From positions 328,847-392,846 of the forward strand of contig NIVC01000986.1 of the NCBI GenBank assembly GCA_002269645.1: DNA of 64,000 nt. The letters are read 5' to 3'. Within the stretch, counting starts at the first letter, position 1. Every line of letters starts with the position of its first letter. The translations under genes were made by a program, and so were the position numbers. The notes beneath the pieces were generated by a model. That model was not told where the DNA came from, searched no databases, and worked only from the letters and a program-made list of their open reading frames with translations. Shown piece by piece: positions 1 through 64,000 of the stretch. The DNA comes from Macrostomum lignano. Taxonomy: Eukaryota.

Positions 1-63
1 AGAGGCAGACATTCAAGAAGACCAGAGCCTCTCTCTTATCTATTTCACTCCGCACTGACAAAT

Positions 64-408
64 AGTGCGGCAGAGTTGCATAGGCATGCTATAGGATAAG
101 CACAGTGGGGGACGCCGAGGAGTTGCGTAGACCAGGCACAAAATTGAGGTGGAAGTTTCCACGCCACGCCTACCTTGTTTTAATTTGTTTACTCTGCTAT
201 TCCAAAAACCTTCCAATTCTTTGCTTTGCTACCTGCCCCTCCCAGTGCGGCAGAGTTGCATAAGCGTTTCACCAACCGCGCCGCCCAGCCAATCACACCC
301 ACCCCACGCCCTTATTTCCATTGGCTATCTCAGCTGGCTCTTTTACGCCCTCCTATCCTTTTACATTACCGCCTATCTCCGCAGTGCAAGTGCGGCAGAG
401 TTGCATAA
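64..408 (+). repeat. Three dispersed copies of AGTGCGGCAGAGTTGCATA
   Basis: Copies start at 64, 244 and 389. Confidence 0.85.
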
Positions 409-410
409 AC

Positions 411-1049
411 TCATACTACTGTCTTGCCATAACTGACAGAGAGCACAACCCCCTTCGGGTGGCGTTGAAAGGCTGAGACGGAGATCGGTGAAGCGGACTG
501 CTGACTGGGCAGGAGACTGGAGCGCCGAAACATCCCCCACCAAGCAATAAACGTCACAAGCCAGCAGACTCTGTCAAGCGAACTGCTCGAGTTAAGCCGG
601 TTTTTCACAGACAGCAGCATCGCAGGCGAAATCGGCAGCTTCCGTCTTGGTCGCTGGCCCATCCTCCGTTTAGCGCCGCGAACGAGCAGTGAGACCAGGT
701 GGTGTTTTGTTAGGTCCTCAGCACCACATGCTTTGAACCAGCTGGACAGTGCACTGACATGGACACGCAGACTGTTGAACGATCTCAGGCGGCATTCGAC
801 TAGGTGAGCCAGGTAGTTGAGTAGCACCGACCGGTCGGATCGAGCCGGGTTGGTCCCGTTCTCGTTGCAGAAGCTGTGCCAGGACCGGACGGCCGATGAG
901 ATCGCCCTGCGTGACTGCGGTGCGTATGCTGCGGCGAGGAGGCTGGAGGCGGCGGCGCCGAGGGTCGGCGTTGCAAGGAGGCGGCCTGTGAAAATAAAAA
1001 ACGGGAGGCAAAAACAGAAAACGCGTGATTCGAAAACTCCACAGGACAA
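411..1049 (-). pseudogene. Tyrosine recombinase (YR), C-terminally truncated
   Basis: SAM-like N-terminal region (YLAHL...SLRVHVSALS), RRKLPISPAMLL, and catalytic-Arg box IAWWGMFRRSSLL. The ORF ends before the HxxR/Y motifs. Confidence 0.8.
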
Positions 1050-1476
1050 ACTGGTACAGACCCGTAAACACGGAAAATAAAATTCAGCAACTCATGACGC
1101 GAGTGCAGGCGGGACCCTGCATCAGCAAACAGCTGATAGGCACCAGGAACGTGAAAGACCTCAAATTCAACGTCAAAACGCAAACAGAGCAACGCCACAG
1201 ACTGCAGCAACCACATCAGACGCGAGTCCTTGGAGACACCTCGCTTTATAATCCAACACGCCGTCTCATTGTCGCAGTACACAGCAAGCCGACAACCAGC
1301 CAAGGATTGGCCCCATCTCAAAACAGCCAGCAATATAACCACAGCCTCCTTGTAATTGATGCAGTAATTCTGAAAAACACCATTTGCGTCGATCTGCCAG
1401 TCAATAAAGCACCAATCACGAATCCCATCACCATCACGGAGCACCGCCGCGGCGCCTGAAGACGACGAGTCAGTCT
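800..1476 (-). pseudogene. DIRS-type RNase H domain (RT portion missing)
   Basis: ETDSSSSGAAA, INYKEAVVILLAV, VYCDNETA, HVPGAYQLFADAGSR match DIRS RNase H motifs. Confidence 0.8.
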
Positions 1477-3464
1477 CTATGGCAACACAAGCCATTCAAA
1501 TTGATATGAATCCTTCAGTCTTATTTTACCTTCACTGGAACTATCCTGTTTAATATCAACACACTTAAACTTCTCCTTGTTCTCTGCGATGCAATCAAGG
1601 TGTATGTCTGGAATCATGCCGATTTTTTCAACTATAGAAAAATAACAAAAATATGACAAATCTGACAAAATATCGTTAGATCCTGAATGTTCGATTTTAG
1701 CTTTAGATTACAGGTGTTATGCGCTGCACCTCTTAATTTCCCAGTAAAGTGGCAGTGGTCTCTAACGGTCGGCTTTTTAATATCAGTGCAAGTTAACTGT
1801 TTCCTGCAGATGTGGCAATGAGTTGCTGATAGGAAATTGCTTTCATCCTCCTCAGTCATCATTATTGGAACAGGTTGAAGGGTGCTAATCACTTTTTGCA
1901 ACTCTAACATTCTGGCAATAAACTGCTCCACACACTGCTCTCCAAAGAAATAATTATACTCAACAAGTCCTTTTGTATTAATAAAGGCATATGCTACTGA
2001 ATTGGGGATATGTTTTTGAGTTTCCGGCACGATTGAGCATTCGAAATCAGCATATACAACAAATGGGAGCTTCTCCATCTTGTGATAGTTCTTAAACCGG
2101 ATATACTTCTCTTCAGCTGAAGGAAGAGAGCAGTTGGTAGGGTGATCCTCACATGATAATTCATGCTCTGCTAGTTTTTCAAAGCGCTCAGGTCCACTGT
2201 AATGCTTAAGGCACAAGCGGCAGATGGCAACAGCCTCGTGATGATTATTCAACTGATTGTGAATGAGTCTTGAAAGATCTTTAATCCAAACATAGTGAGC
2301 CTCCTCTAGTAAATTACCAATCACTAGAAGATCCAATTCAGTCCGCCTTTTCCCCTCAGGATCTAAAACGTCTTTGCTACATCTGACCGGTTGAACTTTC
2401 TCAGTTTTTTCACTCCACTCAAAGACTGTGATTCTAATTTTGTTATTAAACACTTCTTCTAGCTTTGGGATCTGAGAGATCGCCAAGCCTCCTTTGTCAA
2501 ACCTGATTCCCTTCTTTTCGCATTCGATGAGATAGTAGTTGAAATAATTTTGATAATTTGAGGTTCTTTCGGGGTGGTGAGGGACACTATCATGAAGAAG
2601 TGCAGAAAGAACTGCCCATAGAGCACAGCAATTGTCTTTATTTTTAACATTTATGCAAGCTTTTTTGCCGGCTAGCTTTTGTGGGAGCTCTATATAAGAG
2701 GAGGCTTTAAGTGGGTCATATTTCATAACCATGACAGTTGCTCTTTGAATCCCTCCCACAACCCATCCGAAACCTCTGAATGTAAACGCTTCAATTTTCT
2801 TAGTGACATCTTGAAGGAAAGGATCCAGTGTGTCTGTAGGGGTGAATGGCTTTGCCTTTGTTGTCATGTAATACTAGAGATGCTCAGTGGGTTTTGCAGG
2901 CATATAAAACGCAATCTTGAATGATATCTGTAGTTTAAAAGTCTTGCGTGTTTTGAGTGTGTGATCAACAACTGATTGGATGCTGTCTTTATAGTCGTAG
3001 ATGTTTGCGGTGGTGCCGTTGGTGTCGTTAATTTGGTTGGTGCCGTTGGTGTTGTCAATTGGGATTGTGTACTCTATGTAATGTTCTGTAAACTTCCTCT
3101 GTGCAAAATTAATCTCTTCAATGGCAAGCTCCGACTCTTTTAAATGGATTAATTGCTCTAATTTCTCTTGTTCCTGCTTACTTTGTGGGTACTTTGCTTT
3201 TTCGCCAGTGAGAGTTTCGTATTTGTTAACTAAGTTGCGACTCCTCTCTTGGTGTTCCTTTGCAGGACTTTTTATAGGCGCATACTGGTTGGATTCTAAT
3301 TGATTGATGATTTCCAACTGTTTTTCATAGCTTCCCAGGTGACCAGGGTCGGTGTTAAACGTTTGTTTACATGCTTCTCTTAGTAAATTACTTTTGTCTT
3401 GAAATGAGACGCCTTTTGAAAAATATTTGTTGACTAAATCTTTTGCTGGATTAGCTTTTGGCAT
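1477..3464 (-). pseudogene. Protein-primed DNA polymerase B, N-terminal part (element 1)
   Basis: ORFs 2874-3464 and 1632-2867 are in frame across one stop. Motifs SSYIELP..KKACINVKNKDNCC, VVYADFEC, DHCHFTGKLRGAAHNTCNLK; continues after a frameshift into IDCIAENKEKF...KDSYQF. Confidence 0.8.
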
Positions 3465-3590
3465 TTTTTACTCTAAAATAAAAAACATTTTTGAGGGTGA
3501 CCTCACAATGATAGAAAAGTTGAACTGTTTCTACATCCTATAAGTAGCGTTAGGATTATGAAGCTGGATAAAGTGGGGTTTTAAACCTCA

Positions 3591-4049
3591 TCACATCCGC
3601 ATTATTGTAAACCCAGCATTGTGCAGTGTCATGATGGCTTTGACAATGTCAGACTTGCTTACAGAATTTTCATGCTCACAATCATCACGATCGGGGCAGC
3701 CCTCAGGGCAGCCCTCTCCTGCCTTAATTGTTTTACCTTTGTCTCTTGCAATCTTTTGCAATTCAAGCTGGTGGGCTCTATCATTCCCAGCTTTAACAGC
3801 AGTTGCTACACCTCCAGCTACACCACCTGCGGCACTTACAGCGCCTGCAATGATCGGAATAAGAGCTGCTAATGGTAGGATTCCTCCTGACTTTTCATCT
3901 GTGATGCTGTGTCTTTGCTCATTGCACTGAACTATTTGCTGTGTGGGATCGATTTTTACTTTGACACCTTTAATTGATATAAGACCTGGTTTCTTTGATT
4001 CAATGATTTTATTGAGTTTATTGATGGTTCTGGTTTCGGTCTTTGTCAT
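3591..4049 (-). CDS. Small Polinton protein with GGILP + Gly/Ala-rich hydrophobic helix (adenovirus pX/core-like)
   Basis: KSGGILPLAALIPIIAGAVSAAGGVAGG closely parallels the motifs in ORF 14256-15245. Confidence 0.6.
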   Translation of the reverse strand: MTKTETRTINKLNKIIESKKPGLISIKGVKVKIDPTQQIVQCNEQRHSITDEKSGGILPLAALIPIIAGAVSAAGGVAGGVATAVKAGNDRAHQLELQKIARDKGKTIKAGEGCPEGCPDRDDCEHENSVSKSDIVKAIMTLHNAGFTIMRM

Positions 4050-4069
4050 TTTTTATTTTAATATTTGAA

Positions 4070-5090
4070 TTAATTTCTGTGTCAGCTGGTATCACTAGGA
4101 GTTCAGCTCTAGTGAATCACCGTGTGGGGGATTTAGGGTTAAAGGCTTGAGATAAAAGGTAATAGTCTCCGGAGTCCGAGGTAAAATGTCTGTCTATTTT
4201 ATGTACATCAAGGCTGAAGTATGGATCTGTAGCTCTTATTTTGATGTCTTTCTCTAGCTCTCCAGGTAGATATAAAAAGCGTAGAAGCTCAGAGTTTGTC
4301 AGTATGTATGGTGATTCAACTCCTGGAAGCTTAGGGTAGTTTGAGGTGTGTTTTGGGTCGTGCGTGTTGTGTGTGTTGTCTGTTCTATGAGATGCCTTAA
4401 GTTCGACAGTGTCTTGTTTAATTGCATAGGACGGTTTCAATCCAGTCATGCGTGTGACTTCATTGTTCAGTTGCTCTATAACAGTGGGGAGTCTTTCTGT
4501 TTACTTGGTATAGTATTGGCCACTTTTTAGTTTCAGCTCTTCAGCTGTCTGCTCAGTGAATAGCCTCTTGGCTAGAGTTAGATTGAATCTTTCCACAAAA
4601 GCCTGGTCCTGTGGAGCTCAGTTCTTCCGTAGCGAATCTCTGTATTTTTCTTTTCCATAAGGGATTTGACTGCCCCATAGAATTCTTTACCCGGGTCGGT
4701 CATAAAGATTTGGGGGTATGTGAGCGGAGAGTTTTTATAAATATCTTGGAGGGCGGCTGCAACTGCTTCTGACTTCTTCGTCTTAAGCTGTCTCGCTTCC
4801 TTATATCTGGAGGCAACGTCTGTAATTGTGAGAGCAAACTTGTAGCCCGAGTCATTGGGGAGAAACAGAAGATCTGCTTGGTGCGCCTCATTAGATTTAT
4901 AAATACTGAAATGGGGCCTTTCAAATTTTACTGGTGGGAAATAGACTTGAAAGACAGCCTGCTTAGAGAGCCACTTTTCTACTGTAGCTTTTGCTTCCTT
5001 ACTTAGTTCTGTGAGTTTGGTGACTGCATTTTTTCCTACAAAGAATCCTTTGTCGCTGTAGTTGAGTTTTTTAAGTTTCTGATCTGTCAT
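4070..5090 (-). pseudogene. RVE/DDE integrase of element 1 (frameshifted)
   Basis: HQADLLFLP, TITDVASRY, MTDPGKEF; after a 1-nt shift near 4608 AFVERFNLTL; C-terminal LYLPGELE..RATDP (ORF 4117-4449). Confidence 0.85.
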
Positions 5091-5575
5091 TTTTGTTGTG
5101 CAATCGCGCCCTTTCTCGCCCTCCTGGCCCCGCCCCAACCCTCCAGTCTGCCCCACCCCTCCAATCAATAATCAACACGCGTACGCCGATCACGCCACCC
5201 CGCCCCACCTCCCCTGCTGTACCGTACATTTGTTCTTAAGGTATATTCATGTACGCGTAGGACCAATGAAAAATATATAGTCGCTGTCTGGAGGGCAGAC
5301 TCCTCCCTTGCGCGCGTTGGTCCGCCTCCGTTGGCTATTGACTAAAACGACTCGTCGATCTACCATAAAAAGTGCACGGCGAACTGCATCGGCTACGGTG
5401 TGTAAGTTCGTGTTCGCGAGTTACTGTCCTTTTTCTGCTTCTTCCTAGGGCGCGGGACGGGAGCTCTGACTGGGGACCTGGGGGTCGCAGCTTCCCGACA
5501 GGTTAAAGCTGTAGGCGTTGCTCCGGAGGACGGGGCTCACAACGTTTTTTTTAAAATAAAATTTAAAATAAAATA

Positions 5576-5935
5576 ATGCAACGCTCTGGTGGTAAGTTAG
5601 ATTCACATGGACTGATAGAAAAGCTTCCTCATCCAAACAAAGGCTGGACACTTCCCGGCTATAAATATTGTGGCCTTTGAATCTACTTGAAATACAGTTT
5701 GATAAAAACAATAATCCAAATCCTGGCATGAGCCATGAACGAGCTAGACTCTGTCTGCATGTGGCACGACGTTAAGTATAGGGATTTTCCAGAGGAGAAG
5801 AATCGCTGGGACAAATAAATGCTTAGGAGACTAGACAATATAGGAGCTTCAAGCGGATTTCGCGAGTCTATTGCTAGGAAATTAGTCAAGGCGGTTATTT
5901 TTGGTAAGACAAAACTGGGGTTGGGAATCAGCGCT
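5576..5935 (+). pseudogene. Stand-alone parvovirus VP1u-like phospholipase A2 (PLA2X)
   Basis: Manual translation: MQRSGGKLD..HGLIEKLPHPNKGWTLPGYKYCG...NELDSVCMWHDVKY...KLVKAVIFGKTKLGLG, with stops and shifts. Confidence 0.75.
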
Positions 5936-6331
5936 GAGGGTGGGTGCACAGGGAGAGAGGGCTGGTGCATGGGGTGCTCGGGAGCAGGGTTTATTTTGTG
6001 CGCTCCAAACGAGGAACTAGGAAGACTGCTGAAAGAGCTGGGGGTAGAGAGGGGCGCTTGAGTCGGGAAGGGTTTATCTATTATTCTCAGCCCTAGCCAA
6101 ACGCAACAGCTGTATTTTGAAAAGGGGTGGGGTAACTGCTATTTGCTGAGGGAGCGCAGCCCTGTTCCACACGTGCATTCCTTTCCGCTTTGACAACTGG
6201 AGGGAAGGAAGCGGGTGGAGGGAATCGATCGCTCGGAAGCTAGTTAAAGCAAGCAAAAAATTCAGCTCATTTTGCTCGCTCACGTTTTTCGTCACGCACG
6301 ATACTGCACCGTTGTGGCTGCTGATTTCATT

Positions 6332-7153
6332 ATGTTGTAAGTTTATTCATTTTTTACTTACTGAAATTCTATCCTGTGTTAACAATTGAAAAATCTCTTA
6401 TTTTAATTAAACCTTTGTTTTTAGTTCACAAAAACTTACGTTCTACTCGACCGACCTAGAAAATCTCCACGGTCGCCTTGTTGAAGGATTAGATGCCGAC
6501 GAACAGGCATCAGAGCGAATTCAAGAAGTTCTCCACAATTTCTTCAATGAAAAAGTTGAGAACCAGCGAATTCGTTCAAGAGCGGCCGAGGAGACCCAGG
6601 TTTGCAACTATGCCATGAGAACCGAAATGATGTTTGACGAACTTCGCCGATCATTTGTTGCTGATGAAGATACACTTCTTAGTTATCAACAAATGAGGAA
6701 CTTTGTTGCCCAATTCCAAATGGATTCGGTCGATTCTTATCGTACGCACCATACGGAGTAACGGAGCAACAGGTGGATGGAAAGTCTGTTGCCGCGGCTT
6801 TCTGTATGGGGCTTATATATAAGAAGGCAAAATCCAGACGGCGGGCATCAAATCGAAGGGTTGCGGAAACTTTTGGTGTGAACGAACATGAGGTGCAGAA
6901 GAAGCCCAAAATTCTTGAACTTCTGACGTCGCTGCCTCGGTTGCAACACTGTAAAGTCAAAGTTTCCTTCTTGTTGGATAAAGCTACTCTCATTTTAAGT
7001 GAGTACCGCTACCAACGCGACGCAAATATTTGGACTGACCCAACAGTTCCGCAAGCCAATCAAATGCCAGAAGGTGCTCATGGTAACGTTGTTATCCCTG
7101 GAGCGGCAAATGTGGCAGCAGCTGGTGGAACCGAGGATATTCAGGAGGGTTAA
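6332..7153 (+). pseudogene. Spliced gene of unknown function inside element 1
   Basis: ATG TT|GTAAGT intron 6337-6424 (TTTTAG) joins in frame to a ~110-codon open exon. One frameshift near 6690 links it to ORF 6773-7153. Confidence 0.45.
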
Positions 7154-8230
7154 AGACACAATACGCTCTCATTTACCCAGTAAGTATAAATCTAAATTAA
7201 CCCTGGAAGAACTTTGCCCTATACAATTTGCTGTACACGAAATGAGCGGGAGGAAAATCAATATTCTTCGGATCCAGAAGAATATTGATTTTAGATTTTG
7301 CGAGGATCTGCTCGTATACCCAGAAGTATAAATCTATATCAACCCTGGAAGAACTCTGGCCTAGCTGGACTGGAAAAATGAAAAAGAAATAAAAAGAAAT
7401 TTCTTTACTGGCTGTGGCTTTACTTTTCTGATTCTGTCGGGGATAATATGGATGGATTTAATGGGATTATGGAGGACGTTTTGTGAGCGAGTGCGACCCC
7501 CCTTTTTTTCTGATTCTGTCAGGGATAATATGGATGGATTTAATGGGATTATGGAGGACGTGAAAAATTTTGTCCCAAAAGCCCCCTCATGCCTTCTACT
7601 TAAGAAAGTGAGAACGCAAACTCAAAGGCCCCAGAGAAAAACACGTATATCCATGTAGTTCTGAGAAATGGCTGGCGACTGCTTGATACTGTTTTGCAGT
7701 ATGCCAGGGTTCGTACAACCCTCTTATTAACGCTGGGCTAGTGCTCAGCGTTAAGATTTTAGCAGAGACCTCGTCAACTGGTAGTTGCAGATTAAGCATT
7801 CGATTCGGGATCGAGAACAGAGAACTCCCAAATGGCTTAGTACATCCCCTAATACGGGGCTAGCAACACCACATCGCACAGCGATCTATTAACAGTCCTT
7901 GTAGTCACCACAGTATAACAGGTTTATTTTCCTGTTATCTTCTGCTCACATGACAGAAAGCTTTTCAAACACACTGGCCTCTAAAGACCCTAGCTATTAT
8001 GACTGTGAGGCTTACATCTTAGAATTCGCAGTACCGAATATTATTCGAAGCAGTGTATTTTATAGTAAACGAGAACGCACAGGCAAAATGCAACGCAATG
8101 CACAGTTTGAGTGGGGTGACTTAGCGCTTACACAGTTTCTCTCCGTATCGTTGTTAAGCAACAATAACACCCCCCTCAATGCATTTGCTGAGAGTGCTTT
8201 GAATTACGCGACAGGCTGCTGATTTGGCCC

Positions 8231-8428
8231 TGTAACTAAAATTACTGCTATTGAGGATAAATTTTACATTTTGACCGAAATGAAGCGGGGATAAGCGGAG
8301 CGAATTGAGCGTAGTGAAGACGAGCGATAATGTAGTGAAAAAAAGTAAAATTTATTCTTAATAGCAGTAATTTTAGTTTGTTTCTGAAAACGTTGTTTGC
8401 TGGCAATTTTGTATGGTATATTACTACT
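8231..8428. repeat. Right terminal (TIR) module of element 1
   Basis: Shares GACCGAAATGAAGCG...GAAGACGAGCGATAATG and GTTTGCTGGCAATTTTGTA with the TIR of element 2; ends ACTACT. Confidence 0.8.
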
Positions 8429-8644
8429 GACAGAATCTCCAATGAAACTTACAGAATCTCCAATGACACTGACAGAATCTCCAATGACACTGACAGAATC
8501 TCCAATGACACTGACAGAATCTCCAATGACACTGACAGAATCTCCAATGACACTGACAGAATCTCCAATGACACTGACAGAATCTCCAATGACACTGAGA
8601 GATTCTCCAATGACACTGAGAGATTCTCCAATGACACTGACAGA
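8429..8644 (+). repeat. 21-bp tandem repeat (GACAGAATCTCCAATGACACT, ~10 copies)
   Basis: Read directly. Confidence 0.95.
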
Positions 8645-8904
8645 AGTAATATATCATACAAAATTGCGAGCAAACAACCGCAAACCAGTAGAGCGAAATT
8701 TCAGAAACGAATGTAGAGTTACTGCTATTGAGGATAAATTTTACATTTTGACCGAAATGAAGCGAGGATGAGCGGAGCGAATTGAGCGTAGTGAAGACGA
8801 GCGATAATGTAGTGAAAAATGTAAAATTTATCCTCAATAGCAGTAATTTTAGTTTGTTTCTGAAAACATTGTTTGCTGGCAATTTTGTATGGTATATTAC
8901 TACT
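8645..8904. mobile_element. Solo fold-back TIR module (candidate Polinton-derived mini-element)
   Basis: Begins AGTAATATATCATACAAAATTGCGAGCAAAC, ends GTTTGCTGGCAATTTTGTATGGTATATTACTACT; internal ~31-bp inverted arms. Confidence 0.7.
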
Positions 8905-10199
8905 CCCCACCTCATTTTCGATTTCTAAATCCGCCTCTGCCTACAAACGCTTGAAGAATGGATTCCCTGACGCCATGAATAGGCCTCCGGAGACGCTGCT
9001 CAGCATCGAGAGTGAGTTTCAACCCATGGCTAACTTTCGCTGCACAAAAAAACCCATCATGGGCTACAAAGGCGATGAAAAAACTTGGGAGCCAGATTTA
9101 ACCCGAATCATCTTAAAGATTGCCCAGCAGATACCAGACGTAAGAGGTCCGAACGCCTATAAATACAAGTGGTCCGGAACGGACCCGGAGCCAACAATTT
9201 CTCCTCGGGAAAAGAGGTCCGAAGAGGAAGACACAGTCGGACTTCCTGGACCAAGACTCGGTCGATTGTTGCGGTAAGCCTTCCTTATTTGCGCCGTTGT
9301 TGTTAGAGACGTCTCGCTTAAGTCCAGTGTGACTTGAGTTTAGTTTGAGTCTGTTGAGACTCTTGAGTCTGTTTAGACTCCACTGGTTGCAGTCTCCAGA
9401 AGGACTGCCCCTGATAGATCTTAGAAGACTATCAGTGGTTTCCGGAGCTATTCCTAGAGTGCAAAGAGGCACTGCTAGAAGAAGGAGGCTTAATTAAGAC
9501 TGCAGTTAGGCGCAGGGTACCCATTGTAATTGGAAGCTTCCCATTGGTCCGAACGACAGATTCCGGCCGGAACTACTTCTACAGAAGAAAACAAAGGAAC
9601 TCGGACCTGATCTACATCTGAAGACGTATAGAAGTCTACGAGATCTATTGAGAGATCTACAGTTGAGAACTACACAAGAGAGATCAACGCAAGGAAGAGA
9701 ACAACTCAATCGGGATTAAAGGTAATTAAATACCTTCTGTTGACTTACTGGGTTGCCTAGCTACAGAGCTAGAAGTAACTGTTCCTTGATTACAGTTGAG
9801 GACTGGTAATAAGAAACACATCAAAATATGAATCATATTGCGACTTATGATGAAAGAGAAATCATGTTACTATTAATATACCGAAAACTTGCTGATAAAT
9901 ACAAATCAAAATCCGAGCTGAAATCTCAGACTCAGAGCAGCCTCAAAACATCTCGAGCTTTGCTAGAGCAGCAGAGCGAGGCTATATCTCTGAGGGAGAT
10001 AAATACCAATTGGTAAGCCTTTGTTCAAGTCTTCGTTGTTTGATTATTGAGAGCTTTGCTATTGCCGGCCGCTACTAATCAGTTGAGTTACTGAGTCTAT
10101 TGAGTTTGAGGCCTTCCGTTTCCTAAGGGATTGGATAGGATCTGCGGACCGATTCCGATACCCTTAGAGGATTATTGATTGATTGATTTTGTTACCCTA

Positions 10200-11995
10200 G
10201 AGTAACCGATAGGAACACACGACTCCGATTCCGTTATTTCTAGAAGACGCCCTTTCTGGAGGACTTCGATATTGTTATAGAGTTGATTTTGTGTTAGGGC
10301 GCATCTTGATATTGATTTCCGCACTCGAGGAAGACTGCGACGTCGACGGATTAAATTGTTACGCTCTCACTTTCGGCCGATTCTAGAACCCAAGAAGACT
10401 ACTCCAGAGGAAGTCGCTTGAAGAAACAAGCTCGGAGAACCTGCCCAACAAAGAAGAGGAGCCCGAAACAGTAAGTGACCACTGAATTTTGTTCCCAGGT
10501 TTACCGTCTGGAAGTGGAAGTTTTTGGGTGACTGATCACCACCCGATAAAACTCTTCATACCAAAGACCCACGTGCCAGTATGGGCATAGGGTGTGCTTC
10601 CCATGCAAGGACACGGGCCTTATAAAAAAGTAACCACTTTGCAGGGACCCGTTAATAAGCTGCAGCCTCTGCGGAGACGACTCGCAGGTGAAGCTGTGCA
10701 GCTCCCGACACTGAAGTTGCTTCACCTGCCTGCAGAGGCTCGCACGACGGAGCATCCACCACTGCCCCACCTGCTTGGAGCCACTGGAACAAGCGACGGC
10801 CGATCTAAACCGACTGATGCTGGAACAGCCGGAACTGTGCCTCAAGAAATTGGAGGACCTGACGGTGCAAGAGATAGCCTCCAACGTGCAAGACTGGCCG
10901 GCGCTTTCAGAAACCAAAATTTCACAAACCCGAAATTTCATATTTTCAAAAATCCACGCGACCTATTGCATAATACCGAAATTTCACAACCCCGAGATCT
11001 CATTTGACATCTACCAGTCTGCACGAGGCGCGGCGACAGCTCCTGGCCGTCGGACGACGGTGCACCCTGGCCGACCATCAAATGACACCGGAGGAGGTGT
11101 ACTACCACCTCTTAGAGGCAACGAAAGATACAAGCTTCATGCCTCTGCAACACCTAACAGTGTTAACGACAAGCGTGCAACGACTGTTCCAGCGGTTTTT
11201 TTAATGAAAATCTTTATTTATCCATTTTAACACTAAAAGCTGACTGCATAAAAATACACTTGTTATATGAACCTTATTATACTACTCACTACATTACCTT
11301 CTGACAAATTGTTTAAATTTGTAATTGAGAAATTACCTCTTGTAAAAAGGAAGATATTGCAGAGAATCTCCAAAATACAGTACAAGCAGACTACTAGCAG
11401 TAGTAAGATAAAAATGCGCAAAACCCAAAAATTTAAATTCCGCGTGGTCACACTCTATTTTACTAACATCACGAAAACAGTGAATGGCTATTTCGCAACA
11501 TTTAATTTTTGAACTACCAAATATGGTAAATGATATCCAAACTTTATTTATTCGCTAAAATCCTATTCAACTTTCAAAGGGTCCAATTCCTATTTCGTGA
11601 ACTCTGAAGAGTTGATTCGGGAGGTGATCAGTCTCCCGAAAACTCCCACTTCCAGACACCTAAGCCTGGGAACAAAATAAAGTGATCACTTACTGTCGCG
11701 GGCTCCTCTTCTGTGTCGTGCAGGTTCTCCGAGCTCGTTTCTTCAATTCTTCTTCTTCTTCTCCGGAGGAATCTTCTTGGAGACTCGAATCGGCCGAATG
11801 AGAGCGTGACGATCAAATCAGGCGACGTCGCAGTATTTCTTGAATGCAAATCAATATAGGCCCTAAGCTCAGTAATCAATATCAATGATTCGCCCTTATA
11901 ATAAAATCATCTTTCTGTAATAATCACGAGGACCTCCAAGAGGGGCGTCTTCTTCTAGATCTAACGGAATCGGAGTCGTGTGCTCCTATCGGTTA
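10200..11995. repeat. Diverged inverted duplication (10200-10545 vs 11625-11995)
   Basis: Shared blocks e.g. AACCGATAGGA(A/G)CACACGACTCCGATTCCGTTA, GCTCGGAGAACCTGC, CAGTAAGTGA, TTTTGTTCCCAGG on opposite strands. Confidence 0.85.
10574..11230 (+). pseudogene. Decayed tandem RING-finger (C3HC4-like) protein
   Basis: In frame upstream of ORF 10775: CQYGHRVCFPC...*PLC and CSLC..CSSRH*SCFTC..CPTC, with two stops. Confidence 0.55.
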
Positions 11996-12575
11996 ATCAA
12001 GGATAACCAAAATGTGAAGGGTGACCAAGGGTGAAAAAACGGAACTTTTTACTATAGACTACAGTGTATTTGTCCTCTGTGTAATTAAATAGGATTTGGC
12101 TAACACTACGCTCGTATCATCACTCCTGCTAATAATACACTGAAAATTCATTGTTATACGATCGTATGGCCTAGCAATGATATATTCTTGTGCAATCAGG
12201 GTGCATGATGGTATACATAACACGACTCGCGCCTAAGGCGCTCATCCCGACTGCAGATGAGTCATTGGCTAGTGTTTCCCCATAACGAGCGTAGGCTGCC
12301 TTTGGTCTAGAATTTTATAATGAAGTCATCAGGCCATGGAAAGATACCATAGACGGTAGACGAAACGCATTAATATTTATTTTCGCTTCAAACCTACACG
12401 AATACTGGAAGCAAACGCATAAGGAGGAAATAAGACTCTTTGTTGGCTTCCCTACCACATCAATAGAGTTATCGGTTGCACTGACACAACAACCTCTTGC
12501 AGACTGAGTATTGCTCGGTGCTAATTGATAAATTGAAATAAAAAATAATTTGTCTCTAGCTCCCCCTCCCCCCTC

Positions 12576-12576
<1 letters not shown>

Positions 12577-12609
<33 letters not shown>

Positions 12610-12626
12610 CACTACTACTACTACTA

Positions 12627-12716
<90 letters not shown>

Positions 12717-12836
12717 TTACTACTACTAGTACTACTACTACTACTACTACTACCACTACTACTACTACTACTACTACCACTACTACTATTACTACTACTA
12801 CTACTACTAGTACTACTACTACTACTACTAGTACTA

Positions 12837-12876
<40 letters not shown>

Positions 12877-12895
12877 CACTACTACTACTACTACT

Positions 12896-12975
<80 letters not shown>

Positions 12976-12994
12976 AACTACTACTACTACTACT

Positions 12995-13056
<62 letters not shown>

Positions 13057-13093
13057 TACTACTACTACTACCACTACTACTACTACTGCTACT
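12577..13093 (+). repeat. (TAC)n microsatellite
   Basis: Read directly; source of the poly-S and poly-V pseudo-ORFs. Confidence 0.98.
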
Positions 13094-13500
13094 TATGATA
13101 ACGGCTAGTTGGATATAGATGTTATAGGCATAGCACAATAACTACTGTAGTTACTAGTAGTACTGGTAGTACTGGTAATACTTAGACAAGCCACCTAGCA
13201 TAGTTATTATACGCGCTACGTAATTAACCTAAATAATTTTATAGAATATGTCTGTCTAGTATCAAGCTAATACGATTGGCATATTTTTGATTGACAAATG
13301 GCAATATAGCTAGCTAAATAATAACAAAAACATTTTTGTTACGACTCGAAACTGACTCGCTCGAAAGCGAGCCAAAGTCAAGCAATCATTGAACAGATAA
13401 AAGTAGCTTTGGATGCGAGACTTACCTTAATGCCTTTTTGCTGAAATAAAATTTAGACTTACTGGATGCGTATCGTGATAGGCCGGAAAATGTGGACGTT

Positions 13501-13823
13501 AGTATTTACGGTACAAAATTGCCAGCAAACCGTTCTCATAATTCAAAGAGATTTAACCCTTTATCAGTGTGAAATGACTTGTTTTCCCTTCATTATCGCT
13601 CGTCTTCACTTCGCTCAACTCGCTTCGCTCATCCTCGCTTCATTTCGGTCAATCTCCCCATTTCACACTTACAACGATTAATTCTCATTGAATTCTGAGA
13701 ATACTCCTCTTAGTTTGCTGGCAATTTTGTATCGCACCCAATTCTTCTAACACTTCCAACACTCTATAACCCGCTGCCGCGCCGCAGGCACGAAGGGTCT
13801 TTTTCTGTTACTAAAAATAGAAC
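13501..13823 (+). repeat. Left TIR of element 2
   Basis: Reverse complement of ~41096-41420 with only a few mismatches. Confidence 0.95.
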
Positions 13824-13828
13824 AAAAA

Positions 13829-14245
13829 ATGACACACGTTACACATATGCAAAATCTGAATGAATTGCAGGTAGGAGACCCAGTTCCAGTTGAATACCGA
13901 GGTGAGGGTCTTTTTGATGTGGTTGGAACAGCAGCAAATTTTGTTAAAGACAATATGGGTCTTATAGGGCAAGCAGGCTCCGCAGCAGGTTCTATAACAA
14001 ACGCTGTAAAGGGCGGAATCGAAGCAGCGAGGGCAGTAGAAGAACTAAAGAAATTGAGAGAATTTAACGACACCCTCTCACAAATAAAAGCAATAAAAGA
14101 TTTGAAACTAGCGCAGGAAGCAACCCAAGCCGCACAACCAACAGAAACCCCCACAAAAAGCACACCAATAAGTAATAAAGATATTCAGGATTTTAATAAA
14201 ATGTTAACCACAATTAAAGGTGGAAAAGGATTAAAGAAATTTTAA
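13829..14245 (+). CDS. Polinton small protein with GxG motif and amphipathic helix
   Basis: 138-aa ORF; YRGEGLFDVVGTAANFVKDN, C-terminal KGGKGLKKF. Confidence 0.6.
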   Translation: MTHVTHMQNLNELQVGDPVPVEYRGEGLFDVVGTAANFVKDNMGLIGQAGSAAGSITNAVKGGIEAARAVEELKKLREFNDTLSQIKAIKDLKLAQEATQAAQPTETPTKSTPISNKDIQDFNKMLTTIKGGKGLKKF

Positions 14246-14255
14246 CAATATAAAA

Positions 14256-15245
14256 ATGGATGCAATTAATGACAATCGGCTATATTTTATAGGAGAAATT
14301 GTAGACAGTCTAGATTTGGATGACAACAAACAAAGCCATACAATGTTAAAAAGATTGGATCGTTTAGGTAAAAAACTTGACAACGATATTGATACATTTA
14401 AACTTGCTGCAAAATATGCACAAGAAGGAAGACCAATATCCTTTAAGAATCGCGGTAGAAATTATAGGTTGACAGACTCCGATGTAAAATTTTTATTGGA
14501 GACTCACACTAAAAAGGACGGCGGCTTGCTACCTATTTTACCAATTCTTTTAGGTCTCGGAGCAGCTGGAGCAGCCGGTTTAGCAGGCAAAAGAATTCAT
14601 GATAACCGAAAACAGTTAGCAGAATTAAAAGCAAAACAAGGGGGCATACTTCCACTTGCAACTTTGTTACCAATAATTTTTGCAGGAATAGGAGCAGCTG
14701 GTGGAATAGCAGGCGGCGCAGCTGGAATCACAAAAGCAGTAAACGATAAAAAAGCTGCGGATGAAAAAGCTAAACGAGATGCTGAATTTCAAAGACAGCA
14801 AATAACACAGGATGCTCAATTCAAACAGAAACTCATTGACACCATTAATAGTAGTTCAGCAACAGCAGAGCAAAAAAGAAATGCAGAAGCTAGGTTAGCA
14901 GCAGGAAAAGGTTTAATACTAAAAGGAACAAATCATGGTGACGGTTTAATACTAAAAGGAACAACCCAAGGAAGCGGAGTTGTCGCAGATAAACTACACG
15001 AGTTTGGCCAAACTTTAGAAAAAACGGGTGAGAAAGCTAAAGGATTTTTTGACAATATTGGAGCTAATTTTAGGCCAGCAGTTCAGAAGATTTTTAATAA
15101 ATTGGGTAAAGATTTTAACATCATTGAAAAACATGACGGAAGCGGATTATATCTTGAAATGAGACCCAAAGCCGGATCTGGAATTTTCTTAAATGCAAAT
15201 GTTATGGGTCGTGGACTACTGTTACCTAAAGCGGAACTCGAATAA
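14256..15245 (+). CDS. Putative virion core/membrane precursor with two GG(L/I)LP modules and repeated GxG-hydrophobic motifs
   Basis: KKDGGLLPILP, KQGGILPLATLLP, GKGLIL, GDGLIL, GSGLYL, GSGIFL, GRGLLL. Confidence 0.6.
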   Translation: MDAINDNRLYFIGEIVDSLDLDDNKQSHTMLKRLDRLGKKLDNDIDTFKLAAKYAQEGRPISFKNRGRNYRLTDSDVKFLLETHTKKDGGLLPILPILLGLGAAGAAGLAGKRIHDNRKQLAELKAKQGGILPLATLLPIIFAGIGAAGGIAGGAAGITKAVNDKKAADEKAKRDAEFQRQQITQDAQFKQKLIDTINSSSATAEQKRNAEARLAAGKGLILKGTNHGDGLILKGTTQGSGVVADKLHEFGQTLEKTGEKAKGFFDNIGANFRPAVQKIFNKLGKDFNIIEKHDGSGLYLEMRPKAGSGIFLNANVMGRGLLLPKAELE

Positions 15246-15328
15246 GCTCCTGTGGGGAGGGTCAGGACGACTAAAACCTAAAATTAAAAACCAATAATTC
15301 AAATATTATATAAATTTTATTCTATAAA

Positions 15329-17343
15329 ATGGAACAAAGAATGACCCCAGATCAGATTCGACAACTTCTTGCAAATGAGCGCCAACAGTTCAATCGATTA
15401 AAAAGACAGATTGAACAAATTGAACAGCGCCAAAGACAACAACGCCGCCAAAGAGCAAGAGAAAGACAGAGAGAAAGGCAGAGAGAAAGAGAAAGACAAG
15501 AACAGGAAATAAACGCATTAGCAAATAATATAAGGGCAGAATATGAAATGAAGCGTTTAATAGAAAAGGCTGAATATGAAAAAAGAATAGCAGAATTAGA
15601 AAAAAACCAAAAGAAACAAATACGTCGGAAAGCGCAGAATAAATCGGATGAAAAATCATTAAAAGAGTTTATTAGGGTTTATCGATTTGAACCAATGCAG
15701 AATGTCCTAGATTTTATTGAAACCCAGCTTTCAAACGGATATAGTGTTGAAATTACTAATGCGAGGGTACAATATTTTTATAATAAAACCGGAGATGATC
15801 GCGAAGAGATTAATCAATATTTAGCAACATTTTATAATATAAGCCAGTTTCAAGCTTGGTTTAAGCATTTGGTAGAAAACTATGACATGAATTTAAGTGT
15901 GTTTTCTGGAAGACTTAAAATGACACCAAACGAAATCACACTTAAACACGAAAGGTCAAAGCAGGGTATGGGCACAAATGTCATGTGTGAAATTAAATTG
16001 CAGAGTATAAAGATGAGTACTGCTACATACCCAGTGATGGAAATTGTTTCTACAAGTGTGTTCAGTTTATTTATGGTGATAAAGCTCCATCCAAAGACGA
16101 ATATGGTGCTTGGTTGTACGACTCAAAAACCCAAAGAGGTTTAATGACAAATTCAAGAATTGGAAAATTCAATGAATATTTTAATCTTAACATAGGGCTT
16201 TATAATCCCAATAATCGTGGAATTGAACCAAAGTCTCAAAGAGGGATTCACCACGACTGGTTATTAATAAATTATTATCACACAGCCGATTACCACATTG
16301 GTCATTATTGTCTTATATCAAATAAACAACGAGGAATCGCCCTCGAACGGATAAAAGACAATTATAAAGTAGTATTTAAAAACCCAACGCCCGAAAATGT
16401 TAAAGAGCTAAAAATGTTCAACACATCCACAAATCCCAATAAATCAAATGTATACATATTTGATTTTGAAACATATTTAAATTATAATCAACAAGCATGT
16501 CCGTATGCAGTTGGTCTTTTAAACTATAACGACTTTTGTAATAATTGCAACGAAACCCCAGAGACAATAAAGAAACTAACTAAGATCTTGATATCAGATC
16601 GCGGTTGTGATTTTCAAACAGAGGGGGCTAAAATGGACTGCGTTAGAAAAATGTTTAAATACCTTGGTACAGTTATGTCAAAAAAGATTGTTTTGATCGC
16701 ACACAACTCATCCCGTTTTGATTCATACATACCACTATTTTGCAACATAAAACCAATTAAAATTCTTAAAACCCCTAGAGGAATATTATCAATCACTCTT
16801 GTAAACGATTATATGTCAAAAGAGGTTAGAGCGTTTATAAACAAAGATAAGAAGAAGAATCACAAGGATTCGAAACAAACCATTACGATGCTTTGTTCAT
16901 ATCAACACGCCTCAATGAGTTTAAAAAAGTTTTGCTCATCAATGACAATTAGAGAGGATTTGCGCAAGACCTCAATGGTTCACGACATTACCGAACACGA
17001 CTACCTAGAGCGCATGGATGAATGGTATGAATATTTACAATTTGATCTTATTTCTTTATGTGCCTGTATTCATAAGTATAATGAAATAGCATATGAAATT
17101 GGAGGAATGACAATGTTTGATACTCTTACATGTTCAAGTTTAACATTAAAATGTTGGTTTAAAGATTTTGTTAGAGTTGAAGACAAAATGAAACAATACC
17201 TAAAGACAAAAGAAAAAAGTAATTACATTAAAAAAGTTGAAGAAATAATATCTCCGTTAAAAATCGAAGATTATTTTGACTTAAGCAAACTTGAAAAAAT
17301 GAAATACCAAACACTATTAAGAAAATAATTTTCGGTTCACTCT
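15329..17343 (+). pseudogene. pPolB 5' part (terminal protein / vOTU-like / exonuclease)
   Basis: ORFs 15329-16144 and 16114-17328 are joined by a 1-nt shift near 15995. Motifs YIPSDGNCFYKC, GHYCLI, YIFDFET, AHNSSRFD. Confidence 0.8.
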
Positions 17344-17949
17344 CCCAGAGGAAAAGGCACCGCTGAAGCAACGGCGGACAAACGGTTACAAATGTCCGGC
17401 GCGAAACCGTTGGAACAACGGTGGCAATACAACGGTTATACAACGCTATACCAACGCCAAACCAACGCCTGTGAGGCCAATTGTGGTGAACTTTTAAATG
17501 TACTTTCTAGCTTATACCCGCAGCCTTTTTAAATACAGTGAATTTTTTACAGATATAACAGCATGGCTTCATATTTTAGTTGAATAATGTATCATAATCT
17601 TTATCGCAAATATCTTCTGAAATTTTACTATTGCAAACCATGCAATTCTCTTAGCTAGAGACCAATTTTTGTCTCAATTTCCAATAGAAAAAATTTAGCT
17701 GCTGAAAAAATTGTATAAAAATATGACGAGTACATTCAATAAAGATCATGCAAGTTTTTTAAATAAGTTGTCAGGTGGTTTTTATTGAAGTTTTATGGAA
17801 GCATTTTAATTTATTATTTAATAAAGTTATTAGTAAAATGGTATATACACTGTAAAAAGCAAAATTCGTAGTTTGATTGAAATTTAACGGCTATACTACG
17901 TTAATAAGTGCATATAACAGTGACATGATATGCTTAATTGCTGTCGCTG

Positions 17950-18445
17950 TCATTGTCGCTGCTGCAGCTGCTTAAAAACGCGACGGTACCACCACCATGT
18001 TGACTTGACTCCCGACTTTGCCGGCTTGTGGCAAGAGATCGCTTTTTTGTCTTTTCCAGCCTTCAGAGCTGTGACCACGGCATTCTCCACCTCGCTCTCC
18101 TCTGGCTGGAGCTCGCTGATTGATCTGATCGACTCTGAATATTTTAAATAAGCTTTATATTAAAATACAACTCCTGCACTGATGGCTTGGCAGCGGTTTA
18201 CATAACAGCAAACAGCTTACTTTCAATGATAGGAAAAAAGGTGACAAGGCCAACTGCCTATCAGAAAGAGTGGAGCCCAATAGTCTCTGCAGTCCTTGGC
18301 CATTGTAGTTGACTAGGGCCAGCATTTTGGTGGACAAAATTTTATGCACCATCCAGCGTGCAGTACCCATGTAGATAACTTGCATAGGCGAAGATGTGGC
18401 TTCTGTAGAAATAAATGAAGGCATAGCGACAAGCATATAGAGCAT
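17950..18445 (-). pseudogene. Two-exon remnant resembling a BEN/DUF4806-like domain
   Basis: MVHKILSTKMLALVNYNGQG...|GTAAGC intron CAG|..SIRSISELQPEESEVENAVVTALKAGKDKK; needs one shift in a T run. Confidence 0.35.
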
Positions 18446-19455
18446 TCCTAGATGGTGAGAATCAGCATGGAAAACAAATCAGAGTAATCACACCTAGAAA
18501 TTGTATGCATTTCATTCTTAAGGACTTTCTGCCTAGTCAGAAGCAATTATACACAATCTACACAATTATACATAATTATACACAAAATTGTACACTTGCA
18601 AATGGGAAATAAAAATTCAGAGTTTACAAAAAACTCACCAGATCATTGACCAATTCCAGATTATTCGCATAGCAAATATAAACCTCCCAGGAGTCAAGAG
18701 GCAATTTAGAATCCAAAGCTTATCAACTCATCAACGTTACTTAAGATATATCTTCTATATCACTTAGTATCAAAAGGGATAGAAATGTCCCCAGTTAAGT
18801 CCTTGATGACTTTGCAATTAAAGTTTCTTTTAGACATCTGAAATAAGAATAAATGAAGTTAAAGGTAACTTAAGCAAGATCAAGAAGATAATCATATTTA
18901 AATTATTTAACATATAGAGAAAATACATATAAATATATATATTGATTCTCTATAAGCTCTATAAGCTAGTTTTAGTCCAAGTGAATGCTTTATTGAAGGC
19001 ATATAAGATGTATTTATATATTTATTATTTCTTAAAATGACAAACAAATTATTATTAGGAAAAACAAATAAATTAAAAATATTTTAAACTTAGACTAATA
19101 ATAGCAATTAAATATAAATTTAAGAACCTTCAAACAAAATTTCAATATCAAAAGCAGAAATTAATAGTATAAGAGAAAATATTTAAAATGGATTTTTAAC
19201 CTTAGATATATGATATTAAAATAAATTTGGCCAATATAAAGACCTATAAAATAATAAAACAAAAATTTTTATATTTACAATATATATTAAGATATGCCTA
19301 CTTAAACTTTGACTAAATTTAACTATTTTATGATATGTAAGCTTTGAGCCCAACTACTAAAGCTTTACTTACTTTATATTAAAATAAACCAAAATATAAG
19401 ATGTACTTCTTAGAAAATATTATTTATATAAATGACTTTATAAGTATTCTAGTTC

Positions 19456-19711
19456 CAGGGGTGGTGGAGCCTAATATTTTAGGGGGAGGGGCACCAGGCC
19501 AGGGCAAAGGGGGCACAAGTACCTTTATAACTGCTAACCATGGGCAGCAGGAGCTTGCGGCACCGGAGGCATGTGCCTTTCTAAAAAATAAGTCTACACA
19601 ATTATTTTTAATGCTTTTTTATTTTAGACCCAATTAGCAATTACAAAGGTACCTGTGCCCCCTTGACCTTTGCCTGGTGCCCCTCTAAAATATTAGGCTC
19701 CACTGTCCCTG
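19456..19711. mobile_element. MITE-like inverted-repeat element
   Basis: GGAGCCTAATATTTTAG..AGGGGCACCAGGC vs GCCTGGTGCCCCT..CTAAAATATTAGGCTCC; no TSD found. Confidence 0.7.
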
Positions 19712-21219
19712 CTGCTAACTAAAGGCCTAAAATTAGAAAAAGCATTAAAAATTATTGCATGGACTTATTTTCTAAGCCCCCCATGTTGCAAGCTTTTGCT
19801 GTCTGTCTTTGACAAAAATAGAAACCTATATAGCTATAATTATAAATAGACAATGTCAATGACAATATAATTGCCTATAGACAATATTGTATTGAATAAA
19901 TATATTAAAACTTAAAAGCTTTTCTAGGCTTATATACAGATACAATAGGCCTATAGTATAATTATTAAAATATCTTAGCTTAGGTGCCAATATGTATACT
20001 TAGAAACATTAAAAACAAAAAAGAAACCACTCAAGCCTAGGCTACACTAAGTCACTAATGATATTTTTCTTCAATTATTCTAAAATATCAATAATATAAA
20101 AATAGATCAAAATAGCTTTAATCTATCCAATCTTTGCACATTGCTCTTCCTACTTCATTCTTGAGCTTAAGTCTGCCATGGTATAGGCCCTAGCTAAGTT
20201 GTTATTTGCAAAGATTAAGGAAGGATCCTATGATGGCACCTTTTTAATTTTAATGTTGTTAATATACTTAATGAATAAATAGGCATAGGCCTAGGCCCCT
20301 CTTAAACAAGGTCTCTATGTATGACAAAGTGTACCAGAAGTTTAAACTATAGGCCTGGCAAGTATAGGCCCAAAAATAAATGGGGTGAGTAATAATGCCA
20401 AGACAAACAATGCTTTCTCTATTATTTTTGAGGGCTTTGCTTGATGCCTTGACTTATAGTCACAGGGTCTCAGAGGTTCCTTCCTTGTGGTCACCCCCAC
20501 ATGAGAAAAAACACCCCTGTTGATAAGAAATGATTGTTGAAAGGAATGTCCTAAATTTGCGCATAGATAATATGTTGAGATCGCCAAGATCGAATTAATT
20601 AGGTCAGTTGCACTATACTGTACAACAGGGCGAACAGGGGTATGGGAACAAACTAATTATGCCTTAAAGAGCTAGAAAAAATAGCGACAGCACAAAATTG
20701 TAAAAATGCCATTGATAGAATTTGTTTTGCTATAATAAGACACGTGCACTAGATGGAGACAAACATGCAGTTGACGCAGTCTGTCGGTTAATGATGATAA
20801 TTAACGGCTGGCACAGTTTTGAATAAACTGTTCAAAGCAATACAGGACATCACCACATAAAACAAATTCTAAATGCTTTGGGAAAAATAAATAAATTTTT
20901 TTTGTAAATATTTATTATTAAACAAGTAAAAAACATGAAATATATTTTATTTTACTTCTTTAACATCATTTTATCTGCGTCAATAGATCGCCGTTGCTTT
21001 ACAGTTGGAAAAACAACTCGAATTCAACGTTGTGCAATCACAACGCTTTTACAACGGTTATTAATTTGTGCAGTGTATTGCATGTATGCATAAAGTAATT
21101 GCATTATTTTAACCTTATTCGCTTTTCAGTGTGCACGGCAAGCATATTTTCACCCAACGGTTTTCCAACCAGCTTCCGTTGGAACACCGTTGGATCAACG
21201 TACCCTTTTCCACTGGGCT

Positions 21220-22611
21220 CATACCAACCCTTATATAAGAAGGTTTATGAGGGACGCAGTCAAAGGAGGCAGAGTATTTGCACTAATAAATAAATACGAA
21301 AGCGACTGTTTTCAAACAATTGTAGACGTTGTAAAATACCATTTAAAAATACCAACAAGCGACCCATGCGAGGTTATATCAACTCATCTCAAAAGCGATA
21401 TGGAAGAAAAAAAGAAAATCGCAATTAAACTAAAAAACCAATTGGGTACCGTATCAGATTGTTTAATGAATTTTGATGGAGTCTCGTTGTATCCATCTGC
21501 CATGTCTGATAAGGATAGCGAATATCCAAGAGCAGAAACAGCCAGAGTGTTTGATATAAGCGAGGAAAAGGATTTTTTGACACAATTTAATTCACAAACC
21601 TTTCGACCAAAAACAGCGGTTTTAAAGATTATGTATGAGAATCCCACTAGCGTTTTTCTTCAACATCTCCCATCGAAAGACAAAGAGAAAGTTTATAATC
21701 CGGAAACAAAAGCAAACGAAACAAAAACATTAAATAGGTTTAGAAATGGAAAGGTAATCGGCACTTTATGTTCCGTAGACATACAAGAAATTGTAAGAAT
21801 GGGTGGAAAAATATTAAAGATATATAGTGGAATTGTATATGAAAAAAATTACGATTTCTCTCCGTTTCAGAATTATATTACAAACCTTTTTGAAATGAGA
21901 AAAGTATTTAAAAAAGAAAATAACGAGGCAGGTTCTGAAGTAGTAAAAACATTGTTAAATTCCTTATATGGTAAAACGGTTCAAAGAGACATTACTTTCA
22001 CAACGCATCTCTGGAATTTGAATACATTAAAAACAGAATACGATGACACAATCAAGTCATATGAGAAAATATGTGACGATTTATTTTATGTTGAAAAAAA
22101 GAAAGACACACAAGAATATGTAGATGACGACGATAGTCCTACAACAGGCCTTTGTCCGGCACAATTAGGCATATTTATCTTAGCTCATTCAAGAAGGATC
22201 ATGAATAATTTTATCACCTCTATAGACGGTTCAAAGACTCCAGAAATTTATTACGGTGATACGGATTCATTATATATACATAAAAAACATTGGGATACAT
22301 TAAATAAAAACGGATATGTCGGAAATAATTTAAGTCAAGGAAAAAACTATTATGGAGAGGGTGGAATTATATTCGGATATTTTATTGCTCCTAAAATTAA
22401 ATATTGTCTTTTATTGAAAGACGATTTTATTATGGAAGAGAAAAAAACATTTAAAGGATGTGCAAAGGATAAGATTAATTTTGCATCGTTTAAAACTTTA
22501 TATGATGGACAGTCAATAAAAGTAAATAATAATGCTCCGTGGAAACGATCGTTTGAAGGTGGTATTGTAGCGTACTTTAATAACTTTCCCGAAATTTCTT
22601 CAGATTTCTAA
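21220..22611 (+). pseudogene. pPolB polymerase domain (3' part)
   Basis: AVKGGRV, FDGVSLYPSAM, KTLLNSLYGKTVQ, YYGDTDSLY, APKIKYC. Confidence 0.95.
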
Positions 22612-23167
22612 AAGTCAAAAACTATTTCCAGAAACTTCTTTGAGTTAGCAGCTAATCTATAACATACGCATATAAATAGTAAATAATTAATTATCACTTA
22701 AGTATTAATGTTCTAATTATATTTACGTAATGTATATAATTAAAGGGTTATTTCGCTTTGTTAAAATTAGCTAAATCTTTCTAGAAATTTCCGGAAGGCA
22801 ATAACAAGGCTATAAATACACGGCGGCAGCAGTGAAACAAATCACTCTCTCGCTTTCCCCTTGTTTTCTCTTTGATCTAAGTTCCGTTGGTAAATAACTA
22901 AATGAACCACCGCCTTGCTCTTATTCAATAATCAATTAAAGAAAATTCTACAGTATAACAATTCCTCAAAGCGGATCAACCATATCAAAAACGTATACGT
23001 CTTCGATAAACACATTTAAAAGAGAAAAACCAGATAAAAACGGAGTTATGAAACCATTCTTTAAAAACTATTTTGATGACAAACCACAACACGAACATTC
23101 AATTGAATATTATAACAGCTTACTATATGACGTAGACTATAATTGTTTTGAGTTCGATATTGATGAA

Positions 23168-23530
23168 CTAGCACTTATCGATTAAAGCTCGCGACCCTAC
23201 GGGGCGATAAAAAACCAAAGCATGTAATTGTTTAAGCATAATATCCATTTCAATTTCGTATTTTATTGAGCACCAATTGTCCTCACAGTCGGCAGGGTAA
23301 CTTAAACATTCTTTTACTTTTTTCCTAAGTACTTTTATTCTCCTAACAAGACGATCGATTTCAATTTCAATTACTGTTTCAGCATAAGCAATTGCGCTTT
23401 TGATAAAACGCTTTCTTTTATCCAACTCGTATCGGATAGGAAACATATCATCCCCATAATCACTATAATATAATATATTAATATCATTCATTTCGCGCTC
23501 TTTTGTAACTAGGATCTTTAGTGTCTCCAT
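23168..23530 (-). CDS. Hypothetical Polinton protein
   Basis: 120-aa ORF with A-rich start context, packed against its neighbours. Confidence 0.5.
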   Translation of the reverse strand: METLKILVTKEREMNDINILYYSDYGDDMFPIRYELDKRKRFIKSAIAYAETVIEIEIDRLVRRIKVLRKKVKECLSYPADCEDNWCSIKYEIEMDIMLKQLHALVFYRPVGSRALIDKC

Positions 23531-23551
23531 TTTCTTATAAAAAATTTAAAC

Positions 23552-23882
23552 TTATTCAGAGTCTTCCTCCCAAACGGAAGCTAACCTTACAGTCCTGTCA
23601 CACTTTTTATTTTTTGTTTGTTTTAGTTTAAATTGCAACCCACTCTCCCGACTGTATTTCATAACAAACGTTTTAGGTTTATTAATAACTAAAACTGGAA
23701 AATTTTTAACATCATCCCCGCTTAGACATAGGACAGTATGCCCATCTAATTGTAAAAATATCGATTGAATTCCAATAAATTTAACCTGTCGCAAACATAT
23801 AATATTATATTCTTTATTCTCCAACATATTGGGCGCGAGAAAATTAATCACATTAGAATCGGTTTTGAACCAGCGCTCCATT
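23552..23882 (-). CDS. Hypothetical Polinton protein
   Basis: ORF; likely start MERWFK at 23882 (TAAAAATGG context). Confidence 0.5.
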
Positions 23883-23906
23883 TTTAATCTAAAAAAATAA
23901 CAAAAA

Positions 23907-24419
23907 ATGAAAGACATTTACGAATGTAATAAATGTAATGTGGTCATGCATAGAGGCCAAACAGCAAATGGAGATATATATCACATGTGTTATTCATGTT
24001 CTAAAATATATCAATTTGAAAAAACAAAAAAGATTGAAAACTCATATTACTATTTTAAAAACACAATTTTAAGAAATCTTACAAGGGACATTTCCCATCC
24101 AATTTTAATCCCCGGAAATAATGTTTATTTATATAACAACTTTTTCCATTTAAATAAAGGAAAGGGATTAAGTTCGAAAGACTCTGAAAGGATTTTAATT
24201 TTAGTTGGATATTATTTCAATTTTCTTATACGAGAGAATACAAAGTTTATAAGGATAGGCAACATACCTAACGAAAGGTTATTGAAAAAGTCATTGGAAT
24301 TTTTATGTATTGATAAAAAATTTAAACCTAGGATTATAAGAGAGTTACCACTTTGGGAAGAATATATAACATATGCATTAAATAAATTAAACAACCTGAA
24401 GTTCTACAGTACTTCCTGA
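23907..24419 (+). CDS. Hypothetical protein with N-terminal Zn ribbon
   Basis: CNKC...CYSC near the N-terminus. Confidence 0.55.
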   Translation: MKDIYECNKCNVVMHRGQTANGDIYHMCYSCSKIYQFEKTKKIENSYYYFKNTILRNLTRDISHPILIPGNNVYLYNNFFHLNKGKGLSSKDSERILILVGYYFNFLIRENTKFIRIGNIPNERLLKKSLEFLCIDKKFKPRIIRELPLWEEYITYALNKLNNLKFYSTS

Positions 24420-24893
24420 CCGCGGGCTTTGTACTCCCATACTCATAATTTCCGGTTTGTATTCAATAGTTTCTATAGGCGGAGCTTTGGGTTTGTCTAA
24501 ACGTAATTCTTTCAACTCCATATCGGTAAAAGTTTCAACATCCAAAATCCTATTTCTATCTTTTAAATATTTTTCATATAATTCAACCGCCGTTGATAAC
24601 TCATGAATCGTTATCTCTCCATCATCCAATATTTTTTGCACATATAAATATAACTGGTTTTTATATTGTTTAGCAATGTCTCTTAACGATTTATATTTTT
24701 CCTTTCGTTTTTTAAGATATAATTTGATTGCCAAAAGTATTGATAAGTTTCTGATTAATTCAAAACCTGATGTTGAACCAATTGAAATACTTAAAAATTG
24801 AGATAAATTAAGAGTTGGAACAGACTGTAAAATACCCAAAACGATTACACATAACATCGATAAGCTTCCACAACCAATATTGAAAAAATCCAT
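24387..24893 (-). CDS. Putative membrane protein
   Basis: Two hydrophobic stretches in the N-terminal 60 aa followed by a charged helical region. Confidence 0.55.
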   Translation of the reverse strand: MDFFNIGCGSLSMLCVIVLGILQSVPTLNLSQFLSISIGSTSGFELIRNLSILLAIKLYLKKRKEKYKSLRDIAKQYKNQLYLYVQKILDDGEITIHELSTAVELYEKYLKDRNRILDVETFTDMELKELRLDKPKAPPIETIEYKPEIMSMGVQSPRSGSTVELQVV

Positions 24894-25013
24894 ATTTCTG
24901 ATATGGTTTGAAACCCTTCTTACTTTTTTAGTATATAAATCATAATCATAGTTAATGCGATCAACATGTGACCCTTACGTTGGTTAAAATGGTCACGTTC
25001 CCTTTTATCTGCT

Positions 25014-25340
25014 TCAGACACCGACATTTTCGTCTATTTTTAATAGCACCAAAATGAATTCCCCGCGCTCTTTGGGGATTTTTCCTGAGCTCAATAGGTA
25101 TTGTATCGGACTTATTCTTTCTTTTTTCTCCCATTTAAATCCAATCTTCCAAAACTCTTGAAGTATAATATGATTTTTTAATAATTTAATTAATTTTTGA
25201 AGCTTCTTATTATCCTGAACATTCACATTGCTAAATAAAAATTTGGTATGAGATTTGAATGTTTTTATAATCGGTTCTTGTTTAGGAATTGGAATAATAA
25301 CATTATTTTGCCGCATCGATGGAGTTCTACTAAAAGCCAT
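25014..25340 (-). CDS. Basic hypothetical protein
   Basis: 108-aa ORF, TATAAAAATGG start context. Confidence 0.5.
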   Translation of the reverse strand: MAFSRTPSMRQNNVIIPIPKQEPIIKTFKSHTKFLFSNVNVQDNKKLQKLIKLLKNHIILQEFWKIGFKWEKKERISPIQYLLSSGKIPKERGEFILVLLKIDENVGV

Positions 25341-25356
25341 TTTATATATAAATATT

Positions 25357-27227
25357 TTATATTGCTACAGGAGGTTTTTCTAAATAAGCGGTAGAGGGAA
25401 AAACATAACCAAACGATGTGCTACCACAAACGGCTGCGCCACGAATAAAATGTGCAGCATCCGATCCTCCAGTTCGAGCACCAAAACCCATAAGAGTTCC
25501 ACTTTTATCCAAAGTTCCCCAAGTGCCACTATCATATGTGAAAACGTTCTGCCCAATGAGGGTATAAGAATCTGCTGAAACATTGTATAAACTTAATTGA
25601 TACCAAACCCTTTGATTAAGAATATTGATTTCAAACAGATGCCAATCACCATTATCAATGTTGGCGTAGGCTACTGTTTGATCCGCGTCATTAAGAACAT
25701 CTTTACGAACCGTAGATCTGTCTGATTTTTTATTACTCCAAACAACTCCAAACCTATCATGCCACTCACTAGCAAACACTATCAATCCAGCGTCTGTTGC
25801 TAAATCAGTCCCATTTTCCAATGTTGGTCGTTCGTGACAATATGCATAAAACCAAACGGCATCTGCACCACTTCCTGTAGCATTAGCAACTCGGAAAAAG
25901 AAAGACGCAGATATATTTTGAAAATGTGTGAAATTGAATTGTAAAGCACCACTTACACCTGAGGTTTCACGAGTAATTCTAGCACCATTTTGATAATCAA
26001 TATAAGAAGCGTCGCCAATTAAAGACCCAACTAGATATATATCTCCGGCGGTTGTTGGATTTTGATATCCACTCCAGTTACAAATTACTGGCTCGAATAA
26101 TGCGGCATCAATGGCGGGAATATTATCCAATTTGTTTTTATCGCCGGCAGACATTCTACCATTTGAAGTTGGTGTTGCTACCTGATCTACGTACGCTCGC
26201 GGGGTTGCAGAAAGTATTTGATCGGCCAATTAAGATCTTGAATTTCAACTCGGTGTTCAAATAATTGTATTAGGCGAACTTCGATAGGTTGCGTAACTGT
26301 CCCACCAGTTGGGAACAAAACGCTATAATTTCCAAAAATTAACCGTTAAATTAGTTAACGCAAATGAAGTTGCTTGAATTGGTGATCCCGACGTTCGTAA
26401 TACCGTCCATGCATCGGTAGCAACATTTTTTGCGCGCACCGACCACCCTGAGGGTATTTCAATTGTTGCGCTGCCTGTAATTCTTAATTCATTTATTCTT
26501 CGATTATAACCTAAAAATTCAAATTGAATTTCCATATTGGTTGTGGTTCCGGTATTTGGTGACCATTGTGTCGCAAGGCTTCCATCTCCAACTCGAAAAG
26601 CATCGTTGGTATTTTCGGATGCTGTAAGAACAACATCAGGATTTGAAGTATTTGATGTAAGCGGCGTGGCAAAAATATCGGCGTCAGTTACATTAGCTCG
26701 AGCGTTGACTTGGCCGAGATTTACCGAGTCTGTGTCCTCTGTTCCAAATAATAAATTTGTTAATTTAAAATTATTCATATTAATATTGCCAGTACGACTA
26801 CCAACCTGATTATCGACATAGTTCTTATCAACTACCGAGTTATTCGTTGTAATTGCAACATTTATAATTCGATTGTTATCCATATCTAAGGTTCCGGTTG
26901 CGGTGGTTTGAACATAGCGTGAATCAGAATCAGTTCGAGAATAAGAATCAGTTATATCTCTTTTTAAATTTAACCCAGTGTCAACTTCTGTTCTCGTATA
27001 TGAATCACTAATATCTCTTTTAAGATTTAATGAAGTGTCGATTTCGGTTTTGGTATAGGAATCTGCAACATTTCTTTTTAAATTTAGTTTAGTATCAATT
27101 TCAGTTTTTTATAACCTTCATCTTCATTAATATATCGGTTATCTCCGAATGTAACACTTATTCCGCCAGTTGTACCACCACCAGTACTTGTTGTTCCATT
27201 CCATGAGAGTGTTCCAGAAAATATCAT
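25357..27227 (-). pseudogene. Fibre/receptor-binding-like protein (YTKTEID repeats + discoidin-like + ConA/L-lectin-like domains), three 1-nt shifts
   Basis: Manual joining of frames: 17-aa KRD..DSYT(K/R)TE.D..LNL repeats, VDKNYVD, MSAGDKNKLDNI, GDGSLATQW, GADAVWF, DNGDWHLFEI. Confidence 0.6.
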
Positions 27228-27237
27228 TTTTTACTGC

Positions 27238-27651
27238 CTATTTTATAGAGTCTAAAATCGCCTTAAAGTCTTCGGGTCTTTCCTTAGATTTGTTAATTTT
27301 ATATAAAAAATATAACGCCGCCTGTCCGCAATAACTTTTGTCAAATGTTAGAAACTGTTCGTGATGATCTCCACATAATCGGTTTTTAGTATGATTAAAT
27401 TTGTCTTTTATTTCCTGTAACGGAGGAAGGGCATATGAATCAAAAAAATAAACAAGTTTGGGTTTTGAATAAACTGCTGACCAATGAACGCCATAACATG
27501 AACATCCATATTTTGGTAAGTCTTTGATCTCATCTCGCATAACACATCTTAATGGTTTTATCTTTAGTTGTCGCGCCCAATTTGTCAATTCAATATTGCT
27601 TGTTGTGTCAGTTCCATATCTTTGTTTGAAATCGCCCCAAGTTATTACCAT
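27238..27651 (-). CDS. Adenain-like cysteine protease
   Basis: HW, YFFDSY, Q....SYCG catalytic motifs. The segment before HW looks shorter than usual. Confidence 0.85.
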   Translation of the reverse strand: MVITWGDFKQRYGTDTTSNIELTNWARQLKIKPLRCVMRDEIKDLPKYGCSCYGVHWSAVYSKPKLVYFFDSYALPPLQEIKDKFNHTKNRLCGDHHEQFLTFDKSYCGQAALYFLYKINKSKERPEDFKAILDSIK

Positions 27652-27652
27652 T

Positions 27653-27826
27653 TTATGTTGCTGAAAAACTCTTGGTTTTGGTTAGTTTCGTAGGTGTGGG
27701 TTTTAACAACTCCTTTCGGATTTTTTCTGCTTGAAGTTGTTTCAATTTTGTTAGTTCGATTTCATAATTATCCTTTGCATTTTGAACTTTATCTGATAGT
27801 TTTTTTATACCATTATTATTACCCAT
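27653..27826 (-). CDS. 57-aa basic protein (MGNNNG start), below the ORF-track cutoff
   Basis: Fills the gap between penton and protease exactly; TAAAAATGG context. Confidence 0.5.
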   Translation of the reverse strand: MGNNNGIKKLSDKVQNAKDNYEIELTKLKQLQAEKIRKELLKPTPTKLTKTKSFSAT

Positions 27827-27836
27827 TTTTACTATA

Positions 27837-28622
27837 TTAAACCTGTTTTATACGTAAAATTACCGTTATTGACTGTCCGCCAAAACTTATTAACCTATCG
27901 CTTTCGTCTACGATCCTAATATAAATTGATAGAACACTATATTGATTTAAAGGATAATATATTGGGGTTTGGGTTGCAACAATCATTTTCTCTCCAATTG
28001 GAACAGCAAGAAAGGGAATTGAATAAATGATGCCACGTTGAACCAAAACTCCGTTATCATCTGTTATATAACCGCCGTTTGATATGTCGGTTGTTATATT
28101 AATTGTATTGACTCCACCCTCAATGTTTCCCACTGTATCGCCGGTGCTTGATGTGGTAACTATTCGGGAATTAAATCCTAGTATGGTTCTGAGTGAATTT
28201 GCTATTGTGAAATCAACCTGATATCCAGATCCTAGTGATAGCGTGAATCTTCCCGATGGTAAATCAACCCCTATAACAATCGCGCCCGCTACCCAATCAC
28301 CATTAGCTGTTAATTCTCCTTCTATATAAGCATTCAAATCGGTATAGCTATAAGCCCCTGGATTAACGCTAAATGTTGTCCAATTGGCTCCTGAATCTTT
28401 AGAATATCTAAATTGATTATTTGTTGCATTAATTAATTGAGGCATGTTAAAAACTGAAAATAGTATCAAACCTATTTGATAACTTAGGCTTTGATCGAGT
28501 TGTAACGGATCGCGCAATTGAATCCGTTGCTCGCTGCTTGTCATTATAAACTGTAAGGTTGTACTAAATTTTGAATTAGTTCGATCTACCAATTGTTTTA
28601 TAGTGTCTAAATTTGTTGCCAT
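27837..28622 (-). CDS. Minor capsid protein (penton, single jelly roll)
   Basis: 261 aa; PLQLD, NNQFRYS, PGAYSY, SLRTILGF, PIYYPL, IVDESDRLISFGG match the Polinton minor capsid pattern and position. Confidence 0.8.
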   Translation of the reverse strand: MATNLDTIKQLVDRTNSKFSTTLQFIMTSSEQRIQLRDPLQLDQSLSYQIGLILFSVFNMPQLINATNNQFRYSKDSGANWTTFSVNPGAYSYTDLNAYIEGELTANGDWVAGAIVIGVDLPSGRFTLSLGSGYQVDFTIANSLRTILGFNSRIVTTSSTGDTVGNIEGGVNTINITTDISNGGYITDDNGVLVQRGIIYSIPFLAVPIGEKMIVATQTPIYYPLNQYSVLSIYIRIVDESDRLISFGGQSITVILRIKQV

Positions 28623-28666
28623 TTTTATAGTGGGAATTGTGCTTTAATCAGCCCATGGGCTGCAGA

Positions 28667-29439
28667 CTAAGACTGATCCTCGTCCTCGTTATCTTCATTT
28701 ATCAGATTTTTAAAGATTCGATTTTTCCTTTCAAGTCTTGGGTTGATATATATGTGTTTGTATTGACTATCATCCCAAATTTTTTTACTCATACTTTTAA
28801 ATGGTTTTGTATCCAACCCAGGATTAAATATAGCGTGTATATTTTGTAGATCGTAGTTATCCAAATCAAACATTACACAACAACTTGCATTCTTTTTTAT
28901 AATCGGTTCTAATTCTCTAAAGGACTGTGTTAGATAAACAGCTCCAATTCCATCACCTCTGCCACTAACAAAATTTCCTTTTGCAATTCTTGATCGCCAT
29001 CGTTAATACAATCGTCAAAAATATTTAGTGTTTTATCATGTTTTGGAATTTGATCGTAGGATAATCGGGTTGATACTCTAACATTTGGGGCTCGGTTGTT
29101 AGTGATAGTGTTTTCTGGATCTTCTGCCGTTGTTTTACATAAATCCTCAATGTCTGATAGAGTAAATCGCGGTTCGTCAACATCCTCATATTTCTCATAA
29201 GCCCTTAACATTCTAAACAAGATATCTTTTTTTAATTTGTTTTTTAATCCATGTTTAAGAAATTCATAATATTTTATTCTAGGTTTGTTAGTATATATTA
29301 ATAAATTATTATAGTCTAACATTCCGTCGGTTGTTAACAGGTCATAAACAAAGTGTGTTTTTCCTTTACCTGACCCTTCAATTACTAAACAAAGAAAAGG
29401 ATCGTTTGGAAATATAATATTGTGTTTTGCTTTTACCAT
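28667..29439 (-). pseudogene. A32/FtsK-like packaging ATPase (one frameshift)
   Basis: Walker A GSGKGKT, Walker B NIFDD. Adding one T at the A4 run 28970-28973 gives GRGDGIGAVYLTQS and joins ORF 28667-28873. Confidence 0.85.
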
Positions 29440-29458
29440 TTTTAAGGAAATAATTTAT

Positions 29459-30940
29459 CTAATTTTTATCTAAGGGCACATCCCAAACGATAGTGCCGTC
29501 TGCTTTAGCAATTGACATATATTCCTCTAGAAACAATACGTGGGCGTCTATTGCCTGATTGCTGGTTTTATTAATCTCTAACATATAATTAAGTCCAACA
29601 TTGGATACGTTTTCTTTCTGTGCCATTAGATCATAAACAACCACTGGGTGAATGTTTAGAAACTCTGTGGTTGTGTACTGAGGGACAGCATACGCTTCAT
29701 TTTTGACATAATCCTGATAATATTTTATAAAATCATTGACATCATTATTTGCTATGTTTAGATTAAGGGGGTCTTTAACCGGATAATATTTGTCATCAAC
29801 CTGCAGGCGGATATTCTGAACATTAAACTCGTTAATAGCCGAAACCGCGTTGTCGGTTGCGGTGGCTGCTTGTGCTGCTATGTCACCCAATTGAAGCCAA
29901 TATAAATCCCCATTTGCTCTTTTACTCCTTCTGTTTGTTATCTTAAACCAAACAAAAATATATCTCACCCGACGTTTTGATGTAATTATCTGCCACTGGA
30001 ACGAATCCTGGTTATTATTAATGGTTCGCATAAAGTGTCGACGATTCAAATAAAATATTTCTTGATCAACCATTAACTGATTATCGACATGTTTTAAAAG
30101 CGGCGCCGTTAGCTCGAGTTTTGGCACGACTAATTGAATTGATGCTATGCGAACTGCTATATCGGTTGAAATCGAGGTTCCATAAAGTATCCTAGGCTGA
30201 TATCCACCAGAAATTTGCAACTGTATCCCAAATTTTAATCCTTTCCATACCCGATTTGGTGAGAAGAACCCAAATAGTGGGAAGATTGAAAAGTCCTGCT
30301 CATATGCGGTTGCTGTGGTTAAAACCGCGACTGGGAATTTATTCTGACGATCTATAAAACCTGTATTAATATATTTTGTGTTAGTCATGGTGGTTACAAC
30401 TGGAACTATATTGGTATTAAGATAAGCAATAAGAGCTGCGGTATCTGCGCCAGCTGCATTTTGTACGTTAGGGAAAACTACTGCTTGACCATTACCCTTA
30501 TCAGGCATCCATCCAACACTATCACCAACTTGTTTTGATAAATAAGTATAATTTAAATGTTTCAAAACTCCATTAATCTCTGCTGGGTTTGATGCTGTCT
30601 CAACCTCGGCTCCATTAACTGTTAGTTGGGCTTGGGAAAAACATTTATAAAACCAATCATTTTCTATAATAATACCAGAACGATCTGCGATATCGCCGGC
30701 TGCAAGAGCGGTTCCATCATTTCTGGTATACAACCATCTAACGCGGAAAAATGCGTTTTTCATATCCAAAACGCTGTCGGCCGCGCCAATGTCAAAAGTT
30801 ACCGTTCCGGTAGTAAAGTTATTTGAATTATCGCTTGTTGTTAGAGTATAATTTAAATCTCTTGCCCTGACCTCATTAATATACTGACGATGCTTTTTGA
30901 AATGAAATTTATCGCTCCATATGGTTTTTGTTTCAGCCAT
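29459..30940 (-). CDS. Major capsid protein (double jelly roll)
   Basis: Intact 493-aa beta-rich ORF next to ATPase/penton/protease; LDMKNAFFRV, FSQAQLTVNG, RVRYIFVWF, VDDKYYP, PVVVYDL. Confidence 0.85.
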   Translation of the reverse strand: MAETKTIWSDKFHFKKHRQYINEVRARDLNYTLTTSDNSNNFTTGTVTFDIGAADSVLDMKNAFFRVRWLYTRNDGTALAAGDIADRSGIIIENDWFYKCFSQAQLTVNGAEVETASNPAEINGVLKHLNYTYLSKQVGDSVGWMPDKGNGQAVVFPNVQNAAGADTAALIAYLNTNIVPVVTTMTNTKYINTGFIDRQNKFPVAVLTTATAYEQDFSIFPLFGFFSPNRVWKGLKFGIQLQISGGYQPRILYGTSISTDIAVRIASIQLVVPKLELTAPLLKHVDNQLMVDQEIFYLNRRHFMRTINNNQDSFQWQIITSKRRVRYIFVWFKITNRRSKRANGDLYWLQLGDIAAQAATATDNAVSAINEFNVQNIRLQVDDKYYPVKDPLNLNIANNDVNDFIKYYQDYVKNEAYAVPQYTTTEFLNIHPVVVYDLMAQKENVSNVGLNYMLEINKTSNQAIDAHVLFLEEYMSIAKADGTIVWDVPLDKN

Positions 30941-30974
30941 TTTTTTAAGTTAAAAAAGTTTTTTATGTTAAAAA

Positions 30975-31598
30975 ATGAGTCAATTTATGGATGTTGATGG
31001 AGAGTTAGCGATTTATAAAGAGAAGCAAAGATATTCTGATTTTGTTAGAAACTTACAAAAAAGAAAGTTAGGAATACAATTAGCTGGCGAAAAATTTGCT
31101 GCTCCTTTTGTTAATCCTATAATGGGGAAAATTAGTGAACTAGAAAAAACAGATAAAGACCTTCTTGAAAAAATTGCTAAGAATACGGAGCCAAAAGAGG
31201 ATGAAATTTTGGATGAGCCGCCTGCTTATGATGTTGATCAAGCGCTATTGAGAGTTGCAGAGATTAGACGTGCAGAGCGGGGTGGAGTTGATGAATATCC
31301 GAGAGCTGCACCACAAAGTATTGCTGTGGTGGATTTAGGTAATGATAATTATCGAATTGGTGGATTTGATAAAAATCGGAATGAGCTATATAGAGAATTG
31401 GGTGGAGCATATAATATTATTATGAACCCTAGGGTAAGATTTAACCCTGAATTATATACTAGGGATGAATTAGTAAGTGCTAAAAATTTTTATGATGAAT
31501 TAGGAGTAAGAGCTGCTAAAAATACCAGCTTGTATAAAAGGATTGTTGATTCTATAAATAACAAACCGGCTGTTGGTGAAGGATTTAAAACTCCGTGA
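30975..31598 (+). CDS. Hypothetical Polinton protein
   Basis: 207-aa ORF divergent from the MCP gene; ends VGEGFKTP. Confidence 0.6.
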   Translation: MSQFMDVDGELAIYKEKQRYSDFVRNLQKRKLGIQLAGEKFAAPFVNPIMGKISELEKTDKDLLEKIAKNTEPKEDEILDEPPAYDVDQALLRVAEIRRAERGGVDEYPRAAPQSIAVVDLGNDNYRIGGFDKNRNELYRELGGAYNIIMNPRVRFNPELYTRDELVSAKNFYDELGVRAAKNTSLYKRIVDSINNKPAVGEGFKTP

Positions 31599-31666
31599 AA
31601 ACTTGTTTTAGCTGCTGCGAAAGCTGCTGGACATACGGGAATTTAGTTAAATTTATTTTTTATAAA

Positions 31667-32239
31667 ATGGAAACTAAAAAGATTTGTACTAAGTGTAAAG
31701 AAGAAAAACCAATGACTAAAGAGTTTTTTTGTTGGAGAAATGATTCAAAAAAAATTAGAAATGATTGTCGATTGTGTCATAATACTTCGTCTACGATGTG
31801 GATGAAAAACAATAAAGATAAATGGAAAGAATATAGAAAAAATAAATATCACACTGATGAAAATTACAAAAATATTACTTTAATTAGAAATAGAATAAAT
31901 AGGTCATTATCAACTTTTAATGACAAGGACTATATCTCATATCTTGGTTGTACAAAAGAATTCTTTTTTGATTGGCTAAATTTTACAAGAAATTATTATG
32001 TGTCAAAAGATTATGATGGTGCTTTACATATTGATCATTTAATTCCAGCTTCTTCATTTAGTTACAAAGACGAACATCAGATGAAAAAGTCTGAACATTG
32101 GACAAATAAAAGATACTTAACTAGTGTAGATAATTACTATAAAAAAGTTAAACAACCAACCATCGAAGAGTTTGCAAAACAATTAGTGTTAACTTGTATT
32201 TTTAAGGCTATTAAAAATGAGCAATCAATTAGTATTTGA
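31667..32239 (+). CDS. HNH-type (endonuclease VII-like) nuclease with N-terminal Zn finger
   Basis: CTKC...CRLC, YLGCT..FF.W, HIDHLIP, HWTN...DN..K, resembling large-DNA-virus homing endonucleases. Confidence 0.75.
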   Translation: METKKICTKCKEEKPMTKEFFCWRNDSKKIRNDCRLCHNTSSTMWMKNNKDKWKEYRKNKYHTDENYKNITLIRNRINRSLSTFNDKDYISYLGCTKEFFFDWLNFTRNYYVSKDYDGALHIDHLIPASSFSYKDEHQMKKSEHWTNKRYLTSVDNYYKKVKQPTIEEFAKQLVLTCIFKAIKNEQSISI

Positions 32240-32345
32240 AGGAGGATTGTTGGATGTTCAAAAAGGATTAACAAGCTTACCACCAATCTTTACTACTGGG
32301 AAGCATACAAATGAACTACATATTCCAGGCTATTCATTTACAGGT
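32217..32345 (+). pseudogene. 5' end of the PLA2-integrase gene
   Basis: MSNQLVFEGGLLDVQKG...ELHIPGYSFTG; continues at ~39384 (GTRLDLRLNP). Confidence 0.8.
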
Positions 32346-32886
32346 TAACCCGTGGCCTGAGTGGTAGAAGCAAAGCTACTGCTAGTCACTATTTGTGGCG
32401 ACATCTTCAAATTGCGTGAAACCCGTCATACAGCTTCAAGTACCACTTCAACTGAGAAATCTTTTGAAGGCCCTACTCTCCTTGCATGGATAAATCATGG
32501 ATGAAGCATCCATGATGCCATGTATGGATCATACCTGAACATGTATGGAGCCATACCTGATCATACATGGTTCCACGTAAACTTCATCCATGGTTACTTT
32601 CCATCCATGTACATTGATGTATGATTTTAAATATAATTTTCCTTACTACACTACTGTTAGTAGAACGCAATGTTTGCGTAGGTTCATTTTAAAGCTGAAA
32701 TTTTCTAAACAAATTCGGCAGCATCTTTAGTGCTGCTGAGAAATATGTTTCCATTCCCTTATAAATCACTTTCAAAACAAAAAAGTATCAGAACAAATAC
32801 TTATGCAATTAAATGTAGAAGTAATTGAAAACTCGTATGATGACCATTTCGAGACTTATATTATTAATGATAATTAGGCATAATTC

Positions 32887-33434
32887 ATTTCAAAGTACTG
32901 TAAGAAAAAATAAGACAGCTCAGTCTCAGAGAGCTTTAAAATACAGAATGGACAGAATTTGACGCATTTCAAGGTACTGTAAGAAAAAATAAGACAGCTC
33001 AGAGAGCTTTAAAATACAGAATAGACAGAATTTGACGCATTTCAAGGTACTGTAAGAAAAAATAAAACAGCTCAGAGAGCTTTAAAATACAGAATAGACA
33101 GAATTTGACGCATTTCAAGGTACTGTAAGAAAAAATAAAACAGCTCAGAGAGCTTTAAAATACAGAATAGACAGAATTTGACGCATTTCAAGGTACTGTA
33201 AGAAAAAATAAAACAGCTCAGAGAGCTTTAAAATACAGAATAGACAGAATTTGACGCATTTCAAGGTACTGTAAGAAAAATAAAACAGCTCAGAGAGCTT
33301 TAAGATACAGAATAGACAGAATTTGACGCATTTCAAGGTACTGTAAGAAAAAATAAAACAGCTCAGAGAGCTTTAAGATACAGAATAGACAGAATTTGAC
33401 GCATTTCAAGGTACTGTAAGAAAAAATAAAACAG
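32887..33434 (+). repeat. 73-bp tandem repeat, ~7.5 copies
   Basis: GTACTG phase points at 32974, 33047, 33120, 33193, 33266, 33338, 33411. Confidence 0.95.
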
Positions 33435-33763
33435 TAAATTTTACTGAACAGTCAATAAATAGAATTAGCCGAATTCGGTACGCATTAAGGGCAAGGGCCG
33501 ACTAATCCTTTACGAAACGAAGTTAATGCTGCATTAGTCAATTATTTGCGCACAGAAACTTGGAGATTTTGAATATGGAGAGATCGGACAAAGAGAGGTA
33601 ACGGTGGGAGTCTGAGAGGGAGGAAGTTGGGCATCTGGAAAGTTATTCTGATTCCCTGATGGTTTTATCTTGGTCATGGAGCATAATTTTATTTTCTGCC
33701 AGACTTTGCAGCATTAATAATAAAATAATCGGATCTAAGGTACGGACACATACTCGTACCTTT

Positions 33764-36064
33764 TTAATCATGTTCAAACTCTTTGAACAATGGCACAGCG
33801 CAATAACAGTCTTTGCTGAACGATTCTACTGGAACAGCGATGCAGGGTCGATCGACCTCTGAAAAATTAACTATACGTTCGCGTCTGGCCGATCTGGGCG
33901 CATTAGACAGGGATATCAATACAAAATTGAATGTCGAAGACTTTTTGAACATGGATTCCAGCAATGCTTTCCAATTAAGTAAATCGATGGGGAAAGTTGC
34001 TGCTGGTACTCGTAAAACAAAATCAAACAGCGAACCAATGGGATCCAAAATTTGCACTCGAATAGTATTAGGCTCGAGGAACTCTGCAATAGTGCAGATT
34101 TCGCCGGACTTCAATTGGCAAAGATGGTTAGAATTTTTCGACGCACAAGCTGAGCTTGTCGAGAAAAAATGTCCATTAAAATAAGCAAGTGAGTTTCGAA
34201 GAATACCATGTGGCCTGGATGGCTCTAAAGATATAGAGTTAACTGCATCCACTACAATAGAGTCCTTAACACAAGAAAAGTAGTGATGTAGCAACTTTTG
34301 AAACAAAAACTTGCGAACAAGCTGTGGGCCAAATGACACAGTTCCGCATAAGAACTTTTTGAACATGCCAATGGAGCTCTCAAATGCGAACATAGAATAA
34401 TTAAATACAGGTCCGTACAATTCGTACTGTTCAGCCATATGCAAAAGCAGGTGGAAATTAAGGCGGAGTACTTTCGGTCCGAATATTTGCTGAGCATTGG
34501 AGATAAAAGCTTTGCATAGCTTTTCGATATCAGTCTTATTTGATTGGGGGCTATACAACATGTGATAAATAAGAACTAAATTAGTTAACAGCAGTTTCAA
34601 TGGAAAATGCGAAATTCTCTGCAAAAACGTAGGAAGAAGAAAGTATAGCGCAAAGTTTTTAAAATGCTTTGCTTTCCAATCTGAAAAGCCTTTAAAATTT
34701 GTGTTGATTGTGATGCTAGAAGGAGTTATAGATTGACGAATACAATTAGATATGAAATCCATGCAATTAGCTGAGCAAAAATACAACTCGCGCCTGTTTG
34801 CAGGTAATGACAGCTCTTCTAGTAGATACTTGGTGTGGCCTTCGAAAAAGCAGTGTAAACTGTCAATAGGATTGCAGCTGGGAAACGGAACATAGTCTAA
34901 CAAGCAACTGCGCATCTTTACGCCAAAAACAGGCCGATTTCGAATTTGTGCGAGCCGACAGTGTTCAAGATGGGAAGATGGGTTTCTCAAAGGAAACAAG
35001 TAGCCTTCACCATAGCGGAAGATCCAGTTTTTACCTTTCTCGGATACTTTAAAGCTCTCACCTGGGTGCAAGCACCTAGGACAGCTAAACGCACCATTGT
35101 ACTGGTGAATGCAGAAGAGCTTAGCAAGAGCGGGCAAGTCACAAACAAAGAGTGTGTAATGGACATGAACGGTGTATTCCGAGAATATAAACTGTTTTGG
35201 CAAATTGTTCATAATTTCAGACAGAAAAGACTGGAAATGCGGGACTGCCTTCGATGAAACAAGAGCAATTAGAATTAAATTTGCAAAGCGTTGACGGATG
35301 TAAACAGGAAGGTTTAGAAGTTGAGCCTGAAATGGCCAAAAGCTACTCTGAACAGATTCAAAAAAATTGGCGCCATCAGCTGAGATTAGAAGATGCAAGT
35401 GAAGCGACTTGCCAGAAGATAGGCTTAAGCCTTGTTCTTTAACTATTTTGGAATTCAAAACGTCTGTGTTTTTATCCTTTTGCAATTCTTGCTCATACTG
35501 CAGAATAGTTGAAGTGTGGCTGCTTAAGATAGTCCGCAGCTGTGGAACAATATTGAGCTGTGTCACAGCAACCTTTGACTTTGGGGAATGAACCTGACAC
35601 TGGCTTTTGCATTCTGGGCAAAAGCCAAATTCAGACACGTCACTATCATCAAGAGGGCAAGTATCTTGAATCAATGATTTGAGCAACTTGACGCTATTTG
35701 GAAGAGCTAGAGAATCTCTACTAAAAATAGAAAGTAGCTTCAGGAGTCTATCAAGAGCAGCCTCTGAAACTCCGGAAGTAATTGCCCACTGAAAAATCAG
35801 AGCCGCCTGCACACTGGGATCTGAGATGGAAGCCAAATTCGCTAAGCTATCTGAACTCTCCTCAAGCACAGGCACAGCATTGTTTTCACCAATAAAAGTT
35901 TCCACAGCGTCAGGACAGCTGTGCGAGTGCGTTACACCGGCTTCGCTTGAAATTGAACTCCTATTACTTGTAGAAAAACTATTTGAGGGAGAAGAAATCG
36001 CCTGACAAGAGTAGGCTGAGTAATTAGTAGAAAGAGAGTGCTCAGATTCTGATTTACTAGACAT
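33764..36064 (-). CDS. CACTA/EnSpm transposase (Transposase_21-like)
   Basis: Intact 766 aa; ISADGA..SFWP, VCDLPA..QYNGAFSCPRC, IDSLHCFFEG, MFAFES. Confidence 0.9.
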   Translation of the reverse strand: MSSKSESEHSLSTNYSAYSCQAISSPSNSFSTSNRSSISSEAGVTHSHSCPDAVETFIGENNAVPVLEESSDSLANLASISDPSVQAALIFQWAITSGVSEAALDRLLKLLSIFSRDSLALPNSVKLLKSLIQDTCPLDDSDVSEFGFCPECKSQCQVHSPKSKVAVTQLNIVPQLRTILSSHTSTILQYEQELQKDKNTDVLNSKIVKEQGLSLSSGKSLHLHLLISADGANFFESVQSSFWPFQAQLLNLPVYIRQRFANLILIALVSSKAVPHFQSFLSEIMNNLPKQFIFSEYTVHVHYTLFVCDLPALAKLFCIHQYNGAFSCPRCLHPGESFKVSEKGKNWIFRYGEGYLFPLRNPSSHLEHCRLAQIRNRPVFGVKMRSCLLDYVPFPSCNPIDSLHCFFEGHTKYLLEELSLPANRRELYFCSANCMDFISNCIRQSITPSSITINTNFKGFSDWKAKHFKNFALYFLLPTFLQRISHFPLKLLLTNLVLIYHMLYSPQSNKTDIEKLCKAFISNAQQIFGPKVLRLNFHLLLHMAEQYELYGPVFNYSMFAFESSIGMFKKFLCGTVSFGPQLVRKFLFQKLLHHYFSCVKDSIVVDAVNSISLEPSRPHGILRNSLAYFNGHFFSTSSACASKNSNHLCQLKSGEICTIAEFLEPNTIRVQILDPIGSLFDFVLRVPAATFPIDLLNWKALLESMFKKSSTFNFVLISLSNAPRSARRERIVNFSEVDRPCIAVPVESFSKDCYCAVPLFKEFEHD

Positions 36065-36113
36065 AAAAATAGCAATTCAAATATTCAAAAGTTACTAGAA
36101 TTTTTTCCGCAAT

Positions 36114-38115
36114 TCACGGTCCCATTCGCCTTGAGCGGGAAATGGAATCCCCTGACTCGGGTCCAGAAGCAGCAGTTGAAGTTCGCTTTCTCGCCCGTGT
36201 CTCCTCCCTGGCCAGCTGATTGAGATGGTCTCGTACAGACTTCCAGATTTCGTGGAAGTCGTAGCCAGATGTTCGATAGCACAATTGAAGCAAACCTGAA
36301 AATTCACGAGTATAGTAAAATATTTTTACAATAGACATTGTGTACTGTGTTTATAGTAGAAATAGGCTAAATTTAAAAGGAAGTTGATTTATGATGCTAA
36401 TCATTAAATAGGTCAATGGGATGTATTGAACTTTAGAACTATTTTTCCTCAATTTCTTTTATCTCAGACCTAAATGTGTTTTTTTAGAAAATATCCCAAG
36501 TATTGGATTCAGATCATTTAGCATTAATTAGCCTAAATTGCTTTATAATAAAAAAATTGCACAAAACTGTGAAAAAATTATATATATATATTTACGTTGA
36601 AACTCTGTCACATGCTCAGATGGAGCAGGCCTTCGGGAACTGCGAGCACCACAGGATGAATCGATTATATGCTCAAGCAAGTAGCCTTCGCCAAATCGCA
36701 GCTTGATATACCTTCGGAGGAACACCTTAGGATCGTTGCAAAGAATTGAAGACAGCTCAGCTAGGGAACCATCAATGCACCTAAATTCCTAAAAAATGTT
36801 ATTATATAGTAGAACTTTTATACTACAGACGTGATGCTGCTGATGCTAAGAAAAAACTGACATACCTCATTTTGGTATTCTTTAATTGTTAGCATTCCAC
36901 CAAAGTTGTCATCCTTTTTTAAAAGTCGGCATATCCTTGCAGCAAGACGCTTCTCAAGAGAAAGCAACTCGGATTGAATGAACAGTTTTAGATCTAGAGT
37001 AAGATATATGCTCATATATAAAAATATGGTGATTTTGATTTTTAATAATGTGATTGTATCATATTAAAAAAATAAAATTATACCTTTCATTGTTGCATCC
37101 GATTCACTGTTTACTATCTGTACCCCTCGGAGGGGTTGCACTTCTTGAATTGCACCTAGTGATAAAAAAGGCTTATTGCTACAAAAATATTGACTCATTT
37201 GGTATTTGGTTTTCAATTAGGTGTAATAGAATATACAAACTTGATTCCAAGAGGCCTGTGGCACGAGCTTGCTCATTTTCAACCAAAGATGCCTCTCTCT
37301 CAAATGCAGAAATGGCTTTTTCTAAAAAATAATAATTAATCAAATAATACAACAAAAAAAACAAATTGCAAACAATTAATAGTTCATATATATTGCAGTT
37401 TTACCCATTGATTGAGTAGCTGGTATCGCCAAATTTGGTTCGCCACTTTCACTATCCACTTCATAAAGCTCGTCAAGTAGTCCATGCTGATGACAACTAG
37501 AACTTGAAGCAACCTGCTTTGAACTAGATGACCTTATTGTCCTTACATTTGCAATGCCAGCTTGGGGATCTTTCATTGCAAAAAGCTCAATAGCTTGGCT
37601 AATCAATGAATCAGTATTTTCAGCCTCACTAACCAAGTTGGAAAGTTGGTTCATAGTTGAAGCCATTTGCCTTTCACTACCTTTTGCCACAAGTGTAGCA
37701 GAAAATAGTTTGCCATACATGCGTAAAAAGACTTTAGTCCCCTAAAATATAATTTAATAAAGTAATATTACATTTGTAGTTGGAATAATTTGTTTTAGAA
37801 ACCATGTACTCAATAACAAAATATTATGCATATAAATCCAACTTAAAATCTTACTTGTGCAAGTTCCAACTTTTCATCATTAGTTATTGTACTTGGCCAA
37901 TAGGGAGACCCAAATGCAATGGTCACATATTGCTCATCATGGCCAACATTGTGAAGAATAAAGCAGAAAAACAATGCTGAATTGTCATTTCCAAATTTAG
38001 AAGTACTTTTTGTCTGCTTTCGAAGAGGCCTAGAATTAGATGCACTTAATCCAATATCATCCATAACAATTTGTTCTGAAAAAGTTTCACAAGGAGATAA
38101 GGTTTGAAGAATCAA
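36114..38115 (-). CDS. Spliced second gene of the CACTA element (BEN-like C-terminus); 5' end unresolved
   Basis: Exons ..-37855, 37741-37405, 36993-36866, 36788-36596, 36295-36114; all four GT-AG junctions are phase-compatible. Confidence 0.7.
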
Positions 38116-39383
38116 TCAAGAGGCCAATGACAAACCAATTAGAATTGTATATAAAAAAAATTTAATGTAGGGACCCTAGGCCCCTATGATTTTAAATAAA
38201 AATTATAATATAAGGCCTAGGCCCTATATATAGGCCTATAATTATAAAGTTGTGCCATTGTGGATTTTCTGATACAAAGTAGACAATATTAGGCCTAATT
38301 GGGCCTAGTCTAGTCTAGTTTTGATTATAGACTGTATATTAGATACAAAGGACATGAAAGGTCTCGAAATTAAGTACCAACCAATTACCATAATATACTA
38401 TTATTTTTTATTATTTTGAAACTGTCAGCCTACCATGTGATTTTTATCATTAGGCTATGGCCTAGGTCTAGGATGCCACTTTAGACTAGGCCTTTGGCTT
38501 TGGTTAGGCCAACCTATCATTATAAAAATGCAGCAAAATATCATTCAAAAATATACATCTAACCCCTATAGGTTATCTTTGCATCCCAAATATAATATAT
38601 AATAGGGTTTCTATTTTCTAATATATCTACAAATACAATTTTCACTGAAGGAGTGAAGATCAAAATTAGCATGTCAAAAAACCTTACAAGCCACCGAATT
38701 TTAAAACTAGCTACCAAAAGTGGAACTGGAAGTATATAGCTAAGAAAAAACATAAACATAAACATAGCACATAGTGACACATAATGAAATGATGACAACA
38801 TGCAAGAGTGACAGAGTCCTCTTAGAAAGGAAAAATAGGCCTAGTAATTTATGTTTATGGGAAGTTAAGTCCGTAATTAACTAAACCGAAACAAAATGGC
38901 CAACAAAATTGCTGGTAATATATTCAAAGCAATTTGTAGGTGAAGATTTTAACAAATTTATTAAACTATTTTTTGTATTTACAATTTCGCTTTTATTAAA
39001 TATATTTAAAACTTTATTAGATATACATAAAATAGCCTGAAATTTTTTATAAGCTTAGTTATTTATTTTCCCGTATGAACTCCCTGACATGGATGATTTT
39101 ACCATGGAAAGTTTTAAAAATCCATGCATGAAAATACCATGAACATGCATGATTTATCAATGGATCATGGATCATAGATGATTTATCCATGATAAGAGAG
39201 TAGGGGGAACAGAGGTAACTCCTCTTCCCAAAGGTAACAAGCTTGAAGACACGGTGGCAATGCGCAGCCAAGCTCCTAAGTATTTAATATAAGGAGAAGG
39301 TTCAGAGAGCAGACGGAGGTGGGCGGTAATCATCGCCGCTTAAGGTGTGCTCCAGCCTATTTTGAAAGATTTAGGGCAAACTG

Positions 39384-40531
39384 CCGGGACTCGGCTGGAT
39401 TTGAGATTAAATCCTGATAATACTCCAAAAGCTGATTCGATTCCCATAAATGGTATTGATTGGTTAGCATATTATCATGACTTAGCATACAGAGATGCTG
39501 ACAAGAACTCACCCGAGGAAGCATTAAGATTAAAACATGAAGCCGATAGAAAAATGATTCAAGGATTAGATGATTTACAAGGATTATCGGTAAGCCAAAG
39601 ATTAACTCGGTGGATGGTTAAAAGGATTCTGCAGTCTGAAGTTAAATTTGGTTTAGGAATTAATTATAACCGACATGGAAATAATTGTGTTGAATGTTTG
39701 CTGTTAAGTGGTAGTGGGTTAAGTTCTGATGAGGCAAAGGTTCTTCACAAAGAATACCGAAAACCTAAATTTTATAGAAAAATCATGAACTTCAAAAAGA
39801 ATGAAATTTGGTATGCTGATTTAATGTCAATGCCAAACGAAAATGGATATAAATATATCTTAACCATACTGGATGGTTTTACTCGATACGCGTGGGCTGT
39901 TCCTTTAAAATCCAAAAAAGGAGAAGAAGTTGCTGCTGCTTTTAGAAGCCTTGGAGAAAAAAGTAAAAGATTGTGTGTTGATGAAGGAAAAGAATTTTAC
40001 AATCCTCATATGTATAAATTGTATCATTTTGAAAAAGGACAAGAAAGGAAAAAGGACGCGAATGGGGAGTATATTAATAAAATTCATTCTATTTATGGCG
40101 AAAGCAAAAACGCACTGATTGAAAGATTTAATCGAACTTTAGGTAAGAAATTATGGTTTCAGTTTAGTCTTAATGGTAACCAAAAGTGGGTAAAAATATT
40201 GCCAGACGTCGTGAAAGATTATAATAACTCATATCATTCAGCTATAAAGATGACTCCTCAACAAGCTTATAACAATCCTGAAAAAGTTAAAGTTACCTTC
40301 GGGGACTTTGAAAAAAATAAAAAGAAACCTTTTAAGGTTGGTGATTCCGTTTATATATATAAATGGAAAGATAAGTTTGAAAAGGGAAGAAAAGGATATT
40401 GGAAGATAAGTGAGAAATTTACTATCAGTAAGGTTTTAAATACAAATCCTACAACCTATATCATTGCTGATAAGGATGGTGAAGAAATATTGGGTTCTTT
40501 TTATGAGAATCAGATAATGTCTGCGAACTAA
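39384..40531 (+). pseudogene. PLA2-like domain fused to RVE integrase (3' part)
   Basis: PINGIDWLAYYHDLAY, KFGLG, then WYADL, ILDGFTRY, VDEGKEF, IERFNRT and an SH3-like C-terminus, all in one frame. Confidence 0.9.
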
Positions 40532-40797
40532 GTTCGAACAGTTACTTAAGGCAACATGGTAGTAAATTTTTTATAACAAACAAAAACAATATTATTACTA
40601 TTATTGTTACTAATATTATTATTGACATTTGTTCAACAGTAATTAGACTTAAATTTTCATTAAGTTCATTAATCGGCACATTTCCGATGTAGGAGTAGTT
40701 TACCTTCATTTTTTTAAATATTTTTTTAAATATTTAAATATTTTTAAAAATTTTTCAAAATAAATGTAGTTTCTGTTATAGAATAATAGTTCATTTT

Positions 40798-41016
40798 TTA
40801 CATACTCTCCGAATCACTAGTTTCATAAGAACTATTTGTTGAGTTGGAATCATCTGAACGAACCTCCCAATCGTCTGAATTTAAATAATCTCCAAGTTGA
40901 AATATTAACTCGCCCTCTTGTTCTAAATCATACAACCCATCCAACTCTAACGGATAAAGTTTTAGTTCGTGCTTATCGTCATATTTTAAATAAACTTCAT
41001 CAATTATTCGATTCAA
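40798..41016 (-). CDS. Small acidic protein (start uncertain)
   Basis: Open frame extends upstream of 41016; acidic Ser-rich tail. Confidence 0.35.
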   Translation of the reverse strand: MNRIIDEVYLKYDDKHELKLYPLELDGLYDLEQEGELIFQLGDYLNSDDWEVRSDDSNSTNSSYETSDSESM

Positions 41017-41095
41017 AATATGCTGTTTTATTATCTCTGAATTTTTAGCAACAGTCTCAAAAGTATCACAAACTAACAGAAAAGGTGTAAACTCG

Positions 41096-41420
41096 GTTCA
41101 TTTTTAGTAACAGAAAAAGACCCTTTGCGCCTGCGGCGCGGCAGCGGGTTATAGAGTGTTGGAAGTGTTAGAAGAATTGGGTGCGGTACAAAATTGCCAG
41201 CAAACTAAGAGGAGTATTCTCAGAATTCAATGAGAATTAATCGTTGTAAGTGTGAAATGGGGAGATTGACCGAAATGAAGCGAGGATGAGCGAAGCGAGT
41301 TGAGCGAAGTGAAGACGAGCGATAATGAAGGGAAAACAAGTCATTTCACACTGATAAAGGGTTAAATCTCTTTGAATTATGAGAACGGTTTGCTGGCAAT
41401 TTTGTACCGTAAATACTACT
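41096..41420 (-). repeat. Right TIR of element 2
   Basis: Ends TACCGTAAATACTACT followed by GACGTT. Confidence 0.95.
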
Positions 41421-41929
41421 GACGTTCAAGCAAGCTCAGAACTTTCCAGTGGGCAAGAAAGCGTTGAAAAACAGAACTCTTGGAAAGACGTGGCTAGAAA
41501 GAAATACTTCTGCTTATTTGCGATTCTCCGCGCCTTAGCTGCTGTTCTGCATTGACAAAAAAGGCTGAGGTTGGCGCTAATGATTGAGCAGAGCTCACAA
41601 AGCGTGCGCGCACAAGCTGCAGCCCGCGCTGGATGAAGAGGCGGGGAGGGGCTGTGACTGGCGAGCTGGAGCTGGACGCAGAGCATTTGATTCTTAGGCA
41701 GGTAGAGTGAAGGAGTCTCAGAAACAAATCTTGCTCAGACCCCCATTTCCAGACAGTTACAGCTGCAGGCTGACTGCAGGTTTTAAGTTTACACCAGGCT
41801 CGGCAAAATCCGGCCCGCAGAGCCTCTGCGCCCGGCCTTGGGGTCCTTGTAAACTTTACAATAGCAACCCGGCCCGCTCAGGGTTTGTGTCTCTTCTCAG
41901 TTCCCTTCTCTATAATCTCCTCTCCCTTC

Positions 41930-42049
<120 letters not shown>

Positions 42050-42119
42050 TTCATCTTTCCTCCCCCCTCGTCTCCTCTCTTCTCCTTTATTCCCTCGCCT
42101 CTGCTTTCTCCTATTTCTC

Positions 42120-43322
42120 CTGTTTGACGGCAGTTACTTTCTGCAGGTGAAAGGCACTGCCATTGGGAAGTCGTTCGCGCCCAGCTACAGCAACATCTAC
42201 ATGGGCTACTGGGAGCAGAGAGGCCTGGAGACCAGCCCGCAGAAGCCCAGCCTGTGGCTCCGCTACATCGACGACGTCTTTGGAGTGTGGCGTGGCACAG
42301 AGGCGGAGCTGGTCCAGTTCCATGAACACCTGGACGCCCTCGACCCCAACATCCGACTTCAACTGAGCTACAGCAGCACAGAGGTGAACTTCCTAGACAC
42401 CACCGTCTTCTGGGACCGCGAAGGCGACAGCAAAAGCCTGGCAACCAGGGTATATTTCAAGCCCATCGACAGCCGAGTCCTCATCCACCGCGGCTCCTTC
42501 CATCCTAAGCGAACTTTCCGGGGCGTGGTAAAGTCCCAGCTCCTCAGGTACGCCCGGCGGTGCTCCCGGATGGCCGACTTCGACGCAGCGTGCACCGGGC
42601 TGATGTCGAATCTGGTGCAGCACCAAGGCTACAGCCGGCGCTTCCTCCGCACCATCAAGTACGACGTGCTGACGGAGCTCGGCTTCTACCCAACCAGACG
42701 GTGGGAGTTCGGCTTCCTGCCGTGCAACTCGGCCCGACTCTGCAAGTGCTGCCAGGCGCACGCCAGGTTCACCTCCGTCTGCCCCGGATCAGCAGCCACG
42801 ACAGTCCAGCTCATCATCAGTCAGCGGATCGACTGCAACGCCACGAACGCCGTCATGCCGTGTTCTGCCGCCGGTGCGACCACACGGTCTACGTCAGCGA
42901 GACCGCCAACAGCATCCGTGGTCGCATGCTGGCGCACATCGGTGACATCCGGCACACCCGTGACACTCCGGTAGCGCGCCACTTCACCAGCGGTGGCCAC
43001 AGTCTGACGGACTTCGCCTTCACCGGCATCTGGACACGCGATGGCACAGGACCCAGAGCTGACGAGCGGCGTCAGCGCCAGGAGGCCAAGTTTATCGAGG
43101 TCCTGAGGACTCATGTTCCACACGGCGCCAACGAACTTGCCGGCATACTGCACAAACCGGCCATCCCGCTGATCCTGCCCCACTGTGCGACCTCCGACGC
43201 CCTGGCTGCCAAAGTGAAGGACAGGGTGATACGCCACTGCGAGACCCCGGTGCTGCCCGCCTACACCAAGGGAGAAGCCTCCGGACTCTGCTCTCTCATA
43301 GTCGGCTCGATCCTGCCAACTA
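42120..43322 (+). pseudogene. PLE RT (C-terminal half) + Zn linker + GIY-YIG + C-terminal thumb-like segment
   Basis: Two 1-nt losses (near 42854 and 43271) restore NAVYAVFC..C..VYV.ET...R..H...VA.HF...H and AYTKGRSLRTLLSHSRL. Confidence 0.8.
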
Positions 43323-43747
43323 GGCCCCTTTTGACGCCTGTACAAAGGCTCTTTTACTGCTATTTTTCCCCTCTGTGATTTTTTCATTGACTTTATTTTG
43401 ATTTATTCAGATTATTTATTCTCTGCTTTTTATTCATTTTTCTGACACTGTGTACGGTGCACCTGCATTTTTTGCTCTGAGCATTTAATAATAATTTTTA
43501 TTTACCTTATCTATTTATTTTGCCATTTATTTTTACAATTTTTATTCTACACTTAAAGGTCGTCTAGGCCCACTTGTACAGTTTTAGCCACCCCCGCTTT
43601 TCTCATAGTCTCGGACTTGTTTTTATGTACTGACTATGCGTACTGTTTTAAGTGCTTGAGCACATCAATTTATCGATCGTCTCTCCCTGGCGATATCGCC
43701 TTTATATATTGATGGCAATTCGCGCCAAATAAACTTCACTCGCTTAC

Positions 43748-43784
43748 AGCCCTGACGAAGAAATTTAATTTCGAAATATCGGCT
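43748..43784 (+). ncRNA. Minimal type I hammerhead ribozyme
   Basis: AGCC-CTGACGA-A-GAAAT/ATTTC stem II-GAAA-TA-TC-GGCT; stem I AGCC/GGCT, palindromic minimal stem III. Confidence 0.75.
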
Positions 43785-43859
43785 ACTCAATTTAAATTGA
43801 CTTTTTTCAGTCCTTTCTGACTTTCTACCGTGTCAGTGCCCGAGATTGGAGGCGCCCTC

Positions 43860-44188
43860 CTCTCTCTCTCTCCCTCTCTCTCTCTCTCCATCTCTCACCC
43901 TCTCTCTCTCTCACCCTCTCTCTGCCTCTCTCTCTCCCTCTCTCTGCCTCTCTCTCTCCCTCTCTCTGCCTCTCTCTCCCTCTCTCTCTCCCTCTCTCTC
44001 CCTCTCTCTCTCCCTCTCTCTGCCTCTCTCTCTCCCTCTCTCTCCCTCTCTCTCACCCTCTCTCTGCCTCTCTCTCTCCCTCTCTCTGCCTCTCTCTCTC
44101 CCTCTCTCTGCCTCTCTCTCCCTCTCTCTGCCTCTCTCTCCCTCTCTCTCTCCCTCTCTCTCCCTCTCTCTCTCTCCCTCTCTCTCCC

Positions 44189-44219
<31 letters not shown>

Positions 44220-44416
44220 CCCTCTCTCTCCCTCTCTCTCTCCCTCTCTCTGCCTCTCTCTCTCCCTCTCTCTCCCTCTCTCTCTCTCTCTCCCTCTCTC
44301 TCCCTCTCTCTTTCCCTCTCTCTGCCTCTCTCTCTCCCTCTCTCTCCCTCTCTCTCTCCCTCTCTCTCCCTCTCTCTCTCCCTCTCTCTGCCTCTCTCTC
44401 TCCCTCTCTCTCCCTC

Positions 44417-44510
<94 letters not shown>
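43860..44510 (+). repeat. Degenerate (CT)n/CT-rich tract
   Basis: Read directly. Confidence 0.97.
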
Positions 44511-44514
<4 letters not shown>

Positions 44515-45509
44515 ATTATATCTTTCCTCTCCCCTCGTCTCCTCTCTTCTCCTTTATTCCCTCGCCTCTGCTTTCTCCTATTTCTCTTTTAGACGTGATG
44601 CAGCCAAGTTTATTATTTCTTCACCTCAGCGTTCGAACGAGATTCTGTCGTGAATCCTGACACTGAAATCCCGCCTGTTCGGGATAAGTCATCACAGTGG
44701 ATTTCGTAATTAAAAGTGGCTAAAAATCTACTATTGACAAGAAATAGCTCCGTAGCCTGTGGCAGGGAAAAAATATTTTCTACATCACAAGCTTATTCGT
44801 CTTGTCCGACAACGCTCGAATATCGGTGTTTCAAAACGTCTGTCAACGCTGGCTCATAGCTCAAAGACACGCTCAGAGGGCTTAAATAAGGTGAGCTTAT
44901 TCAGCTTTAAAATGAGACCAAGTCTGTAAAAACCGGTTTAGCCAAGCCGAAGCTGGAATAAATTTACGAGTAGTAAAATACGACACAGAAACTCTCCTAT
45001 CTAAACTGTAGTCAGCCTGAAGTTGTCTGAAAACTCCTGGTTCTCCTTGGTCAAGAAAGATGTTCAACTTATATGAGACTTGTAATTCACTTAGCCTTGC
45101 TTATTCTCTTATTCTCTTATTCTCTATTATTATGCATTCATCTTAAATTCTGAACCCTAACCATATATTGAGAGCACCATGAATGAAGAGAAAGGAGAAG
45201 AAAAAGACGCGCTAAGTATGGGGGTGGTGGGGGCTGACTCATTGTTGCAGTCTCGCATACACCACGCCACCGCTCGCTCCGCCCGGGGCCGGTGAAACAA
45301 AATGGAGCCGCTAGCTTTGCTCAGCTTCTTTATTAGGTTGATGCTAGCTGGTAGAATTCAATTTTAATCAAAGTCGATTTCTAATGAAGGCATGCTTTGG
45401 CCATTAATAATACAATCAAGAAAAATAAAAATCCGAATTAAAATTATCAGGGGCACCTCTCTTCCCCTTCTTTCCTCTCTTCCCATAACACTATGATCAG
45501 CTTTTCGCA

Positions 45510-46520
45510 CTAGCCTCTCTATTCCCACTCTTTCTATTAGCCTCTCTATTCCCACTCTTTCTATTAGCCTCTCTATTCCCACTCTTTCTATTAGCCTCTC
45601 TATTCCCACTCTTTCTATTAGCCTCTCTATTCACACTCTTTCTATTAGCCTCTCTATTCACACTCTTTCAATTAGCCTCTCTATTCCTACTCTTTCAATT
45701 AGCCTCTCCATTCCTACTCTTTCTATTAGCCTCTCTATTCACACTCTTTCAATTAGCCTCTCTATTCCTACTCTTTCAATTAGCCTCTCCATTCCCACTC
45801 TTTCTATTAGCCTCTCTATTCCCACTCTTTCTATTAGCGTCTCTATTCCTACTCTTTCAATTAGCCTCTCCATTCCTACTCTTTCTATTAGCCTCTCTAT
45901 TCCCACTCTTTCTATTAGCCTCTCTATTCCTACTCTTTCAATTAGCCTCTCCATTCCCACTCTTTCAATTAGCCTCTCTATTCCCACTCTTTCTATTAGC
46001 GTCTCTATTCCCACTCTTTCAATGAGCCTCTCTATTCCCACTCTTTTAGTTAGCCTCTTTATTCTCGCTCTTTCAATTAGCCACTCTAATCCCAATCTTT
46101 CTATTGGCCTCTCTATTCCCACTCCTCCCATTAGCCTCTTTACTCCCATTCTTTCTATTAGCCTCTCTATTCACACTCTTTCTATTAGCCTCTCTATTCC
46201 CACTCTTTTAATTAGCCACTTCATTCCCACTTTTCCCATTAGCCTCTTTATTCCCACTTTTTCTATTAGCCTCTTTATTCCCACTCTTTCTATTAGCCTC
46301 TTTATTCCCACTTTTCCCATTAGCCTCTCTATTCCCACTCTTTCAATTAGCCTCTCTATTCCCACTCTTTCAATTAGCCACTTCATTCCCACTTTTCCCA
46401 TTAGCCTCTTTATTCTCACTCTTTCTATTAGCCTCTCCATTCCCACTTTTTCTATAGTCTCTTTATTCCCACTCTTCATATTTAGCCTCTTTATTCCCAC
46501 TCTTCATATTTAGCCACTCT
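45510..46520 (+). repeat. 27-bp minisatellite (CTTTCTATTAGCCTCTCTATTCCCACT)
   Basis: Read directly; gives 9-aa periodic pseudo-ORFs. Confidence 0.95.
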
Positions 46521-46747
46521 ATTTCCAGTCTTCATATTCAGCCACTCCATCCCCCCTCTTCATATTTAGCCATTTTTTCACTCTTTAAATTCATATTCCC
46601 ACGTCTAAAGAAACCCAGGCGTCTTCTTTTCTCTATCGTCTCTCTCTTTTCTCCTTAAGAAACGATTGTATCACTGAGCTTGCGTTGCTTTTGCGCAGTG
46701 CGCAATTCCGAAGGCTGAAGAAGTTTGGTTTGTTATTAGCCAAACAC

Positions 46748-48481
46748 GCCTCCCCTGAAGAGAGAATTCGGTCGATACAATATGCCCTGAAAACTACTGA
46801 TTTCCCATGAATCTATGACCCAGCAGAAGTCTAAAAAAGCAATCCTAGAAATCCTATCGCATTGTCTGCACAGTGTACAGGCATGCAATTAGTACAGTGA
46901 CTTTAGTTTATATCGGTGTAGAATGAAGCTAAGCCATTCTGCCAGAGCCTCAGAAGTTGGCCTTCATGGCTGAGAATGGCCTCAGGCCAATCGCACGGAA
47001 TCGAACCAACTATACATGCATAAATTTTCGCAAGAGGCAGCTGCTCAGCCTCTCAATTGCACTCTTGGGCTTCATCAGTTGTTTATTATTAAAGTGCAGC
47101 CGAGCTCTGGCAGCCCATCTCAATTCTGTCCAGCTCTCGGCCTGCCCAGGACAGTGTGGGACTCACATGTAGGCTGATTTTGGATTTCACACGGTTTATC
47201 TGTGCACTGCGGCTGCCTGGCTTTTTTATTGCATTTTGCATTTGGTGACCGGCACTTCAGCATTTCACTGCTGAGATTTGTCAACTCGACAGCTCAGCTT
47301 CTCTACTCTCTATAAGATCCCAGCTCAGATCATGCAGAATCCGCTCAATAAACGCTTGTTTTCTCATGCTTCAAGAAAGCGCTAAACTATCAAAAAAGTG
47401 CAGCTGGCTGTCAGCTCAGCCTCCGCCCGTCATCTCTGAGCACAGAAGCGAAGGTGCAGTGAGGGGGCAGGCAGGGTGCTCAAGCACAATGCAGAGTCTC
47501 CATTGTGCGAGGCTGGGGCTGCAACTCATTCGGGAGCAGCCGCCACTGCAGCCTCAGACAGCTCAGGTTTGCGCTGCTCATCTCGGCAGCCTCATCGCTA
47601 ATTAAATCTATAACCTTCATCTGGAACGGCCCCACCCAGCTCAGCACTCGCAGTGCGACAGTCTGGCGTGATAAAAGGCGGCAAAGAGAAAACTGCTCGA
47701 GTTCGCAATCACCCCATACTGGCCTCTCGAACCACCCAACCCCCCGGCAACTCCTGCCTGCCTGAGATAATAAACAAGTCTAGCTGGAATGCAGCTCCAT
47801 CCAGCTCACTACTCAAAACAGAGACCGAGCTCTGCAGGGAGGCTGGCAGAGCGGTGCGCCGGCCTGAGAATAGCGAGCGAGCAGAGATAATTACTGCTTG
47901 AGGTTAAGCTGGCCTCTCTAAACACCCGCTCCCTACAGCTCAAGACTGCTTTTTGTCATAAATAAGGCATTGTTGCCATGCTTGAATCTCAGAATTTGAT
48001 GGCTCTCAGGCCATTCAGTGCGGCTCAAGCCTGTCTGTTGCTGCTGGCTGCAGGTGGCAGGAATGCGAAATGCAGTGAGCTGCTGCGGCCGAGAGCTGGA
48101 CAGAGTTGAGATGGGCTGCCGGAGCTCGGCTGCACTTTAATAATAAACAACTGATGAAGCCCGAGACTGCAATTGAGGGGCTGAGCAGCTGCCTCTTGCG
48201 AAAATTTATGCATGTATAGTTGGTTCGATTCCGTGCGATTGGCCTGAGGCCATTCTCAGCCATGAAGGCCAACTTCTGAGGCTCTGGCAGAATGGATTAG
48301 TTTCATTCTACACCGATATAAACTAAAGTCACTGTACTAATTGCATGCCTGTACACTGTGCAGACAATGCGATAGGATTTCTAGGATTGCTTTTTTAGAC
48401 TTCTGCTGGGTCATAGATTCATGGGAAATCAGTAGTTTTCAGGGCATATTGTATCGACCGAATTCTCTCTTCAGGGGAGGC
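46748..48481. mobile_element. Fold-back element with ~390-bp TIRs
   Basis: 46748-47141 is the near-perfect reverse complement of 48086-48481; no TSD found. Confidence 0.85.
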
Positions 48482-49082
48482 AGGCAGTATGAGAGGGACT
48501 GCGTAGCAGAGGTGCTCAAAGAATTTCTGTGTCTAACAGGTTTTATTTTCCTGCTATCTTCTGCTCACAAGCCAGAAAGACTTTCTAACTCACTGGCATC
48601 AAAGGGCCCTATTATGAGTGTGAGGCTCACATCTCCAACTCCTCTCTGTACCGCAAATTATTCAAGACAGTGTATTTTATAGTCAAGCAAGCAAACTGGT
48701 TTAGTTGACAAAATGCAGAGCAATGCATAGTTTGAGCGGGGCAGGGTTATCGCTCGAGCAGTTTTTCTGTGTGCTGTTGTTAGGCAACCATATCACCCCC
48801 AAAGCATTGCTGCGAGTCTACTGTGTCACGCGTTCGCAGGCTGCTGGCTTGGCCCTCAAACCTCGGCTTTTGTTATTTGTCTTTTAGTTTAGAGCTGGTC
48901 TGGCTGGATAGCCCCGGTCGAGATGAGAGGAGGCCGTTGTTTGCTTCGATGTAAGCACAATTCCAGTGCTTACACTCTGCCTTTCACGCATAAAAACTCG
49001 TGATACAGACGGCCTCCTATGCATTCCGAGAAATCCTTGTGAGCTTTTTGCAATCTCAAAACTTTCTGCTCGCGCAAAAACG

Positions 49083-50204
49083 ATGAGAACAAAGAATAAC
49101 TTAATATCGCTAGCTGGCGCAGCAGCTGTCTTACTGACTGTAGCATACCTCGTTCGGCGCAGAAATTTCGCTGATTCTGACACACTGCCAGTTCTGAGCG
49201 ATGTGCAGTTGATCAAAAACTGTCCCGCCTACAACGAGCTCCGCAGCGTCGACTTCACGAACCCCAGCCTGCGGCACCGGCTGTGTCAGGAGACGCCGGC
49301 CTATCATTTAGTCAGGGGCAAGTTTCTCCTGTGCGAGCTGAACAGGAACTTACCGCAGCAGATGTACACCATTGTCAGACAAGGGTCTCCTGTGGCCAAT
49401 GTGACCCGAGCGATGGGCGGCGGCCGAATGCCGATATTTACCTTCGGCGCGGAGGACTTCATTTCTGGGGAGATGCTAAAAAAGAACGCCTGGGAAACTG
49501 GCGAAATTCGGACGATGCTCAACCTGTTAAAGCAGTTTCCGACAGACTCGGTAACGTTCCTTGACGTCGGCAGCAACGTCGGCATCTACAGCCTGCAGGC
49601 CAGAGAGCTCGGGTATCCCGTAGTGGCCATCGATGCAAACATTCGTGCATTGGCCAGGTTGCAAATGTCAGCGAAGAGGCTGGATTTGCTTGATGACAAA
49701 CTGAAGCTCTTCTGGGGCTTCATCAGCGACGACGTGGCGGTCAAGCGAATCACTTGGAACGCTGACGATTTTGGTTGCCACGCCGGAAGCGGCTCGGGTG
49801 CAGCGGCTGGCTGGAGACAGAAGGTTACGACAGCAATTGAGGACACTATTCCCGTGATGACGGTCAGGGCGGACGAGCTTCGAGAACACATCAGCACCAA
49901 GAATGTGATCATCAAGATGGATATCGAGTCCGGTGAGCACCTGTTCATGAAGACTGGCGAAAAGCTGTTTAGAGAGCTCAACATCATGGCGCTGCAGATG
50001 GAGTTCTGGCGGAAGCTCACGGAGCCGCCGCAAGCGTCGAAATATTACAACTTTGTGACTCACTTCATGACTTCCAGGAACTTCTCTCTGCTGTCCATGA
50101 GGACCTTCCAAGTGCAGAAAATCACCACATTTGGTGAATGGGACGGAATATGGATTAGAAACGACTTTTTGCCACGAGTTAAGAAAGAGATTCAGATGAT
50201 TTAG
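49083..50204 (+). CDS. FkbM-family (Methyltransf_21) SAM-dependent methyltransferase with N-terminal membrane anchor
   Basis: Intronless intact ORF from MRTKNN; TM helix LAGAAAVLLTVAYLV, FLDVGSNVG, VAIDAN, IKMDIESGE. Confidence 0.85.
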   Translation: MRTKNNLISLAGAAAVLLTVAYLVRRRNFADSDTLPVLSDVQLIKNCPAYNELRSVDFTNPSLRHRLCQETPAYHLVRGKFLLCELNRNLPQQMYTIVRQGSPVANVTRAMGGGRMPIFTFGAEDFISGEMLKKNAWETGEIRTMLNLLKQFPTDSVTFLDVGSNVGIYSLQARELGYPVVAIDANIRALARLQMSAKRLDLLDDKLKLFWGFISDDVAVKRITWNADDFGCHAGSGSGAAAGWRQKVTTAIEDTIPVMTVRADELREHISTKNVIIKMDIESGEHLFMKTGEKLFRELNIMALQMEFWRKLTEPPQASKYYNFVTHFMTSRNFSLLSMRTFQVQKITTFGEWDGIWIRNDFLPRVKKEIQMI

Positions 50205-50310
50205 AGATTTAGAGATTTAGAGATTTAGAGATTTAGAGATTAGAAGATTAGAAGATAGAAGAAAGAAGATTAGAAGATTAGAGGATTTAGAGATTTAGAT
50301 GATTTAGATA
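50198..50310 (+). repeat. 8-bp repeat (GATTTAGA)n, degenerating
   Basis: Read directly. Confidence 0.85.
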
Positions 50311-53300
50311 AGGATGCTCAATGGGCCACTTTTACAGAAAAGTTTTCACTGGGTTTTGCATTGATATCTTGAAAGACTCTTGTGAGTCCCTTTTTATTGC
50401 TACTTTTTTAGTAAATTCGTGTGGGTTAATAACGTAACACGTGTCGTATATGTACGAGCCAGCTTCATATTTGTGCTGCCTGCATCCCTTTTTGGAAAGT
50501 TTCTGCATCAGCTTTCGCCCATCGTGGGATGTCAACTTCCATATTTCCGGACCCGGACACCAATCCTCCACCCCATTTAAAGTTCCTGGATATTTTACTG
50601 CCTGCACCCGCTGCCAAGAGATTTGGAGAAAAAACTTTCCACCACCATTCAGTGAGGTCGATGCACCTCTCGAACATAGTGAGTACTTTCTTCCTTTAAT
50701 TTTTTGTCTTGCCATGTGTTTAAAAAGCAAATGAAGTACAAGCTGAGTACAAATCCATCATGCCAAGCGATGTAACTCAATCCCAGTGTTTTGATAGCTC
50801 AGCTCAATGCAGTTGAAATTAAGTTTGTCTAAGTTGTGTGAATTTTTTACTCAATTAAAGCTGATAAGCTGAATAATTTTTAACGGCCGTGTAATAAAAA
50901 ATTATACTACTTTTTCTATGCTGTGCATAACATAATCGCCCTCCAAAATGAGTTATTAGTTAACCTTAATCCCCGTAAGACATCCTATCCTGCACCAATC
51001 CTGCACGGATTTTGTTATTTTTTTGTTTTTTGTTGCAGCCAAATAAATTTTCTGTTGGCTTTCCAACCCTGAGCAACAGCGGTTTGTTTCACGGCCAGTA
51101 AATTGTGGCTCGTTTTGTTTAACTAAAGCTAATTATATTTTCAACAGATGCTCCAACCTTTGATACCCTTTTCACTGTTTATGATGCAGTTAAGAACTCG
51201 TGTTTTGCGGATCTAATACTCGATATAATTTTTATCTATCTATCTATATGTATCTATTTATTTATCATTAAAATTAATTTAAAAAATCCTGCCAAAATGC
51301 ACCCGTGTATACAGTTTTGCTGGAATATATCACAAATAAGTGCAGCAAAAAGGCTCAGATATCATGATACGGTGATCTTACATCATGATATTCTTAGCCA
51401 AAATGCTGCAACAATAAGCCTCTTCACATTACCAATTACCAATATGAAGAGCCTCAATGTATCTAGTTGGGATTGTTTACGTGGCGTCGTTTTAAAAGTC
51501 TAAATGAAGCATATAATTTTCCTCCAGCATTAGCTTAGTAAGCTCCACTGTAGCACATGGCCTTGTGAATTATATGCTTATCTCGTATGCTTCCTTAAGT
51601 GAAATGCCAAAATGAGCATTATTGTATAAAATGGTGTTGCTTAACTGCATCACTTTTAGCTATAGGGCGCAGATTAATATAAATTTATCACCCGTGTCAG
51701 CAGTTTATACGCGAATTCAGCACAATTTTAGGTACGATCACAACATGCATATCCTGCATGCTGGTTGCTTTTACTGCATGCTGGATACTCGTACATATTG
51801 CCTGCACAATGACAAACAAACTAGTGAAGTATAGTTGTTGTTGTTGGTGGTTTCTTATTTGTCTCAGGTGGCCTAGCCGTAGGTCTTGGAATCCCACCGC
51901 TGCCACCAATGAAGTGGTTGCTTGTACTTTGCTCGATAGCGTCTAGAGGTGTCCTAGCAGATCTTCTGGCTCCTGGTCGGTGACCTCCCGTTGGCGGCTT
52001 CTTAGAAAGTAGTTCTCGTAGCGTCGGTAGTGCTGCCACCAGCTTCACAGAGTCGCAGCCTTCGGTGAGGTGCTGAGCTCGTAGAAGCAAATAACTAAGA
52101 CGAGAGAAAGAGACTCGCACTTCGTGCAGATTTAGCAGTTCCCGCGCAGAGGTGCGCACCGTCAGCAGTCCCTGCCGGCTCGTGCGGGGTGAGAGCGAAA
52201 GTGCTAGCGTCGGGCCATCTGAGCTGGCCTGCTAATTGATAGCAGGAGCAACGGAAGCAGGCACGCGCAAAGTCGGGAGTCTTGGAGTTTAAACTTTAGC
52301 ACAAACTTGGCACACAAACTTAGAGTGTTCGCTAGACGAGGAGAACCGGTTTGGAGCTCTGGAACGGAGGAAACGGGCTAAGGAAAGGCAGAAACGCTTG
52401 TCTGAGCCAAGCCATGAGAGGGGCCGCATTTATAGCGAGGATCGATTGCACCATAGCACGAAAGGCCCCGCTGAGAGTCATAAGTGAGGCTTTTCATATC
52501 ACCGATTCCAGAATCAGAATCGGTTCGAATCTTCCAAGAAAAACAGCAGTATAACTATTTAATTTTGTTGTATGTTTGTCTGTCTTAACAGCCTCACTTT
52601 GCACAATTTTTCGGTTTCTTCTTGGCGATTGTCATACAATAATAAAAACTTTACAGCACGTATCTCCCTCTAGTTCCACCAGTGAACGAGCCGAGCCCGG
52701 CGCCGCCGAAGGCGGCGTCGGGCGAGAGCGAGAGAACCCGAGGCCCCGCCAGGGGCCGAGGGCGAGTGAATAATTTCTACCCATGGCGGCCGAAGGCCGA
52801 CATGGGCTAGAAAGTATTTACCAGTAAATAAGTTAGACTCTAATGCATTTTGAAATTTCACGTTTTTCCGCCAAAAAATGCTCCTGTTTTGCAACCACTG
52901 CACCGATTGAGTTGAGTGAGGTGTCGATCGATAGAAAACTTTTAGATCTATCGAATGAATGTACTTTTAAATGCAGAGATTTTTTAAATGAGCCGTAAAA
53001 TAACTGGAAAGACGATTTTTTCAAAAGTGCTTCTAGGAGATCTCAAAATTCTGGTACACCTTACGAGATACAGCTTCGACATCTGAGGATCAAAGTTGTA
53101 AAACTAAATTTCCTACAAAATGGTATATGGCGCTTTGATTTATTTTGGTATCTTTATGTAGTTTTGGTGGGTTTTTGGGTAAAAAATGACCCTCATATTA
53201 TTATTTCCCCACTTTTTCCTACGAAGCTTTTTGAGTTTCGGCTTCAAAGCAGTGCATTTGGATGCGCAATGCAAATATCTACAAGTGTCTAAAGTTTTGT

Positions 53301-55249
53301 TTTCCTACGCTTCTGCAGTGCTGAGAAAATTGACAAAAATCGATTTTTCAAAAAATCACATGACTTTCGCATTATTGCTCATTATAATTTTGAGAACATG
53401 GTGCGAATAAGCCAATATCGAATTTCTATAGCGTAGTTGCTGTACTATATTGGTGTAAATTGCTGCCGTCTGCTTTCGCTGCTTTCGGATTGAAAAATCG
53501 ATCAGAAATCGATAATTTGTGATTTTTGGCTGATTGGGTGTCAGAAAAATGGGTGATTAAAATTTTAAAAGAATGCTAGATCAAATGCGGATACTGCAAC
53601 GAGTTGTACTAATGTCTGGCTAAAATTTACCAAGTTTTTGAGTGTCTGCAACAAGTGCTCATGTGTCAAAAGTGATTGGAAATCGATCAGAGTAGTGATT
53701 TTTTAATATTTTGCTTGAAATCAGGCAAAATAACGCAATAGGACGACAATATTTTTCTGAAATCTGATTTCCCACATAATGAGGCACATTTGTGTGCAAT
53801 TTCTAGAGATTCGGTTCATTAGGTAAAAAATTATCGATAAAAAACTGAAAACTTGATTTGTGACACTTTTGTTCCTTCCGGGGCTAAATAACCGGGAAAT
53901 GGTAGGAATTTTGCACTGAAACCAATGCACAGTGTTCCAGACAGTTAATGTAACAAATTTATTCAGTTTCATAACCATTCGATGTTTTCTTCAGGTAAAA
54001 AACGCCTTTTTTGCACCAAAATTCATCCGATTAAGCTGCATACCGCTTTGCAAAATTTGCATTTGCATTCGATTGCTTGCACGTTGCATGTCTTTGGCGT
54101 TGGGCTGAGTTAAGCTGGTTAGAAAGGAAAGGAAAGGAAGGAAAAATCGTAGAATGTACACACACTCCCGTCCCTTCTAAGTGGGGGGCTGTGGCGTGAG
54201 GGCTTGGCGGCTTGGTTTGGAGGGCGTGTAATAGAGCTTCATTTGACTCGCGCACAGACCAAGGAAAATTAGATCGATAAACGGGTGGCACGTGATTAGA
54301 ATTTCGTATTAAATTTAGCTCTTTAACTGCACATTTGAATTGCAAGCCCAGTACAAAGTTTGGCGGGGCAAGCTCCAAGTCACTACGTGTACAATCCTCC
54401 CCAGACTAAAAGGCTTATGTCCCTTATGAAGTAGCTATGTACAGTGTTTTGGAATGACTGTATTTATAGCTTTCTTTGCAAAATATAACCCTGCTACGCT
54501 CTGGAGTCATTAGAAATTTTTTTATATCGAGGCCTTCCAAAGCCTATTATAGAAGACTCGATTCCAGCTCATGGCTGCGGGTCAGATGAGAGAGAAAGAG
54601 AATAGAGAAGAGATAAGACTAAAGAGAAGATAAGAGATAAAACGAGAGCTAGAAGCGAAAGGAGAGGAGAGGGGAGACTAGAGAGAGATTAGAGTGGAGA
54701 GAAACAGAACAGACAAAGGGAGAAAATGGGAGAAGTAGAGATTTACATTTTTATTGAGCTTCTCAAAGTTCTTTTTCATCGGTACAAAACTAGGTTTATC
54801 AAGTAGTATGAAGACCCACGTCTAAAAAGAAGCCCGTTCACTGGTGGCAAAAAGACGTGTGCGTCTTCATACTACTTGTTATGGAGACAAAAAGTTATAC
54901 TTCACAAATTGGTTCTGGTTCTGGAACAAGGACAAGCAATATGAAAAGGCCCAGTGACTCTGTTGCTATTTTTAGCAACAAACAAGCGGGCCCTGCCTCA
55001 GAGGAGGCAAGGGGGGGTCTGGGCGCACGTGATCTCCCCATAAACACGAGCCCAGCGTACAATGATGAAATCATTGCACTTTGGACTAAAGAAGGAAGAA
55101 GGCCTTGTCATGTGACTGACTCACATGAGTCAGAAGGCACTCGTGACCGTGGGACCGGAAAACAGAAAGGCATTCCAAATTTGGAGATGCCCAAGAACGA
55201 AACAGAGGCAGGCCAGACCAAGCTGTCTTGGCACTGCAAAAAGGGAAAA

Positions 55250-56150
55250 CGAGACAAAAGGGGGCAAACGAGGACAAACAGACAGACAGACAAACGGGCA
55301 GAGGACAGGCCAGAGGACAGGCGGGGGGGGGGACAGGCAACTGCCCAGCGGCAGACAGAAGCCCGGGGCGAGGGCGAGGGCAACAGCTGACTAGTGCGGC
55401 GCCTAACTAAACTAGCGACTCACTACACTAGTACCGTCTAAATTCAATATTGTAGCCTAATCACAACTGAATAGTATTGCTTTCTATCTCTTCTCTCTAA
55501 ATATAAAATCAAAACTCTGTCTGTCTGTCTGTCTGTGGACAATTTCGATCGCTATGGACTCCCAAACCGCTCAACCAAATTACACCAAACTTTACACCCA
55601 CCCTAAACTTACTACGGAGAATGTCTTAGGCTACCTTTTAATTTCCTAGACTCAAGTCTTCCTACCTAAAAGTACAAAAAACTGCTCAAACGCGATTTTT
55701 TCACTAAATCCTCCATAGCGCCGCCTCCAGTTTTACCAATCCTCTTCAAATTTGACACGAACAATCTTCAACTATTTAGGCACAATCATGTAAACTTTAA
55801 AGTCTCAAAGTTAATCCTAAACAGCGCTGTGCACTTTTAAAGTTAGGCTGCTTTTTTCAGCGAGGCAGCCACCGCAACCTCCGCCCGCCTGCTTCTCTTT
55901 CCCGATCTGGGCCCAGATGTGTATAAGGTTTTCAAAGTTGACTAACTTTCAGCTGCCATAAGTTTGCTCCACGTAAAGCGATTGACTCTAAACTTGACAC
56001 AATACTTCATTGAATCATTCTCTGTCTAAATGTAAAGTTTCAACTCTCTAACTCAATCAGAACAGAAACTGTAAGCATGTGAAGTTTGTCTGCTTTTTCT
56101 GTTGTTTGTGCCACTCACTCACTCATTCCCCCAGAGCCAGACGAAGGATC
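55250..56150 (+). mobile_element. Non-autonomous Helitron/HINE-like fragments
   Basis: (GACA)n followed by GGGCAACAGCTGACTAG|T ending at 55394; second unit with an AT-rich 5' end then (CTGT)n at ~55515. Boundaries uncertain. Confidence 0.4.
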
Positions 56151-56749
56151 AGGCGATAGGACTGAATGTACATAGCAAATGTACAGTGTTTTGGAATAAC
56201 TTTTTTATAGCCTCCTCGCACCCCGAGAGTGGAGAGGCTACGTTTAGCCATAACAGTTTAATTAGTGAGAAATTCTAACCACTGCCCTCCCCTCCTCTGT
56301 ATTGGCAAACTCTGCAGCAGTTTAACAGTGGATGGCAATTGGCAAATCGAGGGAATCCAGCAAAAAAGCGAAAGCGAAAAGCGATTTGTAAAAGCGAAAG
56401 GTTTATGAAAAGGCGATGCGATGCAATGCACAATGCAATACAACCCTACTAAATTAGGCACACCCATGGAAATTTTAGGTTTCTTTTAAAGGTAGTGTGT
56501 AAATTTTAAATGGCCTCCTAAGAAATGCGTATTTCCTTGGTTGTTAGACTGATGCAGACTGCAGTGGAGCTGAAAATATAAAAATTCCTTTCAGGGCTGC
56601 AAATTGGCAAGAAAGATGACGTGATCAAAGCATGAGAACAACGATGAGAGTAGTACGTCCCACAAACTGCCTTTCGAAGCAGGGATCGGCAGACTTTTAC
56701 TTCAAAAGCCAGATAAAGAATCCAGCTTATGTGCGGGCCAGATGAGAGT

Positions 56750-57150
56750 GGAAAGGAGAAGGAATAGACTATTAGAAGAGAGGAGAGGCGAGAGGGGGAT
56801 AAGAGAAAACATGGAAGATAAGAGGAGAGACAAGTGGTGAGGAGAGAGCAGAGAAGAAGGGAGGAAGAAGCGAGAGGAGGGGAGAAAGGAGGGAGAGGAA
56901 AGAGTAAATGTGAGAAGAGGGGAGAGATGAGACAGAGGATCGATGAGAGGAGAGTAAAGAAGAGTGAGAAGAGAGTAGAGATGAGAGAGCAGAAAGAAGA
57001 TGACAGCGGGTCAAGAGGAGAGGAGAGATTAGAGAGGAGAGAGTAGAAAGGATAGAGAAGAGAGGAGATTAGAGGGGGAGAGGAGTGAGAAGAGAAGAGA
57101 TAGAGATAAGAGAGGGGTGTAAGAAGAGGGGAGAAAGGAGAGATGAGATT
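56750..57150 (+). repeat. GA-rich polypurine low-complexity tract
   Basis: Read directly; a similar tract lies at 54580-54740. Confidence 0.9.
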
Positions 57151-57499
57151 AGTAGTAATAGAAAATTACGTCCATACCACATTTTTCAATTGCAAAACAC
57201 GTAATAAGGTACCCGTCAGAAATTTTATTACGCACATACCTTATTTTTCTATTAAAAATCAAGTAGTAAGGTACCGGACCAAATGGTAGAGTATTCTACA
57301 GGAATTTCAACTACACGGCACAGTACCCACAAAGAATTCAAAAGAAGAAAAGATCTCAATTTCGATCAACCAAGCAACTTGTCCAAAAAGATACCGAACC
57401 AAATGGTAGGGTATTCTACAGGACTACTAAGGGCCGGCAGATCCGGGCGTTTTTGGAGGTGGGGTGGGTGTCAACCCACCTCGCTTCTCATTGGCGCGC

Positions 57500-57860
57500 G
57501 CGCCGCAGGCGCGTGGCGCCAAGCGCCAATCAGGCGCCCATGCCGCAGGCGCACTGCACCCTCCCGATATGTGCACCCTCCCGAGCCGCAGGCGACCCTC
57601 CCGATATGTATGCCGCAGGCGCCCATGCCGCAGGGGTACCCTCCCGACATGTATGCGCACTCCCGATATGTACCCCGATATGTATGCCCTCCCTCCAGAG
57701 CAGCAGGCGCCCATGCCGCAGGCGCTCCACTCTCCCAAACCGCAGGCACTCGAGTGTACACTCTCCCAAACCGCAGGCATCCGAGTGTACACTCTCCCAT
57801 GCCGCAGGCACCCCGAGTGTACACTCTCCTCAGTACACTCTCCCCAGTACACTCTCCCGA
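57500..57860 (+). repeat. GC-rich array of GCCGCAGGC and GTGTACACTCTCCC motifs
   Basis: Six exact GCCGCAGGC copies (57502, 57542, 57585, 57612, 57715, 57801) plus partial copies. Confidence 0.9.
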
Positions 57861-58692
57861 TATGTATGCATACACAGATATGTAGTCAATGATATTAGGC
57901 TAGTGAAAACTACTTATAGTAGGTGAAATTGTGTATATTTACATAAAAATAGTAGGCAAAACATATTGGTAGGTGTAAATAATGGTGCATAATGCATATT
58001 AAAATGTACATATTGATGCATATGAGCAGCAAAAAACACACCATGTAGGTGCATATTATATTGACAGAAATAGACAAAGCAGGTACATATCGCATTATTA
58101 GTGTAGTAGGCGCTAATAAAACATAGGCGGAAATACACACAGTATAATGCAGGTGCATACATACACAAAATGTAGGTGCAAATTGAGTATAATACAGGAA
58201 AATTACATAGCATATAATGTAGGCAGATTTTAAACATTTTGCATATTAACCCGCAGGCACAAATTTCAATGCATAGGATAAAATACACACACTGGAAGTT
58301 AAGTATAATACAACATATGCATGCAAAATTAAGCATATAATGTAGGTGCAAAGTAAAATATCCAGCCCAGGATATTCGAGACACGCCCCAGAGCCAGGGC
58401 CGGGGATCCCAATGTACAGTGCGGGCAGAGTAACATAGAGAAATTCAATTCCTCCCCAGGGCCGGGGGATCCCAATGTACAGTGCGGGCAGAGAGGAGTA
58501 ACAGAGACCGCCCCAATGCACAGTGGAGGTAGCAGACCGCATACAAAGAGAATTCTCCCCAGGGGAGCTTCCAAATAGGTTTTATTATCTCAAGTGCCGC
58601 GCAGACAGGGAAAATCACGTACAGGGAGAAAAAACCGCAAACCCCAGTAAACCTCCAGCCGCTCCTCAGTGTTGTTTCATGCCGCCTCCTCC

Positions 58693-59376
58693 TCAAGGGT
58701 CTCGAATCAGTAGTCGGCCGACTGCAATGGGGAAATTAAAACAATTAATGTAGAAAGAATATATGCTTTGTATATGATAAGACGAATTGTGTATACAGTG
58801 TAATATCTTACCATAGGTGGGGGCGGCAGAGGCAGAGACACCGGGGGAGGCAGCACCAGAGTCGGCAGCGGCAGCAGTGGCGGCAGAGGCAGAGACACCA
58901 GAGTCGGCAGCAGGGGCGGCAGAGGCAGAGACACCGGGGGAGGCCGCACCAGAGTCGGCAGCGGCAGCAGGGGCGGCAGAGGCTGAGACACCAGAGTCGG
59001 CAGCGGCAGAGTCGGCATCGGCGGCAGAGGTGGCAGGGGCGGCAGCGGCAGAGGCACCAGAGTCGGCAGCGGCGGCGTTCACACCCCCTCCGATAGTCAG
59101 CGGTGGGAGGTCGAAAATCTCAGACCCGGTGTCGCTATCGTAGCTATTACCCCACGGGATGTCGAAAATCTCAGATCCCGGGTCGCTATCGTAGGTAATA
59201 GCCCACAAAGCCCAAGATAAGGCTATATCAGCACCCCAATTTTCAGGATAGTCAAGTCCGCCGTTTTCTATGCCTATGGGGATTATATGTTCGGGTATTT
59301 CACCGTCGAGGGAGGCTAATTCTTCAGATGGGCGGTTTTTATCCCAGAGGGTGGATAGAGCTCGGCGGCGGGACAT
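58693..59376 (-). CDS. Hypothetical protein with Ala/Ser-rich repeat tail
   Basis: 227-aa ORF; unique N-terminal half followed by AAADSG repeats. Confidence 0.45.
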   Translation of the reverse strand: MSRRRALSTLWDKNRPSEELASLDGEIPEHIIPIGIENGGLDYPENWGADIALSWALWAITYDSDPGSEIFDIPWGNSYDSDTGSEIFDLPPLTIGGGVNAAAADSGASAAAAPATSAADADSAAADSGVSASAAPAAAADSGAASPGVSASAAPAADSGVSASAATAAAADSGAASPGVSASAAPTYGKILHCIHNSSYHIQSIYSFYINCFNFPIAVGRLLIRDP

Positions 59377-59488
59377 GTTGGAATCAGCAGACTATAGTAT
59401 CAGGGCTAGGATTAGGGTTTGGCTCTCTAGAGGCTGGCTAGATTAGTTATATAGGGAGCCCCGCCGGGTGGCGCGAGCCAATAGGGAA

Positions 59489-60037
59489 CTACCAGCGCTG
59501 ACTCTCGTCAAACAGATTTTCCCAGGGCGGGAATTGGTAGGGTTTGAGACCCACAACCTGGAGAACATCCTGGAGATTTTCTTCCTCCTCCTCAGTCCTG
59601 GCTACCAGAGAGGTATCGGTCCTGGCGCGCTTGGCTGGCGGCGGGGCCTTGGGTTTGAAGAGCTTGCCCAAACGGGCGGCAAACATCCGGCGCCACAGTT
59701 CCGGCGTGAATTCAATTGTGTAGCGCCAATTGAACTTTGGATCCCGATTAAGCCAATTGCGCCGCAAACGAATCCTCCCCTGTGAAGCTTCTGCCGCCTT
59801 GAAGCTGCCCAACACGACTATCTTGTCCACGTGAAGACGTGCCGCAGCCTCCAGGTCAGGGCGTGCAGCTTCGAGCTTCTTCCACTCGACCTCGCTTAAA
59901 TAGATTGCTGGGAAGCCGTCCTTCCACACTCCAGCTTCGTCGGTGTAGAGCCGACGGATTTCAATTAAGTCATGCTCCGTTTCAAATGTGGGCTTCCGCG
60001 CCACAAAGTTTTCGTATAGAGCGATAGAAGAAGACAT
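59489..60037 (-). CDS. PC4-like ssDNA-binding protein (possibly tandem domains)
   Basis: IEIRRLYTDEAGVWKDGFPAIYLSEVEWKKL resembles the PC4 fold; upstream TATAAA on the minus strand. Confidence 0.6.
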   Translation of the reverse strand: MSSSIALYENFVARKPTFETEHDLIEIRRLYTDEAGVWKDGFPAIYLSEVEWKKLEAARPDLEAAARLHVDKIVVLGSFKAAEASQGRIRLRRNWLNRDPKFNWRYTIEFTPELWRRMFAARLGKLFKPKAPPPAKRARTDTSLVARTEEEEENLQDVLQVVGLKPYQFPPWENLFDESQRW

Positions 60038-60253
60038 GATTAGCAGCAGCAGCAGAGAGCTCTCCGACAGCCGCGCAGCGCTTTATATACCCCCAGATGG
60101 AGGGTGGGAGGGTGTGATTTTGGGGTGATTTTGAGTGATTCTGGTTGGTTTTTTGGTGATTTGGCCAATAATAGACGAGCTAAGCAGGTTTTTAGTATAT
60201 ATTCGGACCCCTAGAACAGGGGTAGAGAGATAATCCTTCTCTCTGTATGCAAA
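60038..60253. promoter_or_regulatory. Divergent promoter region
   Basis: TATA-like boxes on both strands (~60085 minus, ~60195 plus) and GTGATT repeats between head-to-head genes. Confidence 0.4.
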
Positions 60254-62093
60254 ATGGCTAAACGCAGCGCAGCATCGACTACTTTCCCAGCTGACAAGAG
60301 GCAACGTCTTTATGGTAAGTTTTAATTAATTTCTATCCGGTTGTATATCAGTCTAGACGGGTTTTGAGTTGCTGCAGCAGGGAGCTTCTATGAATTGGCA
60401 GGGGCAGGAGCAAGAGAGGCGCGATAGAGAGTTGATAAGAGCAGACTAGACAGGCGGGGGCTAACAAAGAGTTGAGGGGTTTACCGCTGTGACAGCTTCA
60501 GGCGCATGCGGGCTATAGAATTCAGAGTGCTGCGACAGGGAGCTTACGAGTTTGAGTAGGGAGGGGGCGCAAACAAAGAGCAGGCAGGATGCGGCTAGGG
60601 TTAAAAAATTGCAGAGAATTTCAGCAGGAGGGTCTACGCGCGAGGGATTATGAGCCAGGCGGGATAAAAAATGGTGGGCGCTCTGACAGCTGCAGGAGCA
60701 TGCGGGAATTCAGAGTGCAGCAGCAGGGCATGCGAGTTTGAGTAGAGAGGGGGCGCAAACAAAGAGCAGGCCGGATAACAGCTGCGGGCTGGGGTTAAAA
60801 AAATTGCAGAGCATTTCAACAGGAGGGCCTGAGCGCAAGGGGTTATGCGTGAGCGCAAACAATGAGCCAGGCCAGATAAAAAATGGTGGGCGCTCTGACA
60901 GCTGCAGGAGCATGCGGGAATTCAGAGTGCTGCGACAGGGAGCTTACGAGTTTGAGTAGGGAGGGTGCGCAAACAAAGAACCAGGCAGGATGCGGGCTAG
61001 GGTTAAAAAATTGCAGAGCGTTTCAGCAGCAGGGCTTGCTTGCGAGGGGTAGCGCAAACAAAGAGCCAGGCAGGATGCGGCTAGGGTTAAAAAAATTGCA
61101 GAGCGTTTCAGCAGCAGGGCTTGTGCGGGAGGAGTAGCGCAAACAATGAGCCAGGCCGGATGCGGCTAGGGTTAAAAAATTGCAGATGCGTCTCGGCAGG
61201 GGGCATGCGTGCGAGGGGTTATGGGGGAGCGCTAACAAAGAGCCAGGCGGGATGCGGCTGGGGTTAAAAAAATTGCAGAGCGTGTCGGTGGGAGGGCCTG
61301 AGCGCAAGGGGGGGGGGAGCGTGAACAATGAGTCGGTTGGAGTCTGATCCTGGGGTGCCACGAATTGACAGATTCTTCTGGTTTTTTATCTCCTTGTGTT
61401 TTTTCAGACGCGTTTGTCCCGCCTGCCCAACCTGAATTTGTTACCGGACCGGGTGAGTTATCCAGCCCCCCTATTCCCCAGGCAGACCCGGGCTGACTCA
61501 CACTCCCCCTTCATTCCCCCTACAGGTTTTACGGCCCGGCTGGATAATCAGCGCGACCTGCCCAAGTTTAGGGCCAAGGGTGTGGAATATGTGGTAAAGT
61601 TGGATGGTACTAGCGACTTACGCGAGACATTTGCCAGTTTGCTCGAAGTATTCAAGCAGGATTTGGCTGGTGATGAATTTATGGCCGCGAAATTCGAGAG
61701 TGATAATATGCTCAAAGCAGCCCACACTCCCCCGGTGCGTGCGGCCCGCATGACAGCAGAGTTGTTGTTTAAGCACATTGACAAGATTGTGCAGTCAGAC
61801 GCAAGCGTACTGTCGAGCAACTTTTCTATCCGGTTGCTAAAGGCCTGGGTGCCTCGAGGTGGATGTGCTCTCGAGAACAAGCATCTAGAAGAGAGGCACG
61901 CTTTTTCAAAGCACTATGTCCGCATCACCAACACGGACAAGAGGTGCCTGCTGCGAGCTCTGGTCGTGGCCTGCGCCTATCTGCAATTTGTGGCCAAGCG
62001 CATCACCGAGGATGTGTGGCGCAGGATCAAGGCCAATTCACCCAAGCAGACTAAGCTGGTGACTGAGCTGCAAGTCGAAGCAGGCCTCTACAC
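60254..62093 (+). pseudogene. pPolB 5' part, three exons (60254-60314, 61408-61452, 61526-62093)
   Basis: GT-AG introns with matching phase; exon 3 has KIVQS..VPRGG..ITNTDKRCLLRALVVA. Confidence 0.75.
60380..61340 (+). repeat. Degenerate repeat array within intron 1
   Basis: Repeated GCAAACAAAGAGCCAGGC..GGGTTAAAAAAATTGCAGAG units. Confidence 0.85.
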
Positions 62094-63819
62094 GGTAAGT
62101 TGTGCACTAATAGCGCTCAGTCTCCTCATAAATCGCCCGCATTGGCTGGTTCTTGAGCGGGTGCAGCACGTCGCCGTTGGGGAAGCACTTGGGACAGCCA
62201 TGGAAGAAGCAGCCATGAAACTGCAGCACTGTCCTGGTCTCCGGGTCAAAGCCATCCACCTTACGGCCCATGGCGAAAGCCTCGCCGCCAGAATCGGCTG
62301 TCCGCAACCGGCCGCCAAACTCGGTTGCATTTAAATGTGCCAGCCAGCACCGCGCCTTGTGCGACTGTACATCGGACCGGCGGGAAATCACCCCAAGAGT
62401 GTTGGGCTCCATAAACTTGGTGGTGAAAACAGCCATAGCCAAGCCCGCAATGGTGTTGGATTGGACAAATGCGTCCAGTCCGCAAATGTCCTTAATCAGG
62501 CGGGTATACTTCAGACAGCCTTCCCGCAAAATTAACGTGTCCTGCAGGCAATAGTCCAGGTACTCCTTATTGAAATTAAACACCTGTCCCTCCTGCTTGG
62601 CCAGCCAGTCAGCGATGGAGTCGTGCTGCTTATTCTTCTTCCCGCCGTACATATCAATTGAGCAGTAGGGACCTACGTACCCCCAGTTTTGTGGCTGATT
62701 GAACACGTGCGGGAAATCTCCTTTGGTCAGTTGGGTGCCCAAACCAAGCGCCTTTGGGAATTGCGCCAGACCAATAGGGATAAAGTTGAGGCTGTCCTTG
62801 AACGTGATCTTGTCGCACTTCATGTACATTAGGCGGCTGTTCTGGAAGATCACCTGCGGCTTCTTCTTGGCCAGTCCGTTGAGTAGGGCGCCGAGCAGGA
62901 GGAATGCGTCATACGCAGAGCCATTGTGCGCAATTGCAATTGCCCCTGCTTGAACACGCTAGTCAGCCAGCAGTAAAAGGCATCGATAGAGTGCAGTCCA
63001 ACGGATACAAACTCTCGCATCCCACAGGCACAGTCATTGTGGGAGACACAGCTCGTAAAATCCAGCGCCAGATTGCGTCCCGCAATGCAATTGGCTGAGC
63101 TGTGCAACCCCCCGCACACGCTGCAGCGGGGCCTGGGGAAGAGTTTGGGACACGCCTCGCAGGAGGTGGCAGCCGTAACCAAGTGTACCCGGTGCTGCTT
63201 GGTCCACGTACGTCTCGAAATCATAGTAAACGTACGGGGCGCTAGACTCTTTGGCTTTGGGCGGGGTGACAAAGCACTCGTGGGTGGCAGTTTCGTCGTA
63301 CTGCTTGCAGACTGGACACTTGGCGTAACCACACTGATGCTCGGGGGGCTGGCCTACTTTCAGTTCTTCTAGATAGCCACACGTGCCGCAAACGTGGACC
63401 GAATCACAGCGCGATCTGCCCGCCTTATTCTTGCGCTTGTGATTTTCTAGGCACTGAGCATTATAGCAATTTAGCCCGCAATCATGGCATCTTACATATG
63501 CACGGTTTGCTTTACAGTTGGAGCCCGGAGTCTTGCATGTACTGCAGGCATCAGCGCACTTGTGCTTCTCATAATTGCAATCGAAGGCCATCTCGCACTT
63601 GGCGCAGTAGTGATCGGAGCCGAAAAACGCAGGCAGCTTGGTGACCACATTAAAGTGCTGCTCGACCAGGTGCAGGTGCAGAATCTCGTGCCAGGCAGGT
63701 TGAATATGCACGTGTTGGCCTCCTCTGCCCTGTACACTCGTACACCAAAATCGTGGCCTGGATGCAGACGGTTCAGGGCCCGTATCGCCTCGGGCAGAAC
63801 ATCCACCCCAAAAGGACCG
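62094..63819 (-). pseudogene. pPolB middle part (Cys-rich, exonuclease, Vsr-like) on an inverted segment
   Basis: Cys/His-rich region, YVYYDFET, AHNGSAYD, FKDSLNF, KGDFPH, YCLQD, QFHGCFFHGCPKC; frameshifted. Confidence 0.85.
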
Positions 63820-64000
63820 GCCTGCGAGACGATTTGATGAGTCTGTGTGGAGGCAAAATATTTCTTTTAGTATTCCTTATCGTAAAAATTCTTATCAGAA
63901 AATATAGCTTTTAGTATTCCTTATCGTAAAAATTCTTTTAGTAATCCATGAAAATACTAGAAACCAGAAACGAAATTCTTATCAGAAATAAATCTTTTGG

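Follow-up and report, generated by a model that had tools for sequence, protein, structure and literature searches.

Mavericks (Polintons) and Alpha-type adintoviruses are described as having terminal inverted repeats (TIRs) ending in AGT, a 6-bp target-site duplication (TSD), a protein-primed DNA polymerase B (pPolB), an rve integrase, an ATPase, a protease, two capsid genes and a PLA2-like gene (PMC8097293, PMC8502044), all of which are shared by the element considered here, its protease and second capsid gene being putative. However, PLA2 is fused here to the integrase rather than to pX and a group I intron interrupts it, whereas introns were not seen in intact vertebrate Mavericks (PMC8097293). 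Nuclear group I introns are considered limited to microbial rRNA genes, and those of animals, where such introns are nearly absent, to basal lineages and some sharks (PMC3679873, PMC10964413); the present intron has a like P3–P9 core but lies in a protein gene on bilaterian chromosomes. Protist Polinton-like viruses, which are likewise small integrated DNA viruses, also have RF00028 introns of ~300–380 nt in their protein genes, but these are reported only from Paulinella, Desmodesmus and Rhodomonas, within a ~50-aa gene upstream of the major capsid protein (MCP) gene and with no endonuclease identified (PMC12220804), whereas the present intron divides PLA2-integrase in a bilaterian host and is accompanied by a nuclease ORF. 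Mobile introns of phages, including those that undergo collaborative homing, are served by an intron-borne or an adjacent free-standing endonuclease at a conserved motif (PMC3984707), and the arrangement here is alike, except that both forms occur in one genome, the setting is that of eukaryotic viral elements and the nucleases are predicted. Group I introns were not found reported from animal Mavericks or animal nuclear genes in the literature searched, whose coverage takes in few subscription papers.

The window, i.e. the whole 64,000-nt stretch of DNA that was analysed, contains a Maverick/Polinton at positions 13495..41426, as confirmed by its TSD, TIRs and virion genes (Table 1). The initial annotation had described a perfect 6-bp TSD and near-identical TIRs, and both descriptions hold: the TIRs, with (AGT)n ends, are ~320 bp long and 99 % identical (319 of 322 aligned bases equal, one 1-nt gap). 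The element encodes a pPolB (PF03175), which is broken in this copy, an rve integrase (PF00665) and an A32-type ATPase identified through a sister element. The MCP and penton frames (493 and 261 aa) are uninterrupted, as had been claimed, and a low-confidence model of the MCP (pLDDT 50) has double-jelly-roll capsids as all of its top structural matches; a single-sequence fold reached a pLDDT of only 30, and an Atlas comparison gave viral clusters at 0.97–0.98, some of them double-jelly-roll, with recognition below the Atlas threshold. Pfam and PHROG searches returned no match for the penton or the cysteine protease, so labelled from position and size and, presumably, from an adenain motif, respectively. 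The MCP, penton and integrase have dN/dS values of 0.04–0.18, in keeping with the earlier view of a Maverick with a virion module.

Table 1. Features of the Maverick and its insertions, in window coordinates
Feature	Position	Strand	Details
Left TSD	13495..13500		GACGTT, 6 bp
Left TIR	13501..13823	+	Outermost 3 nt of right arm (one AGT) absent
138-aa ORF	13829..14245	+	Open; kept in sisters (95 %)
329-aa ORF with adenovirus pX-like stretch	14256..15245	+	Open; Pfam Adeno_PX E 1.4e-4, below cut-off
Protein-primed polB	15329..23185	+	PF03175 E 1e-17; four pieces (one frameshift, two insertions)
DNA transposon, copy-specific	17344-21217		CCC..GGG ends; 2-bp duplication CT; boundaries exact; in polB
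Solo LTR	22566-22952		387 bp, TG..CA; 4-bp duplication GTAT; in polB
Fibre-like gene	25357..27227	-	Frameshift ~27105; four stops at 26232-26325
Cysteine protease (presumed)	27238..27651	-	Internal deletion
Penton/minor capsid	27837..28622	-	261 aa, open; label by size and position
A32-type packaging ATPase	28667..29439	-	Frameshift ~28975, Walker A altered; sister matches Pox_A32 E 5e-7
MCP, double jelly roll	29459..30940	-	493 aa, open
223-aa family gene	30975..31646	+	Premature stop at 31596
Free-standing HNH/endonuclease VII-like gene	31667..32239	+	Overlaps PLA2 start; phrog_1035 E 8.6e-10
PLA2-integrase exon 1	32217..32345	+	43 codons, ends ..GYSFTG; final base is the U of the U-G pair of P1
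Group I intron, 5' half	32346..32470	+	P1 to P5b; 93 % to sister intron
CMC/CACTA-type transposon	32471-39205	-	6.7 kb, GG duplication; copy-specific; in group I intron
Group I intron, 3' half (with 2-bp duplication)	39206..39383	+	P5c to P9.0, ends in G; 96 % to sister
PLA2-integrase exon 2	39384..40531	+	Encodes the PLA2 body and, fused to it, an rve integrase; frameshift at start
Right TIR	41096..41420	-	
Right TSD	41421..41426		GACGTT, 6 bp

The host genome contains at least 87 MCP matches, the window copy, which belongs to what is here termed family A, among them; the capsid frame is open in 44 of the 87 scored. Sister elements are 16–19 kb long. None of the 87 matches is a near-identical sister, and MCP dS between the window copy and the nearest sisters tested is 0.23–0.33, so that the claim of a fairly young insertion holds only in part. 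Only three MCP homologues were found, all unnamed (41–48 % identity), with no relative in IMG/VR, and the family looks undescribed at the sequence level. Wnt genes share a contig with one Maverick copy and troponin was also found, marking the host as a bilaterian.

Three copy-specific insertions disrupt the window copy, which has at least seven other lesions as well, among them, besides those in Table 1, frameshifts at ~15995 in polB, outside the insertions, and at ~24965 in a 218-aa gene. Since polB, ATPase, fibre, protease and PLA2-integrase, i.e. most of the core genes, are damaged, this copy is not the complete, recoverable ~17-kb genome that had been proposed, nor is it intact in the sense of PMC8097293 (all core ORFs unbroken). 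One of the two excisions put forward, 17344-21217, is correct, with this insertion being missing from all seven examined sisters that span polB; from its end features we take it to be CMC/EnSpm-like. The solo LTR, overlooked before, belongs to a ~1.7-kb TRIM-like element. The supposed single insertion at 32346-39383 is in fact a CMC transposon, encoding a 766-aa transposase at 33764-36064 (DUF1258, E 1e-14; Transposase_21 weak) and young (of 40 scored matches, 32 show no difference over 410 bp), lodged between two segments that the sisters also have and that together make up a group I intron.

In sister copies, this intron is ~300 nt long and splits the PLA2 loop motif of the PLA2-integrase gene. 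Rfam RF00028 scores exceed the cut-off in two of nine family A sister loci (65.8 and 63.3 bits) and range from 72.7 to 91 bits in 28 loci of a second family (family B, below), while the window 3' half scores 26.6 bits (E 4.8e-5, 5'-cut), below the cut-off because the intron is split by the transposon. Exact core motifs occur 113 times in the genome as A-type and 23 times as B-type, with reversed controls giving 0. A P1 helix with a U-G pair at the 5' splice site is present in the four lineages folded. The intron also has a P3/P7 pseudoknot with the G-binding G-C pair and a complete P3–P9 core with a P5abc-type extension, and is presumably IC1-like. In the alignment, 96.7 % of cells are paired (slid controls, 36–56 %), although one assigned pair did not hold in any of the 23 rows. 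Both partners vary in 10 of 64 pairs, including three in P7, this covariation being drawn from two or three lineages, and an independent metagenome contig, L251, adds a third P7 variant. Minimum-free-energy folding gave a z of only -2.25. Among 34 copies, shared variants fall at 6 of 102 helix sites versus 30 of 79 fourfold sites, the helices being conserved across integrated copies to the same degree as codon positions 1+2. The terminal nucleotide is G in the window copy, family B and L251 but A, rather than the canonical G, in 21 of 37 family A copies; the coral ND5-717 intron splices without a terminal G (PMC6545197).

Both junctions are fixed by natural intron-less alleles, in which absence of the intron restores the host reading frame to one uninterrupted ORF (423 and 452 aa in two cases); 26 intron-less sites exist in the genome, two of them in family A. 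Of 37 family A copies, 23 have an exon 2 without stops in the predicted phase, and the unspliced frame terminates early in all 37. Unspliced RNA runs into a stop within nine codons, and the complete fusion protein would thus depend on splicing. The integrase part of exon 2 is open from an internal Met at 39554 (325-aa frame), from which integrase might be made without splicing. Contigs of three presumed-RNA runs continue from intron into exon 2 at the 3' splice site without splicing, and neither these nor contigs of one unlabelled run yielded an exon-exon joint; contigs lose rare forms, and the intron-less alleles were no usable control since their 67–83 % likeness near the junction falls under the 85 % threshold.

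Family B is a distant Maverick family with an intron at the same PLA2 site, inside which lies an Eco47II-like endonuclease gene. An intron-borne nuclease ORF, matching the RE_Eco47II profile above the cut-off, occurs at 27 of the 28 family B loci and likewise in L251, which has the same PLA2 site and 80.6 bits to RF00028, and the terminal G, P1 and an open 228-aa nuclease are retained in four of four family B copies checked. In some family A sisters, an Eco47II-like nuclease replaces the HNH/endonuclease VII-like gene in its slot beside the intron; free-standing and intron-borne Eco47II-like genes are homologous (61–72 % identical) within the one genome. No intron was called at 19 of 20 nuclease-homologue loci scanned, and no solved structure similar in sequence to the Eco47II-like protein was found. 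Between families, identity is 81–84 % for the intron, 59–65 % for the exons, 59 % for PLA2-integrase, 65 % for the protease and 24 % for the MCP, and intron presence requires five changes on the exon tree, at least three of which are forced. RNA constraint might account for the greater likeness of the introns, and loss for their patchy distribution. Family B alleles with and without the intron are 98 % alike in exon 2 and 83 % alike over the 30 nt that end exon 1, a pattern consistent with co-conversion.

The window element is an ordinary dead Maverick with an unusual intron, predicted to be mobile and self-splicing. We favour, with a probability of about 0.7, a disabled copy of a multi-copy family whose group I intron probably self-splices and spreads by endonuclease-driven homing. 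The intron would excise itself from the viral transcript and join the PLA2-integrase exons; the nuclease encoded within the family B intron would cleave alleles that lack the intron, while the ORF-less family A intron would depend on the upstream free-standing HNH-like or Eco47II-like gene (collaborative homing). The window intron, later divided by the CMC transposon, is likely dead. The fuller proposal of a working mobile ribozyme in a bilaterian protein gene, which splices in animal cells, gates PLA2-integrase and homes between families via an Eco47II-like PD-(D/E)XK endonuclease, has perhaps an even chance of being right. It is unlikely, given that the helices stay constrained in integrated copies, that the four family B copies checked keep G, P1 and the nuclease frame and that an A-ending intron is able to splice (PMC6545197), that the intron functioned in free viral ancestors and is now mostly dead in the host, with integrase coming from an internal start or in trans from intron-less copies; the A-ending copies, the internal Met, the existence of intron-less alleles and the unspliced bridging contigs would nevertheless suit such a history.

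Doubtful to a like degree is an intron that splices but is immobile, having been inherited with the PLA2-integrase module and lost repeatedly, with the nucleases being restriction-like competition genes. PLA2-integrase and protease are far closer between families than MCP, and thus the module may have moved whole, and most of the distant nuclease homologues lack an intron, but the nuclease ORFs inside introns, the co-conversion-like allele pattern and the forced gains or losses all argue against this reading. It is very improbable that the 300 nt common to the copies are a spliceosomal intron or small transposon: there is a GT 2 nt before the junction, but most copies lack an in-phase AG, neither TIR nor target duplication is present, the full group I core shows covariation and the junctions fixed from intron-less alleles contradict it. 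There is next to no chance that the window holds the intact, recent virus genome, requiring only two excisions, that the initial annotation saw in the TSD, 99 % TIRs and open capsid genes, in view of the insertions and lesions, the lack of a near-identical sister and the fact that one claimed boundary pair is the intron's.

The occurrence of >100 Maverick matches with a conserved group I intron in a bilaterian genome implies that viruses can bring ribozymes into animal chromosomes, and self-splicing in animal nuclear mRNA becomes a testable question, for which the natural G-ending and A-ending variants are available for biochemistry. An overlooked intron also makes Maverick integrase genes prone to mis-annotation. 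Free-standing and intron-borne endonuclease stages are visible side by side and, since homing needs two viral genomes per cell, its occurrence would point indirectly to Mavericks encountering one another and recombining as viruses.

The window element is a Maverick (family A) whose virion genes have diverged under selection, dN/dS being 0.09-0.18 for the capsid protein (MCP), 0.04-0.14 for the penton and 0.09-0.17 for the integrase. Its identity, as given in the initial annotation, is borne out by GACGTT on either side (a 6-bp target duplication), terminal repeats with 319 identical bases out of 322 aligned, Pfam matches of polB and integrase, and the MCP structure prediction which that annotation had called for, a low-confidence model built from four sequences (pLDDT 50) having double-jelly-roll capsids as its top structural matches (Sputnik, E 3e-12). 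The ATPase of a sister, i.e. another family A copy, matches Pox_A32. In the 764-Mb Macrostomum lignano genome, the left terminal repeat finds 71 matches and the capsid protein 87 scored matches out of 616 candidates, 44 of the 87 (our count, window included) being full length without internal stop; since the assembly possibly contains duplicated haplotypes, these matches do not equal loci. Ten loci with facing terminal repeats were fetched for comparison; they span 3-26 kb and, as judged by eye, most have their own 6-bp duplications. The outer domains of the fibre gene are swapped between copies, with an F5/8 type C domain in one sister (L001:6608-8593).

The element had also been presented as a complete Polinton from a fairly young insertion, whose genome of ~17.0 kb could be recovered by excising two stretches. 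The reading as an intact, recoverable copy does not hold, given three insertions private to the window copy relative to its sisters, and lesions that were located by aligning natural sister proteins to the window, including frameshifts in polB, the 218-aa gene, the fibre and the ATPase, stops in the fibre and the 223-aa gene, and a deletion in the protease. The first stretch is indeed a private insertion; the second contains a transposon, but its outer 125 and 178 bp are common to the sisters. The best MCP match reaches 93-94% along its full length; compared with five sisters, the window copy has an MCP dS of 0.23-0.33. Considered as a viral copy, this is an ordinary finding that had been overstated.

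Features of the window and their positions
Feature	Position	Remarks
Maverick, family A	13501-41420	
Private insertion	17344-21217	first stretch proposed for excision
MITE-like small inverted-repeat element	19456-19774	nested within the preceding insertion
Solo LTR	22566-22952	private insertion; family found as pairs ~1.3 kb apart; belongs to small non-autonomous LTR element (~1.7 kb; 40 scored matches, most 94-97%)
Second stretch proposed for excision	32346-39383	
Intron halves	32346-32470, 39206-39383	
CMC-type transposon	32471-39205	private insertion; 32 of 40 scored matches identical over 410 bp
Second, decayed Maverick of another family	~800-5950	integrase and pX-like fragments; intron-less PLA2 motif near 5650
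Fragments 89-93% like Maverick terminal repeat	8234-8904	flanking 21-bp tandem array
1.7-kb element	46748-48481	395-bp inverted repeats, 98% alike

The shared outer portions are the halves of a ~300-nt group I intron, real and conserved, which splits a PLA2-integrase gene into two exons. In unsplit sisters this segment scores as Rfam Intron_gpI (65.8 and 63.3 bits), with two of nine sister loci passing the cut-off and the window falling below it; the 3' half in the window scores 26.6 bits (E 4.8e-5), and against one sister intron the two halves show 93% and 96% identity. Exon 1 has 43 codons and ends, just before an immediate stop, in the PLA2 loop motif, its role being that known from parvovirus PLA2; exon 2 runs in one frame from PLA2 through to the rve integrase. 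Both junctions are fixed by intron-less alleles, in which the gene naturally forms a single ORF (423 and 452 aa), and by full-length PLA2-integrase fusions in public metagenomes. The uninterrupted PLA2 motif pattern occurs at 26 sites in the genome (two in family A, 19 in a distant second Maverick family, family B, and five in others) versus none in a reversed control. A swap of the replication module is suggested in one intron-less family A copy (L108-L109, G000:C1051), whose polymerase region gives no tblastn match to the polB of family A.

Across 23 cores (13 from family A and 10 from family B, essentially two lineages), 96.7% of cells are paired, compared with 36-56% in slid controls, and both sides have changed in 10 of 64 pairs, including three in P7, one in P3 and one in P4; one pair that we assigned is unpaired in all 23 rows. 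A third P7 version is present in a JGI metagenome contig (L251), and in each of the four lineages tested P1 forms with a U-G pair. In a set of 34 distinct copies of family A, variants that are shared occupy 6/102 helix sites, 20/144 other core sites and 14/56 5'-part sites of the intron, against 36/580 sites at codon positions 1 and 2 and 30/79 fourfold sites. Exact core motifs number 113 of A type and 23 of B type across the genome. In 37 mapped family A copies, which are best matches to one sister rather than a random draw (one of 38 was unmapped, and L017 aligns poorly), the intron is 299-303 nt long in 35 and exon 2 is open in phase in 23.

The intron ends in A in 21 of these 37 copies, and 18 of the 21 share one exon-2 haplotype, a linkage indicating that the A-ending form likely spread as a single lineage. 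The many A-ending copies may be impaired; coral ND5-717 is reported to splice without a terminal G, at lower efficiency (PMC6545197). None of the runs is recorded as RNA; in three that were only guessed to be so, contigs span the intron and continue unspliced across its 3' junction, and no spliced joint is listed among them, which is a weak test. An internal Met could provide integrase without splicing.

All of the top 28 genomic matches to RF00028 fall in family B, which is 24%, 29% and 59% identical to family A in MCP, ATPase and PLA2-integrase, respectively. The family B intron (836-895 nt) occupies the same site and, in 27 of the 28 loci, has an ORF after P2 running into the core; this ORF, 228 aa in the four checked, matches RE_Eco47II and Atlas restriction-enzyme clusters (0.91-0.92). 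In family A, the gene directly upstream is HNH/endonuclease VII-like at 28 of 30 loci and Eco47II-like at two, the latter type also occurring in three fetched sisters. One family B copy (L104-L105, G000:C1830) adjoins an additional morphogenesis module with a second ATPase and ORFs of 428 and 287 aa, a ~100-bp hairpin with AGT ends lying between the two.

The intron is probably mobile. Its presence on the exon tree needs five changes, at least three of them forced (the long row L071 is unreliable), and family B alleles with and without it differ most directly upstream of the site. Identity between the families is 81-84% for the intron versus 59-65% for the exons, which is no proof of homing, as slower evolution of the core than of the exon is also seen within family A. 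Overall, the distribution and identity pattern fit homing. The PLA2 loop codons beside the site (the last six of family A exon 1) differ widely between copies that have the intron (PGYS, PSYN, PSMN, PSHN, PAMN), a pattern expected from target escape or co-conversion. Collaborative homing is described for phages (PMC3984707), but for PLVs it is no more than a hypothesis (PMC11296320, 10.64898/2026.10.13.758929).

Outside this genome, 10 of 15 nuclease homologues end in a tail translated from the same ribozyme core, and L251 shows the same succession of exon 1, intron (80.6 bits), nuclease, exon 2 and integrase start; the other 19 of 20 scanned nuclease-homologue loci (44 fetched) gave no intron call. 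HNH-like homologues lie near the intron core motif, by which alone the intron was recognised, on the same strand at 17 of 121 IMG/VR loci versus 0 of 43 control loci. For the core itself, the best matches in IMG/VR reach 70-78% over parts of the sequence, and several of them lie on giant-virus contigs.

Matches to Wnt (86 in the genome, one sharing a contig with a Maverick copy) and troponin (18) mark the host as bilaterian; cnidarian genomes are reported to lack troponins (PMC5253434). The literature searched contains no account of animal Mavericks with a group I intron. Three groups of protists have Polinton-like viruses in which such introns are recorded (PMC12220804). Nuclear group I introns are described as restricted to the rRNA genes of microbes (PMC3679873), and those of animals as limited to some sharks and to basal lineages (PMC10964413). 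A nematode Polinton paper brings up a group I intron solely as where an HNH domain might have come from (10.1101/2023.08.22.554363). Adintovirus PLA2-like genes are described as pX fusions (PMC8502044), and no introns were seen in intact vertebrate Mavericks (PMC8097293), whereas here PLA2 is fused to the integrase and the fusion carries a group I intron. The intron thus sits where the consulted reviews place no such introns, within a protein gene in bilaterian Mavericks.
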